Positions 1-64,000 of a stretch of 64,000 nt of DNA are shown here, piece by piece. A model generated the notes under the pieces. The model did no database searches. It worked only from the letters and a program-made list of their open reading frames with translations, and was not told the origin of the DNA. This DNA is from Candidatus Thorarchaeota archaeon. Lineage in GTDB: Archaea; Asgardarchaeota; Thorarchaeia; Thorarchaeales; Thorarchaeaceae. The DNA is taken from the NCBI GenBank assembly GCA_048884965.1, contig JBHLQH010000007.1, positions 64,001 to 128,000 on the forward strand. The letters run 5' to 3'. A program made the position numbers and the translations under genes. Within the stretch, counting starts at the first letter, position 1. Each line of letters begins with the position of its first letter.

Positions 1-567
1 CGTTACAAGAAGGGTTACTATCTTTCTCACAAGTTTCCAGAGAAAACTAACCCCATACACATCAATTATCAAGTTGGATCTATGGTCTGTTATGGATATA
101 TTGAGTATTGTTGCAATTGTGTTACGACCATTGTCTGGCTTTGATAACAGCCTGTAGTTATGTGTCCCAATAAGATAGCTCCCAGCCTTTCTTATATCAT
201 CATGATTCAAAACAAGTCCTACGGTACTCAAATAGTACCTATAATGTCTAGACAGAACTCCAAAACGAGGACTAAATTCTGAAGGTGCTTCGGCAAAAGC
301 CCACAAGATTATATCATCGGGCAGATAGGAATTTATTTTGTCGAGATTTGGTGGTTTTTCTGATTCTAGATATATTATTTGACCAATGCTGCTGACTCCC
401 TTATCTGTTCTTCCGGAGAAAGAAATCATATCTAGGGAGTATTGTTTTCCACTCCATTTTGACAATGCATCAATTAGTTCTCCTTGTATGGTTTGAACAG
501 TAGGTTGCCATTGAGAGCCATAGTAATTTCTACCAAGATAGAATACTCTGATGATGTAAGATTTCAA
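1..567 (-). CDS. truA: tRNA pseudouridine(38-40) synthase, 3' end outside window
   Basis: Manual translation from TTG at 567 gives MKSYIIRVFYLGRNYYGSQWQPTVQTIQGEL...FSGRTDKGVS, the TruA Y-G..Y.G.Q and GRTD motifs; AAGGAG SD upstream; not in the ORF track because it is truncated. Confidence 0.85.
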   Translation of the reverse strand, partial: MKSYIIRVFYLGRNYYGSQWQPTVQTIQGELIDALSKWSGKQYSLDMISFSGRTDKGVSSIGQIIYLESEKPPNLDKINSYLPDDIILWAFAEAPSEFSPRFGVLSRHYRYYLSTVGLVLNHDDIRKAGSYLIGTHNYRLLSKPDNGRNTIATILNISITDHRSNLIIDVYGVSFLWKLVRKIVTLLVT

Positions 568-583
568 AGGAAATTCTCCTTGG

Positions 584-868
584 TCAAGAATGCCATAGCT
601 CAAAGAAATTCTTAAGCGAACGAGCCCGCAAGTCTTCCACACGATATCTGTATATCTTTATCCTTCCAAATGTCTTCTCCTCGACCAAGCCAGATTCGAC
701 TAGAGCTTTCAAGTGTGATTTTGTTGTATTGTGATTTAGTCCTACTCGTCTACATAGCTCTGATATATTCAATTCGCTTGATTCAGCCAATTCTTTCAGA
801 ACCTTTACTCTACCTCTTGAAGAGAAGAGATCCTCTATTGGGATTCTTTGGTTGATATCGTTATTCAT
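584..868 (-). CDS. ArsR-like winged-helix DNA-binding protein in the cdc6 operon
   Basis: LNISELCRRVGLNHNTTKSHLKALVESGLV HTH plus wing; 3 bp downstream of cdc6. Confidence 0.8.
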   Translation of the reverse strand: MNNDINQRIPIEDLFSSRGRVKVLKELAESSELNISELCRRVGLNHNTTKSHLKALVESGLVEEKTFGRIKIYRYRVEDLRARSLKNFFELWHS

Positions 869-871
869 TAA

Positions 872-2083
872 TTATGGCCTTCTTTTATTCAGTGCATTGA
901 GCAAGTATTGTTCCAGAAGCTCAGCTGGTACATCAGATATGCCTATCAAAGTGGTTTGACCTCTTTGACCAATACTTGAGCGTTTCGTATCGATAACACC
1001 ATGTGCATTCAAATCTTGAACCCATTCCCATACCTGAGTATGAGCCCGAGATTCAGATTCATATTCTTCACATACCGAATGATACATCTCTTCTACTTCT
1101 CCAATGGTCACATATGCGCTGCGTACTTCCTTTAGCTTTCGGGCCGTAGCTAGAAGCAGAAGCTGGTTTTGTTTTGATAGTTTATCTAGGATTTCAACTC
1201 TTAGCTCAGGATGCGTATCAGCTTTTGCTTTCCGAGCAAAATCGGGAATTATTACCTTAGATCTCAAGCTATCAGCCTGTTTCCCAGCTCTCCAGAGCAA
1301 TTCGATAGCATATCTTGCGTCCCCACGATCTGAAGCCATTTCGCATATCATCTGCAATGTTTCATTCATCACTGCACCATCCTCAAAAGCCATCTTGATA
1401 CGTTCATTCAGAATGTCTTCAAGTTGGGAGGCAGTATATGGCTCAAAACGTAGTATATTTCTCTGTAGGGTGCTAAGAGTGCTTGAGTCGAAGAGATTGT
1501 CATCAAGTGGTATTCTACGCCCAACTCCAATAATCGAAAGTCTTTGTTGTGCATTAAGTTGATCATCCATTAGTCGTGTGAGATTGTAAAGGATGTCACC
1601 ACCTTTCTGTCTGATGAAATAATCAAGTTCATCCAAGATTAGTAGAAGATACCGATCTTCTGATTCTAATACCTCTACTATCATTTGAAGTAATTCTTCA
1701 GGGGAATGACCTCGTCTGGGAAATTCAGGCTTGAATTTACGAAGAATTTTCAAATATACCAAATAGGAGCTTTTGTTGACTCTGCAATTGATATGTAATT
1801 TTTCAAATCGGAGATTTCGACCAGGTCTCCTTGCAGCAAGCTCCATTTGTTCTGCAAACCTTTTTGCAACAGCGGTCTTCCCTGTTCCCACAGGACCTTC
1901 AATAATGAATTTTTGGCTTGTTCGACCAGGAGAAGCTATAAGGGATTTGAAATTCTGTGCAAGTATTCGCAGCTCAGCTTCTCTATGAGGGAGACTCTCA
2001 GGTACATAATCGATAGAAAGATAGTGTTCGGACTTGAAGACGCTTTTTCTACTGAGTTCATCTTCTATATAATCCCGTGGCAT
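872..2083 (-). CDS. cdc6: Orc1/Cdc6 family replication initiator
   Basis: YVPESLPHRE, Walker A GPVGTGKT, Walker B LILDELD, GDAR sensor II, C-terminal winged helix. Confidence 0.95.
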   Translation of the reverse strand: MPRDYIEDELSRKSVFKSEHYLSIDYVPESLPHREAELRILAQNFKSLIASPGRTSQKFIIEGPVGTGKTAVAKRFAEQMELAARRPGRNLRFEKLHINCRVNKSSYLVYLKILRKFKPEFPRRGHSPEELLQMIVEVLESEDRYLLLILDELDYFIRQKGGDILYNLTRLMDDQLNAQQRLSIIGVGRRIPLDDNLFDSSTLSTLQRNILRFEPYTASQLEDILNERIKMAFEDGAVMNETLQMICEMASDRGDARYAIELLWRAGKQADSLRSKVIIPDFARKAKADTHPELRVEILDKLSKQNQLLLLATARKLKEVRSAYVTIGEVEEMYHSVCEEYESESRAHTQVWEWVQDLNAHGVIDTKRSSIGQRGQTTLIGISDVPAELLEQYLLNALNKRRP

Positions 2084-2182
2084 TCCAGACCAAAAGAAAT
2101 AGCACTTACGCGACTTAAAAGGATTTTGTGAGTTGTACGATTAATAATACATTTACGAGTAGAGGTGACCGAAAGTAATAGA

Positions 2183-2254
2183 GGCGAGCTCGTAACTCAA
2201 GATCCAAGTCATCGTCAATTTGACTCATCGGGGTCATGACATTCATCGCTCGCC
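2183..2254 (-). ncRNA. Box C/D-like guide sRNA with two K-turns, predicted to target tRNA-Leu position 34
   Basis: 7-bp terminal stem GGCGAGC/GCTCGCC; two GAU-bulge/GA K-turn motifs; 11- and 12-nt spacers; guide GGAUCUUGAGU complementary to a tRNA-Leu anticodon arm. Confidence 0.65.
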
Positions 2255-2297
2255 AAAGATAAGATAAAATGCTATCTTAAATGTGCTGGGATGAATT

Positions 2298-2401
2298 TGG
2301 TGCGGCCACCGGGATTCGAATTCCCGCGAGATGCAATGCAACCTCGTCCCGGGTCGGAAGCTTGGGAAGCTCCCGTCCTAACCAAACTAGACTATGGCCG
2401 C
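2298..2401 (-). tRNA. tRNA-Gly(CCC) with 27-nt intron at 53/54 (2321-2347)
   Basis: Cloverleaf with encoded CCA; BHB with central helix CCCG/CGGG and bulges GG|A and AA|T. Confidence 0.93.
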
Positions 2402-2513
2402 TGTTTCAAAACGAATTATGCGATTGATAAAAGACTATCTATTTGTTTGTGGCTAGAAGTGCTGAATCTCAAATTTTATCTTGGAGATAGATAGCTCCGC
2501 AAACGATTATCAT

Positions 2514-3644
2514 ATGACCTCTTCAAAAAATGTGGAAGCACATTATTGGCAAGGAAACCAAGCCTGCGCAGAAGGTGCACTTGCAGCTGGATGCAGGTTT
2601 TTCGCTGGTTATCCAATTACTCCCGCATCTGAAATTGCTGAAATAATGTCGCAAGCACTTCCCAGAATTGGTGGAACTTATTTACAAATGGAAGATGAAA
2701 TTGCAGCTATATCAGCAATAATTGGTGCCTCATGGGGAGGCAAGCTCTCCATGACCGCAACATCAGGTCCTGGTTTTAGCTTAATGCAAGAAAACATTGG
2801 ATATGCAATTATGACTGAAACGCCTTGCGTAATTGTAGATGTTCAACGTGCAGGACCCAGTACAGGACAAGCAACAAAAGTAGCGCAAGGGGATTTCATG
2901 CAAGCAAAGTGGGGTACACATGGAGATCATGAAAGTGTTGTATTTGCACCCTATTCAGCTCAAGAAACTTACGAGCTTACTATCAAGGCCTTTGAAATCT
3001 CGGAGAGGTTAAGACATCCGGTCGTTATACTGTCCGATGAGATTGTTGCACATTCGAGAGAACGGGTGATTGTAGAAAGAACTCCAGATGCTCTTGTCAC
3101 TCGATCTTTTTCGAAAATTGGAGATCCTCCATATGGAGGCATAGACTCTGAAGGAAAGTCCTTAATGCCCAAATTCGGAGAAGGACACAACCTTTTGGTA
3201 ACAGGTTCTACCCATAATGAACAAGGGTTCAGAAAGACTTCGGACGCTACGACTCATGATAGTCTTATCAGAAGACTAAGTGCCAAAGTTCTCAATCAGA
3301 TTGATCTCCTTACAGATGTAGTGGTCAATGGACCTGATACTTCAGAATGGGGAGTGGTATCTTTTGGGAGTACTTCAAGATCTGTAGAGGAAGCCATGAT
3401 AGAGAGTAATACTTCTTTCAGATCTCTGAGATTACGAACTCTTTGGCCATTTCCTGATAAAGTCGTGAAAGATTTCTCCAAAACGGTTGATAAGTTACTT
3501 GTACCAGAGCTAAATCTGGGACAGCTTATCAATGAAGTATCTCGTGTTTCTTGCGATTCTGTTGAAGTTGTCCCATTGAATAAAATTGGTGGAGGATTGC
3601 TAATCGACCCTGAAGAGATAACTGGAATACTTGACAATAAATGA
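2514..3644 (+). CDS. korA: 2-oxoacid:ferredoxin oxidoreductase alpha subunit
   Basis: GNQACAEGA, FAGYPITPASE, QMEDEIAA, TSGPGFSLMQE; start moved to ATG 2514. Confidence 0.9.
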   Translation: MTSSKNVEAHYWQGNQACAEGALAAGCRFFAGYPITPASEIAEIMSQALPRIGGTYLQMEDEIAAISAIIGASWGGKLSMTATSGPGFSLMQENIGYAIMTETPCVIVDVQRAGPSTGQATKVAQGDFMQAKWGTHGDHESVVFAPYSAQETYELTIKAFEISERLRHPVVILSDEIVAHSRERVIVERTPDALVTRSFSKIGDPPYGGIDSEGKSLMPKFGEGHNLLVTGSTHNEQGFRKTSDATTHDSLIRRLSAKVLNQIDLLTDVVVNGPDTSEWGVVSFGSTSRSVEEAMIESNTSFRSLRLRTLWPFPDKVVKDFSKTVDKLLVPELNLGQLINEVSRVSCDSVEVVPLNKIGGGLLIDPEEITGILDNK

Positions 3645-5926
3645 TGCGTTTCCAAGGCTGTCTGCACAATCATCTCACCATCAAGTTCGGTATTGATTGT
3701 TATCTGAAGTGATGTTCTAATCCAAATCATCAAACTGATTTCTATTCGATAGGATGTTGTATAGTTACCAGTTATGTCAATGTAAATCGCGTGCATTCCT
3801 GGTAGAAGCCATTCAGGAAGGATAATTGATTGAGGTAAACTAAGATTTGGAATATCCAAATCAGATACAAGGGAAGCGCTTACATTATCGAAAATCTGAA
3901 TATATGCAGAAGAAAGAGGTTGAAAAGTGTCATCATACACAGTTAACTCGAATAGGAATTGATTGCTGTAGAACGCTTGCGGATTATTGATTTCTGAGGT
4001 TATTGGAACAAGAATAGTAGTTTCGATTGCGAATGAGTGAACGAGTGTATAGTTCTCGTGTAGAATTTCTATCTCAATCGGATAGATTCCTTTTGGAACA
4101 CTGGAAGAAATATACAATGAGAGATTGTTCAATGTACCTACTAAAAGAGATGCTTGATCTAATATTTCCCCTGTGCTAAGCAGAAAATTGACAGTAATCA
4201 TATCGCTTATCCCTAGTTCAGACTCAATTGTAAGAGAAACATCCGAGTAGTTGCCTCGAACAAATACCCAACTAGAATTAGATGATGTGATCCAGAGTGG
4301 GTATTTAACATATACTTGGAATTGATCAGAAACCTCAGCAACAAAACATGTGTTTGGTTGTATCCTTATTGTGAGATTATTGTACCCTATAGGGGTGTCA
4401 TTTCCCACTGTCCATTCAATGAAAAGGAATCCAAATGAATCGGTACTGCCAATAGCTAATGTGTTGCCTTCTGAATCTTGAACTAAGACCGAGATGTTTG
4501 TGATTCGCAAGCCAGAAGGATCTTCAATTGAAATATTCAGGTATGATTGGTAGGCTCTTACAAATTCTGAGTAGTCATGAATTAGAATAGTTGGTTCAAA
4601 AACAATATCGATAGGAATGACTGAATTTGCATAAGAATAGAATGTAGAAGATTCAGCTGAGATTGAAACTGTTCCTGTTCCCCATTTGTCTTCTGGGATT
4701 TGAATACTACAGGATACCTGACCTGTCGAATTGGTCATTGCATAAAGAGAAAACTGCCATTCATTCAAGAAAATAGTGATGTTGATCGGGATGGAATCTA
4801 TCGGCTCTGCTTCTATCCAATCCTTAGCATTCACGTCAATTTTGAGCGAATAAGAGGGTAAAATTTGTTTCATACTTGCGGATATATTGAGTGTACGTGG
4901 TAGTACATCAACTACAAATGATTCCATGGCATCTTGGTATCCGTAATGTGAGGCTGTTACATTGACTTGATATTGTCCGGGAGTCGTTTGAAATGGAATG
5001 ATTCCTTCGTATTGTCCCACGATTGATTGTGCCAATATCCCATTACCGAAGGATGTCACCCAAGTTATATTACTGTCACTTATAGGTGCCATACTGCTAT
5101 CATTATGCTGAAATACTACATGAGCGTCTTCGTAAAACAAACCACTTGGCGTTTGACAGTAGAGATTCTCTACTGTATCGATTCTCGTTAATGTTGAGGG
5201 TTCTGAGTTGACCAGTAAGGGGAAGGTTTCTGAAAATGGAAGAAAAGCGTTGCTCCCGTTTCCACTAACCTGAATTGAATAGTCACCAGGTAGAAACGGG
5301 GTTTGATTCCAATGTTGAACTAAATTGCCACTAGGAGTTGTCGTGGTGATATTGGAAAAAACAAGATCATTTGTTGAGTTAAAAATCTCTATCAAAGAAG
5401 GCTCACTGGCTAGGGGAATGCTTTGATTGTACATGCTTGTGACTATAAAATCCAATGTTGCATTAGCATTCGTTTGAATAGAAAGTGGTCCGTTGGATTG
5501 GACCTGTAAATGGCCTCTAGTGATATTGACTTCAATTATCTCATTTATTCCCTGATAGTATTTATCGAAAATTTCGACATTCAACGATATTTGCGCAACA
5601 ACTGGGTCGGGATATGGAGAGGTATGTTCTGGGAGTATCGTATATTTCGAAGTAATAAGCCGAGTGTTTGGCGAAGGTGAGATAAAGAAACTGTCATCAT
5701 ATACTAACCCTTGATCCGTTGCAACCAAAAAGGAAACATGGCACCATCCTTCCTCGCTAAAATCTGCTACCAATTCTGTAACCATATTGATAGTTTCTCC
5801 AACCTCATATGTCATTTGATCCGTTTCGAAATATGAGAAATCAAAATACAATGCGGATACAGGTAGTGCGAAACCTAGGAATATTACGAATGACAATGTG
5901 ATAACTATTGATAGCCTTGGTTGCAT
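3296..5926 (-). CDS. Large secreted/surface protein with beta-sandwich (Ig-like) repeats
   Basis: N-terminal signal peptide, S/T/N-rich beta-strand repeats, many N-x-S/T sequons; 3' end overlaps korA antisense. Confidence 0.65.
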   Translation of the reverse strand: MQPRLSIVITLSFVIFLGFALPVSALYFDFSYFETDQMTYEVGETINMVTELVADFSEEGWCHVSFLVATDQGLVYDDSFFISPSPNTRLITSKYTILPEHTSPYPDPVVAQISLNVEIFDKYYQGINEIIEVNITRGHLQVQSNGPLSIQTNANATLDFIVTSMYNQSIPLASEPSLIEIFNSTNDLVFSNITTTTPSGNLVQHWNQTPFLPGDYSIQVSGNGSNAFLPFSETFPLLVNSEPSTLTRIDTVENLYCQTPSGLFYEDAHVVFQHNDSSMAPISDSNITWVTSFGNGILAQSIVGQYEGIIPFQTTPGQYQVNVTASHYGYQDAMESFVVDVLPRTLNISASMKQILPSYSLKIDVNAKDWIEAEPIDSIPINITIFLNEWQFSLYAMTNSTGQVSCSIQIPEDKWGTGTVSISAESSTFYSYANSVIPIDIVFEPTILIHDYSEFVRAYQSYLNISIEDPSGLRITNISVLVQDSEGNTLAIGSTDSFGFLFIEWTVGNDTPIGYNNLTIRIQPNTCFVAEVSDQFQVYVKYPLWITSSNSSWVFVRGNYSDVSLTIESELGISDMITVNFLLSTGEILDQASLLVGTLNNLSLYISSSVPKGIYPIEIEILHENYTLVHSFAIETTILVPITSEINNPQAFYSNQFLFELTVYDDTFQPLSSAYIQIFDNVSASLVSDLDIPNLSLPQSIILPEWLLPGMHAIYIDITGNYTTSYRIEISLMIWIRTSLQITINTELDGEMIVQTALETHHLLSSIPVISSGSISNPPPILFNGTTSTESQETRDTSLISCPRFSSGTSNLSTVLEKSFTTLSGNGQRVRNLRDLKEVLLSIMASSTDLEVLPKDTTPHSEVSGPLTTTSVRRSI

Positions 5927-6033
5927 ATGCCCACCAGAAAGTTGTATTTACAGTGCCTAAAAAACACCCACGACTTTATCGACAGATTTAATTCAGCCGA
6001 CATTGGCACCTTGTAATAGGAGAAATTGAAAGA

Positions 6034-6402
6034 ATGCCTCTGCGTATCAAAGATGCTACGATAACTTCTATTGAAGATACTGAAACAAAGAAACTCAAGA
6101 TATTAAAAGCTGTATCAAAAGAAGAAGGAGTCACGCTCTCACTTGAAATGCCAGAAGCCCTTTGTGATCCCTTTCATGTAAAAGATACAATAGAGATTGT
6201 AATCGATTCTGAAGAGATTGTAAAAGGGGACAAAGCAAAGCTATACGCGGAAGGTACAGTTTTCAAAATGGATGATTCCTCCTCAAACCTATCAGTAGTT
6301 GCTGCTTTTGGAGGACTAAGATTGGTTTTGGAAATTGCATCACCAAAACCTGCGCAGAGAAAGATATTTGATTCACAGAAAGTTTTCTTGACTTTAGGCT
6401 AA
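6034..6402 (+). CDS. rpo8: RNA polymerase subunit Rpo8 (RpoG/RPB8 homolog)
   Basis: OB-fold size, G.VF(K) strand and AFGGLRL, matching the RPB8 SFGGLL motif. Confidence 0.7.
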   Translation: MPLRIKDATITSIEDTETKKLKILKAVSKEEGVTLSLEMPEALCDPFHVKDTIEIVIDSEEIVKGDKAKLYAEGTVFKMDDSSSNLSVVAAFGGLRLVLEIASPKPAQRKIFDSQKVFLTLG

Positions 6403-6564
6403 AGTTCGAAAATCAATGAATACTTTCGGCCATCTCACTATCTCACCATGCCCCATGTGACCCTATAGTAGACGTTATTGTTCATTGAGTGATACTGTGC
6501 AGTAGGTTTAGCATACATTTGGCTTCTGAAATCTAGTTAGGTGAAAATGTAATAGAATTACTGG

Positions 6565-7602
6565 GTGTGGTCATTGGTCGATGTATCAGTTCAACGAGAT
6601 TCATCTTCATTTTTGTGCCCGGAATGTTCGGGCAGTGTTGTAGCTAGCAGAGGATTTGTCGTCTGCTCAGAATGTGGAAATGTGGTAACAATAGAGTATG
6701 TTTCTCCAACTTATCAGATGGGCGAGGAGCATACTGAAGGTTCCCCAGAGGCAAGTGTTTACGGGTCCCTTGGAAATCGAATGCACATTGTTGATGGACT
6801 TGGCAGTTATATTGGCTTTCACAAGGATCGCTTCTTCAGAGATGCTAATGGACAGTCTCTTTCGGGTCCAATGCAGAAGAAGTTCAAGAGATTGAAAGGA
6901 GTATATAGTACAAGAGTGCGCATTGGAAAAGATGAAGCAAAGTATAGAGCATTGCGGACTCTTAACCATGTTTCGAAGCTGCTGATGCTAAATGAACAAG
7001 TAAGAGATCGGACGGCTTATCTCTATAAGAAAATTACAACCGAAACTCCAAACAAAGTGACAAATAATATACTCCTGATTGCCGTATGTCTTTTGATGGC
7101 AGTAAGGGAATTCAAGGAGGAAGCTCCAATAACTCTTGAGGAAATAGCTACTGTTTTTGAAAAGTGCGGACACCGTGTAAATGTGCGAGCTATTGTTAGA
7201 GAAGCACTTGAGCTAAGAGCCGTAACGGGTTATTCGCCTAAAATGAGAAAGCCTGAGGACTACGTGCCAAGGGTTCTTTCAATGCTAATGAATAGCTCAA
7301 AAGTCGTAAAGAAAGTCAAATCGCGAGGCTGGGCACCCCGAGATTATGAAAACGCACTCAGAAACAAAATCCTGTATGTTCTTGGTCTCATTCCTTCATC
7401 GAAACGGGGAGGTCGTAATCCTTTCATCTTTACTGTTTCTGCAGCATATGCAAGTGATCGCCTTCTGGCATCTGAACAGGGAAAGCGAGCGGTCTTGACA
7501 CAAAAACTTGCTTCGCAAGCAACAGAAGTTGCGGAATATAGTATTCGCGATCATTTTGGCATGATTAAAAATACGATTGAGCTGACAGTATCTACGCTAT
7601 GA
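6565..7602 (+). CDS. tfb: Transcription factor B (TFIIB) paralog
   Basis: Zn ribbon CPEC...VCSECG followed by two cyclin repeats; C-terminal LTQK...ATEVAEYSIR HTH. Confidence 0.8.
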   Translation: MWSLVDVSVQRDSSSFLCPECSGSVVASRGFVVCSECGNVVTIEYVSPTYQMGEEHTEGSPEASVYGSLGNRMHIVDGLGSYIGFHKDRFFRDANGQSLSGPMQKKFKRLKGVYSTRVRIGKDEAKYRALRTLNHVSKLLMLNEQVRDRTAYLYKKITTETPNKVTNNILLIAVCLLMAVREFKEEAPITLEEIATVFEKCGHRVNVRAIVREALELRAVTGYSPKMRKPEDYVPRVLSMLMNSSKVVKKVKSRGWAPRDYENALRNKILYVLGLIPSSKRGGRNPFIFTVSAAYASDRLLASEQGKRAVLTQKLASQATEVAEYSIRDHFGMIKNTIELTVSTL

Positions 7603-7615
7603 ACAGGCAAATGAG

Positions 7616-9289
7616 TTGAAAGAATTGATTGGTGCCGAACCAAATGGAACAAGACCTCATGTGATAGTGTGCCCAGACAATGAATGCAATGATTGTAAGG
7701 GAAATTTGGTTCCAGAGAGATGTGGAAAAGTTCGATTGGAATCAGATAGAAAGATGATTATCATTGAGCCTATGAAGAAGATGATTCATCTTAGGCATGC
7801 TTTACTGGATTGTGATGGTATTGAGTCAAAGTCTAAGATGATTGAGTCTGTATTCATTGAAGAGTTTGACCAAGTAGAAAGCTGGAAAGATCTTGTTGAA
7901 GCTTATGCTATTGGTTCGTATCTTTCGCTCTATTTCAAAGGCAGAAGGGATAATTCTATACAACACATTTCCTTTCCACGTGTGCGAACCTCTCTCGAGT
8001 ATTCTTTAATCGAAGAGATGAACAATCAATACCTCAAATCCTTCAAGAATGGTAACTTGAGAAGAACAACCTTTCAAGGTAGATTGGAAACAAGTAGTAA
8101 CTGGATTGCTCAAGAAATCTCTAATTCGTTGCCAGAACTGAATTCGACTACAATACGTGTGATTGCTGATTTTGTTACCCACAAAAATACTCCAATTAGT
8201 GGAATGTTTCCATTGATTCTTGATGAATGTGTAGAAGAAATTTATCTGGATCGACCTGGAGAACAAGTATACTTCGATCATTCGAAATTTGGCAGAGTTC
8301 AAACCAATTTCCAGATGAATGATGATGAAGTTTTGAAGTTGACTACCTTGCTACGCGCTGAAAGTAACTTGCATCTAGATAGGAAAAATCCATCTTTGAA
8401 AACAGATTTGGTTCTTTATGATGTTCCACTTAGATTTTCAACTAGTATGCCCCCTCTATCACCTGATGGAATGAATTTAGAAATAAGAAGGGCGAGGGTG
8501 AAACCGTTTACGATTTTTGATTTAGTTCAAAACGGGACTTTAAGCTATAAGGCAGCTGCCCTTCTCATTCTTTCAATAAACTCAAGGCTAAATATTACAA
8601 TCACAGGAGAGCCGGGAACAGGAAAAACTACTCTTATGAATGCGTTGGACTTCACAACTCCAGAAATATGGAGAAAAATCTACATTGAAGATGTTCTTGA
8701 AAGTAGAATGATTGAAGGTAATCACCAAGTGAGATTTAGAGTGACTCCACTAGATGAGAATACAAGTATGTTGGATAAATCAACTGAGATTATCAAATGT
8801 CTTCATCGATCACCAGACTATCTGATTCTAGGGGAGATTCAAACTATTGAACACAGTCGTGCATTATTCCAGTCTATTGTTGCAGGACTTCGTTCAATAC
8901 AAACATGTCACAGTAGTTCACCCTCTAGTCTTGTCACCCGTTGGGTGGTTGAACATCATGTCAGCACATCAAGTCTTGCATTGATGGACCTCATAGTTTC
9001 ATTGAAAAAACCAAATCCTGGAGCTTCAGAAAGGTTCGTAGATAGAATCGCAGAGGTGTGCAGAAAAGAAGAATCAGGGCTAACAGAGTTCACAGGCTTG
9101 AATGTCATCTATGATTCTAATAATCCTGAAGAATTAGGAGAGCCAGCAACTAACGGAATGTTTCAATCTTTGGAATTCAAAGAAACAATCAATAGTATAG
9201 TTGGGAAACTCAAGTCATTTGAATACTCAAGTGAAAACAGTATGAATTGGATGGAACTAGATGATACTTCAATGTCTCCCTTCGTTTGA
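7616..9289 (+). CDS. Type II/IV secretion ATPase (TadA/CpaF/VirB11 family)
   Basis: GEPGTGKTT, Asp box YIEDVLE, LHRSPDYLILGEI, His box TCH. Confidence 0.85.
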   Translation: MKELIGAEPNGTRPHVIVCPDNECNDCKGNLVPERCGKVRLESDRKMIIIEPMKKMIHLRHALLDCDGIESKSKMIESVFIEEFDQVESWKDLVEAYAIGSYLSLYFKGRRDNSIQHISFPRVRTSLEYSLIEEMNNQYLKSFKNGNLRRTTFQGRLETSSNWIAQEISNSLPELNSTTIRVIADFVTHKNTPISGMFPLILDECVEEIYLDRPGEQVYFDHSKFGRVQTNFQMNDDEVLKLTTLLRAESNLHLDRKNPSLKTDLVLYDVPLRFSTSMPPLSPDGMNLEIRRARVKPFTIFDLVQNGTLSYKAAALLILSINSRLNITITGEPGTGKTTLMNALDFTTPEIWRKIYIEDVLESRMIEGNHQVRFRVTPLDENTSMLDKSTEIIKCLHRSPDYLILGEIQTIEHSRALFQSIVAGLRSIQTCHSSSPSSLVTRWVVEHHVSTSSLALMDLIVSLKKPNPGASERFVDRIAEVCRKEESGLTEFTGLNVIYDSNNPEELGEPATNGMFQSLEFKETINSIVGKLKSFEYSSENSMNWMELDDTSMSPFV

Positions 9290-9377
9290 TGGTTCAAAGA
9301 TACCAGAAATCTTGAGAACGGATATCCTGTGGGGGCTTAAATACTCTGAATAGAATCTTAATACAAGGTGTGGTATA

Positions 9378-9581
9378 GTGACTGAATTCCCTTCGATTGT
9401 AAAAGATGAAAATGGAGGCCCACTTGTTGAAGAGAGCCTATTATTAGGACTTGCAGTGGTTACGATTTCCATTGTAATTGCAGTTATACTTCAAGCAACT
9501 GGGTGGGCTCAGGAAGTCATTGCAGGGCTGCTTCAGATTTTGGAAGATAGTTGGAGTGGATTGACAAATCTATTTCCATAG
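9378..9581 (+). CDS. Flp/type IVb pilin-like protein
   Basis: Class III signal KDENG|GPLVE with Glu at +5, then a hydrophobic helix; 67 aa; directly after the TadA-like ATPase. Confidence 0.65.
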   Translation: MTEFPSIVKDENGGPLVEESLLLGLAVVTISIVIAVILQATGWAQEVIAGLLQILEDSWSGLTNLFP

Positions 9582-9691
9582 GATTTTGCTTCAATTACTG
9601 GCAGTCTATTTTTGATCTATCGTAGTACTGTGGGAAAACCTTATTTGTCAACTCAAATGGTGCTGTGATGCTCCGGACTGGTTCACAATTC

Positions 9692-9799
9692 GCTCCGGTA
9701 GATACTTGATGGATTTCCTCAAGTAACCGAGTGTAGTCCGGCCCAGCATGGGGGACTCTCGATCCCCCGACCCGGGTTCGAATCCCGGCCGGAGCACCA
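9692..9799 (+). tRNA. tRNA-Glu(CTC) with 30-nt intron at 10/11 (9702-9731)
   Basis: Acceptor GCTCCGG/CCGGAGC, anticodon arm GGGGA-CT-CTC-GA-TCCCC, CCA; BHB-type CGGT/ACCG helix with AG|A and AG|T bulges. Confidence 0.92.
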
Positions 9800-9807
9800 T
9801 TAACTTT

Positions 9808-11805
9808 CTATTTTGTGACAGATTTCCGTTTGAGCACGGGAACAATTGGTATCCCAAGCGAGCTGCCTAATCCAAGAATTAGTGGGTACATTCCTACCCC
9901 TTCTGTCGAGTTCATATCTATCGGTGTGATAATGATATGAAAAATGCACGAGTATGACTCAATGCCATTTGTCGCTGGTATGTGACAAAAGAGAGAATGA
10001 AGCCCTGAGAGTTCAGGCAAAGGTAGTTCCATCTGTACTATTCCATCAACTCCTGCTATTGCGGAAAAGTTCTTGGAATTCCAAAGGAAATGTGTCAAAA
10101 TACCACCAAGATTTGTTCCATTAAGACCCTGAACCTGCAATCTTACATGAATTGACCCAAAAACATGATCAACATCATAACTAAAATGACTAATGTGAAC
10201 CGGAATTTTATTGCTAACCACAATGGAGAAGGATTGAGAAGCTGATAGCTCGAAAAAGTATTTGCTTCCGTCATAATATATATGAATTCTATAAATGCCT
10301 TCCATATCTGGAACCGTAATTTCGAAGGTGGCAACTCCAAATTGATTGGTTGTGAGTGATGAATTTCCAAACATAGTTGGCATCGAATAGGAAACCATCC
10401 TATCTGTCAAATTTCCAAACTGATTTGACAATTGCAGCTGGATGCGTACCACTTGATTTGGAGATGCGAATCCTAAAATGTTTGATGAGATGATTTGGAT
10501 TCTGGAAGCACTCCAAACTCCAACAATCAAAGTGGTATTCTTCCCAGAAGATATGTAGTCATTCTCAGCAATAATCTGAATTGTTCTATTCCCGATATCA
10601 CCAATAATTGGAAAAGATAGGGAAATCTCGGTTTCCCAGAAAGTTTCCACAAAGGTCGAATAGTTACTCTCCTTATCGATAACATACACAGTTGTATATG
10701 GTATCGGTCGTGAGAAAAGATCATAGAGAATAACGGTAACAGACATGGTGGTATTAATGGTCACCATTGTTGGAACTTGGGCTTCAAGAAACGCAACTGT
10801 TTCGATAACGAATTCTGATTCCAAACGCGTTTCTTGATATCTTTGGGTTCCAAAATACTGAATTTCGAGTGTATGTAATCCTATTGAATGAGATTCATTG
10901 AAGTGAATCTTGTATTCTGCAAAACCTGTAGAATTTGTGAATGTGGTATAGCAAAGGTTGCCATCTATCAAAAGGTCAAGTCGAACATTAGATAGAGCTC
11001 CTTCTTCTGAAACAGCTTTGACTGAGAAAGAAGCTGTTTGGTTAAGTGAGATTGTATCAATTATCTCAGTAGCTGGAGAGATGGAAGTTGAAAGTTTCTG
11101 GACTTCTATGATGAAGGAATTGCTGCTACCTCGATGAAAAAGAGTTACATTTCCTTCGTAGATGACTTCTATTGTGTGAGCACCAATACCAATAGAAGCA
11201 TTTTCGATGTTGACAACGATTGTTGCATAACCTGTGGAATTTGTAGTTGTACTAGTTAGTAATGATGAATCACAGAATATCTTGAGTGAAGCATTCTCAA
11301 TAGGATTCTGAATATCATCAGACAAACGAATTGAAAATACAAGATTGTCATCTGGAGCTAAATTGGTTTGTACAGGCAGTAGTTCCAGGTAACTAAATGA
11401 AGTTACAAGAAAGGAAATCCATTGACAGGAGGGAGCTAATGAAAGAGTTTCATTTCCTCTATATGTAACATTGACTAATGTATAGCCTAAAGGATGTGTT
11501 ATTGGGAATTCGTACTCAATGGAGGCAATTCCAAGTTCATTTGTAATTGCTGTTCCTATGAACACATCATATGTTTGATCGAAGAACTCTATTATCTGGT
11601 ACTGTACAGGTTCTCCAAAAGTCCCATTTGCGAGAAGTGTGGCTGCTATTTGAAAGGACTCTCCTCTGGATACTGTTATCTCAGCAGCAGCACCCACTGG
11701 ATATGAAAAGAATACAATGAAAAGACAAATCCCAAGCGCACCAAAAGCAATATGTTTGAATCTATGTTGCTTTGCGATTTGCGTCATTCTCGAATTTGGC
11801 AACAT
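9808..11805 (-). CDS. Membrane-anchored surface protein with Ig-like repeats
   Basis: Signal peptide; repeated TNSTG.A and G.H.I...Y.G motifs; C-terminal TM followed by a basic tail (KRKSVTK). Confidence 0.7.
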   Translation of the reverse strand: MLPNSRMTQIAKQHRFKHIAFGALGICLFIVFFSYPVGAAAEITVSRGESFQIAATLLANGTFGEPVQYQIIEFFDQTYDVFIGTAITNELGIASIEYEFPITHPLGYTLVNVTYRGNETLSLAPSCQWISFLVTSFSYLELLPVQTNLAPDDNLVFSIRLSDDIQNPIENASLKIFCDSSLLTSTTTNSTGYATIVVNIENASIGIGAHTIEVIYEGNVTLFHRGSSNSFIIEVQKLSTSISPATEIIDTISLNQTASFSVKAVSEEGALSNVRLDLLIDGNLCYTTFTNSTGFAEYKIHFNESHSIGLHTLEIQYFGTQRYQETRLESEFVIETVAFLEAQVPTMVTINTTMSVTVILYDLFSRPIPYTTVYVIDKESNYSTFVETFWETEISLSFPIIGDIGNRTIQIIAENDYISSGKNTTLIVGVWSASRIQIISSNILGFASPNQVVRIQLQLSNQFGNLTDRMVSYSMPTMFGNSSLTTNQFGVATFEITVPDMEGIYRIHIYYDGSKYFFELSASQSFSIVVSNKIPVHISHFSYDVDHVFGSIHVRLQVQGLNGTNLGGILTHFLWNSKNFSAIAGVDGIVQMELPLPELSGLHSLFCHIPATNGIESYSCIFHIIITPIDMNSTEGVGMYPLILGLGSSLGIPIVPVLKRKSVTK

Positions 11806-12006
11806 ATTGACCTCTCAACCTTTGGATGACCAGAAAGGAAAATGATATTCTATTCTGACTATGCATGAATGTTAATTTGTTTGGCTTTTAATCTCCTATA
11901 GACTGGAGTGCAAGAAACATGGGTAGTTCTTATGCAATAATAATAGATGAATAGATACAGGGCAAAGTAGCCTTGGAATCCAACTCTGGCAAGAGGGAGA
12001 TCATGA

Positions 12007-15000
12007 ATGGTAAAGGATGATTCAGGATTCAGATTCTCAGTACACCTGCACTCTAGAAACTTGACTAGAGTAATTTGGGTTATGACCCTTTTGCTTTGCA
12101 GTGCCTATATCTTGGGTGTGTATATTTTGCCTTTCTTTGGACTTGTCAGGTCTGAGATTATATCAAATAGATTCCTAATCGAACTTGTTGTTTGCTCGCT
12201 CCCGGTACTTTCGGGAGCTGTTCTGACCTACATACAAATGGATGAAGTGTCACCATCGGTCATAATGGATGATGAGTTCATGATCTTGTCTTTAGAGGGA
12301 AGGCATGTTGGAACTATTTGTCTAAAGATTACATCTGTTTCTGGATCTTTATTGTGGAATGATGAAGCAATACGATATAATACAGCACCCCTATTAGCGA
12401 TACGAGCAGGAATAAAAGAAGGCGTTGATTACGCGTTTCAATATGGTGTTCAATCTGGAGAACCTTTCCTTCATGTATTCATATCAATGTCATCTACCAA
12501 TGTGACCTCTATGAAGGAGATACTGAAGAGAGAAGCAACAAGAGCTGAGGCAATACTACTATCTTCTTTAGAAAATGTCAGTGTTCGTCTATTACAAAAA
12601 GATGAACTTGTGTCAAGTGTCAATCTATCGGATATAATCCAAGTTAGAGAAGATGGAAAGATAGCTATAGATAAGGATAGCACAGGTACTCTTTTGATTA
12701 TCAATGGCATCCCAAAAGTCACACCAACTGAGACTTCCTCTCAGGTTGGGACGTTCATATCAACATCACTGCGACAAGGCTATTCTCTGTCCCTAACTTG
12801 TGTTTTTTCCAAAACCAATCCGGGAAAAGAAAAAAGAAGGTTGGAACGCAAATGGAGAAGGATAAAATCGAAAGAGAAACGAAATGAAGACTCCCTTTCT
12901 GATCAAGCAATGAAAAGGACATTGCTTAGCGAGTTTGAAGAGATAAACACGAATTCTGCTTGGTTTGAGTCATCGGTATATGTAGTCATCAATCATGATA
13001 CTCCAGTCGAGGGAGTAAAAGGCTTGATACACTCAATTTGGAGTGGAGATGACAGTCTATCGATAAAAGAAACTCAACTAAGTCAGTTAGTTAAATACCG
13101 ACTTGTCATGAAAAGACATCTGAAGGGACAAAGAATACATGTGAATAGACTAGTTGCATATGTTAATACCCCAGTTCAGCACTTGCCAGTTGTTAGTGCA
13201 ATGGGAATACCGGAATTTCAAATTCCATCCACCGATATTGTTGAAAATGAGTTGGAGATTGGTTGGGCAGTATACGGAAATCGGCGTTTAAGCAAAGTGG
13301 GATTGAAACCCGAGTGGCTAAGAGAGCATATGGCGGTCTTAGGAGCTACTGGTACCGGAAAAACAACCTTGGTAAAGAAATTGATGTCAGAAATCACAAT
13401 AAAGACTGCTGTCCCTTGGTGGATATTTGATGTCAAGGGATCGGAGTACTCTGATTTGTCCAAATTCGATGATATTGTTGTTCTACGACCCGGTCTTGAC
13501 CCTACATTTGTTATAGATTTAATCGAAAGGAGGAATTTCGACAATAACCGAGCCCACTCTACATTTTCATTGCTGCGAGAATTGATTCAAGAGAACAGCA
13601 CTTCTGAATTATCTCCTGCAATGGAGAAGCTTCTTCGAGAAGCCGTTCTCTCGCTGGCGAATGAAAATGATATGGGATATGGAGCTAGTGCACTTGTTGA
13701 TAGAATTCAAGAGATTTCAGGAAATGACCGAGTCAGTCAGATGACAAGAGATGCACTGCTGAACCGACTTGAAATCCTGACTAGGGAACCTCTTGGATCC
13801 ATTTTAGCTGGAGGTGCCGATTCGTTCAGGATTTCAGAGCTGCTTAGTTCAAGGGTGGTATTCGATTTGAGGTATGTTTCGCAAATCGGAGGGATGGATG
13901 CCGCTCGACTTCTTTACAACCTTGTAGCAAAACGAATCTTCGATGCCTCTATGCGAAGAGGAATCTCCTCTGGCTTGCATCATCTTGTCGTGTTAGAAGA
14001 AGCCAGCAATCTTGTGCCCGAAAGCTACACTAGGCACTCTGCTGCTGATGTTACGACTGGTGAATCTATGGTCATGCTCCAACGTGCTACTGGTCAGGGT
14101 GTTATTGTGATTTCAACTAGACCAAATATATCTTCGAATATTCTAGCCAATACCTCAACAAAAGCCACCTTCAGACTTCCGTATGATAGCACCGTTGGAG
14201 GTAGATTCATGTCTGTTGATGCAAACCAGGAGCAGTACCTGCGTACTATGCAGGTAGGAAGAGCTTTGATTTTATTACCCAATGTCAATACATTTGAAAT
14301 CGAAACGGAACCCTTCGATATATCTGAATATTTACCATCAAGAACATCTTCACATACTAAAGGAAGTGCTGAAGAAACAGAAATAAAAGATGCATCAGTA
14401 GATAGCAAAAGTGAGATATCAACTGAAGAAATCAAAGACCCTTCATCGAGTCATCTAAGTCCAGTTTTTGATAGAATCGGTGAACTAGCAAATCACATTA
14501 TAGCTCTATTAGCATCTAGAGAGATTACTACCCATGAAGATATTCGTGAATTTTTGCTAAGCCTTGATGCCAGATTGACTGATGATGATGTGAATGATAT
14601 TCTCAGAGATTTGGTTTCGTTATCGTCCATCCAGAGAGAAGCCATTCCTCTTGTTGCTGGAGGTTTTATCTACTCACCTGTAGGTAAAGGCTTGCAGGCA
14701 GTTAAGAGAGTGATTATTGATTATCTTGTAGATAGATTGGAGAACGTGGACCAAATGAATGGCGAGAATGAATTAGGTCCCGATTTATTTGTCAATGAAA
14801 CTGCGATTATTATCATTCCGGAGATGCTTAAGGCATCCACTTTTGAAGGGATTATCGAGAGGATAAGACATCAGATGAACGTCCTGCGAAATGGAGTATC
14901 GAATCTTATTGTGATTGTAAGAGGGAGTGTTGCTGCAGCAAAACTGCGTGAAATAGTCGATGGATCTGAAGAGTTTGATGCAGTTTCTGTAGTATCAGCC

Positions 15001-15723
15001 TTTCCAAGTTCATTGTCTAAACTTGTTGAAGGATTGGCAAAATATAGAGCGAAAACAGAAAAGCTTGGATTATCAGCTGGAGACCCTGAAGCTGTTCAAG
15101 CTAGCTTGCTCGAGGCTGTTCATGATATTGGATCAGCTTCTAGCAGAGCTGTTCAAATGCGACTATGGTTTGGTTTGATTCAAGACTTTGTAGACCTGTC
15201 GAAAGGGTGTGTTTCATGGGAATCCATCCTTGAGTTTATTGATACAACCGCTATCCAATCAAAGAAAGGGAGAAGCGCACCTCTTAATGTAGAAGAAGGA
15301 AAAAGAGCACTTACAGAATTGTTGGCTGATGAGATGTTGGTTGCTGTACGAATTGGCTCTAAAGATAGTCTTGTGGAATTGGAAGAGGGATTGTGGATAG
15401 TAAACGCAATAGTTCTTGATGACTTGAAGGCCAAGGCCATTAGTCAACTGAAAAGCGAACTGGAAAAACGGTACGATGTTGTGTTTCAAGGTCATGGATA
15501 CTACGATATTTGTGCTGATAAGAGATCTTATGTTGTTTTTCCAACTCAACAAGAACTGAGCACATTGATTCGATTACATAGTGACGTTGCATGTAGGAAC
15601 TGCGAATCGAATGAAGTAATCTGTATTCTAACGGCTGCCGAATACTTAGAGGATTCGATAGTTACACCTTCAAATCTGATAATGCGAACGATGGATGAAG
15701 GACTTACATCAGTTTTTATCTAA
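12007..15723 (+). CDS. Membrane-anchored HerA/VirB4-like (DUF87) P-loop ATPase, 1238 aa
   Basis: Two N-terminal TM segments; HMAVLGATGTGKTT, IFDVKGSEY, VVLEEASN, ISTRP, ILANT motifs. Confidence 0.75.
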   Translation: MVKDDSGFRFSVHLHSRNLTRVIWVMTLLLCSAYILGVYILPFFGLVRSEIISNRFLIELVVCSLPVLSGAVLTYIQMDEVSPSVIMDDEFMILSLEGRHVGTICLKITSVSGSLLWNDEAIRYNTAPLLAIRAGIKEGVDYAFQYGVQSGEPFLHVFISMSSTNVTSMKEILKREATRAEAILLSSLENVSVRLLQKDELVSSVNLSDIIQVREDGKIAIDKDSTGTLLIINGIPKVTPTETSSQVGTFISTSLRQGYSLSLTCVFSKTNPGKEKRRLERKWRRIKSKEKRNEDSLSDQAMKRTLLSEFEEINTNSAWFESSVYVVINHDTPVEGVKGLIHSIWSGDDSLSIKETQLSQLVKYRLVMKRHLKGQRIHVNRLVAYVNTPVQHLPVVSAMGIPEFQIPSTDIVENELEIGWAVYGNRRLSKVGLKPEWLREHMAVLGATGTGKTTLVKKLMSEITIKTAVPWWIFDVKGSEYSDLSKFDDIVVLRPGLDPTFVIDLIERRNFDNNRAHSTFSLLRELIQENSTSELSPAMEKLLREAVLSLANENDMGYGASALVDRIQEISGNDRVSQMTRDALLNRLEILTREPLGSILAGGADSFRISELLSSRVVFDLRYVSQIGGMDAARLLYNLVAKRIFDASMRRGISSGLHHLVVLEEASNLVPESYTRHSAADVTTGESMVMLQRATGQGVIVISTRPNISSNILANTSTKATFRLPYDSTVGGRFMSVDANQEQYLRTMQVGRALILLPNVNTFEIETEPFDISEYLPSRTSSHTKGSAEETEIKDASVDSKSEISTEEIKDPSSSHLSPVFDRIGELANHIIALLASREITTHEDIREFLLSLDARLTDDDVNDILRDLVSLSSIQREAIPLVAGGFIYSPVGKGLQAVKRVIIDYLVDRLENVDQMNGENELGPDLFVNETAIIIIPEMLKASTFEGIIERIRHQMNVLRNGVSNLIVIVRGSVAAAKLREIVDGSEEFDAVSVVSAFPSSLSKLVEGLAKYRAKTEKLGLSAGDPEAVQASLLEAVHDIGSASSRAVQMRLWFGLIQDFVDLSKGCVSWESILEFIDTTAIQSKKGRSAPLNVEEGKRALTELLADEMLVAVRIGSKDSLVELEEGLWIVNAIVLDDLKAKAISQLKSELEKRYDVVFQGHGYYDICADKRSYVVFPTQQELSTLIRLHSDVACRNCESNEVICILTAAEYLEDSIVTPSNLIMRTMDEGLTSVFI

Positions 15724-16565
15724 GGAGCAATCTTCGTACAGAGTACTGATTCTCCTTTTAGTAAATCCTCTAGTCGACCAGGAATATTCAGATTGAATAT
15801 TGTTGTTTCAGTTCCTAAACCCGACAAGGCTAGTAGGTCAATAACCTTCTTTGCCATTCCACCTGTGACATCAGTTGCACTTGATGGTCCTACTGCTTTG
15901 AGAACCGATTCCTTGTTTAGTTGGTTAATCACTGGAATTACTCTGGCGTGTGGATTGATACTTGGATTGCTATCCAGTACTCCATCTACATCGGTCCCTA
16001 TTAGAATCTCCTTGATTTTCAATTCTTTTGCTAGATAAGCCATAATCGTATCGCCACTTAGAATTGCTGCACCAAAATGACTGTCGAAACATACGTCACC
16101 ATGTGTTATTACATTGTGACCTGAATCTATCGTTCTTTGTATTGATTCAAGGGAAAACGATGCGATTTGCTTATTCTCCAGAAACGAAATGGAAAAGGGT
16201 GAGATAACGACTGATGACAGACCCTCCTGATTGAAGAGGGTTTCAATACCAAATGCTAATTCATTCATGTTATGTCTGATTTTTGGAATACCCGCAAGTA
16301 GTCTATTGATTGGAGTATCTGATTCTCCATATCCATAGCTGTATGCTGCTTGGTGACCATGGGCGCCACCTCCAAGAACAATGATCAATGGAGAAGTAGC
16401 GATTTGTAGCTCTTTTGCAATTCTGTTTACTGTATCATTATTTATCCGAGGAGGCGTTTCATGCTTATTGGTAATGACCGACCCTCCGAGTTTGAGAAGA
16501 ATTATATCTTTCACATCGCACACCCTTCTTACTTGTGAATTCGGTTTACTTATGGAAGTTATCAT
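15720..16565 (-). CDS. ipk: Isopentenyl phosphate kinase
   Basis: LKLGGSVITNK, GGGAHGH, HGD, ILSGD, DVTGGMAKK. Confidence 0.88.
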   Translation of the reverse strand: MITSISKPNSQVRRVCDVKDIILLKLGGSVITNKHETPPRINNDTVNRIAKELQIATSPLIIVLGGGAHGHQAAYSYGYGESDTPINRLLAGIPKIRHNMNELAFGIETLFNQEGLSSVVISPFSISFLENKQIASFSLESIQRTIDSGHNVITHGDVCFDSHFGAAILSGDTIMAYLAKELKIKEILIGTDVDGVLDSNPSINPHARVIPVINQLNKESVLKAVGPSSATDVTGGMAKKVIDLLALSGLGTETTIFNLNIPGRLEDLLKGESVLCTKIAP

Positions 16566-16655
16566 GATATGAAAATGTCACACATAAGACAAGCTTTTTA
16601 TCGGAACCACATTCCGTTGAGATGAACACCTGCCAAACCGGAGCGGGATATCGAT

Positions 16656-16967
16656 ATGACTCAAAGAGCAAGAATCAGACTATCAAGCACTAGTACCGAA
16701 CATCTAGATGGAGTCTGTAATCAAATTAGGCGAATCACTCGAAAGACAGGTGTGAGAATGTCGGGACCGATTCCGCTTCCTACAAGAAGAATGGTAATTC
16801 CTACTCGTAAAACTCCTTGTGGACAAGGATCAGAGTCTTGGGATAAATGGGAGATGAGGGTCCATAAGCGCCTCATTGATATCGATGCGGATGAAAGAGC
16901 TATTAGACAGATAATGCGAGTCAGAATTCCTGATTCGGTCTATATCGAGATTGAGCTAACTGGATAA
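16656..16967 (+). CDS. rps10: 30S ribosomal protein uS10
   Basis: [27 protein letters not shown]. Confidence 0.97.
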
Positions 16968-17042
16968 TCCGCAACAAAAACTCTTTCTTGATAGAGTTCT
17001 TCTGTAATTCCAATGTATCAGTGATTATGAGGAGCAATCTCT

Positions 17043-18866
17043 ATGTGTGGAATTATTGGCGTTGTGCAGGAAAGAGGAGAGGTCGCTTCCTTTATTCATC
17101 AAGCACTGAAACGTTTGGAATATAGAGGGTATGATTCTGTAGGAATCACAACAATCAAATCAGATCAGCTATTCACAAAGAAAGACAAAGGAAAAATCGA
17201 TGAAGTTCATCAAATGCTAAATTTGGATGATCTTCCAGGGAGTATTGGAATTGGTCATACTCGCTGGGCAACTCATGGTATCCCTTCAATGTATAACTCT
17301 CATCCTCATTTCGACTGCAAAAACGAAATTGCGGTTGTTCACAATGGAGTAATCGATAATTTCCTTGAATTACGTGAAATTCTTACTAAAAAAGGTCATA
17401 GCTTCGAGTCTGACACAGATACTGAAATACTACCACACCTTATTGAGGATTTCATGAATGAAGGGCAATCATTGAAAGATGCTCTGAAACAAGCTGCAAC
17501 ACTGATTGAAGGCACTTATGCAGTTGTAGCCATGAGCACACGCGAACCAGACAAGATGGTTGTTACCCGCGATGGAAACCCCTTAGTTATCGGCAGACAG
17601 GGAAATACAAGCTATGTTTCATCAGATATTCCTGCTTTCTTGCCAGTCACCAACAATATGATTCTTCTTCTTGATGGAGAGATTGCAACTCTCACTGTTG
17701 ATGGGATTTCAATAGAACGGCTTTCAGATGGAGAACAGGTCAATCGCGAAACAATCAAAATTAGTTGGACTGCAGACCAAGCTCAAAAGGCTGGATTTCC
17801 TCATTTCATGTTGAAGGAGATACATGAGCAACCAGAGGCTATCAGAAATACACTCAGACTACGACCGGAGATTTTACTTGAGGCTGCGAATATTCTTTCT
17901 GAATCGAATAATATCTTCTTCTTGGCAATGGGTACTTCTGGTCATGCTGCAATGGCAGGAAGACACATGTTCGCATCACTTGGGGGTGTACTTCCATCTT
18001 TTGAGTTAGCCAGTGATTTTCAGGATAGTGTCTATGATGTTATTTCAGAGGGGGATCTTGTTCTCACAATTACGCAATCTGGCGAAACGACTGATACTAT
18101 AGTTGCTGCAAAATATGCAAAGAAAAGAGGCGCAAAAATTCTAGCTATTACAAATGTTGTTGGAAGCTCAATAACTAGATTGGCTGATCATACAGTTATT
18201 ACTCAAGCGGGTCCTGAAATAGGAGTAGCAGCTACTAAGACATTTATGGTCCAGCTTACTTCATTGGCGCAAATAGCACTAGCTCTTGGGGATGTAAGGT
18301 CATTCAAGGATCCTGAAATCTTGGCTGAAAAGAGAAATGCACTTGAAGGTATACCAAGTATTGTTTCGAAGGTGATTGCCACAGAGGAGGAGTATGCAAG
18401 GCAAATTGCAGGAGTATACCATGCAAGTCCAAGTATGTTGTTTCTGGGTAGAGGGATTTCAATGGCTACAGCATATGAGGGTGCTCTAAAGCTGAAAGAA
18501 ATTGCATACAATCATGCAGAAGGGTATTCCGCTGGCGAATCGAAACATGGTCCAATCGCTCTGGTACAGGAAAATTATCCTGTAGTCTTTGTTGCACCAA
18601 GTGATGATACTCGAGCAAGGTTGATTGGGAATATCATGGAAATGAAAGCCAGAGGAGCATCAATCATCTCTGTTCTTGAGGAAAGTGACCAAGAAATACG
18701 ATCTCTTTCAAATCGGATATTCTCTATTCCAGATGGTGTTGAACCGGAATTCTCGGTCATGCCCTATATTGTACCATTGCAGCTGTTTAGTTATTATATG
18801 GCAACAAGGAAAGGATATGATCCCGACAAGCCTCGTAATCTTGCCAAGTCAGTTACAGTTCTTTGA
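17043..18866 (+). CDS. glmS: Glutamine-fructose-6-phosphate transaminase
   Basis: MCGI, LEYRGYDS, GHTRWATHG, PRNLAKSVT. Confidence 0.97.
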   Translation: MCGIIGVVQERGEVASFIHQALKRLEYRGYDSVGITTIKSDQLFTKKDKGKIDEVHQMLNLDDLPGSIGIGHTRWATHGIPSMYNSHPHFDCKNEIAVVHNGVIDNFLELREILTKKGHSFESDTDTEILPHLIEDFMNEGQSLKDALKQAATLIEGTYAVVAMSTREPDKMVVTRDGNPLVIGRQGNTSYVSSDIPAFLPVTNNMILLLDGEIATLTVDGISIERLSDGEQVNRETIKISWTADQAQKAGFPHFMLKEIHEQPEAIRNTLRLRPEILLEAANILSESNNIFFLAMGTSGHAAMAGRHMFASLGGVLPSFELASDFQDSVYDVISEGDLVLTITQSGETTDTIVAAKYAKKRGAKILAITNVVGSSITRLADHTVITQAGPEIGVAATKTFMVQLTSLAQIALALGDVRSFKDPEILAEKRNALEGIPSIVSKVIATEEEYARQIAGVYHASPSMLFLGRGISMATAYEGALKLKEIAYNHAEGYSAGESKHGPIALVQENYPVVFVAPSDDTRARLIGNIMEMKARGASIISVLEESDQEIRSLSNRIFSIPDGVEPEFSVMPYIVPLQLFSYYMATRKGYDPDKPRNLAKSVTVL

Positions 18867-18902
18867 GGGGCTTAAATTGGACATTAACTAACTAGTCAAT
18901 GT

Positions 18903-19163
18903 GTGAAACCAATGTTGCCATATATGCTTCAATCGCCATTGACGGATTTTGCTAACCTAATAGCTGGATACTTTGCGGAAATTTGGGAGTTCCTCGTCTT
19001 CATCGCAAGAATCTCTGCTGTAATAGTTGTATTAGTGGGAGCTATCCTATGGTTTACGGAAGTGAACTCCAAAAGAGGTAAGGGTCTCGTTTTCAGTGGA
19101 ATAATGCTAGCAATCGTAGTACAGTATTTTGTAATGTATCCACCAACGTTCATTCTCAGTTGA
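18903..19163 (+). CDS. Small two-helix membrane protein, TrbC/VirB2 pilin-like
   Basis: Two hydrophobic helices joined by a short basic loop (VGAILWFTEVNSKRGKGLVFSG). Confidence 0.45.
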   Translation: MKPMLPYMLQSPLTDFANLIAGYFAEIWEFLVFIARISAVIVVLVGAILWFTEVNSKRGKGLVFSGIMLAIVVQYFVMYPPTFILS

Positions 19164-19166
19164 GTA

Positions 19167-20378
19167 TCAAAGTAGATCTTTGCTAATCGTTCCTAATGTA
19201 TCAAATAGCAAATCAATCTCTTCTACAGAATTGTACAAGCCATATGATGTTTGAATGATTCCTTCGAAAGATGCTCTCTTCACAAGGGGGTGAGCACATA
19301 GTAGACCACTTCTTGTTGCAATATGCGATTCATCAAGAAAAAGTGAGATATCATGGCAGCTTATCATAGCGTCATCTCCTAGATTGAATCCGAATATGGT
19401 GGATAATTCATCAGGATGACCAAAAAGATTCAGATTCTCTATTTCATTCGCTCTTCTGAGCGTATGGACTGCGAGTTCTTTGAAGTGTGATTGAATTTTC
19501 GTCATGTCAATGCTTGATAGATAGGCAATTGCAGCACTGAGACCTGCAATTGCAGGAACGTTCAGAACATCCGATTCGAATTTATCGGGTTGTAATGCGA
19601 TTTCATACTCTGTTAGACTCACATTGGAAACACTGGATCCTCCAAGAATACCGGGAATATGTTGGGCTCCAAGTGATTCTTCTATCCATTGAATAGCTAA
19701 TCCTGGAGGAGCCATGAAGGACGTGTTCGCAGAAGTAACAATCAAGTCAGGTCCTGATTTGACTAGGGAACGAATGTCATAACCGAATGATCGACTCACA
19801 TCTGAGAGTAGCATTCCATCATACTCATGTACTTGGTTAGATATGGCACGAAGAGGATTTCTAATTCCCCAACCAATGGTAGTTGATCCAACAGCAACAA
19901 TCCCTACTCTTTTGGTTAGTAGGTTTTCAAGAGAACCAAGGTCTAAGACACCTTGATCGTCAATGGGAATAGGTTTTATTTCCAAATTGAGTAGTTGTGA
20001 TACTCTTTGTAGTGCTACCAAGATAGAATGTTCCTCACTTGCAGCAACAAGAATAGTATCTTTTCCTTTCTTTTTCCAATCATAACCGAGGGCGAATGAT
20101 GCAACTGAAGATGTGATAGATTTTTGAAAGGAAATCTGGGGATGATCTACAGACATGAATCCAGCTAGCTTTTTTCTGGTTTCTTCAACAATGGATCCGC
20201 CTCGAATAGCTAGCATATGCGCACCCCTCCGAGAAGAAGAAACTGTTTCTGAGAGAAATTCCATTACTGCATCAATTGCTACTTGGGGAATCAAAGTAGT
20301 ACTGGCAGAGTCAAAGTATACCAAGCTTGGATTCTTTGTGAGAACTGGAAAGTGAGAGCGCAATTTCAAGGCTGACAT
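19167..20378 (-). CDS. Cysteine desulfurase (SufS)-like class V aminotransferase, divergent
   Basis: VYFDSASTT, EHS and RSGLLCAHP present; PLP-lysine motif degenerate (SANTSFMAPPG). Confidence 0.75.
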   Translation of the reverse strand: MSALKLRSHFPVLTKNPSLVYFDSASTTLIPQVAIDAVMEFLSETVSSSRRGAHMLAIRGGSIVEETRKKLAGFMSVDHPQISFQKSITSSVASFALGYDWKKKGKDTILVAASEEHSILVALQRVSQLLNLEIKPIPIDDQGVLDLGSLENLLTKRVGIVAVGSTTIGWGIRNPLRAISNQVHEYDGMLLSDVSRSFGYDIRSLVKSGPDLIVTSANTSFMAPPGLAIQWIEESLGAQHIPGILGGSSVSNVSLTEYEIALQPDKFESDVLNVPAIAGLSAAIAYLSSIDMTKIQSHFKELAVHTLRRANEIENLNLFGHPDELSTIFGFNLGDDAMISCHDISLFLDESHIATRSGLLCAHPLVKRASFEGIIQTSYGLYNSVEEIDLLFDTLGTISKDLL

Positions 20379-20412
20379 ATTTCTTTTTGGTCAATGAAGG
20401 CCTTTAATTGTA

Positions 20413-21441
20413 GTGTTGTCACTAAGGAATCTAATGGATTCAGTTTGTGAAGGTTACTTCTTGGTAACAGAAGAAGGCCTAATCTTTGAAATAAAGGGTA
20501 GTGTACATCCTGATGATCGATACATAGCATACCTAAGGTATGTGCCAGACAAGCGTGGAACAAGAAAATCCGACGCTGACAAGGGATACACAAAAATCTA
20601 CGACATTGAGAAACGAAGAATATTTCTCAGAAGGAATTTCCCGCAATACCTTTGGTTTGATCAATATAGCAATCGACAGATGCAAGCTGTGCCTCATGAG
20701 AAGATTGACTTTATTCTGAATCCAGTGGATGCCCTCAGACATATGCGTGATAAGGGTAAACATGTCCTTGACCTGGAAAAAAGCACGACTAGCTTGGTTG
20801 ATGCTCTATTGGATGTATCTAAAATTCAAGAATCATGCATTGGTGTGACTGGTTCTCAGCTTGTAGGACTTTCTGGTCCGACTTCTGATATCGATTTAGT
20901 GGTATATGGAGAGAAAAGTTGTAAGCAACTGTATCATTCATTGGAGAGAGATTGGGAATCGATCTCGGGACTGAGAAGGTATGAGAACCATCTCTTGGAA
21001 AAGCATGTAAGGTTCAGGTGGGGAACGGATAATCGCTCTTTTGCCTGGCTTCAAAAAAGGGAACAATCAAAACTCCTACAAGGATTGTATGAGAACTTTG
21101 AATTCTTCATAAGATTGGTCAAGTATCCACACGAAGTCGGATGGAAGTACGGTGAACGTACTCACTCTTTTATCAAAAAAGAAATCGTCGTTGAGGGAAT
21201 CATTACTGATGATTCACAAGGAATTTTTACGCCATGTGAATACACTATCTCTTGTGAAGAGCACCCGAGCTTGAAAAGAGTAATCAGCTTCAGAGGTCGC
21301 TTTACAGAACATGTAGACAAGGGAATGCTAGTTCGAGCACATGGAAGATTGGAATCTGTAAGCAGCGTGAAGGAAGGCATAACATCTCAATATCTTATTC
21401 TGGGGGAGAGCGCGAAAGACTTTCTTATTCCAGTTGAATGA
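20413..21441 (+). CDS. Predicted nucleotidyltransferase (pol beta superfamily) with C-terminal OB-like domain
   Basis: GVTGSQLVG...SDIDLVVYG motif. Confidence 0.7.
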   Translation: MLSLRNLMDSVCEGYFLVTEEGLIFEIKGSVHPDDRYIAYLRYVPDKRGTRKSDADKGYTKIYDIEKRRIFLRRNFPQYLWFDQYSNRQMQAVPHEKIDFILNPVDALRHMRDKGKHVLDLEKSTTSLVDALLDVSKIQESCIGVTGSQLVGLSGPTSDIDLVVYGEKSCKQLYHSLERDWESISGLRRYENHLLEKHVRFRWGTDNRSFAWLQKREQSKLLQGLYENFEFFIRLVKYPHEVGWKYGERTHSFIKKEIVVEGIITDDSQGIFTPCEYTISCEEHPSLKRVISFRGRFTEHVDKGMLVRAHGRLESVSSVKEGITSQYLILGESAKDFLIPVE

Positions 21442-21605
21442 TGTGATTCGATCTTGTTCACATGAGATACATATCAACACACATTCACAGTACAGATTGT
21501 GAATGGCGCCTTTTTTGTGAATGCCAATATCAAATAAGCGATGATAGCACTCTTTTTCTAATCAATCAGTTTTCATATACTCGCTATTGCTTGTGAATAA
21601 GGACA

Positions 21606-21625
21606 CCCCTTCGTTTCCACTGGAA
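21606..21625 (-). promoter_or_regulatory. Single origin recognition box (ORB)
   Basis: Reverse complement TTCCAGTGGAAACGAAGGGG matches the archaeal ORB consensus with G-string. Confidence 0.75.
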
Positions 21626-21916
21626 AGCAGTAACTAGGGTTTTGATGGGTTGAGGAATGTATTCACAATTACCATAGTTTAGTGAATATTGAAGTAAATG
21701 GACAAAACGCTTAAATCTTCAAAATAAGCATTCATAAGTCCGATAAACGACGGCAGCTTCCTCACATAGTCTCAACACAGAATATCCAGTACGGATGAGT
21801 CCGGAATAGCTATGTACGCAATATCTTCCACTTACTGGGATATGTGTGATTCACATACTCACACTTATTTGGATTGCAGAGGAATACTGCTGTGAATGGA
21901 TAATCTATTGGAATGA

Positions 21917-22552
21917 ATGATCATGTCTGAGAATGGAAGAACAAATTACCTGTACGGATTTACGTACAACTCATCTCCAAAGACCAAGGAGATTTTCCAA
22001 TGTAGATATGTTCTTCCTGATGAGGCTTTGAAACGTTTCAGAAAGATGCTTTCACTGGCCGAGTCACCTTTTGATTTTAAAATAATAGTTTCTGATGAGG
22101 TCACTGGCGAGGAATCAAGCTTTCAAGTTAAAGGTAGCAGCATTGAAGAAATGTTTGAGAAGTTCAAAGTCTTCCTTGAGGCAAGTACGGGTTATACATT
22201 TGCAACAAAAACTATGGATACTCCTGAACATGAAGTTGAGGACTCAAACTATGAGTCAATGAGTAACTATGAGAAACTCCAGATGATTATCTATGCATCA
22301 TTCAAACATGGAAAGTTCTCCTCTCTTGATGTGACAGAGATCTATCAAGATACATTTGAGGAAGACCTACCAAAAAGCACAGCCTCAACCTATCTTGCCA
22401 GAATGTGGAACGATGGAAAGGGACATCTTGAAAGACTTGGAAATCGCTCAGGGTATATGTATCGCCTCAAGACTGAGATTGAAGAAGTTCAAAAAGAAAT
22501 AGAACGTGCCGAGAACGTCCTTTCATCAATCCAAGTCAGAGTTGGCAAATGA
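21917..22552 (+). CDS. Protein with C-terminal winged-helix domain
   Basis: FSSLDVTEIYQDTFEEDLPKSTASTYLARM...ERLGNRSGYMYRL wHTH pattern. Confidence 0.6.
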   Translation: MIMSENGRTNYLYGFTYNSSPKTKEIFQCRYVLPDEALKRFRKMLSLAESPFDFKIIVSDEVTGEESSFQVKGSSIEEMFEKFKVFLEASTGYTFATKTMDTPEHEVEDSNYESMSNYEKLQMIIYASFKHGKFSSLDVTEIYQDTFEEDLPKSTASTYLARMWNDGKGHLERLGNRSGYMYRLKTEIEEVQKEIERAENVLSSIQVRVGK

Positions 22553-22576
22553 TCAGAGTTTCTCGGCAGATAGATC

Positions 22577-23905
22577 CTATAGTAGAGTCACACCTTCGTC
22601 AAGAGATATGCCAAGAGTTTCTAGCTCCTCTAGAATAGGATTATAGATTTCAGGGATAATTGGACGGTGTACACCTACAAGGTTGATTGTTCCATCAAGT
22701 ATCATCCTACTTGCAATAGCAACTGGAAGCGCCACAGTACGAGACATCGAACTATCTTCATGTGGAATACCATAGTCTACCAGAGTTGACGTGGTCTTTT
22801 CTTTTCTGTCAGGGTATTTTGCGATGAATTCATGATGCATAACAATCATATCACGCTCTCCAGGAGCATACTGGAGCTTCTCCTCGAATAAGTGACATAG
22901 TGCATCTAGATAAGTGGTGATATCCTTTGGAATTCCTCTCTCTGAGAAGAGGCCTAGCCATTCAAAACGGCCGATTATTGGACTACTTTGGTCGAGCCCA
23001 AGATGTGTGGCAACTGCCCTCATTATATCTTCATCACTGGATGAGATGAGATTTCGCAATATTTGTGCAAATGTCACACCGGTCAAATCACGTTCTTCAA
23101 TATCCAGTAGACCAAGCTCGGCTATCTTCTTCATCGTTCCACACCAACCTATGTTTCGGAACGTTCCACGAAGCATGGTCTTAGTTTCTTTGATGTTATA
23201 GATATCAATGTAAGAAAGACTATCACGATTTGGGTATCCCTCGAACTTGCCCATCCCTGGAACTTCCATAATCTCACAATTATCAAATAGAACGGCGCCA
23301 GGAATAGTGATCTGCTTTCCGTCTCTAAGAAATTGAGCGTCATTTCTGCCAGCTAAAAGAACTCCACGAGGGCTCCAAGATAGTTTGTAGCCAAAGGGAT
23401 TGTTGTTTGCATCAGGAGCAGGTAGTCCTCCTGTGAAAGATGTGAAACTAACAAGCTCGCCACCTTCATTATGGATGTGATCAATGATTTTCATGGCACT
23501 CATATGGTCAATGCCTGGATCAACACCACATTCATTCAAAATCAGAATTCCTGCCTCCTTTGCATCTTTGTCCAGAGCTTGCATTTCCTTCGAAATATAG
23601 GAAGTCGTACAGAAATGCTTCTTGTGTCTAATAGCTACCTTAGCAGCTTTAACATGAAAGGTGTAAGGAAGTAAAGAGCAAATGAGATCGACATTCTCTG
23701 TTAGCTCTTCGAGCAATTGGTCGTCTTTTGCTATATTGAAAGCTATCGCTTCAGCATTTTCGCAACCTTCGATAAGATGTTCGGCCTTCTGTTTTGTTCG
23801 ACTAGCCACTATGACATGGAAGCCGTGTTTGCATAGGTATTGGATGTAGGGACGAGCGACAAGACCCGCACCTAGACATAGCACTTTCTTCATTGTTGGT
23901 TTCAC
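22577..23905 (-). CDS. Saccharopine dehydrogenase (Lys9/SDH type)
   Basis: LGAGLVARP, SLLPY, GVDPGIDHM, FTGGLPAP, YKLSWSPRG, SSMSRTV. Confidence 0.9.
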   Translation of the reverse strand: MKPTMKKVLCLGAGLVARPYIQYLCKHGFHVIVASRTKQKAEHLIEGCENAEAIAFNIAKDDQLLEELTENVDLICSLLPYTFHVKAAKVAIRHKKHFCTTSYISKEMQALDKDAKEAGILILNECGVDPGIDHMSAMKIIDHIHNEGGELVSFTSFTGGLPAPDANNNPFGYKLSWSPRGVLLAGRNDAQFLRDGKQITIPGAVLFDNCEIMEVPGMGKFEGYPNRDSLSYIDIYNIKETKTMLRGTFRNIGWCGTMKKIAELGLLDIEERDLTGVTFAQILRNLISSSDEDIMRAVATHLGLDQSSPIIGRFEWLGLFSERGIPKDITTYLDALCHLFEEKLQYAPGERDMIVMHHEFIAKYPDRKEKTTSTLVDYGIPHEDSSMSRTVALPVAIASRMILDGTINLVGVHRPIIPEIYNPILEELETLGISLDEGVTLL

Positions 23906-25225
23906 CTACATAGATAGAAATTCTTGAAGATACTCGTAGCTCTTCGTAAGTTTTCCTTGGTATACAATTATGGCATCTAACAGTTCACGGGGCAGATTCA
24001 GATTCTCAAATGGCACTTCAAAATCGGCTTTGGCCAAGGATGGAATGAAGCTTCGTAATGTTTCGCTGAATGATGAAGATGCTTCTCTTGGTAGCTCGCA
24101 TGGGAGATTATCAACAGCCATTATCACTGGACCATCGCCTGTGACGCCTAGCTCTGCAGAGTCATGTTCGATAATATAGGTAAATGCTGGATTATCGGGC
24201 TTTGTACATTTTAGTGTGAATTCAATAGATCCCTCGATATCACAAGAGATATCGCCAATTGCACGAAGTCTGCGATTCTCACTACTCCAGTGACGTTTCA
24301 TGAAGTCTTTTGTTATTAGGCGTGGATACTTCTTCGTCCAATAGATACAGTTCATAATAATTGTGAGGTAAGGAATGTATCGCTCAAAGTCACTTTTGTA
24401 TTTCTTCGATCCATTAGCATAATAATCTTGCAAATCGAAAGTATGCTCAGTATCGATGGGCTTTACCATATGTTCTTCCTTGAATATGCATTTGTAGATT
24501 ACATTGTTCTTCGAAGGCAGATCATGAAGATGCTCTGGTTCAACTGTTTCATGAGGCAGAATATCAAAGAGTTCTTGAGCACCCTTTGAAACATTACCAT
24601 ATCCTGCAAAACCGACAACCAATGGAGATAGCTCATCAGGCAAGCCTTGAGAGCTAATTCGCTCTCCTAACGCTCGAATTTCCTCTTTCAGTTCCTCAAG
24701 AGTCTTTATCTCAAGTGTGGATCGCATCCCCTCAAATGGGTTTGGTGAAATGCCTTCATGTGTGAGCCTTTCACCAAAGACACGCAATGTGTCAGACATG
24801 CCCGCGAGACCGGCCCAATTTCCAAAGTAGATCAATCTGCGTCCCTTTTCATCGACTACTTTCTCATAGTCAATCAGAGTGGCACCAGTATCCATTATTC
24901 TTTTCAGCATAGGCATGTTATACTTCTGACCTTTGACGGTATGGCTGAAAAAGACGTAGACCTTTGAGGGCTCAAAGAAATCGATTGGCATCTCCTTGAT
25001 ACCTAGAACTACTTTTGCGTCACTTCCTTTGAGTGGAAAGACTTCTGCCTTCGATGGTTTATACTCATCTGGTGAAAAGGCGCGTTGATTGCTAGGCTCA
25101 ACAATGAACTTAATTCCGTGTTCCTGATTTAGAACAACAGCATGATCGGGTGTTATGGCAACACGAGTTTCAAAGGCTTTCTCCTCTTTGCGAAGTCCAA
25201 TTTTATTCATAGGGAGCTCCTCCAA
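23906..25225 (-). CDS. Lysine-ketoglutarate reductase (LKR domain of AASS)
   Basis: GIKEMP, FFSHTVKGQKYNM, LIDYEK, GNVSKGAQE, DISCD, VDNLPCELPREAS. Confidence 0.88.
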   Translation of the reverse strand: MEELPMNKIGLRKEEKAFETRVAITPDHAVVLNQEHGIKFIVEPSNQRAFSPDEYKPSKAEVFPLKGSDAKVVLGIKEMPIDFFEPSKVYVFFSHTVKGQKYNMPMLKRIMDTGATLIDYEKVVDEKGRRLIYFGNWAGLAGMSDTLRVFGERLTHEGISPNPFEGMRSTLEIKTLEELKEEIRALGERISSQGLPDELSPLVVGFAGYGNVSKGAQELFDILPHETVEPEHLHDLPSKNNVIYKCIFKEEHMVKPIDTEHTFDLQDYYANGSKKYKSDFERYIPYLTIIMNCIYWTKKYPRLITKDFMKRHWSSENRRLRAIGDISCDIEGSIEFTLKCTKPDNPAFTYIIEHDSAELGVTGDGPVIMAVDNLPCELPREASSSFSETLRSFIPSLAKADFEVPFENLNLPRELLDAIIVYQGKLTKSYEYLQEFLSM

Positions 25226-25339
25226 GACCTGTTCAGGGACGAGCCGAGAGCAAATCTACCTACGCTTTAAGCTTTCCATTGTGACCCTCTGTATTACACA
25301 TAGTAAAATTCGGAACATGTGTTCTACCATACGATTACT

Positions 25340-25636
25340 ATGTCGATAATTCTATACCTGTATGATTTTCGACAAGCTCGTCAATCCAATGCCAGACGGG
25401 TGTCATTCACCAAAGAGCTTTATGGGTTCACTTACAGCTGGAAAACGAAATCAGGAGTGAAGCAAAAAAGAAAACCAGGTATTCTAGAGGAATGCCCAGG
25501 TACAGAGGCAGTAGCAGATTCAGCAATTCTGGTCCCTGTGGATCACAAAGGAATATTTGACATGTTATTCAAAGAATACGAGGATATTATGAATCTTCGA
25601 ATCTTTGAGATTGAAAAAGAGATAGATGATATTTAG
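25340..25636 (+). CDS. Small origin-adjacent protein, possible Cas2/VapD-like ferredoxin fold
   Basis: ILYLYDF...RRVSFTKELYG...DSAILVP pattern; start ATG 25340; fold is inferred. Confidence 0.5.
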   Translation: MSIILYLYDFRQARQSNARRVSFTKELYGFTYSWKTKSGVKQKRKPGILEECPGTEAVADSAILVPVDHKGIFDMLFKEYEDIMNLRIFEIEKEIDDI

Positions 25637-25713
25637 AACACGTGTTCCAATTTGCACTTTCTAAATGCATAAAGTAGACAGAACTAAGACCACGTGTTCT
25701 AAAATATGACAAA

Positions 25714-25879
25714 CCCCTTCATTTCCACTGGAAGATCGGCAAAATCTTGTTTACTAAATTATGCAAAAGTATTTATATAGATTTATGAAGCCTGTCTTTA
25801 TCTCCATTTTTATTATTATTATAGATAGACGCCCGATCACACACCATTTTTCTAAGTTCCAGTGGAAATAATGGGGGGG
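25714..25879. other. oriC: Probable replication origin: inverted ORB pair flanking an AT-rich unwinding element
   Basis: CCCCTTCATTTCCACTGGAA at 25714-25733 and GTTCCAGTGGAAATAATGGGGGGG at 25856-25879, with an AT-rich tract between. Confidence 0.8.
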
Positions 25880-26039
25880 TATTATCACCTAGAACACGTG
25901 TTCCAACAGATACGTAACGTATGGCATGGTAATACAACTATTACTATTGGGATTAAGAATTTGTTACAACCACAAGACTGATAGTCTATATTATTGCTCG
26001 ACGAGCTTGTCAGATAATGGCGCTAAGGAGGATCTTCGC

Positions 26040-27929
26040 TTGACAAAACCAAAAGAACTGCTTGAAGATGCACCTGGCAAGAATGTACTTCTTCTTGCTA
26101 ATGAGGCAATAGCAAGAGGCGTTCTAGAAGCGGGTGTACGCCTAGTCGCACTCTATCCTGGAACCCCAAGTAGCGAGATTGGCAATAATCTTACTTTTAT
26201 GGCACCTGAGATTCCAAATTTCTATTTTGAATTTAGTACGAATGAGAAGGTTGCACTTGAAGTAGCTGGGGCGGCAGCAGTTGCTGGCGTTCGTTCAATG
26301 ATGGTATGCAAAGGTCCTGGATTGAATGTCGCAGCGGATCCTTTCTTCTCTTTGGCCTATGTAGGTGTGAGAGGAGGTATGGTTATCGTAGTTGCTGATG
26401 ATCCAAGTATGTGGAGCTCCCAGAACGAGAATGATAGTCGTTACTACGCACTCATGGGTAATATGCCAATGATGGAACCAGCAGATCCTGCAGAAGCCAA
26501 AGCTATGTTGCTGGAAGCATTCGAGTTCTCTGAAAAAATCGAGCTTCCTGTCCTCTTCAGAACTACGACAAGAGTAAACCATACAAGAGCTCCTGTAGAG
26601 TTTGGACCGATCAAAGAACGACCTGATAAAATAGTGTTCGAAAAGGACCCATTCAGATTCGTGCCTATCCCCTCAGTTGCTAGAAAACGTCATCCCTTGC
26701 TACTTGAGCAGATCGAAAAGGCGCGTGCTCTTTCTGAGAACAGTCCTCTCAATTTCACTGAAGGGAAAGGCGATATGGGTATCATCACGAGCGGTGTATC
26801 ATACAACTATGTCGTCGAAGCAGTAAATCACCTTGAAATGAATGCAGAGCTCCTCAAGCTAGGCATTACTCATCCTCTACCTGAAAAAATGATTATTGAC
26901 TTTCTTAATCGGCATAAACAGGTAGTCATTGTAGAGGAATTGGAACCCTTCCTCGAAACACATGCGAGACGGTTAGCACAGCTTCATGGAATCCAAGTCG
27001 AGATTCTTGGAAAGGAGCAAGGTTTCTTCTCAAAGACCCTCGAGTACAGTCCAAGAATTGTAGTTGAGGCATTGTGCAAGATTAATAATCGTAATACATG
27101 TATCAACTGGGATGAAATTGATGAACGCAAGAATAGCCTTCTAGAGCTTCCCCCGAGACCTCCTTTACTCTGCGCCGGATGTCCTCACAGAGCAAGCTAC
27201 TTCGCAATAAGAACGGCAACACGTGGAAAAGCAATCTATCCCTCTGATATTGGTTGTTACACATTGAGCATTGCTCCACCCCTTGAAACGGCAGACATCC
27301 TCTTCGATATGGGATCCTCGATTACTACTGCATGTGGCCTTGCTCAAGTCACTGACCAAGATGTTGTAGCATCAGTTGGTGATAGCACCTTCTTTGCATC
27401 CGCACTTCCAGGATTGGTAAATGCTGTATACAATAGACACCCCGTATCGCTTGTTGTACTAGACAATCGTACTACAGCTATGACTGGACATCAACCTCAC
27501 CCCGGTACAGGCATTACGGGAATGCAGGAGCAAGTACCACCACTGGATATCGAGGAAGTGTCCCGTGGACTTGGTGTCAAGTATGTAAAGACAATAAATC
27601 CATTTGATTCAATCGCAGGACTTGTGACCGAAGTTCGAGAGATGGTCAAGTGGGCCAAGGAGAACAAAGCACCGGCAGTACTAGTATCAAAAGCTCCATG
27701 TGCACTTCTTACTGCTGCTGATCGTCATCGAAGCGGTGACTTTCCTCCAAAATATTATGTTGATTCTGAAGTATGCAATGCATGCAAGCGTTGTCTGAAC
27801 AAGTTATCCTGTCCAGCTATGTATGAGGATCCAGATACTGGGAAAGCTGTGATTGATGAAACACTTTGTAATCTATGTGGTACTTGTGTTTCAGTTTGTC
27901 CCCAAGGTGCAATCAAACAGGAGGAATGA
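26040..27929 (+). CDS. iorA: Indolepyruvate:ferredoxin oxidoreductase alpha subunit
   Basis: YPGTPSSE, NEKVALE, LCAGCPHR, DIGCY, GDST, C-terminal ferredoxin; start TTG 26040 after GGAGGA. Confidence 0.93.
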   Translation: MTKPKELLEDAPGKNVLLLANEAIARGVLEAGVRLVALYPGTPSSEIGNNLTFMAPEIPNFYFEFSTNEKVALEVAGAAAVAGVRSMMVCKGPGLNVAADPFFSLAYVGVRGGMVIVVADDPSMWSSQNENDSRYYALMGNMPMMEPADPAEAKAMLLEAFEFSEKIELPVLFRTTTRVNHTRAPVEFGPIKERPDKIVFEKDPFRFVPIPSVARKRHPLLLEQIEKARALSENSPLNFTEGKGDMGIITSGVSYNYVVEAVNHLEMNAELLKLGITHPLPEKMIIDFLNRHKQVVIVEELEPFLETHARRLAQLHGIQVEILGKEQGFFSKTLEYSPRIVVEALCKINNRNTCINWDEIDERKNSLLELPPRPPLLCAGCPHRASYFAIRTATRGKAIYPSDIGCYTLSIAPPLETADILFDMGSSITTACGLAQVTDQDVVASVGDSTFFASALPGLVNAVYNRHPVSLVVLDNRTTAMTGHQPHPGTGITGMQEQVPPLDIEEVSRGLGVKYVKTINPFDSIAGLVTEVREMVKWAKENKAPAVLVSKAPCALLTAADRHRSGDFPPKYYVDSEVCNACKRCLNKLSCPAMYEDPDTGKAVIDETLCNLCGTCVSVCPQGAIKQEE

Positions 27930-27932
27930 GGA

Positions 27933-28550
27933 ATGGATAGTATTACAAATAATACAGACATCACTAACATCGTGATATCAGGTGTTGGAGGTCAGGGCGT
28001 TCTCACCCTTGCAGAGATCCTTGCTAAGGCAGCCCTAGCCGAGTCACTTAATGTACGCGTTGGCGAGATTCATGGTATGGCACAACGCGGGGGACATGTG
28101 GTGTGTACAGTACGAATCGGAGATGGCGTAAAAGGACCAATAATCGATGAAGGAGATGCGCAGCTGGTAGTAGGGTTTGAACCGATTGAAACCTTGAGAG
28201 AAGTGCAATTTATCCGGACCAATGGTATGATCATAATGAACAGCCATGTGCAATATCCAGTTGCTGTTTCAATGGGAAAGGCTGAATATCCAGAACATAG
28301 TGAAATTCTCGAAGGACTGAAGAAGTTCACCTCTAACATCGTCGAGTTCGATGCCAGAAAGTTTGCTATGCAAGCAGGCAGTAGTAGATCAATGAATATA
28401 GTTATGTTAGGGGCTATCATTGGCAGTGGACTAGTACCTATCAAGAAGGATACGGCAATAGAAGTCGTACGAAATGCATTTCCAGGAAAGTTCGCCGATG
28501 CAAACATCAAGGCATTCGAACTTGGATATGAAGCTGCGAAAGCCAACTAG
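27933..28550 (+). CDS. iorB: Indolepyruvate:ferredoxin oxidoreductase beta subunit
   Basis: GVGGQG, GEIHGMAQRGG. Confidence 0.93.
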   Translation: MDSITNNTDITNIVISGVGGQGVLTLAEILAKAALAESLNVRVGEIHGMAQRGGHVVCTVRIGDGVKGPIIDEGDAQLVVGFEPIETLREVQFIRTNGMIIMNSHVQYPVAVSMGKAEYPEHSEILEGLKKFTSNIVEFDARKFAMQAGSSRSMNIVMLGAIIGSGLVPIKKDTAIEVVRNAFPGKFADANIKAFELGYEAAKAN

Positions 28551-28574
28551 ATTGTATTACTACTATTACAGTAT

Positions 28575-30947
28575 CTAGATACCAGTTACCAAGTGAGACG
28601 CTCCTACCATCACTTGACCAATAGACACTCCTCCATCTCCCGGAGGTATCCGACGATGGACTAATGGAGTCAATGCTGCAGACTTAATACTTGATACTAT
28701 TGCTTCTGTAATAATATGATTTAGAGCTACGCCTCCTGAGAATCCAATGTATCCTATGCCCTCTTGTTCGGCAACCTCTATCGCGAGACTTGCAAAACTA
28801 TGGCCGAGAAACCATTGAGCAGCATATGCCAATTGAGACACAGGCATGCCTTGATTCATATAATGGATCAAAGTTTGAATTGAGTCTGCTGTATCTATCA
28901 CTCGACGATTCCCGTCACGTAGAAAATGAGGTTCAATACGAAAATCTGTCTTCTTCGCTATTGCCTCAAGCTTCATTGGGCATTCTCCATCGTATGTATT
29001 GCTATCACAGACCCCTAGAACCGTAGCCACAGCATCAAGAAACCTACCAGCGCTTGAAGTCGTTATGGTATTGATCCCCTTGTCTATTATGCCAAGCAAT
29101 CTTGGAAGCATAGCCTCATTCAACACTACATTATCAGAAACCATATGCCCTTTTACTAGTGACACAATTTCATTCTCATCGAAGCTATCTTTTATCATCC
29201 CTATGAGTGGTCTAACTCCATACTTGGCAGAAAGATCTCCGCCAGGATATACATAGGACCGCAATCCTGCTTTATTCTCGAAACTCATACTATCTCCTAG
29301 AAGAATTTCTCCTCCCCATCCTGTTTTGTCCGCTCCATATCCATATCCATCTGCTGTAATACAGATAATACTTGTATCAGGCTTGAGATTGTGGTCGGCT
29401 AAGATGGAGGCAAGATGTGCATGATGATGTTGAACACGATAGAGAGGTACTTTCCAATCGGCACTAATCCTCTCTGCATGAAGTGTACTTAGAAATTCAG
29501 GATGCAAATCACAAGCAACCGCGTCAAACTTCTGCAATCCAATTAGATCAGCTAGATGGCGGTATGCATTTTCTAGGAACTCGATATTCTCTACATTATC
29601 AGTATCACCGATATATTGAGTGGGATAAAGAATACCTGATTTCAAGATAGTCGCCATAGCTTTTTCCTCAGGGCCAACCCCAAGAACCCGTAGTGATTTA
29701 TCAAATCCATCTATCAAGATGGGTTCTGGAGTATATCCTCTGGCGCGTCTGATGAAGAGTGGACTTTCCGCGTCGATGAATTTTATGACCGAATCGTCTG
29801 CTCTCTGGTGTATTCTCCTATTATGTAGTAGAAAATGATCAGCAATCCCTGAAAGTGCATGGACTATTACACTCGGATCTATATACATAGGAACTCCTGT
29901 GTGATTAGCACTTGTCATGACCAATGCTGGTTCTTTCAAGTATCTGAAGAGAAGGTGATGAACAGGTGCATACGGCAGCATCACACCTACGGTGTCTAGT
30001 CCAGGAGCAATCTCATCTAACACATCATGTTGTAATACAGATAATACACTCTCTGATGAGATTGAGTCTAGCATTCTCTTTCGTACTAGAACGATTGGTC
30101 TTTTCCAAGAAATGAGTAGCTTGCGTTCAGCTTCAGATAAGATGAAGTTCCTTTCCAGAGTTTCCAAATCTCTTACCATTATCGCAAATGGTCTTTGGAG
30201 TCTTTGCTTCCTTTGCCTTAGCTTTGTGATTGGATCAACACTGGACGTGATTGTTACTAGATGAGTTCCTGAAATCCCTTGGACTGCAAGCACTTCCCCT
30301 TGCTTGAGATATTCAGCTGAAGTCAAGATAGGATTAGGTGTGACTACATTGTTTCCTTTTCCATCCCTCAAATGATATGTAGGACCACATATCGCACAGG
30401 CTGTAGTTTGAGCATGATATCGTCTATCCATGGGATTTGTATAACCTGTATTACATGTATCACATAATGGAAAATCCTTCATTGTAGTATTCGGTCTGTC
30501 ATATGGAAGATCTGTAATAGTTGAGAACCGAGGTCCACATGCAGCACAAGAAGTGAATGGGTAATCCTTCCATCGAGATGATTGACTAGAAAGATCATCC
30601 TCACAACACTCACACATTGCAATATCAGGAGGTATAACCGGCTCTGACTCTTCGCTTTTCGTGATAGATGATTTCTCGATGACGAAATCATCATACTGTC
30701 CTTGGGTATCCTCCCAATCCAACTTAAACGAGTCAATACGTGCAATTGATGGAGGATCAGTCTTCAGGATATCAAGAAACTCTTGGATAGCTTCTCTTTT
30801 TCCTTCAACAACAATTCGCACACCCGCATCACCTAGGTTTAGGACATACCCTGTGAGAGAGAATTCCTTTGCGATTCTATATACAAAGGGCCTGAATCCT
30901 ACTCCTTGGACTATACCATTGATCTGAATTGTAGCTCGTATATTCAA
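28575..30947 (-). CDS. hypF: Hydrogenase maturation carbamoyltransferase
   Basis: GIVQGVGFRPFVY acylphosphatase domain, Zn fingers, VQHHHAH, PPGDGGVSIGQ. Confidence 0.95.
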   Translation of the reverse strand: MNIRATIQINGIVQGVGFRPFVYRIAKEFSLTGYVLNLGDAGVRIVVEGKREAIQEFLDILKTDPPSIARIDSFKLDWEDTQGQYDDFVIEKSSITKSEESEPVIPPDIAMCECCEDDLSSQSSRWKDYPFTSCAACGPRFSTITDLPYDRPNTTMKDFPLCDTCNTGYTNPMDRRYHAQTTACAICGPTYHLRDGKGNNVVTPNPILTSAEYLKQGEVLAVQGISGTHLVTITSSVDPITKLRQRKQRLQRPFAIMVRDLETLERNFILSEAERKLLISWKRPIVLVRKRMLDSISSESVLSVLQHDVLDEIAPGLDTVGVMLPYAPVHHLLFRYLKEPALVMTSANHTGVPMYIDPSVIVHALSGIADHFLLHNRRIHQRADDSVIKFIDAESPLFIRRARGYTPEPILIDGFDKSLRVLGVGPEEKAMATILKSGILYPTQYIGDTDNVENIEFLENAYRHLADLIGLQKFDAVACDLHPEFLSTLHAERISADWKVPLYRVQHHHAHLASILADHNLKPDTSIICITADGYGYGADKTGWGGEILLGDSMSFENKAGLRSYVYPGGDLSAKYGVRPLIGMIKDSFDENEIVSLVKGHMVSDNVVLNEAMLPRLLGIIDKGINTITTSSAGRFLDAVATVLGVCDSNTYDGECPMKLEAIAKKTDFRIEPHFLRDGNRRVIDTADSIQTLIHYMNQGMPVSQLAYAAQWFLGHSFASLAIEVAEQEGIGYIGFSGGVALNHIITEAIVSSIKSAALTPLVHRRIPPGDGGVSIGQVMVGASHLVTGI

Positions 30948-31050
30948 CCGGAAGGAACCTCTATATCTGGCATAATCTGTCAGAGATATTAATCCAGTGA
31001 AGTGGCAATTTCCCTTTATACATGTATTACAAGAATTACAAACTTTGTAG

Positions 31051-31503
31051 GTGCTCTTAAAGCTCTCTAAGCACTATAATATGATTGAAGTGCGGTCGAC
31101 ATCGGATAGGACGGGACCTATGTTCATTGAACCTGAAACAACTCCCTCCATACTAGCCAATATTCCCGAGTGCCTGAGAAGAGTTCTCAAAGAAACCTCT
31201 GAAGCAAGCACGAAAAAGAAAAGAGCTACATTAATCTCCAGTAATAGCTTGGCAAACAGATTTATTCTGGAACGATGGGGGATTCGTCCCTCACAAAGAA
31301 GACGGTTCAAGAATCTATTTGCATCAGTGCGAAAGCAATGTAGGAACATCTTTCAACATCTACTATCCAGGGGGAGACTGGAATGGAATATCGGCACAAC
31401 TAGATTCGTGTATGGAGTTTACAAATTCGATGAGATTCGTGGAAACCTGATCTTGGGCTTTGTTGACGTTCCGCCTGAAGAGGAGTGGACTCTTCCTATC
31501 TAA
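31051..31503 (+). CDS. Hypothetical basic protein; true start may be 31120
   Basis: R/K-rich ORF flanked by family A repeats on both sides. Confidence 0.55.
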   Translation: MLLKLSKHYNMIEVRSTSDRTGPMFIEPETTPSILANIPECLRRVLKETSEASTKKKRATLISSNSLANRFILERWGIRPSQRRRFKNLFASVRKQCRNIFQHLLSRGRLEWNIGTTRFVYGVYKFDEIRGNLILGFVDVPPEEEWTLPI

Positions 31504-31691
31504 TGAAACACACGTATTATCTGTATTACAATAGCAATAGTGAACCTTAAGAGATAGCAGATTCTACTTGTATACAATGTTGTATCCGCTCAAACAACAA
31601 TTAGAAACGTTTGTTAGACCACTCCTAGAGCAGCAAATTTCAATGTTTCTGACGATTTCAAGAAATCTTCCTAATCCAATGAGGTGCTGAA

Positions 31692-32243
31692 TTGAACGAA
31701 AGAAAACCCGAAACGCCGAATCAGGAAATTAGATCTGCAGCACAAAAGGCAAGACGAGCTCTTCGCGAACCCATGTTGAAAATTCTATTGGAGAGGTCCC
31801 TTCTTACCGATATACAGATGGAAACTCTACTAATCGATCTTGCGATAGAAGATCAAGTAGGAGATCATATCCCTTATGAAGACAAAGCCAGCATTCGCAG
31901 AAAATCAACAAGTAAATCGTCAGGTGTTTCTCGAGGCGCATTCAACCGAAGTCTAAGTCAGGCTCGTCGGAATGTCACACGGTGCCTCTATACCATGTTA
32001 CTATTAGCATATCTGGGACTATTTGACTATACTATATTTCGTCCATTTGAAGAATTATCCTCCAAGATTGGCGGGTACCAGAATATCCGAGAAGTACTTT
32101 CAGGTAGAGAAAATCTAACTACCGAGGATTTAGAAAGTTACAGAGCGGCAGAGCAGACAATAATGGAAGCACTTGAAGAATTGGCTTCACCTCTTATCCT
32201 TAAGTCAGAACTCTCTCGAAAGAAGCAGAACACTGATGAATAA
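31692..32243 (+). CDS. Putative HTH DNA-binding protein
   Basis: LLTDIQME...YEDKASIRR...GVSRGAFNRSLSQARRN resembles a sigma-region-4/Tfx-type HTH; GAGGTG SD. Confidence 0.6.
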   Translation: MNERKPETPNQEIRSAAQKARRALREPMLKILLERSLLTDIQMETLLIDLAIEDQVGDHIPYEDKASIRRKSTSKSSGVSRGAFNRSLSQARRNVTRCLYTMLLLAYLGLFDYTIFRPFEELSSKIGGYQNIREVLSGRENLTTEDLESYRAAEQTIMEALEELASPLILKSELSRKKQNTDE

Positions 32244-32573
32244 TACTTGTAATACAAGTATTCTATTAGAAAAAACGGCACGAATGTGTCGTACTCATAG
32301 GCACGGGGAACTGGACAAAGACTAGGATCCAAGCCGAATCGAATCGTCGCCCTATCTTCTGGAGGTTTATTGCTATGAGGAGATAGAGATAGAACCGAAG
32401 ACTCATTTCAGTTATATTCGATACCAATCTCTGTATAGTCGTATTCCTAAGATACGACACACTCATACTTTTCAGTACAACAATGATACATAGTTCTAAT
32501 CCTAGAACGAGCTGTTTTCAGATGATAAAGTGCGCAAAATCAATAATATATACATGTAATACAAGCAATACAA

Positions 32574-33878
32574 TTGAGGAAGAAGTCTTATTCCTCCTTG
32601 GATGGATATTTGTCCAAATCAAAGAGTCTTGTGATCATATTGGATGAGGAAAGTCCCTTTGAACGGATAATGAAAGCTAGTAAGAAGCACATTCAAAATT
32701 CTGAGAAAGAAGAGAACGTTCAAGCAATCACCAGTGCAATTGGCGAAAGACGCATGAGAGATCTTTTGGATAGTCTCGGAAAAACAGAAAGCTCGTTTGG
32801 ATGGCCTACTGCAGTTGAATACTTGATAGAATCATCAAACAAAGAATATCCAGTTCCTGTAGGATATGAAACTTCGAGCAAACCTCTTGAGTCTCTGAAA
32901 TTCAGGGAAGTGATATTCGATCTCTTCGATTGTCCTGGAATGGAACCAGTTTGTCTGGCTACGAATGCTCTACTAGAGGAGCTTTCGAACTCTGATTCAT
33001 ATATCTCAGCCAAATCAAAGTTCAGGGAACTTATCCACACTGCCACTGGCGAAAGTTTGGAAAATGGTGACACTCTTTTCTTCGAAACCGAGTTTCCCTC
33101 TACACTCTACTCAGATCATGAAATATTGAAAAAGGTAGAAGCATCTCAACTGAATGCCATCAAAGAAGTTAACCTTTCGTTTCAAGATGAGAGAATTCAT
33201 CTTCGGCCTCTCTGGTACTTGGAGCATAGTAGGAAGGCCTTAGCAGAACTTGGAATTCAGGATTCTTCGATTGACCCTGAATTATTCGCTATTGTAATAT
33301 CTGTATTACAAGTACCGCTTGAAATCAAGCAGCAAATCAAACAGTCATTAGGTGCTACATCTATCATGAACGAACCTGTGCAGCCTATGAATCCAGAATA
33401 CCAGTATCTGTTGGAATCTATCATCAATTGCGATGTTGAAAATCTAAGGAAACTTGGAAGTCGCCATGCATTTCCGACTTTTAGCTATCTTTTGAAGACA
33501 TATGCTGACAGATATAGATCATCAGAGAGTAGTACAGATTATCGGAACCTCCTATTGGCAATACGGGATCACATTTCTATCAGATGGAATGACTCTATTA
33601 TTGCTATTGCAGACCTAACTCAGATTTCGGACAATCGAATAACTACAGATGCGATTAGTGCACTTGGAAACTTCTATCATGAGTCAGCAGCATCTACATT
33701 AACAGAGATATTCTGTAAATCAACAGACAAGAGCAATCGCCGCTTGATATTGAAAACCATTGCTCATCTTGCAACAAGATGCCCGGAAACCAAGGAATCG
33801 GTTCGCCATGCACTCTCACAAGATTGCATGAACGATGGAGAACTTCGAAAGTTCTATGGGAAGACTTGGAAGATATGA
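32574..33878 (+). CDS. Hypothetical protein with C-terminal HEAT-like repeats
   Basis: RITTDAISALGNF...AASTLTEIF helical repeat pattern. Confidence 0.55.
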   Translation: MRKKSYSSLDGYLSKSKSLVIILDEESPFERIMKASKKHIQNSEKEENVQAITSAIGERRMRDLLDSLGKTESSFGWPTAVEYLIESSNKEYPVPVGYETSSKPLESLKFREVIFDLFDCPGMEPVCLATNALLEELSNSDSYISAKSKFRELIHTATGESLENGDTLFFETEFPSTLYSDHEILKKVEASQLNAIKEVNLSFQDERIHLRPLWYLEHSRKALAELGIQDSSIDPELFAIVISVLQVPLEIKQQIKQSLGATSIMNEPVQPMNPEYQYLLESIINCDVENLRKLGSRHAFPTFSYLLKTYADRYRSSESSTDYRNLLLAIRDHISIRWNDSIIAIADLTQISDNRITTDAISALGNFYHESAASTLTEIFCKSTDKSNRRLILKTIAHLATRCPETKESVRHALSQDCMNDGELRKFYGKTWKI

Positions 33879-33948
33879 TACTATACATATAATACTTGTA
33901 ATACAACCACTCGACAAACATAAATCAGGAGTCGAATTCGCACAGTAC

Positions 33949-35346
33949 ATGAATAGTCTACAGGCTGGCAAGACCGCTGATATTGATCCTTTCTTCAATC
34001 CGAAACGAGTCGCCTTGGTAGGAGCCTCTTCTGATTATAGGAAATTGGGGAATTCTATACTAATGAATCTCCTAGCATCAGAAATTGAAATCTACCCAAT
34101 TAGTAGGTCTAGCGATTATATTCTTGGAGCCAAAGTCTATCCAAGCCTGGAAGACTTGCCTGTTCCAGTAGATCTTGCAATAATAGTTGTAGCTGCTAAA
34201 TATTGCTCGAGTCTAATGACCGAAGTGAAGAAAGCTGGAGCGAGTCATGCGGTTGTAATCTCAGGAGGATTCAGCGAAACAGGACCTGAAGGACTTGAGC
34301 TAGAGCAGGAACTTGTTTCTGCAGCAAACAAAGCTGATGTCAGAATCATTGGACCAAATTGCGTAGGAGTATCAAACAGTAGACTATTCAACGGGACCTT
34401 TACCATGATGCCAGAACGCGGCAATATCGCACTACTATCCCAAAGTGGGGCACTAGGTGGAATGATTATCTATACTACTCGCGCCAAGAGGATTGGAGTA
34501 AGCAAGTTCGCAAGTATCGGCAATGCTGCTGACGTTGGATTTGTTGAGGTGCTAGATTATTTCCGGGAAGATATACGTACTAAAGTGATAGCTGTCTATG
34601 TAGAAGGTGTGGACGACGGAAGAGGATTCTTTGAGTCCCTTAGATATGCCGCAAAAGCGAAACCTACTGTTGTTCTCAAAGGTGGGCAGAGCGAGGCTGG
34701 AAGTAAAGCAACACAGAGCCATACTGGATCCCTAGCAGGATCTAGTAAGATATTCGATGGAATGGTAAAGCAAGCAGGTTGTGTGTCTGCTCCCACCCTT
34801 GACTCACTTCTTGAGATTTGCAAGCTTTTCGATTACCAGCCACTTCCTAAGGGGCGTAATATCGGTATTATCAGTAATACAGGTGGCGCGGGAGTGTTAG
34901 CCACTGATGCAGCCTCGAGCCTAGGATTGAATATCCCCTCTCTTGGCCATGAAACAACACATGAGCTCCGGCAAGTTCTTTCTCCCATGGCATCTGTCAA
35001 TAATCCCATTGATGTAGTAGCATCCGGTGGAAGGCGGGAGTATCGTGTAGCAACTGAGCTCCTTCTCAAAGATCCTTCCGTGGATATGCTTCTAGTAGTC
35101 TGTGCAGTTCCTACTTTCGCAGGGATGACCCAAACAGAACATGCTGCAGGAACTCTCGAAGGAGTTCGATCTGCTGGAACTGAGAAACCTGTAGTTGGAG
35201 TATGGCTATCGGCGGATGTTGGAAAACCTGGGAAGGATCTTCTTGAGATGAATCGAATTCCATGTTACGATGATCCTGCATTGGCAGCTCTTTGCATGTC
35301 TAAAACTGCAGAGTATGCTTACTACTTAGATCGCAACAAATGGTGA
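33949..35346 (+). CDS. acdA: ADP-forming acyl-CoA synthetase alpha subunit
   Basis: FFNPKRVALVGAS, ISGGFSE, GPNCVG, SQSGA, SHTGSLAG, NPIDV. Confidence 0.9.
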   Translation: MNSLQAGKTADIDPFFNPKRVALVGASSDYRKLGNSILMNLLASEIEIYPISRSSDYILGAKVYPSLEDLPVPVDLAIIVVAAKYCSSLMTEVKKAGASHAVVISGGFSETGPEGLELEQELVSAANKADVRIIGPNCVGVSNSRLFNGTFTMMPERGNIALLSQSGALGGMIIYTTRAKRIGVSKFASIGNAADVGFVEVLDYFREDIRTKVIAVYVEGVDDGRGFFESLRYAAKAKPTVVLKGGQSEAGSKATQSHTGSLAGSSKIFDGMVKQAGCVSAPTLDSLLEICKLFDYQPLPKGRNIGIISNTGGAGVLATDAASSLGLNIPSLGHETTHELRQVLSPMASVNNPIDVVASGGRREYRVATELLLKDPSVDMLLVVCAVPTFAGMTQTEHAAGTLEGVRSAGTEKPVVGVWLSADVGKPGKDLLEMNRIPCYDDPALAALCMSKTAEYAYYLDRNKW

Positions 35347-35370
35347 GATGTATTATTCGTATTACAGTTA

Positions 35371-35679
35371 TCAATTAAGGAACTCATGTGCGATTGACGG
35401 GAACTCATCCACCAAGGCATCTCTAAGCTTCTTTTCAACCCATAAACTCAGATTGATAGCCTTCTCATTTCTGACTGCTTGAAGACAAGATCTCAGTTCA
35501 GTAGTTACACTAAACGACATTATAGGACTCTTTCTTTCCTTATTTGGAACTGCAACTGGAGCTGAGTCTTCTTGTGTCGATACAACCCTTGTTGCTGTTG
35601 AGGCCGCAGAACTAACTGTAGTCTTTTCTTCTTCATCACGTCGTTCTTCTTCTTTCCGGTATTTTCCTAGTAGGCTCAT
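35371..35679 (-). CDS. Ribbon-helix-helix DNA-binding protein with disordered N-terminal tail
   Basis: Charged/S-T-rich N-terminal half, then beta strand IMSFSV, helix TELRSCLQAVRNE, turn, helix NLSLWVEKKLRDAL; TAATG stop/start coupling to the upstream ATPase. Confidence 0.7.
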   Translation of the reverse strand: MSLLGKYRKEEERRDEEEKTTVSSAASTATRVVSTQEDSAPVAVPNKERKSPIMSFSVTTELRSCLQAVRNEKAINLSLWVEKKLRDALVDEFPSIAHEFLN

Positions 35680-36674
35680 TAGCCCACCTCCTTCAGGATT
35701 GATTCGTAAGCACTTGCCACAAGCGAGGCAATCTCAACATCAACATCAGGCTTGCCCGCTCTCTTGAGATTCTCTGCTGCAACTTGTTGGCATCCTCTTG
35801 CTAGCATTCGAATGTCACGAGGATTGCCTTTTGCAGCACCATTGAGTACAGCAATCGACTCTTCGTGGAATGGATAGATACTGAACTCATCAGGGTCGAA
35901 TACGTCGATTTGTCCTTTCGCATAGGCAATTCTCCTACCGATGAATTCCTTCGCTTTCGCGTCGTTCAAAGGCGGGACATCCAATGGTTCTGTCCTATCT
36001 GCAATCTGCGGCAAGAATGATAGCATTGCGTTCCAGTACAAGACCGTACCAGACATTACCAGTGTTACAATGGGCTCATCAAGAGCTGTGCCACCATATT
36101 CATCCTTCATCTCTTCAGTTGGAAGATCTGCAAGGAAACGTAGCTTGTGAAATGCAGCTTCCTGATTGTCAGCAACATCTTCAATGAACAGCGCAGTACG
36201 ACTTTTTTCCTCGATGTATCTTCTCACACTCTCTTGAGCTACAGCATCAATGATTTGACTAGATTCCCATGACCTTCGATACTTGATACGCAGCGAATCT
36301 GCAATAGCAGCGCTCATCTGTTTCTCATAGAGCCCGGTCATACCGACATAGCCGGTGATGAACTTGTTCCCTCTTCTATCCGCAAGCGTGGGGAGATCTC
36401 TAAGTGCAAGTAGCATCAATGTGCTTTTTCCGCTACCTACTGGACCTCTAAGAAAGATGTGTCTTTCATTCGTAATTATGAGATCCACGATGGAATCTAA
36501 GAAGTCCGGATGCTCAACATAGAGTCTGCTATCAGGCATTTTGAAACCTCTGAAGGGGCTAAAGCGAGCTCCAATCTTCTCTTCCCAAGCTCTCAGGGTT
36601 TCCTTTCGCGTGTTGAAATGGCGTATCAATGCGGATTCGTGGATGGCTATGGTCATCGTCAAACCTCGTATCAC
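35679..36674 (-). CDS. ExeA-like AAA+ ATPase
   Basis: SPF...LYV.H, GPVGSGKST, ALFIED, VMSGT, PQIADR, PPL...EFIGRRI..A.G, GNPRDI. Confidence 0.8.
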   Translation of the reverse strand: MIRGLTMTIAIHESALIRHFNTRKETLRAWEEKIGARFSPFRGFKMPDSRLYVEHPDFLDSIVDLIITNERHIFLRGPVGSGKSTLMLLALRDLPTLADRRGNKFITGYVGMTGLYEKQMSAAIADSLRIKYRRSWESSQIIDAVAQESVRRYIEEKSRTALFIEDVADNQEAAFHKLRFLADLPTEEMKDEYGGTALDEPIVTLVMSGTVLYWNAMLSFLPQIADRTEPLDVPPLNDAKAKEFIGRRIAYAKGQIDVFDPDEFSIYPFHEESIAVLNGAAKGNPRDIRMLARGCQQVAAENLKRAGKPDVDVEIASLVASAYESILKEVG

Positions 36675-36834
36675 ATGTACTTATTGTAATACAATTATCA
36701 ATTGCCTTTCACTGATAAAGGTTGTGAGAAATATATCGGACTGGCGCCATACATTTTCATACACAACCTTTTTGAACTGAAAACATTCGTGTTGGTATCG
36801 GACACTTTGTCCTAATTTCAGGAGAACCCCAATT

Positions 36835-37113
36835 ATGGATGTCAGCCGGATTCAAAGAATCTTGACCTCGCTAATGATACTCAGCTTCCTAATCTTTGGC
36901 CTATTAGCTGGAGTTATACTGATCACTGATGCACCTGTGGATAGTTCAACAGCATCACTTCCCTTCGCATTTCTTTTCATCTCAGCCATGTCTCTCATCA
37001 CAACAGGACAAATCAACGAGAATCCAAAAAGAGTGGAAAAACACCTCCGAGATTGGCTACTTTTGTGTGTCATAGCTGTGGTTATCAGTGCACTGGCCTT
37101 CGGGTTTGCATAA
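36835..37113 (+). CDS. Small 3-TM membrane protein
   Basis: Three hydrophobic segments; AGGAG SD; divergent from the ATPase-RHH operon. Confidence 0.6.
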   Translation: MDVSRIQRILTSLMILSFLIFGLLAGVILITDAPVDSSTASLPFAFLFISAMSLITTGQINENPKRVEKHLRDWLLLCVIAVVISALAFGFA

Positions 37114-37199
37114 TACGCATCAAAACAGTTTTAGGAACTCATTGAGTGTCTGTGCTACTGCATATCTTTGCAATAAGTTTCTCTGAAGATGTGACCAAC

Positions 37200-37829
37200 A
37201 TGAGTAAAATTCTTGCAGGTACCAAGACTACCCGAATGGAGTTATTACGGCTCAAGAACAGAATGCGTTTAGCTGAACGTGGTCACAATCTACTGAAGGA
37301 GAAACGTGATTCCCTCATTATGGAGTTCTTCAACGCTATTTCTGAGATTAAGGAAGCAAGGCAATCCGTTGAAGGTACTCTATCTGAAGCTTTCTCAAGC
37401 CTTACCCAAGCAAAAATGGTAATGGGACCTGCTCGAGTCATTGAGTTTGCATACGCGAGCAAGGTACAGACTGACATTAGCATAGCAACACGGTCGATGA
37501 TGGGTGTGAGAGTGCCTGTGATGAGCGTTGAGCAACACGTCCCAGAGCTTCCTTATTCGCTTCCCGATTCTAGCGCTCGCTTGGATACCATGAGCATCAA
37601 ATTCAGAGAAGCACTAAAATCACTTACTCGGCTTGCTGAAATCGAGTCCACTGTCAAAAGACTAGCTCTTGAAATCGAACGAACCAAGAGAAGAGTATCC
37701 GCTCTTGAAACAATCGTGATTCCACGTCTTGATGCGTCTGCTCGATTTGTTAGACTTGCGCTTGAGGAACGAGAACGAGAAGACTTCATACGCTTGAAGA
37801 TGATTCGTGATCGAATGGATGTATCCTAG
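37200..37829 (+). CDS. atpD: A/V-type ATP synthase subunit D
   Basis: TRMELLRLK, GHNLLKEKRDSL, EIERTKRRVSALE, LEEREREDFIRLK. Confidence 0.93.
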   Translation: MSKILAGTKTTRMELLRLKNRMRLAERGHNLLKEKRDSLIMEFFNAISEIKEARQSVEGTLSEAFSSLTQAKMVMGPARVIEFAYASKVQTDISIATRSMMGVRVPVMSVEQHVPELPYSLPDSSARLDTMSIKFREALKSLTRLAEIESTVKRLALEIERTKRRVSALETIVIPRLDASARFVRLALEEREREDFIRLKMIRDRMDVS

Positions 37830-37937
37830 CATTTCAATCTCAGAGGGCATATTGTTTTCCTTACGGCGGATCATAGACCTAGAGCCTCTTCGATTGAAAT
37901 GCCAGAGAGTTGTGATACTTGTAATACAATCTCTACT

Positions 37938-38330
37938 CTAACGTTTCAGTTTGAGTATGGCGGCAGCAAGATCTCCATCAGTTTCCTTGAGAGCCTCAGT
38001 AGCCTCTTCTATACTAACGCCTGTCTGCGCAGCAACGAGAGCAGCATCTTCGACAGGAATCTCGATCTCCTTTGGTCCGGGATAGTTGTCTGCACCATCT
38101 GCAGCTGCTTCTACAGCGGCAGTCAACCCACGTTCAGTCTTGGCGCCAGATACTTGGTATGACTCACTCCCTGCCTGCTTGATCACGCCTACCTGCGGGT
38201 TCGATATGAGCCACTCCTTGTCCTGGAAGCGGATGATCACTTCCTTGACGCCCTTCAGGTCGTTCTGCTCTATACCCATCTTCTTCATCATTCTGGCCAT
38301 TTGCTTTGGAGACATACCTCGGAATCCCAT
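37938..38330 (-). CDS. nac: Nascent polypeptide-associated complex protein
   Basis: MMKKMGI...VKEVII and C-terminal UBA ALKETDGDLAAAILKL. Confidence 0.92.
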   Translation of the reverse strand: MGFRGMSPKQMARMMKKMGIEQNDLKGVKEVIIRFQDKEWLISNPQVGVIKQAGSESYQVSGAKTERGLTAAVEAAADGADNYPGPKEIEIPVEDAALVAAQTGVSIEEATEALKETDGDLAAAILKLKR

Positions 38331-38383
38331 GTTGTTTCTTCCTCACCAGTCCTAGCTTGAATAGTGGATAAAACGATTATGCT

Positions 38384-39223
38384 TCAGACGTTGTGCTGGG
38401 AAGGTCGTAGCTCGATGTCGAAGACATAATGTACGATGCCTGGGGAGTAATGTTTCACCTCTCGGTAGGTAGGTCTCGCTTGGAAGTCGTGGACCTGAGC
38501 TATTGTACTAATTGTATTACAATATGCATTAGCCTCGGCCGCAGGAATCGCAGTATGGAGATGGACCCATCCACCCTTGGGAGAGAGGGTCTCTAAAGCA
38601 GCGGGAAGGAAATCGATGGTATCGTGGAGGTACCCCATCACGACCCGATCAGCGATACCGACTGGATGCACTTCCCTACAATCACCAAGAACTGCTCTCA
38701 TTCTATCCTGAACATTGTTGAGCATGATGTTCTCCTGAAGGAACCTGAAAGCTTCGGGATTGATCTCGATGGCGGTGACATGGGCATTGGTCCTAGCAGC
38801 GATATGTAGCCCGAACTGTCCTACACATGCGAACATATCAACGACGTGCTCATGCGCTGCTACTCTCTTGGGAAGAGATATCCGCTCTCCACGGTTCCCT
38901 CTTGAGAAGGTAAGGCGAAGGGGATCGACACGAAACCTCACCCCATTCTCTGTGTGGGTCGTTAGGGTATCCAAATCCCCTGCGACAAGAGCGAAGGATG
39001 GGAGCCGGGTTTCTCCCTCGGTGGGTCCCGTTCGAACAGCGACGGACCTGATCCTGGAATCATAGTCCAAGGTCAGCTTACCTATCCTTGACGCAAGCTT
39101 TGGGTCATCGAAGGGGAGGGTAAGGAGAGCGACATGGCCGACGACATCATATCCTCTAGGAAGGATCAAGTTCTCTGGGATGCTATCTGCAAGGTTTGAC
39201 TTGAGATATTCTCGGTATCGCAT
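38384..39223 (-). CDS. Trm5/Taw2-family tRNA-modifying SAM-dependent transferase
   Basis: HTENGVRF, FSRGNRGER, DMFACVGQF, IEINP, ADRVVMGY. Confidence 0.82.
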   Translation of the reverse strand: MRYREYLKSNLADSIPENLILPRGYDVVGHVALLTLPFDDPKLASRIGKLTLDYDSRIRSVAVRTGPTEGETRLPSFALVAGDLDTLTTHTENGVRFRVDPLRLTFSRGNRGERISLPKRVAAHEHVVDMFACVGQFGLHIAARTNAHVTAIEINPEAFRFLQENIMLNNVQDRMRAVLGDCREVHPVGIADRVVMGYLHDTIDFLPAALETLSPKGGWVHLHTAIPAAEANAYCNTISTIAQVHDFQARPTYREVKHYSPGIVHYVFDIELRPSQHNV

Positions 39224-39454
39224 GACAGAGGCAGTACAGACTCCTTACCTAGAAAATCCTTCGTTTCTAGGACAACATATCCTAAGAGGTCACTTTTTTC
39301 TTGAACATATTGTAATACAAGTAATAGAGCAAGATCCGGGCCAATGCACCCCGCTCCGCATCTCCAGAGCATCCTTGGAATTTGGAACACGTGTTCTAAA
39401 CTCATAGAAGGTCACATAGAAAATGGGGGGCTCTGAAGTAATATGCTATGACTA

Positions 39455-40666
39455 CTAGCAGTAGATGTTACTTGGAGCAGTACCTTCACTACTTCGCTCT
39501 TTGACCTTCTGAACTGCCTTGCGGAAGTGATCATGCGTCACACAGGTCTGCCCATCTCTGATAGCGAACATACCCGCCTCTGTGCAGATGGCCTTGATAT
39601 CCGCACCAGTCAACTTCATCCTGTCTGATACTAATGTATCAAAGTTCACAGTGTCCTGGATGTTCATGCCGCGAGTGTGGATCTTGAATATCTCCTTCTG
39701 GCTTGTTGAGTCCGGGAATGGGAACTCGATGATACGATCGAATCGACCAGGTCTTAGAAGTGCAGGGTCTAGAATGTCTGGTCGGTTAGTAGCCCCAATA
39801 ATCGCAACCTGCCCGCGTGTCTCGAATCCGTCTAGCTCGCTCAAGAGCTGCATGAGGGTTCGCTGGACCTCTCGGTCTCCAGATGTCGCGATATCAAGTC
39901 GATGGGAACCGACAGCATCAAGCTCGTCAACGAAGACGATAGCCGGTGCTTTCTCCTTGGCCATCATGAAGATCTCCCTGACCAATCGTGCGCCTTCACC
40001 AATGAACTTCTGAACTAGCTCTGAACCGATGACTCGAATGAAGGTGGCCTTAGTCTCATGAGCCACTGCTCGTGCGCTCAAAGTCTTACCCGTACCTGGA
40101 GGTCCAGTCAAAAGCACACCCTTTGGTGGCTCGATGCCTACCTGCTCGAAGAGCTCGGGACTGTTAAGGGGTAGTTCCACGGTCTCTCGAATCTCCCGGA
40201 GCTGATCATGTAAACCGCCGATGTCTGAGTAGCTGACTTGTGGTGCTTCCTCTATCTCCATGGCGCGAATCATTGGGTCTCGCGATGGAGGTAGCTCCTG
40301 CGTGACTGCAAAAGAGCGTTGATTGAGTGCTACTCGGGCTCCAGGCTGTAGCTTATCCCGTGGTATGCTTGATGAAACATGAGTGACGAAGGTTGGCCCA
40401 GTAGATGACTTGACTATTGCGCGCCCATCTTCCAAGATCTCAGAAATCGTCGCTGTGATGAGAGGACTCTGACGGAGCTTCTCAAGCTCGGTTCGCAGTG
40501 TCTGGGTTTCCTTCTCTAGTCGGCCTCGTTCTGCCTGAAGGATCTGGCGCTCTGTTTCCAGCGCTCGTAGCCTGCGTTCCAGATGGCGAGTATAGCTCTG
40601 CGAGTAGGTCTCGTCTTCGCTTTCGACTTCGCCTTCCTTCTTTGATTCGGTTCCACCAGGCATCAT
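39455..40666 (-). CDS. pan: Proteasome-activating nucleotidase
   Basis: Coiled coil, OB domain, GPPGTGKT, DPALLRPGRFDR, C-terminal HbYX (IYC). Confidence 0.95.
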   Translation of the reverse strand: MMPGGTESKKEGEVESEDETYSQSYTRHLERRLRALETERQILQAERGRLEKETQTLRTELEKLRQSPLITATISEILEDGRAIVKSSTGPTFVTHVSSSIPRDKLQPGARVALNQRSFAVTQELPPSRDPMIRAMEIEEAPQVSYSDIGGLHDQLREIRETVELPLNSPELFEQVGIEPPKGVLLTGPPGTGKTLSARAVAHETKATFIRVIGSELVQKFIGEGARLVREIFMMAKEKAPAIVFVDELDAVGSHRLDIATSGDREVQRTLMQLLSELDGFETRGQVAIIGATNRPDILDPALLRPGRFDRIIEFPFPDSTSQKEIFKIHTRGMNIQDTVNFDTLVSDRMKLTGADIKAICTEAGMFAIRDGQTCVTHDHFRKAVQKVKERSSEGTAPSNIYC

Positions 40667-41319
40667 TAGGCACCTCAGCTTCTAATCCGTTGTTAGTTAC
40701 TTAAGCATATCTTTAATGGTCATTCTTAGATTGTACTATGTAAGTAAATAATACTTGTAATACAATGGCGTACGTTCAGAATCATCAAAATCTCTATTGT
40801 ATCTCCATACATTTGGCTTTCCGAAATCGATTATTCTCGGACATGTTCAGTTTCTCCTCTCTGAATCAGTAAAGACGCCATAGAGATACAGATTCTTGAA
40901 AGTAACCCTTCAACGTTTATGTAAAATGCAGATGCATCTAACGCCATTCTAACAGATCAATATAGTTACTTAGAGTCACACTGAAACTTTCCTACGTGCG
41001 AGAAGCAGAGATTTCGCTTATACCTTTGATCTTAGTCAAGCAGCCCTAACCGCTATTTACCATTATATTATCTTTGAATATCAAATACTATTTCATGAAA
41101 CGGAGTCAGATTCTATCGTGGTTTGTTCTTATTTTGCTATTTAAACCACTTCGACAATTGACTTGCGTTTTCTCGCTATTTTGCTAGTTGTGTACACTTT
41201 CAGCTCGTCTTTCTGACAAGGGAAAATCCGCGAAACTAACAGCTCGAAACATGTACTATGATTCAGAAAAACCGGATGAAAACCTCCGGAATTGACATTT
41301 GAAAGGAGAAAGAACGACA

Positions 41320-41433
41320 ATGATTTCAAATCTATTGATACCCCCATTCCGTGATGAACCAGAACAAGAACCAGAGCCTTTTATCTTCACTATTCCTCCT
41401 GGTGGATCCAATCCCCCGGATGAGCCATTCTAA
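41320..41433 (+). CDS. Putative 37-aa Pro/acidic small peptide
   Basis: AAGGAG upstream; MISNLLIPPFRDEPEQEPEPFIFTIPPGGSNPPDEPF*; hairpin immediately downstream. Confidence 0.4.
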   Translation: MISNLLIPPFRDEPEQEPEPFIFTIPPGGSNPPDEPF

Positions 41434-41448
41434 ACAAGAATCCCTGTG

Positions 41449-41478
41449 TAGAATTCTGGAAATTTCTCCAGAATTCTA
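41449..41478. terminator. 12-bp perfect inverted repeat (hairpin)
   Basis: TAGAATTCTGGA-AATTTC-TCCAGAATTCTA. Confidence 0.45.
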
Positions 41479-41548
41479 TCCCCACTTATTTTCATATCCT
41501 ACCATCGTTTGAAACGATAACTCCATTTAGGTGCATTCAATTCTATAG

Positions 41549-43600
41549 ATGGGTGCTACATTGAACCATCTACGAAACATTAGGAAGATTTGGCTACCTG
41601 ATGGATCATGTCAAAGTGGAGATTTGGCTTATGATGATGGAAGAATAGTAGTATCATTGGATGGACTTGATGGTATATTTAGCCAAGAAGAAAATCTGAT
41701 CCTAGAGATGGATACGATTATTGTTATCGGTGATAATGGTATTTCAAGAGAAACATCTCTGAGAAGACCAATTCGTGTGAAGCTAGCTCCAAAATTCTTA
41801 GGGAAGAAAACCTATTCCAAGGAGGCAAAAGAGGATGAGTTCGACATATATCCAGAGTCAAGCTATCGGTTTTATGGCAAGCTTGTTCGAGGAAAACAGA
41901 TAGCGATTTTTCTTGTGCAGGAAATCCTTGATGATAACCGCCTATGGCTGACGATATTCGATCCACAAACATATGAAATTCACCAAAGTCACCCAATCCA
42001 CTTGTATGAGTTTGATGTAATACGATTGAAGACATTCTACGAACTGTACTCCGAATACACCTCAGCTTTCAAACCAAAGAACCCTCAGAAAGCTAAATCA
42101 GAGATTTGTAATCTCATAGATATCTCTCAGATATCTTGGTCTGAAATTACAAACATGACACAAGGAATAATCCCATCAACATTTCTGATGACACACAATG
42201 CCAAGGGTCTATTTGGTCAACTATTTCCAATACAAATCTTTCAAGATGAAGTTAGGGATCAACTCCTTGCCTTTCTTACTTGGGTCGCAAAAGATTTACT
42301 TCCTAAGGATGACATTGTAGAATTCATTGAACGCACGATGGCCGTACCTTTATTCAGGGATTTGTATATTGCACATCTTCGCTTCGTATTGAATGACATA
42401 ACTCCTCCAAACTATATTGATATTATTAATGACTCAATTGAGAGATTCACGACCAGTTCGAAATCAGTCGAAGAAAGAGTTCGGTGGAATCCAGATTTTA
42501 TCTTGAGAGATCGAATTGAGAGTCTGTCACCAAACAACCAAGATGAAATAACCAGCATTATCAGATCGCTAAATAGATCGAACACCATTCACACAACATT
42601 GCCTATACAAAAAGAAAAGGGGATGGACTATGAAGCAACACGCAAGCGTTTGATAATGTATGATATGTATATACGTCTAAGAACACATGTGAGAACTAGG
42701 GCTCTTGGTCTCAGAGAGCTCATATATATCGGATCTGCATATAGATGGCCTACGCTACATACAGCATCATCAATCCGATTAGGAGCTTCTGATTCTCCTG
42801 CTCCATATATGCAATCCATGATAATGCCAGTTTCAGCAGCAGAACAAGTAAAAAGAGTTCTACCAAAAGTTTTGGATATTGAATGGGCTTCACATTCGAT
42901 AAACATGCAATTGTATAATCAATCAGAAAGCAAATGGACAATTAATCCAAATAGAATTAGCGAGTCTTTTTCCAGAAAGAAATCACTAAAAGATTTGATG
43001 GATGAATTTGGCGTTTGGAAGGGCGATACCACTTATTTTCCAGATGAAAAAGAGGTTAGAATTCTAGATATGACAAGCAATATGTTCTATCTGTCTGACT
43101 TGGAGTCAGAAACAGGACGAGAGTATTGGCAGACTGACGAAAATGAGAGCAAGGCAATTCTTTCTAAATTGAGAAACAATGGCATAATCGACATCTCATA
43201 TTGGTACGATTTCAAGCAATCACTATCACCAGTTTATGTTTCACTTAGAGGGCCCGAGAACATAGTATGTTCAATTACATACAGTCTCTTGAAAGATGTT
43301 CCCACATCATTGGTGCGAATTACTGACAGGGGCAAAGTGGCCTTGATAGCTTCCAGAGTACCCCCCGAATACAAATCGGTATTCTTTGATACTATTCAAG
43401 AAAACTCAAAAAACACCGATTTGGTGATGCAATGCTCAGAAGTATCAGGCCATCGAAACTATACAACAGATTTGTATCAACGTCTCAGATGCAGTGACGA
43501 TACTTGGAACTCCGATATTACAGGACTTCTTTCACAAATAAGGTCATTACCGAAGACCCTCTTGGATGAGATTACAGCTGAAATTAGCCAATCTAGATAG
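41549..43600 (+). CDS. Hypothetical protein, possible C-terminal HTH/regulatory region
   Basis: 683-aa ORF; no family recognised. Confidence 0.6.
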   Translation: MGATLNHLRNIRKIWLPDGSCQSGDLAYDDGRIVVSLDGLDGIFSQEENLILEMDTIIVIGDNGISRETSLRRPIRVKLAPKFLGKKTYSKEAKEDEFDIYPESSYRFYGKLVRGKQIAIFLVQEILDDNRLWLTIFDPQTYEIHQSHPIHLYEFDVIRLKTFYELYSEYTSAFKPKNPQKAKSEICNLIDISQISWSEITNMTQGIIPSTFLMTHNAKGLFGQLFPIQIFQDEVRDQLLAFLTWVAKDLLPKDDIVEFIERTMAVPLFRDLYIAHLRFVLNDITPPNYIDIINDSIERFTTSSKSVEERVRWNPDFILRDRIESLSPNNQDEITSIIRSLNRSNTIHTTLPIQKEKGMDYEATRKRLIMYDMYIRLRTHVRTRALGLRELIYIGSAYRWPTLHTASSIRLGASDSPAPYMQSMIMPVSAAEQVKRVLPKVLDIEWASHSINMQLYNQSESKWTINPNRISESFSRKKSLKDLMDEFGVWKGDTTYFPDEKEVRILDMTSNMFYLSDLESETGREYWQTDENESKAILSKLRNNGIIDISYWYDFKQSLSPVYVSLRGPENIVCSITYSLLKDVPTSLVRITDRGKVALIASRVPPEYKSVFFDTIQENSKNTDLVMQCSEVSGHRNYTTDLYQRLRCSDDTWNSDITGLLSQIRSLPKTLLDEITAEISQSR

Positions 43601-43604
43601 GGTT

Positions 43605-44300
43605 TCATTTCAACATGTATGACCCGTTTTCGGTTCCAATATGCACCTCATCCGTCATTCCAATAAATAGACCCGTTTCGACCACACCAGGAATCATCTT
43701 CAGATCCACTGCGACCTTCGCAGGGTCCTTGATAGGCGCTGGAAACTTGAGATCGAGTAGAAAATTCCCATTGTCAGTCACCACTGGTCCCATCTTCTTC
43801 TGTGCCATCCTGACTGTCGGTGTGATTCCCATCTCTGTGATCTTTCGCTTCACGACGCCAAGCGCGAAGGGCAACACCTCGATAGGAATCTCGAACCTTG
43901 TCGCAAGATGCTCCACCAACTTCGACTCGTCCACGATGATAATGAGCTTTTCCGAGGCAGAGGCTACTACCTTCTCCTGAAAGAGTGCACCACCACCGCC
44001 CTTGGTAAGATTCAGGTCCTTGTCAACCTCATCCGCGCCATCCACTGTCATGAGCAAGGATGGGTTGATGTCAAGGTTGGTCAGGGGTATCTCATACTCG
44101 ACAGCGAGCTGGTATGCTTGATAGGAACTTGGTACCACACTGACATCCACCTCACCTTCAGCGATCTGTCGTCCAAGCTCCTTGGCGAAGATGGCGACGG
44201 TGGATCCACTACCCAACCCGATTGCCCCACTCTTGGGAATCAACGGGATGACACTCTTGGCTGCATTCAGTTTTGCGTTCGACATGATGAAAGGTCTCAC
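43605..44300 (-). CDS. rpiA: Ribose-5-phosphate isomerase A
   Basis: GLGSGST, DGADEVD, KGGGGAL, TDNGN. Confidence 0.95.
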   Translation of the reverse strand: MRPFIMSNAKLNAAKSVIPLIPKSGAIGLGSGSTVAIFAKELGRQIAEGEVDVSVVPSSYQAYQLAVEYEIPLTNLDINPSLLMTVDGADEVDKDLNLTKGGGGALFQEKVVASASEKLIIIVDESKLVEHLATRFEIPIEVLPFALGVVKRKITEMGITPTVRMAQKKMGPVVTDNGNFLLDLKFPAPIKDPAKVAVDLKMIPGVVETGLFIGMTDEVHIGTENGSYMLK

Positions 44301-44386
44301 AGAGCTGCTATGTCAAGAGAGTCTGACTCACTCAAAAATCCTTTCCAAGGAGAGCGAGGCGAAAAAACAGGTGGGGTGGGAGGTCT

Positions 44387-44599
44387 CTAAGCAGTGGTGT
44401 AGGGTAATTCATCTCGTGTGGGGATTGTCGCTCTCGCTCTCCAATAGACAGCCCATCTACTATCAGGCGTCTTTGAGATAACAACACAACGGGTTTCTTT
44501 CATAGTCCTTGCAAGAAGTACGGCGTCATGTCCATTCACGAATACCTCTGCGAGTCGATAGAGGTGTCCACCGATGTAACGCCACTTCTTGACGGTCAT
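44387..44599 (-). CDS. Small hypothetical protein
   Basis: 70-aa ORF in an otherwise empty gap, with TATA-like TTAATAA upstream. Confidence 0.45.
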   Translation of the reverse strand: MTVKKWRYIGGHLYRLAEVFVNGHDAVLLARTMKETRCVVISKTPDSRWAVYWRARATIPTRDELPYTTA

Positions 44600-44718
44600 A
44601 CTAGTACGTTATGTTCTTTCACTTATTAACCCCGAAAAGAAAGTACTGTGTAAAACTGCGATGCACAATCGAACATAATCTGTCAAAGAATGCAAAAAAG
44701 AAGGAAGGAGGGACTTAC

Positions 44719-45783
44719 TTAGTCCCCACTCATGAGTGCCTTGAGACGCTCCATCTCTGCGAGCATCTCTGACTGAAGGGAGCTTTTTCCGCCTGCAGCG
44801 GGTGCTCCACCTGGCGCTCCGCCGCTGGGAGCTGCACCTCCAGGGGGTCCTCCACTTGGCGCTCCGCCTGGAGGTCCACCACCAGGAGCTGTGCCTCCAG
44901 GAGGTCCTCCACCTGGTGCTCCACCTGAGGGTATGGATCCTCCGGGAGGTCCGCCGCCAGGAGCTGCTCCGCCAGGAGGTCCACCGCCTGGGGGTCCGCC
45001 ACCAGGTGGCCCGCCGCCGGGAGCTGCCCCTCCAGGTGGACCACCACCAGGTGGCCCGCCGCCGGGAGGTCCTCCACTAGGAACGGCTCCACCAGGGGGT
45101 CCGCCACCAGGAGCCGCCCCTCCGGGCGGTCCACCCGAAGGCGCAACAGCTGCAGTAGTAGCAGCAGGTCCAGTGCCAGTCGCACTAGGCATGCCAACAC
45201 TGCTTGGGCCAGCGGCCTCAGTATCAGCTTCTACTTCAGTGCCTGACATGGCTGCCAATTTCTTTAGATAATCAGAACGAGCTCTATCAATACCCTCATC
45301 TACAGCAACAATCTCCTTTAGCTCATCATCTTTCGCGACTGCTCCACGAACAGATTCGAGTCGTACTTGATAGGTAGCGATGAGCTTGTCCTTCATTGAC
45401 TCATCGATCTCACCCTGTTGAGCATAGTAATCGATAGCAGATATTGCCTGTTGAATTGCATTCTCTTCGACCTTGAGGAAGACAAGGGCATCTCCAGCTT
45501 TCTTGAGATACTTTAGCTTCTTAGCGCCGGCTACCCCGCCAGAAACATCTCCTGTAGATGCGATAATCCTCTGAATAGCCTCAGTGACACTTGCACTACC
45601 GCCGCCTCCGGAACGACGGGCTCGGACTACTAAAACAAGAATTATGACTACCAAGGGTGTAGTGATTGTGATAACAAACCAAGCCATCCATCCAAAAGGG
45701 ATTCCTAGTGGATAGAAGAAGTTCTGAAGGGGCATGAATATACTTTCTATGAATCGTACGAAGTCAAGATAGGGGCTTTGCAA
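44719..45783 (-). CDS. Membrane-anchored Gly/Pro-repeat protein
   Basis: N-terminal TM, helical domain, about 120 aa of GGPPG/GGAAPG repeats, amphipathic C-terminal helix. Confidence 0.75.
   Translation of the reverse strand: MQSPYLDFVRFIESIFMPLQNFFYPLGIPFGWMAWFVITITTPLVVIILVLVVRARRSGGGGSASVTEAIQRIIASTGDVSGGVAGAKKLKYLKKAGDALVFLKVEENAIQQAISAIDYYAQQGEIDESMKDKLIATYQVRLESVRGAVAKDDELKEIVAVDEGIDRARSDYLKKLAAMSGTEVEADTEAAGPSSVGMPSATGTGPAATTAAVAPSGGPPGGAAPGGGPPGGAVPSGGPPGGGPPGGGPPGGAAPGGGPPGGGPPGGGPPGGAAPGGGPPGGSIPSGGAPGGGPPGGTAPGGGPPGGAPSGGPPGGAAPSGGAPGGAPAAGGKSSLQSEMLAEMERLKALMSGD
44805..45140 (-). repeat. GC-rich 15-bp-unit coding tandem repeat (GGPPG/GAAPG)
   Basis: Degenerate pentapeptide repeats within the preceding CDS. 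Confidence 0.85.
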
Positions 45784-46035
45784 TTTGTTTCACCTACTAA
45801 TATGTCACCTTGGTATATAGGTTCAGTCCTGTCTACGCTATTTTAGCTTTCTCGTAGGCATTAGGAGTTTGTATTACACGTGCAAGCGTAATGCGGCTAA
45901 TACCTTCGGCTATTTTCTTCAAGCATTATTGGACACAACACCTCTTAAACGTGTTCTCCCATGACCAAGCCTTTCCTTACACGCTAGGTTTGCTTAAATC
46001 ATCTTGTTAGTACGTGGCTATGAAGGTGAGAATAA

Positions 46036-46578
46036 GTGACTCTACTAGACCCATCTCTTGAATTCTATGTCATGCATGAGAAGTCATGGAAATTCGGTGG
46101 TGGAGACATCTACGATCCACAAGGTCAGAAAATTGGCGCTATGAAGAGGAAGTTGATCTCCATGCGCGCCGAGATCCTACTGGAGGACGCAGATGGAACC
46201 CCGCTATGTATAATCAATAAGAAGCTGGTGAGCGCTCGTCCAATCTATGATGTGAAGACTCCAGATGGCGAGCTCATTGGCAGAGGAAAACGACCAATGG
46301 TCGCCCTTCGAGGCTCAGTAGATATGTACGATGCTGATGATAAGATGATCTACAAGGCACAGGGCGGAGTGACCAAGTGGAACTTCACAATCACAGATCC
46401 CGATGATAAGAAGAAGGTCTATGCTGAGATCAAGAAGGGCGATAAGTGGAGGGACGTGTTCGCGAAGGCGTTCAGTTTCAAGGACAGGTATGTCATCCAT
46501 ATCCAGTCTCCAGATGCTCCCCGTCTGATGCTATTGGCATATGCAGTCATAATCGATAATGTATACCACGATAAGTAA
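46036..46578 (+). CDS. LURP-one/scramblase (Tubby C-terminal-like) protein
   Basis: K...FGGG..IYD..G, F.I.D, DRYVIHI, LLAYAVIID pattern. Confidence 0.75.
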   Translation: MTLLDPSLEFYVMHEKSWKFGGGDIYDPQGQKIGAMKRKLISMRAEILLEDADGTPLCIINKKLVSARPIYDVKTPDGELIGRGKRPMVALRGSVDMYDADDKMIYKAQGGVTKWNFTITDPDDKKKVYAEIKKGDKWRDVFAKAFSFKDRYVIHIQSPDAPRLMLLAYAVIIDNVYHDK

Positions 46579-46708
46579 GATTCGTGATTCAAGAAGAGTA
46601 CGATGAGTTGTCGTACTCACTTCTTCTTTTTCTGAGTTTAAATAACTTCACGATGATTGAATCTTGATATAGATTTCAATTTGGTATCGTTGACGGAGAG
46701 ATAAGTAG

Positions 46709-47389
46709 ATGCAATTCACCACCCTTGAGATTACCTTTTGGTCCGGTATTATCGCTGGAATAATCGCGATAATAGGAGGACTGTATCTTGTCAGTCTATG
46801 GAAGAATCAGAATACACGAATGTTGATGGATCTACCACTTGTCTTTGGGATCTCATTTGTAGTGCAGGGTGTGAACTTCTTCATACTCTCATCTATGAAT
46901 TATGGATATCTTCCTGATACCTTAGAGCTCTTCAGACTCAGGACCTTTGTGATTGCAGGCTCTATGTTCCCCTTTGTAGCGGTCATATTGGATATCTGGC
47001 TATCGAAATACAGGAGATACTTCAAGTACATCATGAGTGTTGCGATAGGATACTGGGTTGTAGTAACTCTCTTGGGAGAATCCTCCTCAATGATTATGAT
47101 CTTGGTAATGCCAATTCTTCTATTCGTGCTTCTGGGACTTGTGATAACTTTTGCAATCACATGGAGGACAAACCGCCTCAAGGAAGTAAGAAGCGGTCTC
47201 ATGGTCATAGCACTCGCATTTATCTTCACTAGCCAGATGACCAAGGTATCCCTCATGGCTATTGGTTTTAGCTTCATCGCAGATATGTTGACTGTGGTTG
47301 GGTCCGTGCTAGCTATCCTGGCTCTTACAAACCCCTGGAAGGAAAAGCAAAAGGAAACAAGATCAGAGATTCCAGAGATCTACGCGTGA
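46709..47389 (+). CDS. Multi-pass membrane protein (about 7 TM)
   Basis: Seven hydrophobic segments. Confidence 0.65.
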   Translation: MQFTTLEITFWSGIIAGIIAIIGGLYLVSLWKNQNTRMLMDLPLVFGISFVVQGVNFFILSSMNYGYLPDTLELFRLRTFVIAGSMFPFVAVILDIWLSKYRRYFKYIMSVAIGYWVVVTLLGESSSMIMILVMPILLFVLLGLVITFAITWRTNRLKEVRSGLMVIALAFIFTSQMTKVSLMAIGFSFIADMLTVVGSVLAILALTNPWKEKQKETRSEIPEIYA

Positions 47390-47481
47390 ACAAGCCTTCG
47401 GAGTGGCATCAAGTATGTAAAGGAAGTGCTTGATACTACTACGAAAACTCTATAATATGTTCAGTGTGTTCCAGCGGCCAA

Positions 47482-47622
47482 GCCTCGGTAGCTAAGTGGT
47501 CTAAGAGGTTGTGACTATTCTGAGTCACATCCTAGGAAGCGCCTGACTTGTACGTCAGATGACTACTGTCTCTTGATCAAGATATCAGGAGATCCCGAGT
47601 TCAAATCTCGGCCGGGGCTCCA
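47482..47622 (+). tRNA. tRNA-Thr(TGT) with two introns (D-arm ~23/24, 47506-47538; canonical 37/38, 47553-47583)
   Basis: GCCTCGG/CCGGGGC, U73, CCA; CCTGA-CT-TGT-A|A-TCAGG; central helices TCTA/TAGG and CTTG/CAAG. Confidence 0.9.
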
Positions 47623-47661
47623 ATTTGTTCTAAAGACTGCCATATGACAAATCTATCCTAA

Positions 47662-47955
47662 TCAGATGTACATCTGAGCTATTATCCAGTAGATTATCAG
47701 AGACACTATCAGCCCGATGACTGCAATCGCTTGAAATGACTTCTTCTGGGTCTTGTGACGGAAACGATACATTCCTGCAAAGATTCCTACCGCCCCGCCG
47801 ATAATCCCAATCATATGCAAGGTTGCCTCTGCAACACGCCATTCTTGCTTCGATGCCTTCCACTTGTCCCACCACATAGCGATGAACGCGATGAGATTGA
47901 TTGAGAGTACGTATATAATTGGTATCCAATAGATGATCGTTTCGATTGTTTGCAT
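47662..47955 (-). CDS. DUF1294 family membrane protein
   Basis: DKWKA...WRVAEATL...GGAVG...FRHKTQK. Confidence 0.88.
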   Translation of the reverse strand: MQTIETIIYWIPIIYVLSINLIAFIAMWWDKWKASKQEWRVAEATLHMIGIIGGAVGIFAGMYRFRHKTQKKSFQAIAVIGLIVSLIIYWIIAQMYI

Positions 47956-47960
47956 TAGTT

Positions 47961-49169
47961 CTACATCCTTTTCGCGGCATCTTCCAAAGCATCGACTAAG
48001 ACCAGTTGCTTTCCGGTGAGAAACTTCATGGTCGCTCCGCCACCTGTTGAAATGTGAGTGATATTATCTAATAGTCCTATTCGCTCTGCCATTGCACTTA
48101 CATGTCCTCCACCAACAACAGTGATACAGTCACAATCAGCAATGGCTTGTAGTACTTCTACAGTCCCATGAGTGAAGTCTTCTTTTTCAAAGAAGCCCAT
48201 AGGACCGTTTGCGAATGCCACCTTGGATTCTCTAACAATTTTTGCGAATTTCTTTGCAGTTCTTGGACCTATATCAAAGAAAGGATCTCCATTGAGCTCA
48301 TCAAGCTCGCATTCAACGCGCTTTCCATCTCTTTCTACTGCGGCATCTTCTGGAAGCAAAATGATATCAGAATATTTGTCAAGCAGCTCTTTTGCAGTAG
48401 AGATGACCTCATCATATTCTTTGATTGCTTTGCCATAGGATTCAGGGATGATACCCTTAGCTACAAGGAATAGATTTCCAATGAGTCCACCAAGAAGGAC
48501 ATTATCGGCGCGTCCGATTTCTAGAAGTTGTTCGATGATTTTTATCTTGTCTGGGACCTTGCTACCTCCTAGGACTAAGTTCCATGGGTGGAGTTCCCTT
48601 GCTGTTACTTTGCTCAGCTCTCGAATCTCCTTCTCCATAACACGTCCTGCAACTGAAGGTAATACTGCAGTAAATCCAACAATCGAAGCTTGCGCACGAT
48701 GAGCGGCTCCAAAAGCGTCATTGACGAATAGATCAAATAATGGATAGAGCTCTTGGACGATGGCTTCCTTTGATACTTCTTCTATCGATCCTGTCTTGTT
48801 CTCGCCATCAAACATCCTGACATTCTGTAGAACAAGAATCTCACCCACCTGCACATTTTTGATAGCTTCTTTGGCTTTCTCTCCGAAGATGTCATCCACA
48901 AAATGTGCATTGAATCCCAATTTCCTGAGAATCTCTGTATGTTGTTCTAATGAGATGAAGTCATCACTACCAGGTCTTCCCTGATGTGCCATTAGGACCA
49001 CTTTGCTCTTTGAGAGCTCATTTAGTGTGGGAGTCATGGCAATAATCCTAGAATCATTGGTAATCACCTTAGTATCAGGATCTAATGAGCAGTTTATATC
49101 AACCCGAATTAGAATACGTTTTCCTTCAAATTCAACATCATCTAGTGTCTTGAAAGGTAATGCCACCAT
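47961..49169 (-). CDS. pgk: Phosphoglycerate kinase
   Basis: RVDIN, AHQGRPG, NDAFGAAHRA, NGPMG, STGGGA. Confidence 0.96.
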   Translation of the reverse strand: MVALPFKTLDDVEFEGKRILIRVDINCSLDPDTKVITNDSRIIAMTPTLNELSKSKVVLMAHQGRPGSDDFISLEQHTEILRKLGFNAHFVDDIFGEKAKEAIKNVQVGEILVLQNVRMFDGENKTGSIEEVSKEAIVQELYPLFDLFVNDAFGAAHRAQASIVGFTAVLPSVAGRVMEKEIRELSKVTARELHPWNLVLGGSKVPDKIKIIEQLLEIGRADNVLLGGLIGNLFLVAKGIIPESYGKAIKEYDEVISTAKELLDKYSDIILLPEDAAVERDGKRVECELDELNGDPFFDIGPRTAKKFAKIVRESKVAFANGPMGFFEKEDFTHGTVEVLQAIADCDCITVVGGGHVSAMAERIGLLDNITHISTGGGATMKFLTGKQLVLVDALEDAAKRM

Positions 49170-49273
49170 CCATCACCATCCTTGGCAAGAAACTCACTGA
49201 GTGAGGAGTCGTCGTGGATATAGCTCCCTCAAAAATGTGCCTACTCAAGACCAAATATTTCGGACCTTAAATT

Positions 49274-50227
49274 ATGCAAGTCGGACTAGTCTATATGAAA
49301 AAGGTGCCACAGTTCGCGTTGAAGGTCGAGGGGAAGACCGTTCTGCGGTCTGATGATGCCGAGTCCATTCTCAGGGAAATGGCTCGACGTATCGATTCCG
49401 AGAATGAGGTGTCTTCCGAAGCTGAGATACCATCTGCTGGTCAAAGATTGTTCTCGGATGTAGTATACATCGCAGGACAAATCGTTGACTGGATGTATCA
49501 AGAGATTCCATCAGTCCATAGAACAGAAATGCATCTGGAGGGAGCGACAATTGATGACGAATACGACTATCCAGTTAGGAATGTCATTATCAAGATTGAA
49601 GGAGGCTCTCTTCAAAAGCTCCGGACTCATATAGAGCAAGAGATAGAGATTCGTGAATTCATGTATCATGACATCCTGTTTGAAATCCTAGATATCATCC
49701 ACAATGACACTCCTTGTCTGGTATTACAAATAATACCACGACCCAAGGTACCACTGGCTCCTGTAGGGGAGCACAAAGGTGGAATGCCCTTCAATCTACG
49801 AGAAGCCATAACTGATGAGCTAAGGAAGAACTCGCAACATACCTATACAAAGACAGTCATTCAAAGAATCTTGAATCGACATTGCAAATGTGAGCAAATT
49901 AGACACGGAATAAACCTGGTCGAGTTATCCTTGACCCAGAAGGAATTCTCTACCAACGAGATTCGAGCCGCAGAGATGTGTCTTGAATATCTCAGTGATA
50001 CACGGGAAGGGAAGAGCTTGCTTGGTATGTGGAATAATCGTGAAGCCATTCGAGGGAAATGGGATCAACGGGACATACCAAGCCGAGCGTTCATCTCGCA
50101 GGTCTACGAGTGGTTTGGGGACATACGAACGAGACAGTGTCATGAACTATCGCAATCCTACCGAGAACTCAGTCGTGTGAGTCAATTGGATGATGAAGTA
50201 CTAGAGCAAGCTAGTGCTCCAAAATAA
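49274..50227 (+). CDS. Hypothetical protein
   Basis: 317-aa ORF with no recognised motif. Confidence 0.55.
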   Translation: MQVGLVYMKKVPQFALKVEGKTVLRSDDAESILREMARRIDSENEVSSEAEIPSAGQRLFSDVVYIAGQIVDWMYQEIPSVHRTEMHLEGATIDDEYDYPVRNVIIKIEGGSLQKLRTHIEQEIEIREFMYHDILFEILDIIHNDTPCLVLQIIPRPKVPLAPVGEHKGGMPFNLREAITDELRKNSQHTYTKTVIQRILNRHCKCEQIRHGINLVELSLTQKEFSTNEIRAAEMCLEYLSDTREGKSLLGMWNNREAIRGKWDQRDIPSRAFISQVYEWFGDIRTRQCHELSQSYRELSRVSQLDDEVLEQASAPK

Positions 50228-50247
50228 TAGAGGTTGTGCTGCAGGAG

Positions 50248-50829
50248 TCATTGTTCTTTCTCATCGGCTCCTATTTGTATGACTTCAAGGAGTGCTGCCT
50301 CAGCATGAGAATCGGCGATTTCATTTAGCGTGTTCAAGTCTGGAGAAGGAACATCAAGAGCATCTGAATACTTATCCAAATAGACCTCTATGTGATTCTT
50401 GATGAGCCCAAGCAATGGCAGTATCTTGCTGATTGTTATTGCAATTCTTTCAGATGTGGTCTTATCTTGGACCAGCTGTATGGCATCAAGTATCTGAATG
50501 GTATTAATGACCAGCTGACGAGAATTGATATCACGCATATACACAAAGGCTTCTCCAGCCTTCTGGTGAAATTCCTGTGAATCAAGCCCCAAATCCTTAT
50601 ACTGGATAGATTTGTACATCATCATGAACAGATTGATCTTACTCAGTCCTTCCAGAACCAAGCTATAGAAAGGAAGAAGCCTGTTGGCAATCGCATCCAT
50701 CGCAGTTTTTCTTCGATTGTTTCTGCTTTCAGATATCCAAGCAACAATCATTCCAAGAATCGCGATAGCTACTGAAGCAATGGAAATAACTGTCCCTATA
50801 TCAATCAAGGTAAGCTCGGTCTGCAACAA
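50248..50829 (-). CDS. Single-pass membrane protein downstream of the small GTPase
   Basis: N-terminal TM followed by RNNRRK; GAGGTG SD; 12 bp from the GTPase stop. Confidence 0.6.
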   Translation of the reverse strand: MLQTELTLIDIGTVISIASVAIAILGMIVAWISESRNNRRKTAMDAIANRLLPFYSLVLEGLSKINLFMMMYKSIQYKDLGLDSQEFHQKAGEAFVYMRDINSRQLVINTIQILDAIQLVQDKTTSERIAITISKILPLLGLIKNHIEVYLDKYSDALDVPSPDLNTLNEIADSHAEAALLEVIQIGADEKEQ

Positions 50830-50841
50830 ATCAAGTCACCT

Positions 50842-51378
50842 CTATGCCAAAGCATTCAGGCTACATCGTACAAGAGATGTGAACATATGCTCTATACTGT
50901 GAGTATCCTTTGCACTGGTCTGAAAGCATAATGTCTTGATATTCATTTGATTCTCTACCTCACTTGCCAAGCTCTGTAGTTGATCCTCAGAGATCTTCAC
51001 CTCATCTGCCATATCTGATTTGTTGCCAACTACTGCAACACAACCAATCTTGGCACCTTTTGTACACGGGATTATCTCGTCGTGTAGATAATGCTTTGCG
51101 ATTTCCAGTGTTTCAGAACGCGTCAGATCAATCATCAAAATAAGCGCGCTTAGACCAACATAGTACATGGAGCGAACTGATCCAAAATGTTCCTGTCCTG
51201 CAAGATCCCAAAGTTGAAGCTTGACCTCCTTTTCACCGATATTCAGTTGTCGTAATGAAAAGTCAGCTCCGATCGTCATCATCAGGTTCTTTGGAAACCC
51301 CTTTCCTATGAAAACATGACATGCCGCTGTCTTTCCTACTGCACCTGGGCCAACAATAACGAGTTTCATGGGGTTCAT
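50842..51378 (-). CDS. Rab-like small GTPase (eukaryotic signature protein)
   Basis: G1 GPGAVGKT, G2 TIGADF, G3 WDLAGQE, G4 GNKSD, G5 TSAK. Confidence 0.9.
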   Translation of the reverse strand: MNPMKLVIVGPGAVGKTAACHVFIGKGFPKNLMMTIGADFSLRQLNIGEKEVKLQLWDLAGQEHFGSVRSMYYVGLSALILMIDLTRSETLEIAKHYLHDEIIPCTKGAKIGCVAVVGNKSDMADEVKISEDQLQSLASEVENQMNIKTLCFQTSAKDTHSIEHMFTSLVRCSLNALA

Positions 51379-51449
51379 CTTGCTTCATCTCACAGGACTA
51401 AACCGGATATGGTAGATTGCTGCATGATATAGTTACCGTCTGAGAGAAA

Positions 51450-51619
51450 TGGTGCCGCAGGGGGGAAGCCGTGGTTAGATGGAATTCATCTAACCTTTCG
51501 AGCCCCCGACTTCGAGATTTCTCATCTCGGGCCTTCGAGACGTTGACCCCATAGTTTAGGTCGATTGAGTCGACCAAGATTATGAGTCTCGCGCCCTAAC
51601 CAGGCTAGGCCACTGCGGC
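51450..51619 (-). tRNA. Elongator-type tRNA-Met(CAT) with two introns (37/38, 51519-51580; 59/60, 51467-51496)
   Basis: GCCGCAG/CTGCGGC, CGAGA-CT-CAT-A|A-TCTCG, BHB CTCA/TGAG; T-loop reads CTCGAA|T. Confidence 0.85.
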
Positions 51620-51717
51620 AGTTGACTCAGCATATCCGACAAATGTCAGAATATCTGCTCGCAGGTCACACATTGAAGCGTCTATAAAAGTTGTCCTTCA
51701 GCCACATCAAATCCTAT

Positions 51718-53631
51718 CTACCCTAAGATCTTCTTCACTTCAGCGGCAATGAGGTCCCTGACAATCTTCCCATCAGCCTTACCTCGAAGTTCATTCATTA
51801 TAAGACCCATAAGCCCCCCGATAGCCCTCTCGCCTTGTTCCCGAATGAACTCCTCACGTTCGGCAACTACCCTCTTGATAACACTCACAATCTCACTTTG
51901 ATCCACTTTGCCAAGACCAGTTCCATTCAAAGCATCATCCATCGACGCCTCAGGATTCTTCGATAGGAACGTCAATATCTCAGGAATCGCATCAGTAGAT
52001 ACCTTGTCCTCGGCCACAGTAAGAAAGAGCTCCTCAAAGTGGTCATCAGTAAGAGAGTCTACAGGGATTCCATCACGTGATAGGCTTACTAGTGTATTCT
52101 CCAAAGTCACTGCTACCAGAGTGGGGTCGACCTTGACCTCTCGTACGATGAACTCATACAGGTCAAGATTCTGAGATCGGATTATCTGCGAGGCAAGCTC
52201 AGTGCTCAAACCATGGTCCTTGATGAATCGCTGCTCTCGTTTCTCCAAGGTTTCGGGCATACTTCTTTCGATTGACTTCAATCGGGCTACAGTGATTTTC
52301 TCAGGCCGGACATCAGTTTCAGGATACATCCGTTGCGCCCCGGGCCTTGGTCGCGCATACTTTGTCGTGCCCTCTGGAAGTGGCATACGAGTTTCAGCTG
52401 GCACTCCGATGGCCGCTTCTCTAGCTCGCTTTACAACGGCATCAAGGGCATCTTGACAGTTCTCGGACTGTGCAGCGACGATTACTATTGCATCTTGGTC
52501 TGATGCATTGAAATGCTTTCGAAGGTTGGATACATCATTCTCAGTTATCCCATACTTTGGTAGCTCATCAGTATGGAAGATACCTCCCACATTTCCCCAG
52601 AACTTGGCATAGTCTGAGAGCTCTGTGCCCAAACGTCGATCTGGTTGCACCTCACGGCCTACGAGTCCAGCAAACCCGGGCAGCTTCACTCCATAAACTG
52701 CGCCTCCAGACTTGATGGCTCCTTTGATTACCTTTGACTCACTGTTAGCGAATAGAGTGGTGATATCGTGAATGTCTTCCTCAATGCACTCAGGCGTAAT
52801 TCCTCTTGTTACTAACTCATCACGAATCCTAAGCAAATTTTCCTGCCGAAGTGCTTCATACTCCACGACCATAGCAAGCATATCGAGCTGCTGCAATCCC
52901 TTGATTTCTGTGATCGCTCCACCCTTTATAGAAACATTGACATCTTGGCGTATGGTCCCGATTCCTCTTTTCACCTTTCCAGTGGCTCGAAGAAGCAGTC
53001 CTATCGCGAGTGCGACCTCTTGAGCCTCAGAAGGAGAGCGTATGTCTGGTGCTGTCGCGATCTCGATGAGGGGAATTCCCAAGCGATCCAAACGATAGAT
53101 ACGAGTATTGTTCTTGTCATCATCAGCTATCTTTCGTGCTGCATCTTCCTCTACTGCAATGGTCTGAATTCCGATTTCCTTTCCTCCCACAACCAATTTG
53201 CCACCAAGAGCGACAATGACAGTACGTTGGAATCCAGTTGTATTCGAACCATCGATCACAACCTTTCGCATCGAATGAACTTCATCAACTGGCTCAGAGC
53301 CCAGAAAGTTAGCAAGGGTAAGACAGATGTCGATGGATTCACTAGATATATCGTGAGGTGGCTCCTCATCTGCTTCCACCAAGCATGTCGAATCATTATA
53401 GTATTCATAGCAGAATCTTTTCTTTCGCTGGAACTCAAAGAGAGCTGCTGGATCTATCTCTCCCATCTCGCTCTTGGTCGGTCGAAGCCGTCGGATGAAG
53501 GTTCCATGGGGTGCATCTTCACGAATGGTTGTTGGGCAATGACAGAAGAGCTTACGTTTCGTGTCCAGCTGCTGATGTAGTTCTAACCCCACCATCAATC
53601 CAAGTTCCTCATACCTTGAGTCATCCCTCAC
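51718..53631 (-). CDS. gatE: Glu-tRNA(Gln) amidotransferase subunit E
   Basis: GLELHQQL, DGSNTTGFQRT, LDRLGIPLIEI, RMYPETD. Confidence 0.96.
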   Translation of the reverse strand: MRDDSRYEELGLMVGLELHQQLDTKRKLFCHCPTTIREDAPHGTFIRRLRPTKSEMGEIDPAALFEFQRKKRFCYEYYNDSTCLVEADEEPPHDISSESIDICLTLANFLGSEPVDEVHSMRKVVIDGSNTTGFQRTVIVALGGKLVVGGKEIGIQTIAVEEDAARKIADDDKNNTRIYRLDRLGIPLIEIATAPDIRSPSEAQEVALAIGLLLRATGKVKRGIGTIRQDVNVSIKGGAITEIKGLQQLDMLAMVVEYEALRQENLLRIRDELVTRGITPECIEEDIHDITTLFANSESKVIKGAIKSGGAVYGVKLPGFAGLVGREVQPDRRLGTELSDYAKFWGNVGGIFHTDELPKYGITENDVSNLRKHFNASDQDAIVIVAAQSENCQDALDAVVKRAREAAIGVPAETRMPLPEGTTKYARPRPGAQRMYPETDVRPEKITVARLKSIERSMPETLEKREQRFIKDHGLSTELASQIIRSQNLDLYEFIVREVKVDPTLVAVTLENTLVSLSRDGIPVDSLTDDHFEELFLTVAEDKVSTDAIPEILTFLSKNPEASMDDALNGTGLGKVDQSEIVSVIKRVVAEREEFIREQGERAIGGLMGLIMNELRGKADGKIVRDLIAAEVKKILG

Positions 53632-53634
53632 CTA

Positions 53635-54984
53635 TTACACCCCCATACCAGTATCATATTCAGCAACTTCACTCCGCATATCGAGCTCTCCTGCAAGGGA
53701 CACTGCCATCAGTGCCTTGGCATCCTCAGTTGTCTTAGTATTAGCTAGCAACCACATGAGCTTGACAAGTGCAGTTTCTGATATTGTATTCTCACAGGAT
53801 ACTACTCCAATATCGAGTAATTGCACTCCTGATCGGTATACATTCATATCCACCCGTCCGTTGATGCATTGTGTTGTCATTGCTACGACCATTCCTGCAT
53901 CAATGGCACGCTTTAGCGAGGGTTGAAGCGAATCTGGGGTATGTCCCAGTCCAGTTCCTTCAATGACAACCCCACGATATCCATTGTCCACAAAGCTATC
54001 AATGAGTAACCCATCCATTCCAGGATAGGTCTTCACTAGGGCTACCTTGCTCTCGAACTTTGGTTTGACCTGGAGAGATCTTGTACTATCTCTTCTCAGT
54101 AATGGCTCAGAGATCTCCTCAATTCTATCATCTAGGATCCGAAATAGGGGATAGCTATTGATGGATTGGAACGCATCACGACGACTAGAATGGAGCTTGC
54201 GCACACGAGTACCTCTATGTGCATAGAGAAATGAATCATCGGTTTCACCATGCATTGCCACCATGACCTCTGCAACATCAGCTCTACCCGCGAGTCTGGT
54301 AGCTCCAATCAGATTCGAAGCGGCATCCGAGGATGGTCTGTCAGAGGAACGTTGAGAGCCAACGAGTACAATTGGAATCGGAAGATTATGCAGTGCAAAT
54401 GAGAGGGCAGCTGCCGTATAGCCCATAGTATCTGTTCCATGAGCTATGACAAGACCATCAACATCACTTCTAATCTCAGTCGCTATTCTCTTAGCTATCT
54501 GGCTCCAGTCAGCAGGGGTGATATTCTCTGAGAGGATACTCATGAGAATCTTGGCATGGACATTGGCATACTCCTTTAGCTCTGGAACAGCATCATAGAG
54601 ATCTTGGGCACTAAGTGCGGGATTCACAGCTCCAGTTCTATAGTCTACTCTGCTGGCTATCGTCCCCCCTGTGCTCAAGACCGATACAGAAGGAAGATTC
54701 GGGTCAGATCCCGCTTCAACCAATGACACTTCCGGTCTGATGCTCCTAGGCGACTTCCCTTTCTTAATCACGGTATCTTGGGCTACTCGAATGCCCAAAT
54801 TATATCCATTCTCAAGTTTGATGACAATATGATTTGGGTCCGATCCCACTTGGCTTCTTGGCATCAATATCCCTACATACTTCTTCTCACCCTGCTCTAT
54901 CAGGATAGTATTCCCTATCTTAGCAGCAATAGAGTCGAGCTTCTCATACACCAATCCGCTATAGCCCGAGCCTTCCAGACTCAC
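53635..54984 (-). CDS. gatD: Glu-tRNA(Gln) amidotransferase subunit D
   Basis: TGGTIASRVDYRTGAV, HGTDT, SQRSSDRPSSD. Confidence 0.96.
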   Translation of the reverse strand: MSLEGSGYSGLVYEKLDSIAAKIGNTILIEQGEKKYVGILMPRSQVGSDPNHIVIKLENGYNLGIRVAQDTVIKKGKSPRSIRPEVSLVEAGSDPNLPSVSVLSTGGTIASRVDYRTGAVNPALSAQDLYDAVPELKEYANVHAKILMSILSENITPADWSQIAKRIATEIRSDVDGLVIAHGTDTMGYTAAALSFALHNLPIPIVLVGSQRSSDRPSSDAASNLIGATRLAGRADVAEVMVAMHGETDDSFLYAHRGTRVRKLHSSRRDAFQSINSYPLFRILDDRIEEISEPLLRRDSTRSLQVKPKFESKVALVKTYPGMDGLLIDSFVDNGYRGVVIEGTGLGHTPDSLQPSLKRAIDAGMVVAMTTQCINGRVDMNVYRSGVQLLDIGVVSCENTISETALVKLMWLLANTKTTEDAKALMAVSLAGELDMRSEVAEYDTGMGV

Positions 54985-55047
54985 TCTTCAACACCTCAAT
55001 GTTCCTAGAACAACGCTTGCCGGCTCAGACATAAAGTCTTCGAATCA

Positions 55048-55611
55048 TCAGATTATTCCAAAGATGACAAGAACCCCAAACGCGATGAACACTACACCAG
55101 CGACTCTCTTGACAGTCTTCATAGACACCCTACATGCAACCCATTCACCTGCATAGACTCCAAGTAGATTCACGATGAGGAATCCGATGACTGCACCAAT
55201 GAGTACCAGAATTGGAAACAGCGATTGGACAGACAATGCAAGTATCGCTAGCTGGCTCTTATCCCCCAACTCAGAGAACAAGATTAGCGATACCATACTC
55301 ATGAACGTTCCGGGACTATCACAGACCTCAGCCTCTTCAGACCCACTTCTTACAATGCTATAGATGCCCAGTCCAATGAAAAGAAGGCCAGATATGTAGA
55401 CAATGAAATCTATTGGAAGTGTAGCTGAAAGCACCACTCCTACGATTACAGCTATCAGTGTCGAGGTCGCAAGAGCAATCATGGTCGCAGCGAGAACGAT
55501 CCATGGCCTTCTATATTGAGCGCTCAGACACATAGCTGTTAGCATGGTCTTGTCTCCTAGTTCTGTTATCAGAATAAGACCAACAGAGGAAAGAAGTGTT
55601 TCAAAAGGCAT
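55048..55611 (-). CDS. TMEM165/GDT1 (UPF0016) cation transporter
   Basis: Two ELGDK[T/S] motifs. Confidence 0.9.
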   Translation of the reverse strand: MPFETLLSSVGLILITELGDKTMLTAMCLSAQYRRPWIVLAATMIALATSTLIAVIVGVVLSATLPIDFIVYISGLLFIGLGIYSIVRSGSEEAEVCDSPGTFMSMVSLILFSELGDKSQLAILALSVQSLFPILVLIGAVIGFLIVNLLGVYAGEWVACRVSMKTVKRVAGVVFIAFGVLVIFGII

Positions 55612-55663
55612 AAGTTCGCTTGCCTTTCATACCTCCTTTAGAAGGTATCCATAGGTGTAATTT

Positions 55664-56974
55664 CTATCCTTTGAGGTATCTCTCCTGAAGTACCCGAGTC
55701 ATCCCATTGTTCTGAATGATATCCTTGAACATGAACGCGCTCTCGCGAGGCTGTCGATTCAGCGTTTGATGTTCCATGCCAACCAGACCAAAATCACTGC
55801 CAAATCCCTCCGCCCACTCGAAGTTCGTGACCCAAGTCCAGATCAGGTACCCCCGGATGTCTATCCCATCCTGTATCGCTCTATGGACTTGCTGCAAATG
55901 TTTCATGATGTATTTACGCTTGAGAGAGTCATCTGTCGTCCCGATTCCGTTCTCTGTCATCCAAAGGGGCTTTTGATACTTCTCCCAGTATGATTTGATG
56001 AGTGGATAGTATCCTTCAGGATACACCTCCCAGTCAAGGCCATCACATCTTTCTGCAATAGTCTTTTCCGGGGCTTCTCCTGCCAAGAAGTCCATCTCTG
56101 AGGAAACAACCTGTCGACTGTAGTAGTTCATACCAATGAAATCAACAGAGTTCTCTAGTTGCTTGTACCGGAACTCATTACCATCTGCATCTGGTACCTT
56201 AGCCGTCACAGCTCCTCGTACCCAGGCTTGATTGTATAGATCATCAAGATAGTTCGCCAGTTCGATGTCCTCAGGACTTTCAGCATTCTGAGGCATGAAG
56301 TAGGAAACACTGAGGACTGGTGCGATCAATGGCTGTTCCTTTCCCTGTTCCGTATAGACCTCTCGAACAGATGTAGCAGCCTGACCATGTGCCATAAGCA
56401 TGTGCTGGGTGACAGTCATAGCCTTTCCAAAGTCCTTCTCTTGAGGGGGAAAGTCCCCGAAAAGATACCCCGCGGCCGCGATGACCATGGGCTCATTTAT
56501 CGTATTCCAGATTATATCCAAATCCGAAAGGGCTTCTGCAACCTTTCGGGCATAGATGCCAAATATCTCAGGCGCCTCAGGATTCAACCATGATCCCATG
56601 TCACGGAACCAAAGCGGGATGGTGAAATGATGAAGGGTGAGCATTGGCTGTATCCCGCGTTCAAGCAAGGAACTAACGACCTTTCTGTAGTGGCCAAGTT
56701 CCTTCTCGTTCCATCTACCTTGAACTGGCTCAATTCGGCTCCATTCCACAGAGAAACGATGCACATGATGGCCAAACTCCTTCATCAGATCAAAATCATC
56801 TTCGAACCGAGCATAGTGGTCACATGCGACGCTCGCATTCTTTCCATCCTTGATATTACCTGGAATCTTCTCCCATTCACTCCAATCATTATGAGTTCCT
56901 CCTTCGCTCTGATGAGCAGAAGAAGCAGTGCCCCATCTGAAGCCATCTGGGAAAATGAGGTCCTTGTAGTCCAT
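55664..56974 (-). CDS. Glycoside hydrolase family 1 beta-glycosidase
   Basis: FPDGFRWG, HQSEG, TINEP, MTENG; start moved to ATG 56974 because the longer ORF overlaps tRNA-Leu. Confidence 0.92.
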   Translation of the reverse strand: MDYKDLIFPDGFRWGTASSAHQSEGGTHNDWSEWEKIPGNIKDGKNASVACDHYARFEDDFDLMKEFGHHVHRFSVEWSRIEPVQGRWNEKELGHYRKVVSSLLERGIQPMLTLHHFTIPLWFRDMGSWLNPEAPEIFGIYARKVAEALSDLDIIWNTINEPMVIAAAGYLFGDFPPQEKDFGKAMTVTQHMLMAHGQAATSVREVYTEQGKEQPLIAPVLSVSYFMPQNAESPEDIELANYLDDLYNQAWVRGAVTAKVPDADGNEFRYKQLENSVDFIGMNYYSRQVVSSEMDFLAGEAPEKTIAERCDGLDWEVYPEGYYPLIKSYWEKYQKPLWMTENGIGTTDDSLKRKYIMKHLQQVHRAIQDGIDIRGYLIWTWVTNFEWAEGFGSDFGLVGMEHQTLNRQPRESAFMFKDIIQNNGMTRVLQERYLKG

Positions 56975-57029
56975 TGTAATCCTGTTTGAAACACCTTTCG
57001 ACTCAATAAGGGTATCTCTTGGAATATTG

Positions 57030-57147
57030 TGGTGCGGGAGGAGGGACATCCTACCCATATGGCAACCAGATGGGTGTTCGAACCCTCGAACTCCTACGAG
57101 AGAGGATCTTAAGTCCTCCGCCTTTGACCTGGCTGGGCGACTCCCGC
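57030..57147 (-). tRNA. tRNA-Leu(TAA) with 30-nt intron at 59/60 (57047-57076)
   Basis: GCGGGAG/CTCCCGC, GAGGA-CT-TAA-GA-TCCTC, long variable arm, TTCGAA|intron|T. Confidence 0.92.
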
Positions 57148-57252
57148 TTTGATCAAAGTCTGACCCCACGTCTTACCTTCATAGGAACTCACCGCATGTG
57201 TTCCCACCATTGTATTACAAGTAATAACAATTGATGTTGAGGAATGCAAAGA

Positions 57253-57360
57253 TGGTGGGCCGCGCCGGATTTTTTGGCCACAAGCTCGTATGGAGCCCAT
57301 GTGAACCAGCGACCTCCTCGGTGTAAACGAGGCATCATAGCCGGGCTAGACTAGCGGCCC
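57253..57360 (-). tRNA. tRNA-Val(TAC) with 30-nt intron at 56/57 (57273-57302)
   Basis: CCTCG-TT-TAC-AC-CGAGG; central helix TGGT/GCCA with bulges TC|A and AA|A. Confidence 0.92.
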
Positions 57361-57388
57361 ATGATTGCGTTTGCGTTCTAGTTCTCAG

Positions 57389-58078
57389 TCAATTAAAAAC
57401 GTACCGTCGCGACGCTATGACATGGAACTCCTGCAATGAATCATCCATCTCGACAGTATGAAGGATATCAAAATCAGTACCCAGTTCTGTAGTTACCTGA
57501 GTTCTCATCTCCTCATTGAGCCGCGACTTCATAGCACAAACGAGTATTCCTGAGTCTTTCAACAAAGGCGTGTATCTTTCGACCAGCTTTAGTGTGCCAT
57601 CCGGGTCAGTCGTGACATCTATCAGCAATAAATCAAGTGCTCCTTTTGCACAGACAATCTCTGGGTCAATCTCGAACGCATCTGCTATGAGCACAGACAC
57701 ATTCTCATATCGGCGGACAATCTCTGTCAGGTGTGGTCGAAATTCGTCTGAAACCTCAATCCCAGTAACCATGACCTGTCGTGTGGCAAGATATGACAGG
57801 AATCCCCCAGCTGAACTACCGATATCGAGAGCAATTCCACCTTGCGATATGAGGTCCCTTCCAAGTATAAGCTCAATCCTTTCCAACTTCCTGTAGCCAT
57901 GAGGTAGATCAATCGCATCCTCGGAAACCACGATATCCTCAGTGCCATCCACGTACTTGGAAGGCTTTGCCACTCTTCCATCCACAGTGACATGTCCTTC
58001 TTTAATCGCTCTTTTTGCTGCCTGTCTTGATGAGAACCTTCCATCTTCAACAAGCCAGATATCAAGCCTTGGCACCAT
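57389..58078 (-). CDS. S4-domain RNA methyltransferase (TlyA/FtsJ-like)
   Basis: RLDIWLV...SRQAAKRAIKEG.V.VDG; LDIGSSAGGF. Confidence 0.85.
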   Translation of the reverse strand: MVPRLDIWLVEDGRFSSRQAAKRAIKEGHVTVDGRVAKPSKYVDGTEDIVVSEDAIDLPHGYRKLERIELILGRDLISQGGIALDIGSSAGGFLSYLATRQVMVTGIEVSDEFRPHLTEIVRRYENVSVLIADAFEIDPEIVCAKGALDLLLIDVTTDPDGTLKLVERYTPLLKDSGILVCAMKSRLNEEMRTQVTTELGTDFDILHTVEMDDSLQEFHVIASRRYVFN

Positions 58079-58835
58079 GTTTCGCCGCCTGTATCTCTCG
58101 AGGTATGAATAGATGCATTGGGACACCGCGAAGGCGAGGACCTATCGCTGCTAGTATCCCAGAAGCACGAGTACTCCGCTTGCATTGTAAGGCGAACTCA
58201 AAGATTCCCAGCTTCTCAATCTTGTAGATATCATCAGTATGTCCGGCCTTTTCCAGAGTGGCCTCAAGCATTTCCTGATTGGCGCCAAATACTAGGAGGC
58301 GCTCATGGTCATCTGTCACCCATTCATTATAGCGTTCCAAGAAACTCTGTGAGAACTCCGCACCGATTTGCTCATTCTCGAAATTCACCTCTGAGACTTG
58401 GATTTCAACGGGTAGATAGTCCACGAGGACCAAGCTACGAGCGAGTCTTCGTAAGGGTACACCTTCCATGCCCATTTGCTCCCGCAGTCGGTGTAGAGGA
58501 AGAAGCGCATCTATTTTCGACTCTGACAGTCCGACATCGACATAGATACCATACCCCACCTTTCCAACATCTGTCAACTGACCTGAGTATACACGTTCAG
58601 GCAGTATCTCATGAGATGCAGGTGCCTTTCCATACTCTTGTGACAGAAGATTGATCACAAACTCCGAATCAGGTCCTTCAACTGAGAGGAATACATGTTC
58701 TCTCTTATCAACGTCCAGAATTACAGACGACAGGTCCAACTCACTGATTATAGTCTCTATCTCAGACTGCAGAGTGGTCAATAGCCTGTTCCGATATTGC
58801 CCATATACCTTGGGCACAAGAGTGATGGTTTTCAA
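58062..58835 (-). CDS. DUF2110-like archaeal protein
   Basis: GKVGYGIYVDVG, GH..DI..IEKLG.FE; conserved position next to tfe. Confidence 0.75.
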   Translation of the reverse strand: MKTITLVPKVYGQYRNRLLTTLQSEIETIISELDLSSVILDVDKREHVFLSVEGPDSEFVINLLSQEYGKAPASHEILPERVYSGQLTDVGKVGYGIYVDVGLSESKIDALLPLHRLREQMGMEGVPLRRLARSLVLVDYLPVEIQVSEVNFENEQIGAEFSQSFLERYNEWVTDDHERLLVFGANQEMLEATLEKAGHTDDIYKIEKLGIFEFALQCKRSTRASGILAAIGPRLRGVPMHLFIPREIQAAKHGAKA

Positions 58836-58902
58836 TTAGAGCTACCCATTGCAATCTGAAAAGATGTGTTCCTAAGTAGTTTTGGAAGTGTTTAAAGAAA
58901 GG

Positions 58903-59430
58903 CTAGCTTACGGACGTGGCCTTCAAATCTGCCTTTAGTTCCTCTACACGCTTCTTCAGGAACGAAACAGCCCTCTTATTGTCTACAAACTCCAAGGCGC
59001 CATTGCAGGTGGGGCATCGAAATGAGAGATTCATAGCTTCCTCAAAAGGAACTGGTGAGGAGTCTCTGTTAACGCAGGCATACAGGTCATTATTGCTCTC
59101 ATGCTCAAGTCGTTGTTCCAACAGGTTCAGCACCATTCGCTTCTTGCGATTCACAAGTGCCTGTGCTTTCTTTGGATCAATCTTCCAATAATAGAGGAAC
59201 CATCCTGTGTTCGTGTCCCTGATCCTACGATATGATGCTAGATGGTTATCATGAAGTTTGTATAGAATACGACGAACAACATTCAGCTTAAGGTCGGTCT
59301 TTGTGGCAATCTCTTCATCAGTGGTTTCGTCCGCATTGACCAAGACCGTTGCAACATCAACTCCTTCTTTCCCTGCTATTTCTTCGACGACTAGACGGAA
59401 GAGATCACTGTTGAAGTTAGGATGTGCCAT
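58903..59430 (-). CDS. tfe: Transcription factor E alpha
   Basis: TDEEIA...VRRILYKL, GWFLYYW, FRCPTCN. Confidence 0.94.
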   Translation of the reverse strand: MAHPNFNSDLFRLVVEEIAGKEGVDVATVLVNADETTDEEIATKTDLKLNVVRRILYKLHDNHLASYRRIRDTNTGWFLYYWKIDPKKAQALVNRKKRMVLNLLEQRLEHESNNDLYACVNRDSSPVPFEEAMNLSFRCPTCNGALEFVDNKRAVSFLKKRVEELKADLKATSVS

Positions 59431-59598
59431 TGTTATGATTTCACCTGAATGCTATGTGGATAGTTGAATGAACCCGCTGATAGTCAAAAGACCAAAGCCG
59501 AGAAGTGTATGCTATTAATAATATATACTCATATACTATTTAAGCTGACCTGTTACACCATATTATTTTCTCGAGCACTCTACCTACTATCGATGCCC

Positions 59599-60180
59599 TT
59601 ACTCGCTCTTTTGCGATTTCTTCTTCTTTACCTTGACAATGTCTCCGAGGGTCGGACCCGCTGCATCCTTTTCGCGTGTGATCTTTAGTGGGACAGCATC
59701 GATTGGTTCTAGTAGCGAAACATCCAGCTCGCGCTCTAACCCGCGAATTGTCTTTCTCGTAGGTTTTAGTCTTCCAGACTCTATAGATTGGAGAGTAGAA
59801 ATTCTCTCTCCGACCTTTTGTGCCAATTCATCCTGACTGAGATTCTTCTTCTGCCTAGCTTTTCTGATGGTTTCTGCATAATCCTCAATTAGGACCATAT
59901 CATCAAGAAGTGGCGCCGACTCTGGTCTCGGTCTTGATTTCTTTGGAGCCGCTGGCGTTGAAAACGTCTGCGGACGGGTTGGTGCCGCTGGTCTGGGGCT
60001 GGAACTCCCAGTCCAAGATGGCTGGCTTGGTCGATCATATCTAGGTCTACCAGATGACTCAGAGGATTGTCCTCCAAATTTATCCGCACATTGAGGACAT
60101 ACTTGCATCTCTGCGCCTTCAATGGTAACATTTCTACCTCTTCCTTTCATGTTCCTGCCGCATAGTTCACAACTAGGCAT
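59599..60180 (-). CDS. mbf1: Archaeal multiprotein bridging factor 1 (aMBF1)
   Basis: CELCG...VCPQC Zn ribbon, Cro-HTH, TLGD motif. Confidence 0.9.
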   Translation of the reverse strand: MPSCELCGRNMKGRGRNVTIEGAEMQVCPQCADKFGGQSSESSGRPRYDRPSQPSWTGSSSPRPAAPTRPQTFSTPAAPKKSRPRPESAPLLDDMVLIEDYAETIRKARQKKNLSQDELAQKVGERISTLQSIESGRLKPTRKTIRGLERELDVSLLEPIDAVPLKITREKDAAGPTLGDIVKVKKKKSQKSE

Positions 60181-60373
60181 AGTGTTTCCCTCTCACTCAT
60201 ACCTCGGAGTGTGAGATAGATAAACGTTGACTTTGCTCCATATAATCTAAAATCTCAGATTCTTGATTCATTATTGCTAAAAAGATAAGGTTTCCCCAAT
60301 TATTACGATAGAACTAATGAGATTTTCTCCGTACCTTCCAATTTTGCAGCATGCTATGCTATTGTATCCACAA

Positions 60374-61411
60374 TCATCCATAGTACAATTTGCGCATTTT
60401 CTTTTCATTTGGCCGCTCGACAATACCCTTGTCAGTTATGATTGCTGTAACAAGCTCGGGAGGAGTGGTATCAAAAGCTGGGTTGTAAACCTTCGCAGTT
60501 GGAACTGTAACAGGAATCCCGTTAATGACTCGGATCTCATCGGGACTTCGCTCTTCTATCTCGATATCATCGGGATTCGTTTCCATATCGATAGTAGACA
60601 TAGGAGCCGCAACATAGAATGGGATATTATGATATTTTGCGGTTATTGCCATGGTGTATGTCCCAATCTTGTTAGTGACATGTCCAGTGCGAAGTATCCT
60701 GTCCGCTCCCACAACACAACAATCAATTCTCCCGTCTCTGAAAACAGTCCCAATCATGCCATCTGTAATGAGAGTAGTATCGATATCATCTTCCATCATC
60801 TCAAAGACAGTCAGCCTTGCACCCTGCTGCCGAGGACGAGTTTCAGCTGCATAGACTTTGATATCACCTTTGTACTTCTCATGTGCGACTCTGATGACCG
60901 CACCGACCGTACCTAGATGTACGGTTGCAAGAGACCCCGCATTGCAGATCGTTTGAATCGTGAAACCTGGTCTGATGTATTGAAGAGCGTGCTCACCTAT
61001 GCTCCGGCACATTCGAACATCCTCTTCAGCGATTTCCTTCGCCTCTGCAATCAGAATCTGGACTATCCTCTCGACATCGTCTTCTGCTGTTCTAGCCACC
61101 TCAAGTATCCGTCTAGTGGCCCAAGTAAGATTAACAGCTGTAGGCCGAGTATTCAGTGTAATTGCAGCTTTCTCAAGGAATTCTATCAATGAATCCTTTG
61201 TCTTTGCCTTACTCTCAATCGCCGCCAATGCCATACCCATTCCGGCCGCCGCGCCAATTGCAGGAGCTCCACGCACTTCCATGATCTCAATAGCTTGAGC
61301 CATTCTCTCATGACTATCAGTGATGATGTGCTCTACCTGCAAAGGCAGTTTCGTTTGATCAACAAGTCGTACTTGGTTCGTATCATCAAGCCACTCAATA
61401 GTCCTAAACAT
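60374..61411 (-). CDS. mtnA: Methylthioribose-1-phosphate isomerase (eIF2B-like)
   Basis: DQTKLP, VRGAPAIG, RPTAVNL, CNAGSLAT, ETRP..QG, NPAFD. Confidence 0.92.
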   Translation of the reverse strand: MFRTIEWLDDTNQVRLVDQTKLPLQVEHIITDSHERMAQAIEIMEVRGAPAIGAAAGMGMALAAIESKAKTKDSLIEFLEKAAITLNTRPTAVNLTWATRRILEVARTAEDDVERIVQILIAEAKEIAEEDVRMCRSIGEHALQYIRPGFTIQTICNAGSLATVHLGTVGAVIRVAHEKYKGDIKVYAAETRPRQQGARLTVFEMMEDDIDTTLITDGMIGTVFRDGRIDCCVVGADRILRTGHVTNKIGTYTMAITAKYHNIPFYVAAPMSTIDMETNPDDIEIEERSPDEIRVINGIPVTVPTAKVYNPAFDTTPPELVTAIITDKGIVERPNEKKMRKLYYG

Positions 61412-61913
61412 GGTCCTTTCCTCGTAAGTGGGTTTCCAAGAGAGAGTCAATCGCACTAATAAGCTTCCTAGCTATCTCGTCGATGACTGGAGTCAATCCC
61501 TCTCCAAATAGTATACTTTGTGGTTGAACTCCTAACAGGATGGTCTTTCCATTTGTGGAGTCTTCCAAGTATTGCATCAAGAACGAAAGAGGCATGCTAT
61601 GAGTACTAATTGCGATGCCACCAATCCTGTCCTTTGTGACCAACTCGATGTGTCCCACGGGTTTTCGCATATCTGCAGCATCTACCATGATGACACGTTC
61701 TGCTCCAAACTCAGCTAGTGGCCTTGCGAATGCTTCTGGTACAGAGCCAACATTCTCTATGAGCACATGAGGATGCCTTGTATGAAGACTATTCACGATG
61801 AATGGACCAAGTCCATCATCTGTACGTAGATCGTTCCCTATGCCAAGAATCGCAATACGTTCTGCTCCTCGAATGAATTCTTCTAGATGACGGATAATTT
61901 CAGAGTCGATCAC
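61404..61913 (-). CDS. hycI: Hydrogenase maturation protease (HycI-like)
   Basis: GIGNDLRTDDGLG, VPE, VDAA, STHSMPL. Confidence 0.88.
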   Translation of the reverse strand: MIDSEIIRHLEEFIRGAERIAILGIGNDLRTDDGLGPFIVNSLHTRHPHVLIENVGSVPEAFARPLAEFGAERVIMVDAADMRKPVGHIELVTKDRIGGIAISTHSMPLSFLMQYLEDSTNGKTILLGVQPQSILFGEGLTPVIDEIARKLISAIDSLLETHLRGKDHV

Positions 61914-62014
61914 AGTTCTCGACCACTACTATCCTGCTTTAGTTCTTTTTATTGGACACGTCGAAGCCTTTTTCACAATACAACACCGCGACATCACTTG
62001 TAGGCGAATGAAAA

Positions 62015-62650
62015 TTGTCAGACCCTGATGAGAATAGTCCATTTGACCCCGTAGAAGAGATAGAAGAGGTCATCGAGGAAGAGCTTGAGGAGGAAGAAGA
62101 GCCTTCAGATGCACTATTCGAGAATAACAAGGGATACGTCAATAACAGTGACTCTGACAGAATCGCACAACAAGGCTTCTATGGAACACGTCTTGAAGAT
62201 GGACGGCTTGAATTGGAGCCCGTTGAGATACTTCACCTACTTGAAAGAAAGAGAATAACCCTTGCCAAGTCTGATGGTACTACGATAGATGCAGCTTATG
62301 TCATCAATTCTCTCATATCTGAGGATTCAGATCTTTGGGTCAAGTATCTTGTCTTTCGCGACTTACGAAGCAGAGGCTATGCAGTCCGCCAAGGTTTTGG
62401 TGGGGGAATCGGCTTCAGGGTCTATGCCCGAGGTGATAAGCCTGGCACAGCCACCGCAAAACAGCTAATCTATGTCCTAAAGGAAGGAGATCCCATATCA
62501 CTGCATGATCTGAATATGGTGACTGATACTGCTGTGGCTGCAAGAAAGAACCTACTATTCGCACTTGTCGATCAGAATGGTGAAGTCAACTATTACAAAG
62601 TCGCCCAAGCCAAACTACGCGAAGTTGGAGGGAAATCGAACAATGACTGA
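62015..62650 (+). CDS. endA: tRNA-splicing endonuclease subunit, probably structural (non-catalytic)
   Basis: LEPVEILHL, KYLVFRDLRSRGY, FRVY, ARK.LLFALVD; catalytic His not visible. Confidence 0.85.
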   Translation: MSDPDENSPFDPVEEIEEVIEEELEEEEEPSDALFENNKGYVNNSDSDRIAQQGFYGTRLEDGRLELEPVEILHLLERKRITLAKSDGTTIDAAYVINSLISEDSDLWVKYLVFRDLRSRGYAVRQGFGGGIGFRVYARGDKPGTATAKQLIYVLKEGDPISLHDLNMVTDTAVAARKNLLFALVDQNGEVNYYKVAQAKLREVGGKSNND

Positions 62651-63914
62651 TGACGATTGGATTGAAAATGACGAAGAGATTGTGAAGCTTGATGCTTTCT
62701 TTGATGAACATACCATGAGCGTGCACCTGATAGAGAATAACCCTCCACGCGCAAAGAGAGGAATGCCAGGAGATTGGTCCTTAGTTGAGCTATCAGAGAG
62801 GATTCTAACACATGAGGAACTTGATATCTTGGCTGAGGCGATCATTGAAACGGCAAGGAATGACCGACAGTCCTTCATTGAGATAGAAGAAGAGGGTGCT
62901 GCTGTTGTCCAGCTTAGAAATCTGCGTATTGCAATAGCAACACCTCCCTTTTCTGACAAGTATGAGATTTCAGCCATTCGGCCAATCAAGAAGCTGACGC
63001 TAGATGATTATGGGCTAAGTCCGAAGCTAACAAACCGTCTTGAAACCCGCGCAGAGGGTATCTTAGTTACGGGATCCCCTGGGTCAGGAAAATCAACATT
63101 TTCCGCTGCACTTGCCGAATTCTACAGTAGGAAGGGGAATATTGTCAAGACCTTGGAACAGCCTCGTGACCTACAAGTTTCTGAGGATATTGTACAGTAT
63201 TCGCCTCTTGATGGTAGCATGGAAAAAGCAGCTGACATCCTTTTGCTTGTCCGACCTGACTATGTAATCTATGATGAGCTAAGAAAGTCAAGCGATTTTT
63301 CAGCATATGCTGATCTTAGATCTGCTGGCGTAGGAATGGTAGGTGTGGTCCATGCAGGCTCTTCAATTGATGCAATTCAGAGATTGACCCTTGGAGGCCG
63401 AGTTGAGCTTGGTCAGCTTCCAAGCACCGTTGATACTGTTATTCATATTGAAGCAGGCCGTGTCGCTAAGGTTTCCTCTCTTTCATTGAAGGTGAAAATG
63501 CCCACAGGAATGAGCAGTTCTCAGAGAGATCTTGCTCGACCTGTAGTTGAAGTACGTGACTTCGAATTGGGCGTCCTTGAATATGAGATGTTCACATTTG
63601 GTGGTGAGAAGGTCGTTGTACCTGTAAGAGGCGGGCCTCGAGCTACAATGCCTAGAGATCAAGAGTCTCGACGAGGTAGACCCGGCGACACCATACCAGT
63701 GAAAGTCAGCTATTCCAAGAAGAAAGTGACAATCTATGCCGGACCGAAGCATGCCAAACAGAGAATGGAGCTTTTTGCTGATGATAGTTATCTCACAACA
63801 ACAATGATTGGGCGAAATGGAGAAAGCTCGATTCGTATTAAGACACGCCAAGGGAGTATGATCGTCGATGCGATGGAAGAAGGTGCGACCATAACTGCCA
63901 AGGTAGCTGAGTAG
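62643..63914 (+). CDS. PINA-family ATPase lacking the N-terminal PIN domain
   Basis: FFD..TMSVHL, IATPPFSD, GSPGSGKSTF, LLLVRPDY, DLARPVVEV. Confidence 0.8.
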   Translation: MTDDDWIENDEEIVKLDAFFDEHTMSVHLIENNPPRAKRGMPGDWSLVELSERILTHEELDILAEAIIETARNDRQSFIEIEEEGAAVVQLRNLRIAIATPPFSDKYEISAIRPIKKLTLDDYGLSPKLTNRLETRAEGILVTGSPGSGKSTFSAALAEFYSRKGNIVKTLEQPRDLQVSEDIVQYSPLDGSMEKAADILLLVRPDYVIYDELRKSSDFSAYADLRSAGVGMVGVVHAGSSIDAIQRLTLGGRVELGQLPSTVDTVIHIEAGRVAKVSSLSLKVKMPTGMSSSQRDLARPVVEVRDFELGVLEYEMFTFGGEKVVVPVRGGPRATMPRDQESRRGRPGDTIPVKVSYSKKKVTIYAGPKHAKQRMELFADDSYLTTTMIGRNGESSIRIKTRQGSMIVDAMEEGATITAKVAE

Positions 63915-63962
63915 GCTTCGGCAAAAGCTTTAACAAGAAAATAGCGATGTCGGCTGGTTTGT

Positions 63963-64000
63963 GGGACCGTTGCCTAGTATGGATAGGGCACTTGCCTCCT
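63963..64000 (+). tRNA. tRNA-Arg(CCT), truncated by the window end
   Basis: GGGACCG TT GCCT AGTATGGATA GGGC A CTTGC CT CCT. Confidence 0.75.

Follow-up and report, generated by a model that had tools for sequence, protein, structure and literature searches.

The sRNA locus and its surroundings

The window is a stretch of 64,000 nt (G000:C7:64001-128000) out of the 4.1-Mb Thorarchaeia (Asgard) assembly G000. Near its start, a gene for a small RNA (sRNA) sits between tRNA-Gly(CCC) and cdc6/orc1 (872-2083), with all three on the minus strand. The 3′ end of tRNA-Gly(CCC) is located 43 nt upstream of the sRNA, and in all sampled Thorarchaeia the sRNA lies approximately 100 nt upstream of cdc6.

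2183-2254, minus strand: box C/D sRNA gene, 72 nt, with two K-turns (from parse, fold, conservation and covariation)
2298-2401, minus strand: tRNA-Gly(CCC) with a T-arm intron at approximately 2321-2347; a neighbour, probably on a separate transcript

A conserved 19 nt motif (2162-2180, minus strand) directly follows the 3′ end of the sRNA, is found at the same place in L001-L024 and precedes the cdc6 TATA box (approximately 2115-2121). It is possibly a terminator, or a binding site for Orc1 or a regulator. Further along the window, an oxidoreductase alpha-subunit ORF (2481-3644, plus strand) runs approximately 350 nt (3296-3644) into the 3′ end of a convergent 876-aa ORF; no beta-subunit gene comes after it.

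Architecture and conservation

Reading the sequence confirms exactly the 72 nt parse given in the earlier note for 2183-2254 of the minus strand: a 7-bp terminal stem, guides of 11 nt and 12 nt, and a 4-bp internal hairpin, with a 3-nt bulge and tandem G-A pairs forming a K-turn at both ends. The component parts, in 5′ to 3′ order of the RNA, are as follows.

2248-2254, minus strand: 5′ strand of the terminal stem, pairing with 2183-2189; paired in 98.8 % of cells, both partners changed in 2 pairs
2240-2246, minus strand: box C, degenerate; G-A core and bulge U invariant in the homolog alignment
2229-2239, minus strand: D′ guide; 7-nt core invariant in Thorarchaeia and complementary to a pre-tRNA tag
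2225-2228, minus strand: box D′; canonical CUGA in G007, G021 and G022
2214-2224, minus strand: internal hairpin closing the C′/D′ K-turn; compensatory change in all 4 pairs
2206-2212, minus strand: box C′ (homolog alignment)
2194-2205, minus strand: D guide; D+5 is the G at 2198, facing tRNA position 34
2190-2193, minus strand: box D; degenerate in this copy, whereas G007, G016, G022 and numerous distant homologs have CUGA

The sRNA folds better than shuffled sequences (z -3.1) and is the sole match to a relaxed double-K-turn pattern in the 4.1-Mb genome. Of the 24 family relatives sampled at first, 23 have a homolog. When these are aligned, the stems, both guide cores, the G-A cores and the bulge U prove either invariant or co-varying, and the other box positions drift. 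Overall, 91 % of stem cells are paired and 8 of 13 pairs have changed on both sides, the K-turn 4b-4n pairs included; none of 500 shuffles reached as high a value, and slid controls were 31-49 % paired. The two K-turns with GAU bulges and the 11/12-nt guides are thus borne out by parse and covariation.

When compared with the box consensus RUGAUGA/CUGA, only the G-A cores and the bulge U agree in this copy. The earlier note had called the boxes non-consensus and expected standard scans to pass over them. This holds for the present copy, for which no Rfam family was matched even at E 10, but not for the homologs, as the boxes are canonical or near-canonical in the orthologs of G007 and G022 and in many distant homologs. 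In G007 and G022, canonical D and D′ boxes together with compensating C and C′ boxes fix the box register.

A covariance model finds one copy of the sRNA each in 74 of 151 genomes of the phylum, and further homologs from a pattern scan belong to Loki-, Hermod-, Jord/Frey- and Sif-labelled records and to many Bathyarchaeia. By its sequence, the element is a conserved double K-turn box C/D sRNA of Thorarchaeia, most Asgard lineages and Bathyarchaeia. Fibrillarin and Nop5 (on the same contig) and L7Ae-family genes are encoded in this genome, and from known biochemistry L7Ae, Nop5 and fibrillarin would be expected to assemble on the sRNA.

Promoter and linkage to tRNA-Gly

2276-2281, minus strand: TATA box of the sRNA's own predicted promoter, 27 nt upstream

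In 26 of 36 homologs a YTTAAG hexamer starts 27-31 nt upstream of the sRNA, and the other homologs have TATA-like variants at that position. In G011 and G134 no tRNA-Gly was found within 600 nt of the sRNA. Archaeal tRNA-sRNA dicistrons are already known, and the locus resembles the archaeal and plant tRNA-C/D RNA dicistrons (PMC7994747) in that the sRNA is located just 3′ of the tRNA on the same strand. Unlike these, it has its own TATA box, a spacer that ranges from 42 to 236 nt across homologs, and a linkage that is sometimes absent.

A dicistron of tRNA-Gly and sRNA had been proposed in the earlier note. Under such an arrangement RNase Z would free the sRNA, and the D′ guide would be left without a target. 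The linkage to tRNA-Gly(CCC) is indeed old (most Thorarchaeia, Hermodarchaeia, G025, G036 and G056), read-through from the tRNA into the sRNA is possible, and the second guide of known tRNA-targeting sRNAs is usually an orphan (PMC7994747). However, the TATA box is conserved at -27 to -31 while the spacing to tRNA-Gly varies or the linkage is lost, which makes an own promoter the simpler reading, and the invariant D′ core co-varies with a tag in pre-tRNAs (see below). The dicistronic origin with a targetless D′ guide is therefore very unlikely. The sRNA would be transcribed independently, from its own promoter.

The constant position upstream of cdc6 would also fit an inverted repeat that serves as a DNA element of the cdc6/orc1 upstream region, either an origin or a regulator site, and is not an RNA at all. 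Such a site is scarcely credible given the G-U-tolerant and compensatory stem changes, the K-turn geometry, the guide matches to tRNAs, the TATA box belonging to the sRNA, and the homologs of other lineages that have different flanks.

The D guide and tRNA-Leu(CAA)

The D guide had been predicted to pair with positions 31-41 of the tRNA-Leu(UAA) in the window, with a G-U pair at 34, and to pair perfectly with a CAA isoacceptor. The former pairing holds, and the isoacceptor is present in the genome (G000 C62:1919-2064, minus strand), where it is fully complementary to the D guide at positions 31-40/41, with C34 facing D+5. The duplex is estimated at -19.8 kcal/mol and comprises 11 bp with the mature form and 10 bp plus a G-U pair with the precursor. 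The guide fits this tRNA both spliced and unspliced, since the first three bases of exon 2 recur at the start of the 37/38 intron. Positions 32-40 are kept in all 19 of the Thorarchaeia Leu(CAA) genes read.

The sRNA RNP very probably makes Cm34 on tRNA-Leu(CAA) unaided, which is an already known job for an archaeal C/D sRNA. In vitro, sR47 of Pyrococcus abyssi, which shares this target and register, methylates C34 of tRNA-Leu(CAA) (PMC3413156). The two sRNAs (PMC3413156, PMC5558902) are alike in D-guide target sequence, register and size class. Unlike sR47, the sRNA of this genome has degenerate boxes, a short-stem C′/D′ K-turn and a conserved D′ guide for precursor tags.

Several observations concern other tRNA genes of the assembly. 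Dense arrays of intron-poor, divergent tRNA genes are located at G000 C4:160883-163299 (approximately 21 genes) and C9:108216-108648 (approximately 5), and both have the look of cargo carried by mobile elements; among the C9 genes are four Leu tRNAs, none of which is fitted by the D guide of the sRNA. Several copies of a tRNA-Thr 3′ end, matching a gene on C91, are spread over 9 kb (G000 C9:691-9257) and look like repeated integration scars. ARAGORN calls a tRNA-Sec gene at G000 C43:20096-20186, and no native tRNA-Trp was found in this assembly. Three genes with T-arm or double introns are missed by ARAGORN, namely the Met elongator (51450-51619, missed by Rfam too), Val(UAC) (57253-57360) and Gly(CCC) (2298-2401), and the T-arm intron of tRNA-Leu(UAA) causes it to be given a wrong 3′ end.

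The D′ guide and a tag in tRNA precursors

For the D′ guide the earlier note had named no target. Its complement is now found in a GGGGUCA tag, 7-9 nt long when matched to the guide, which was found only in discarded parts of pre-tRNA-Leu(UAA) and pre-tRNA-Met. Among intron-bearing Thorarchaeia genomes, 62 of 65 carry GGGGUCA in the 37/38 intron of pre-tRNA-Leu(UAA), 12-16 nt past position 37. The tag is thus located 3′ of the D target, which is the 5′-to-3′ order required by a dual-guide RNP. In the present genome the Met precursor carries the tag in its intron.

51450-51619, minus strand: elongator tRNA-Met gene, C34 at 51584; two introns, one of 62 nt at 37/38 (51519-51580) and one in the T arm
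51544-51550, minus strand: tag complementary to the D′ guide, within the tRNA-Met intron

The elongator tRNA-Met intron is tagged in 6/6 Thorarchaeia, and also in G030, G060 and G216. Other Asgard families and Bathyarchaeia carry the tag in D-arm introns of Leu(UAA), and it was found in 5/5 Loki-type and 3/5 Bathyarchaeia genomes. Within this genome it is present at 2 of 66 tRNA loci, exactly Leu(UAA) and Met, with 0.32 expected. The D guide is imperfect on both of these, having a G-U pair at U34 of Leu(UAA) and two mismatches in Met, and none of 19 Thorarchaeia Leu(CAA) introns contains the tag. Thus the perfect target is untagged and the imperfect ones are tagged. The duplex of the D guide with Met is estimated at -9.8 kcal/mol, and that of the D′ arm with the tag at about -14 kcal/mol.

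Guide and tag also change together. Watson-Crick pairs are found in 35 of 38 cases at position +2 (25.4 when shuffled) and in 24 of 38 at +9 (14.7 when shuffled), counts which overstate independence since the genomes are related, and for which the tag sites were picked by their core. At +2 the pair is C-G in most genomes and U-A in two families; at +9 Thorarchaeia have A-U, several other families C-G, and G020 U-A. The duplexes are short (median 8 bp, most 7-9 bp), reaching 10-11 bp in G013, G014, G030 and G060, and the tag is degenerate or absent in G010, G161, G164, G018, G019 and G175, and in G210 and G212.

Several placements depart from the common one. In G025, of a sister family (L253, L139), Leu(UAA) and Leu(CAA) both have a 6-bp tag match in D-arm introns, and the match in Leu(CAA) is an exception to the rule that the CAA precursor is untagged. 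A near-tag of Leu(UAA) in G036 (L130) has one extra U and is located in a variable-arm intron, not in the D-arm intron. In Hermodarchaeia the tag is 5′ of the D arm, in the leader or in an acceptor-stem intron.

Other targets for the D′ guide were considered and set aside. This assembly is without rRNA; in four 23S and five 16S rRNAs of relatives no conserved site above 6-8 bp was seen. A dual-guide C/D sRNA with an rRNA target was likewise rejected, as the second guide makes no pairing of 9 or more nt with these rRNAs. Pairing with the anticodon arm of initiator tRNA-Met needs a bulged C32, and the four-G run is not conserved in G009, G014 and G016. In the literature on Asgard C/D guides or intron tags, subscription papers being outside the coverage, nothing describing this tag arrangement was found.

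A presumed leader tag where the Leu(UAA) intron is absent

The tRNA-Leu(UAA) gene of the window is without an anticodon intron, and its tag is located upstream of the gene.

57030-57147, minus strand: tRNA-Leu(UAA) gene, no anticodon intron, T-arm intron present; U34 at 57111
57161-57167, minus strand: tag complementary to the D′ guide, 13 nt upstream of tRNA-Leu(UAA) and within its presumed 5′ leader
57177-57195, minus strand: leader module; opens with a near-copy of the tRNA 5′ end, then runs into a stretch complementary to the variable arm (57088-57102)
57253-57360, minus strand: tRNA-Val(UAC) with a T-arm intron, approximately 105 nt upstream of tRNA-Leu(UAA); a possible co-transcript

Among 15 intron-less Leu(UAA) genes of Thorarchaeia, 12 have an exact upstream tag, 2 a degenerate one and 1 none; among 61 intron-bearing genes, no leader is tagged. 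Kinship among the genomes makes these counts, too, look more independent than they are. The intron-less genes fall in four genera, and on a Cdc6 tree at least 3 changes between the intron and leader forms of the tag are needed, with exchange of the tRNA locus being another possible route. In 7 genomes of the class of G026, where the Leu(UAA) genes themselves were not located, the upstream-tag pattern gave no match.

The leader module is conserved, starting like the tRNA 5′ end and continuing with ten bases complementary to the variable arm of the tRNA. When compared with shuffles, the leader-variable arm duplex has p <=0.03 in 12 of 15 intron-less genes and p <0.05 in 4 of 28 intron-bearing ones. 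For this genome alone the helix has p 0.13, and its pair probability in the folded precursor is 0.97. Across the alignment 89 % of cells are paired, with compensatory change in 3 columns. In 14/14 cases the tag follows 8-10 nt behind the leader segment, while the spacing to the tRNA ranges over 27-48 nt. Counted through the helix, the seven bases from position 38 to the first variable-arm pair plus the spacer give 15-17 steps, close to the 12-16 of the intron. In these models the leader seems to fold back and to present the tag about where the intron would. RNAalifold did not recover the long-range helix, pairing the 5′ part of the leader with the tag as a local hairpin (three rows one column off), and the module also survives in some intron-bearing genomes.

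Several intron-bearing relatives have a proximal TATA box; none is recognizable at the Leu(UAA) gene of this genome, which fits read-through from tRNA-Val(UAC). The leader would be transcribed as part of pre-tRNA-Leu(UAA). A UNCG tetraloop as the cause of the conserved leader segment was rejected, the closing pair being missing in genera g1 and g3, and a reading of the palindrome at 57210-57220 as a promoter was dropped. Directly upstream of the two tRNA genes, 57389-58126 (minus strand) encodes a TlyA-like protein with S4 and FtsJ methyltransferase domains, which by its sequence would be a stand-alone 2′-O-methyltransferase beside a predicted target.

The mobility of the tag bears on what the D′ guide does. 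One possibility is that this guide directs methylation of the fourth G in the tag, as an ordinary guide would, with the mark or the excised intron having a role of its own, such as a cleavage block or a decoy. D′+5 always faces a G with Watson-Crick pairs on either side, the full C′/D′ K-turn is conserved, and the duplexes of 10-11 bp in four genomes would suit a guide. Most duplexes, however, have only 7-9 bp. As the tag can be located in the anticodon intron, in the D-arm intron or in the leader, an anchor is a better fit than a mark tied to one site, and a leader tag cannot become an intron circle. Methylation of the tag is thus improbable.

Proposed mechanism

The preferred reading, to which a probability of roughly 0.6 is given, is that of an independent box C/D guide for Cm34 on tRNA-Leu(CAA), in which the D′ arm is an anchor that extends the RNP to position 34 of tagged precursors. 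The D′ guide would grip the tag in the precursor and would not direct methylation there; the anchored RNP would act at U34 of Leu(UAA) and C34 of Met, tRNAs that the D guide fits poorly. As the tag is located in discarded parts of the precursors, action on these two tRNAs would be confined to the precursor. In most Thorarchaeia the 37/38 intron would offer the tag, and where it is absent the pairing of the leader segment with the variable arm would bring the leader tag to about the same place. That the D′ anchor lets the RNP reach and modify position 34 of pre-Leu(UAA) and pre-Met ahead of their processing is, overall, somewhat favoured.

The wobble riboses of Leu(UAA) and Met are methylated elsewhere in life, by TrmL, Trm7-Trm734 and sR-tMet (PMC4033218), and Pyrococcus has dedicated guides for position 34 of both (PMC7994747). 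When this genome was scanned for another sRNA dedicated to Met or Leu(UAA), none with clear C/D architecture was seen. Archaeal C/D methylation is reportedly weakened or lost when the guide duplex contains a single mismatch (PMC5558902), which weighs against modification of U34 through a G-U pair and against that of C34 in Met. With the anchor, we infer that U34 of Leu(UAA) could be methylated via the G-U pair, and C34 of Met despite two mismatches.

The main rival holds that the RNP methylates C34 of Leu(CAA) only, and that on pre-Leu(UAA) and pre-Met, bound via the tag and partial D pairing, it is a chaperone or gatekeeper of precursor processing. It would open the bulge-helix-bulge or a mis-folded leader and time splicing or 5′ processing, with no methylation at position 34. 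The mismatch sensitivity noted above speaks for it, as do D duplexes that are imperfect at or beside the target position and D-guide pairing that is incompatible with the central bulge-helix-bulge helix. Likewise, folding predictions have the leader trap the precursor in a structure other than the cloverleaf (-63 kcal/mol, vs -47 kcal/mol with the leader held unpaired), and the leader can hide the tag in a local hairpin. Yet the tagged tRNAs are exactly those in which position 34 is ribose-methylated elsewhere (PMC4033218, PMC7994747), and this genome shows no other guide of clear C/D form that could serve them. A role in processing alone is considered unlikely.

Generalized to Asgard archaea and Bathyarchaeia, the anchor reading would have a portable tag of 7-9 nt recruit one C/D RNP to near-cognate wobble targets, with the leader taking over the job of a lost intron; the chances of this wider form are put at about even.

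Comparison with other wobble guides

The four Pyrococcus wobble guides, for Leu(CAA), Leu(UAA), Met and Trp (PMC7994747), address the same position-34 target set. In Pyrococcus there is one guide per tRNA and the second guide is an orphan, whereas here one sRNA appears to serve three tRNAs by means of tags. Like sR49/sR-tMet (PMC2584109), the Thorarchaeia sRNA would act on an intron-containing precursor, part of whose intron pairs with the sRNA. In the euryarchaeal Met guides, however, the D guide spans the exon-intron junction of Met with full complementarity, and their D′ guides show no conservation (PMC2584109). In the present sRNA the D guide has mismatches with Met, and it is the conserved D′ arm, separate from the D guide, that pairs with a tag farther away. 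Membership of the sR49/sR-tMet family was rejected because of these two D-guide mismatches, as compared with full complementarity in the published alignment (PMC2584109).

The leader substitute and the predicted fold-back helix are new evidence provided by this genome. A 7-nt intron motif co-evolves with a guide, is kept in approximately 95 % of introns and returns in the leader once the intron has gone; this reappearance amounts to a natural experiment and speaks for a function. The persistence of tRNA introns has long been a puzzle, and Asgard archaea are the lineage closest to eukaryotes, in which Trm7 and SNORD97 share the job of wobble methylation. If the preferred reading is true, the tag gives these tRNA introns a function. 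Loss of the intron would then have been answered by a leader that mimics intron geometry via the variable arm, with at least 3 switches in Thorarchaeia. It would also add a new design rule for guide RNAs, in which the second arm, as an anchor, widens the target range of the first.

Follow-up and report, generated by a model that had tools for sequence, protein, structure and literature searches.

An origin-bounded field of palindromic GTAWTAC arrays around an AAA+/RHH operon in Thorarchaeota, a candidate centromere-like domain

Arrays of a short palindromic motif were found to form a dense field at one locus of a Thorarchaeota genome, within the window (the whole 64,000-nucleotide stretch of DNA that was analysed). 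The field extends from oriC through a single-copy operon encoding an AAA+ ATPase and an RHH protein, which it encloses, and ends 4 kb past this operon. The reading that we favour, with a probability of about 0.55 judged from sequence, is that the arrays would be the binding sites of the RHH protein and that this protein and its AAA+ partner would constitute a SegAB- or ParABS-like system acting on a centromere-like origin domain. A literature search found no paper describing this system.

The original prediction had reported eight exact copies of TTGTAWTACAA; all eight were recovered at the same positions, and the signal was stronger than claimed. Shuffled sequences gave an expectation of 0.03 copies in the window. 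These eight are the only copies across the whole 4,089,206-bp assembly. The GTAWTAC core occurred 27 times in the window (4.1 expected), with 26 of these occurrences lying within 25291-57218. Relative to the genome total of 230 cores (0.056 per kb), the 21 cores in 25291-40757 represent an approximately 24-fold enrichment. When one mismatch to the 11-mer was allowed, 18 of the 72 genome positions fell inside the 33-kb field (0.58 expected), which confirms the earlier estimate of about nine near-exact copies. The first 25 kb of the window, which had been described as devoid of the exact 11-mer, contained a single GTAATAC (at 3406) without flanks or neighbouring units. A matrix scan of the 4.09-Mb genome placed 19 of the 20 top matches inside the field; because sites of the field itself had served to train this matrix, only the near-absence of matches outside the field is informative. 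One strong array outside the field was detected in a divergent promoter region (C61:9852).

Each site consists of two to four tandem 9-bp units about a GTAWTAC core. Alignment of the sites on their cores showed that positions -9 to -3 and +9 to +15 repeat (G)TA(W)TA(C), in agreement with the 9-bp neighbouring units noted earlier, and that the 25-bp array as a whole is palindromic about the middle W. This anatomy, a palindromic core with 9-bp neighbours, fits RHH operators. The dense field and its sites, followed by two outlying sites, are as follows.

25291-40765, dense field of 21 GTAWTAC-core arrays; mean spacing 773 bp; left edge at oriC
25282-25306, array, core 25291; 25 bp before the start of the 105-aa gene, on the left side of the ORB pair; flanks weak
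25920-25944, array, core 25929; at the iorA start, 50 bp right of ORB2
27082-27106, array, core 27091; within iorA; motif in 42/49 orthologues though the encoded residues vary
27931-27964, array, cores 27940 and 27949; iorA/iorB junction
28545-28578, array, core 28554; between the convergent iorB and hypF ends
29347-29371, array, core 29356; within hypF; in 50/51 orthologues
30023-30047, array, core 30032; within hypF; in 13/35 orthologues
30439-30463, array, core 30448; within hypF; in 42/51 orthologues
31015-31039, array, core 31024; spacer of divergent hypF and 150-aa genes
31514-31538, array, core 31523; just past the 150-aa gene end
32240-32264, array, core 32249; exact 11-mer; 9 bp past the 183-aa gene end
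32547-32571, array, core 32556; 15 bp before the start of the 434-aa gene
33294-33318, array, core 33303; within the 434-aa gene; in 50/58 orthologues
33889-33913, array, core 33898; exact 11-mer; CoA-ligase gene start region
34856-34889, three-unit array, core 34874; within the CoA-ligase gene; in 67/70 orthologues
35350-35374, array, core 35359; between convergent gene ends, 9 bp past the RHH gene stop
36660-36701, four-unit array, core 36686; exact 11-mer; 12-47 bp upstream of the AAA+ gene's conserved ATG; in 38/38 full-flank loci
37912-37936, array, core 37921; exact 11-mer; between the convergent ATP-synthase D and NAC gene ends
38505-38529, array, core 38514; exact 11-mer; within Trm5/Taw2; in 21/65 orthologues
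39303-39327, array, core 39312; exact 11-mer; Trm5/PAN spacer
40748-40772, array, core 40757; exact 11-mer; upstream of PAN; last site of the dense field
49712-49736, outlying two-unit array, core 49721; within a 317-aa gene
57203-57227, outlying array, core 57212; exact 11-mer; 46 bp before the start of a 501-aa gene

Neighbouring arrays in the dense field are 0.3 to 1.4 kb apart, and their spacing was more even than expected of random placement (coefficient of variation of 0.40 versus 0.96), with none of 20,000 simulations being as regular. The dense part stops at core 40757; beyond it, cores 49721 and 57212 are array-like outliers and cores 42017, 45871 and 48659 look like chance occurrences. 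The placement at convergent gene ends (28554, 35359 and 37921) and inside coding sequences was as originally described. At least seven arrays lie deep within coding sequences, those of iorA (27091), hypF (29356, 30032 and 30448), the 434-aa gene (33303), the CoA ligase (34874) and Trm5/Taw2 (38514), and about one-third sit 15 to 35 bp upstream of start codons. The genes that flank the arrays are housekeeping genes with no functional relationship to one another.

Array positions, including the intragenic ones, are kept across 38 Thorarchaeota species, at a chromosomal locus that is syntenic across relatives, and their conservation holds in genomes of 38 to 53% GC. The intragenic arrays are in frame within the housekeeping genes and are not associated with insertions. 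Third-codon-position entropy at 27091, 29356, 30448, 33303 and 34874 was in the lowest 1 to 5% of the respective gene, and at 27091 in iorA the residues vary while the DNA motif stays, indicating selection at the DNA level. Synonymous positions at the intragenic arrays are thus constrained. Together with the confinement to one locus and the quasi-regular spacing, these data lend good support to the proposal in the original prediction of a structural role rather than a regulon.

The left edge of the field coincides with an inverted ORB pair whose canonical ORB-DUE-ORB architecture suggests an active origin. The origin-related features of the window are as follows.

872-2083, minus strand, Orc1/Cdc6 gene, 403 aa; 24 kb from the ORB pair
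21614-21625, minus strand, third ORB core, G-string present; 4.1 kb away from the oriC pair
25319-25636, plus strand, origin-adjacent gene, 105 aa; beside the ORB pair in other Asgard families too
25714-25879, oriC core; inverted ORBs at 25714-25733 and 25857-25879, G-strings outward, with a 123-bp AT-rich spacer between them

The field starts at ORB-DUE-ORB in G000 and is also ORB-bounded in G031, G014 and G010. It runs to one side of oriC, with two sites bracketing the ORB pair and no array inside the DUE. These two origin-flanking arrays are the weakest, and the strongest are found around the operon, 5 to 11 kb from the ORBs. In families f1, f2, f3, f7 and f19, the distance between the operon and an ORB pair is 1 to 10 kb, and a conserved cluster comprises cdc6, two small genes, the ORB pair, the AAA+ gene, the RHH gene, the 183-aa gene and hypF. 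The operon and its companion gene are as follows.

35679-36674, minus strand, AAA+ ATPase (AAA331), 331-aa ORF; Walker A GPVGSGKST, Walker B FIEDV, sensor 2 GNPRD; conserved start probably the ATG at 36656
35371-35679, minus strand, RHH protein (hyp102), 102 aa; start overlaps the ATPase stop
31692-32243, plus strand, 183-aa protein with an invariant HTH-like GVSxGAFxRxLxQA; accompanies the operon in other Asgard families

AAA331 is 80 to 92% identical within the Thorarchaeota family. Its nearest folds are Orc/Cdc6 (Z 19.1 to 18.6), TnsC (18.1) and the MuB-DNA filament (17.4); it has no winged-helix domain, and the Pfam Cdc6_C and Cdc6_lid models were not matched. The hyp102 protein consists of an invariant N-terminal MSLLGKYR, a variable acidic linker and a conserved strand-helix-helix domain. 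It had no Pfam RHH match or PDB profile match itself, and its monomer model is weak (pLDDT 65), but an orthologue in lineage L091 (34% identity, E 4e-13) clears the Pfam RHH_1 cut-off. The structural neighbours are CopG, RHH_3, ParG, omega, SegB and NikR. In L094, the neighbour of an AAA331 homologue is a KaiC-like protein in which VLSKY[RK]K is repeated three times, and to judge from these repeats the N-terminal peptide of hyp102 looks portable.

In the favoured reading, each palindromic 7-bp core would be read by one hyp102 dimer, and two to four dimers would sit side by side on the 9-bp units, like MetJ on met boxes or omega on heptads. With approximately 21 arrays, some 15 kb of DNA next to the origin would become a single nucleoprotein domain, large and hard-wired. 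AAA331, lacking a DNA-reading domain of its own, would bind DNA as an ATP-dependent oligomer under the control of the MSLLGKYR peptide, as the tails of ParG and SegB act on ParF and SegA and transposase tails on MuB and TnsC. The newly replicated origin region could in this way be marked, compacted and positioned or segregated, and the operon-promoter array would provide autoregulation as a by-product; some arrays, such as this one, probably also regulate transcription. The parS/centromere-like role that had been proposed is supported in part, by the ATPase/RHH operon with its promoter site, the ORB-DUE-ORB start and a par-like array in L091. We infer its segregation component, like the identity of the array binder, the coupling of peptide and ATPase and the looping of DNA, from sequence.

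A close parallel is SegAB of Sulfolobales, which likewise has two overlapping genes with the ATPase first, a DNA-binding protein of about 100 aa with a conserved N-terminal tail, variable middle and C-terminal RHH, a palindromic site at the ATPase gene start and many narrow, mostly intragenic sites near the operon and origin. SegA is activated by the N-terminus of SegB, an RHH protein of 109 aa, and the SegB sites, one of them at the segA start, are narrow, 84% intragenic and clustered around segAB and oriC1 (PMC8682754, PMC12284271). However, AAA331 belongs to the Orc/Cdc6-TnsC-MuB group and SegA is of the ParA-like/Walker type; no sequence similarity between hyp102 and SegB was detected, and their structural match is at the RHH-superfamily level only (Z 2.9). 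SegB's motif is TCTAGA-S-TCTAGA rather than GTAWTAC in 9-bp tandem units, and the present sites, of which there are 21 in 15.5 kb, follow one another far more densely and at even intervals, are bounded by oriC and are essentially restricted to one locus. Type Ib plasmid partition systems (ParF-ParG of TP228 and delta-omega of pSM19035) share an RHH centromere binder with a flexible, ATPase-activating N-terminal tail and a centromere of short tandem repeats, one dimer each (7-bp heptads for omega), that also autoregulates the operon. Exactly this compact layout is seen in L091, where the ATPase and RHH genes are followed by a 950-bp spacer with nine cores, including six tandem units, resembling a plasmid par cassette. 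The Thorarchaeota system differs in being chromosomal and origin-linked, in its ATPase superfamily and in having repeats scattered over some 15 kb, also inside genes. Bacterial ParABS is similar in its palindromic sites next to oriC, nucleoprotein domain of about 10 to 20 kb and dedicated ATPase, but ParB is an HTH CTPase clamp spreading from a few parS sites, whereas the present domain would use many fixed sites, a non-spreading RHH protein and an AAA+ ATPase in place of ParA. AAA331 belongs to none of the ParA, actin and tubulin types, so that known partition mechanisms cannot be carried over to it directly, a point against the favoured reading. MuB, TnsC and Orc1/Cdc6, the closest folds (Z 17 to 19), assemble on double-stranded DNA, in an ATP-dependent manner, into oligomers or filaments, which a short peptide of a partner protein remodels, and such a logic could replace ParA in a partition-like ratchet. 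The AAA331 gene differs from MuB/TnsC in being a conserved, single-copy chromosomal gene without a transposase or TniQ partner, and from Orc1/Cdc6 in matching no Pfam Cdc6 family model and lacking the winged helix. MetJ met boxes are also tandem palindromic units of less than one helical turn (8 bp, compared with 9 bp here) bound by adjacent cooperating RHH dimers, but are promoter operators of a genome-wide metabolic regulon.

Several observations count against the favoured reading. The nearest folds of AAA331 are replication initiators and point equally to replication control, and one-sidedness relative to oriC is not required of a centromere. An Orc/Cdc6-like AAA+ protein brought to the arrays by the RHH protein might regulate this origin without moving chromosomes, by limiting or timing firing, sequestering or tethering new origin DNA, or modulating the fork that leaves oriC on the field side. 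We consider this possible but unlikely. It would account for the Orc/Cdc6 fold (Z 19), for the proximity of the module to ORB pairs in five families within the cdc6-to-hypF cluster and for a field that, in four genera, has its start at the ORB pair, flanks this pair with two sites and extends in one direction only; against this stand the missing winged helix and Cdc6 matches, the weakness of the arrays nearest the ORBs, the array-free DUE and the absence of any ORB found within 10 kb of the L091 arrays. In addition, partition cassettes are typified by an ATPase that is paired with an RHH protein bearing a conserved N-terminal tail, together with tandem arrays. The arrays 15 to 35 bp upstream of start codons could simply repress transcription, and the RHH protein would then act as a conventional repressor, perhaps a cell-cycle-linked one, on the operon that encodes it and on origin-proximal neighbours. 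The operon promoter carries an array in every species, C61:9852 lies in a promoter region, and archaeal RHH cell-cycle regulators are known (aCcr1, CdrS). Intragenic and 3'-end arrays would have to be internal promoters, roadblocks or low-cost extra operators, yet they are conserved family-wide under synonymous constraint, the spacing is quasi-regular whatever the gene structure, the neighbours are unrelated in function and essentially all sites occupy one 15-kb stretch of a 4-Mb genome. Simple repression would also leave the conserved AAA+ partner and invariant peptide without a role, and we regard this explanation as doubtful.

The arrays might instead serve as nucleation points from which the origin domain is compacted or insulated, or as sites that recruit SMC/condensin in the manner of ParB-parS, with no active partition motor. 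The even spacing would, from DNA mechanics, suit looping between neighbouring sites, SegB compacts and loops DNA in vitro (PMC12284271), and the field is hard-wired rather than made by spreading. As such a domain largely overlaps the favoured reading without excluding it, and leaves a dedicated, extremely conserved ATPase unexplained, we give it little weight on its own. Chance or compositional clustering, restriction-modification or Chi/dif-type signals and mobile-element relics have nothing further to recommend them than an AT-rich motif and are highly improbable. These are already contradicted by the shuffle expectation, by conservation in genomes of widely differing GC content, by the in-frame intragenic sites and by synteny; the palindrome has no polarity, a restriction-modification target would be depleted throughout the genome instead of forming a cluster, and no PADLOC matches were obtained.

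The module was also compared across other Asgard lineages. In the sister family (G019/L085), the operon and its promoter site were present and the field was absent, indicating, as a further point against the favoured reading, that the field is not essential to the module. In favour of that reading, the motif covaries with the RHH strand, among two motif types only: an I/V-x-S/T-x-S/T strand (Thorarchaeota family, L085 and L091) accompanies GTAWTAC at the operon, and an NFNVR strand (f19 and f7) accompanies GATATC repeats with a period of about 13 bp in its place. These repeats are a parallel origin-side field in an Asgard family with a different RHH DNA-reading strand; in the complete f19 genome, nine of ten tandem GATATC pairs lay in the 11.4 kb that surround oriC and the operon.

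All eight exact copies of TTGTAWTACAA reported in the original prediction were found in the window, against an expectation of 0.03 in dinucleotide-preserving shuffles, and no further copy was detected in the whole source assembly (G000; 4,089,206 bp in 99 contigs), of which the window is C7:64001-128000. When one mismatch was allowed, 18 of the 72 genome positions of this 11-mer fell inside the 33-kb field (expected, 0.58). The core, GTAWTAC, occurred 27 times in the window, 26 of these within 25291-57218, and 230 times in the genome (0.056 per kb); relative to a Markov expectation of ∼289, its avoidance across the genome was mild at most. Alignment on the core revealed TT/AA flanks and, at positions −9 to −3 and +9 to +15, repeats of (G)TA(W)TA(C), in agreement with the neighbouring units of 9-bp period that had been predicted. 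This pattern indicated that a site consists of two to four tandem 9-bp units and is palindromic overall about the central W. The arrays had nothing in common with origin recognition boxes (ORBs; Orc1/Cdc6-binding elements that combine a TTCCA-N-TGGAA core and a G-string), which were present separately.

A scan of the genome with a 25-bp matrix built from the field's own sites yielded 20 matches with a score of ≥16, 19 of them in the field; as the matrix was trained on the field, the informative part of this result is only the near-absence of matches elsewhere. The motif was not spread evenly over the genome, consistent with the clustering originally proposed. The sole outsider (C61:9852) belonged to an array (G000:C61:9843-9867; score, 20.7) that was the one strong GTAWTAC array beyond the field. 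It lies between divergent genes, on a contig with genes for KaiC-like and response-regulator proteins, and may be an isolated regulatory target. Clusters of the core on C39, C14, C75, and C7 (10 to 20 kb) were attributed to chance, having neither TT/AA flanks nor 9-bp neighbouring units. The 21 sites of the dense part of the field (25291-40757) were separated by intervals of 307 to 1445 bp (mean, 773; CV, 0.40). Random placement gave a CV of 0.96, and none of 20,000 simulations matched the regularity of the field.

Two positional groups that had been predicted, between convergent gene ends and inside coding sequences, comprised three and seven sites, respectively, and a third group was also present.

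Placement of sites relative to genes
28554, 35359, 37921: between convergent gene ends
27091, 29356, 30032, 30448, 33303, 34874, 38514: deep within coding sequences
third group: 15 to 35 bp upstream of start codons

The genes of the field have unrelated housekeeping functions, as first described: an iorAB-like oxidoreductase, HypF, an ADP-forming CoA ligase, ATP synthase D, NAC, Trm5/Taw2, PAN, RpiA, PGK, and a Ras-like GTPase. A PADLOC search with four field proteins gave no matches. Among these genes is an operon of two genes, both single copy in the genome, in which the ATPase stop overlaps the start of the second gene at 35679.

Genes of the operon
35679-36674, minus strand: first gene, AAA331, a 331-aa P-loop protein (AAA+ ATPase)
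35371-35679, minus strand: second gene, hyp102, a 102-residue ribbon-helix-helix (RHH) protein

A four-unit array precedes the conserved ATG of the ATPase gene by 12 to 47 bp, and a three-unit array follows the RHH stop codon at a distance of 9 bp.

Related loci (n = 75; 1.24 Mb, 38 to 53% GC) contained 1029 cores, or 0.83 per kb, compared with 153 in a reversed control, and the housekeeping neighbours of the ATPase gene exhibited conserved chromosomal synteny over all 75. In the 38 loci with full 10-kb flanks, sites occupied the same slots: the slot directly upstream of the ATPase gene was filled in 100% of loci (38/38), that right after the RHH gene in 87%, and the next one in 97%. Site numbers averaged 11.9 across the 9.6 kb that flank the operon toward the origin, compared with 3.4 across the 9.9 kb on its far side. 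Intragenic sites were followed through codon alignments of orthologues.

Retention of intragenic sites in codon alignments
34874: CoA ligase, motif kept in 67 of 70 orthologues
29356: hypF, motif kept in 50 of 51 orthologues
30448: hypF, motif kept in 42 of 51 orthologues
33303: 434-aa gene, motif kept in 50 of 58 orthologues
27091: iorA, motif kept in 42 of 49 orthologues

Third-codon-position entropy at these five sites was in the lowest 1 to 5% of the respective gene, a property that the original prediction had proposed to examine in intragenic copies, and at 27091 the encoded residues were variable while the DNA motif was retained. Together, these two observations indicated selection on the DNA. 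Judged from these loci and alignments, the field is ancient and under selection.

Inverted copies of TTCCAGTGGAAA with a G-string, at 25714-25733 and 25857-25879, surround a 123-bp AT-rich spacer in the same layout as the ORBs of Pyrococcus (oligonucleotide sequences, PMC1904270), and this architecture makes the ORB pair (ORB-DUE-ORB, 25714-25879) a predicted origin. The original prediction had called for site density to be plotted against such an origin. Sites 25291 and 25929 flank the ORB pair on both sides, and the field starts there and extends rightward only. In three more genera the palindromic sites likewise cluster beside oriC in a one-sided, ORB-bounded field.

Fields and ORBs in other genera
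G031 (complete chromosome): field 1,794,378-1,808,004; ORBs 1,807,481 and ∼1,807,613 (the second a looser match only)
G014: field 364.8-381.3 kb; ORBs 378,140 and 382,209
G010: field 157.6-169.9 kb; ORB 154,853

The G031 chromosome contained 97 cores in all 2.58 Mb, 12 of them within the 13.6 kb of the field, and no site was found in the 46 kb past the field. In G000 (872-2083) and G031 alike, an Orc1/Cdc6 gene was present ∼24 kb past the ORBs. A change in the sign of GC skew near 22 to 28 kb of the window was set aside as origin evidence, since this polarity probably reflects gene orientation.

Several additional features were observed around the origin. Three genera had an extra ORB with a G-string at a conserved distance of ∼4.1 kb from the main ORB element.

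Extra and main ORBs
G000: 21614 and 25722/25857
G031: 1,807,481 and 1,811,731
G014: 378,140 and 382,209

A second Orc1/Cdc6 gene (G000:C7:10802-12065), with two exact ORB cores adjoining, is located on the same contig only ∼78 kb from the origin of the field, and in the complete G031 genome the two cdc6 loci are ∼1.05 Mb apart. A second palindrome, TAGAACACGTGTTCCAA (core GAACACGTGTTC), occurred in four copies around the ORB pair and was seen again next to ORB pairs in two other Asgard families.

Copies of the second palindrome
window: 25313-25329, 25634-25650, 25686-25702, 25890-25906
relatives' loci: L112:7153, L114:10935

This palindrome is probably recognised by a further conserved protein of the origin, the candidates being the proteins of 105, 211, and 183 aa encoded in the window.

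The AAA331 protein was 80 to 92% identical within the family, and its relatives came from Thorarchaeota (Asgard) assemblies; relatives were nearly absent among 1.84 billion cluster representatives (26 matches). It has a Walker A motif (GPVGSGKST), Walker B (FIEDV), sensor 1, an arginine finger, and sensor 2 (GNPRD). Pfam detected AAA_22 and AAA_16 only, weakly, and searches of NCBIfam and PDB sequences yielded nothing meaningful. An AlphaFold model (pLDDT, 88) ended with lid helices at residue 330 and was best matched by Aeropyrum pernix ORC2, Pyrobaculum aerophilum Cdc6, and Sulfolobus solfataricus Orc1 (Z, 19.1 to 18.6), followed by TnsC (Z, 18.1) and MuB-DNA filaments (Z, 17.4), with generic Clp-type AAA+ proteins at a Z of ∼15 to 16. 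As modeled, the AAA+ module of AAA331 resembles that of the Orc1/Cdc6 initiators. Their winged-helix domain (PF09079) was not found in AAA331, the matches to this domain in the genome being three other genes. Genes of the ParA/MinD family were present on other contigs only.

In an alignment of 34 orthologues of hyp102, an invariant N-terminal MSLLGKYR (invariant residues L4, K6, Y7, and R8) was followed by an acidic, variable linker and, at the C terminus, by a conserved strand-helix-turn-helix. The MSLLGKYR peptide was unique within G000. No RHH family was detected by Pfam in hyp102 or 33 orthologues, with only spurious low-complexity matches being obtained, and a profile of the alignment run against PDB sequences retrieved no RHH chain, SegB included, and one irrelevant match. 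An RHH fold is nevertheless well supported by three results: the orthologue in L091, a more distant Asgard locus (34% identity; E, 4e-13), clears the cutoff for Pfam RHH_1; structure neighbours in the Atlas were CopG, RHH_3, RHH_1, and ParG clusters; and a structural search against all of the PDB returned mostly RHH proteins, including omega on heptad repeats, NikR, ParD, TacA, and SegB. The low Z scores of this search (≤3.6) are expected for a 45-residue half-dimer. SegB (7duv; Z, 2.9; rmsd, 2.5; 48 residues) was level with many other RHH proteins. Foldseek with the monomer model gave E values of 4 to 9 only, with Arc, MatP, and TacA in the top rows. A complex prediction for AAA331 with two copies of hyp102 scored 0.01 and was taken neither for nor against binding.

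Searches with an ATPase profile detected strong orthologues (E < 1e-60) in 6 of 27 sampled Asgard families (f1, f2, f3, f7, f19, and f21) and none in f5 (0/13 genomes) or f9 (0/25), for example. A single conserved cluster of ∼10 kb in f19 and f7 contained cdc6, a 206-aa gene, a 101-aa gene, the ORB pair, the AAA+ gene, a small RHH-like gene, a 169-aa gene, and hypF. The same genes lay within ∼8 kb in f3 in a different order, with hypF not detected in the stretch examined. Homologues of the three small genes were present in Thorarchaeota.

Thorarchaeota homologues of genes of the cluster
21917-22552: 211-aa gene, homologue of the 206-aa gene (E, 2e-11)
25319-25636: 105-aa gene, homologue of the 101-aa gene (E, 6e-23)
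31692-32243: 183-aa gene, homologue of the 169-aa gene (E, 1e-20)

None of the 211-, 105-, and 183-aa proteins had a match in Pfam or NCBIfam. Judged from these homologies, the Thorarchaeota arrangement is the same oriC cluster, stretched out. HypF was a constant neighbour of the oriC cluster in four of the five families examined.

The L091 locus exhibited a compact par-cassette layout: an ATPase gene (44% identical), an RHH gene with the same N-terminal peptide, and a 950-bp spacer carrying nine GTAWTAC cores, six of them consecutive at 9 to 11 bp. In a sister family of Thorarchaeota (genome G019, locus L085), the operon and promoter site were present, no field was found in the genome, and a de novo search of the locus detected no alternative motif. 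The predicted RHH strand was I/V-x-S/T-x-S/T in the Thorarchaeota family, L085, and L091, all of which have GTAWTAC. In f19 and f7 this strand was NFNVR(M/L)P, which resembles the QFNLRW strand of Arc, and GATATC repeats with a period of ∼13 bp were located upstream of the ATPase gene. A complete 3.6-Mb f19 genome contained 10 copies of GATATC-N6-8-GATATC, 9 of them within 1,636,680-1,648,120, the oriC/operon locus (reversed control, 0). A second, independent origin-side field thus exists, whose motif changes with the RHH protein, a covariation based on two motif types. The HTH-like motif of the 183-aa protein was invariant across all these lineages, and this protein is therefore unlikely to set GTAWTAC/GATATC specificity. 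Two further loci were of note. A small contig (L094:486-2472) carries an RHH gene (66 aa), a homologue of AAA331, and then a KaiC-like ATPase whose N terminus has three VLSKY(R/K)K repeats, like the invariant peptide of hyp102. In an f7-type Asgard locus (L095:8075-8604), (T)GTTAAC(A) palindromes are clustered in the stretch that separates the ORB pair from the cdc6-side genes.

One RHH dimer might read each palindromic core, with neighbouring dimers cooperating on the 9-bp units. MetJ dimers cooperate in this way on met boxes of 8 bp, as omega dimers do on heptads (7 bp), and an omega-heptad structure was among those retrieved with hyp102. In sequence layout, the present arrays, with a palindromic 7-bp core every 9 bp in two to four units per site, would fit such operators, in which each of the short tandem units, spaced at less than a helical turn, is bound by one RHH dimer. 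Some 21 arrays at intervals of 0.3 to 1.4 kb would be at favourable looping distances, such that ∼15 kb beside oriC could be gathered into one nucleoprotein body without spreading. Members of the MuB/TnsC structural group, to which AAA331 belongs, form ATP-dependent oligomers on double-stranded DNA that are remodelled by short partner peptides (MuB-MuA and TnsC-TnsB). The invariant MSLLGKYR would be the obvious candidate for contact with the AAA+ partner. The tails of ParG and SegB activate ParF and SegA (PMC8682754).

The parS/centromere-like role originally proposed was borne out in part. DNA-level selection, clustering beside oriC, and a site on the operon speak for it; neither protein is of the ParA or ParB type. 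As with ParABS (type I), palindromic sites cluster beside oriC, but the ATPase of that system has a deviant Walker A (KGGxxK[ST]) and a SIMIBI fold, whereas AAA331 has GPVGSGKST and an AAA+ fold, and the ParB-type HTH/CTPase is replaced by an RHH-like protein. Type II ParMRC differs in its actin-like ATPase. MuB, TnsC, and TniB are encoded with transposase and target-selection partners on mobile elements, whereas AAA331 is chromosomal and single copy. Systems of the SegAB/type Ib kind (ParFG and delta-omega) share the small RHH protein with a conserved N-terminal tail (flexible in the known systems), the site at the start of the ATPase gene, and overlapping operon genes; their Walker-type partner is of the ParA family.

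SegAB is the closest described system. SegB, an RHH protein of 109 aa whose N terminus is activating, has a site at the start of segA. Of its 46 narrow sites, 84% are intragenic, and 16 peaks fall within the 50 kb around segAB and oriC1 (PMC12284271). The present system differs in an ATPase of another superfamily, another motif with 9-bp tandem organisation, and much denser, evenly spaced sites at essentially one locus, in a field sharply bounded at the origin. Reports of SegAB cover Sulfolobaceae and Euryarchaeota but no Asgard archaea, and no published description of the present system was found in the literature searched on the motif, Asgard segregation and origin systems, or AAA+ plus RHH partition. 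The locus appears to belong with the systems that combine an ATPase, an RHH protein, and centromere sites, although its putative motor is of another superfamily; we infer binding, coupling, and segregation from sequence. Tentatively, and with a probability of about 0.35, several Asgard families may possess a new class of partition or origin-organising machine, encoded in an ancestral oriC cluster. Its motor would be an AAA+ ATPase akin to Orc/Cdc6, TnsC, and MuB, not a homologue of ParA, actin, or tubulin, and an RHH adaptor would bring this motor to a hard-wired, evenly spaced, multikilobase "regional centromere" whose repeats co-evolve with the adaptor. Such a machine would add a fourth or fifth type to the known DNA segregation systems, in the prokaryotes nearest eukaryotes. 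If the AAA+ protein is the motor, an initiator- or MuB-like ATPase could stand in for ParA, and replication-origin machinery and segregation would be tied together in one conserved gene cluster. The ∼15-kb field, evenly spaced and defined by sequence, would be a rare prokaryotic regional rather than point centromere-like structure, and it visibly constrains coding sequence and gene order. The locus offers a complete, testable parts list (cis element, RHH protein with a candidate ATPase-control peptide, AAA+ partner, and canonical predicted origin) and natural variants in the compact L091 cassette, the dispersed Thorarchaeota field, and the f19 GATATC field. Its high interest is that Asgard chromosome biology is opened to direct in vitro tests.

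Control of the replication origin rather than segregation is unlikely but remains a serious alternative, since the ATPase has its closest structural matches in replication initiators and its module is firmly joined to oriC; unlike Orc1/Cdc6, AAA331 lacks the C-terminal winged helix that reads ORBs. A purely transcriptional role is less probable still: it agrees with the promoter-proximal sites but accounts neither for the conservation of sites within genes and between convergent ends nor for the spacing and the ATPase.

Other readings of the field were rejected. Chi, KOPS, or dif signals do not fit a palindrome without polarity that is present at more than one site, and an RNA-level signal does not fit sites in both orientations that also lie between convergent genes. 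Relics of MITEs or transposons were discounted because sites lie in frame within conserved genes, and an integrated element because of the housekeeping genes and conserved synteny. A restriction-modification target would give avoidance, not a single cluster. Among palindromic 7-mers in the whole genome, TTTWAAA (113 copies) and GTTWAAC (64 copies) were strongly underrepresented, which suggests avoidance of TTTAAA and GTTAAC, perhaps caused by restriction systems.
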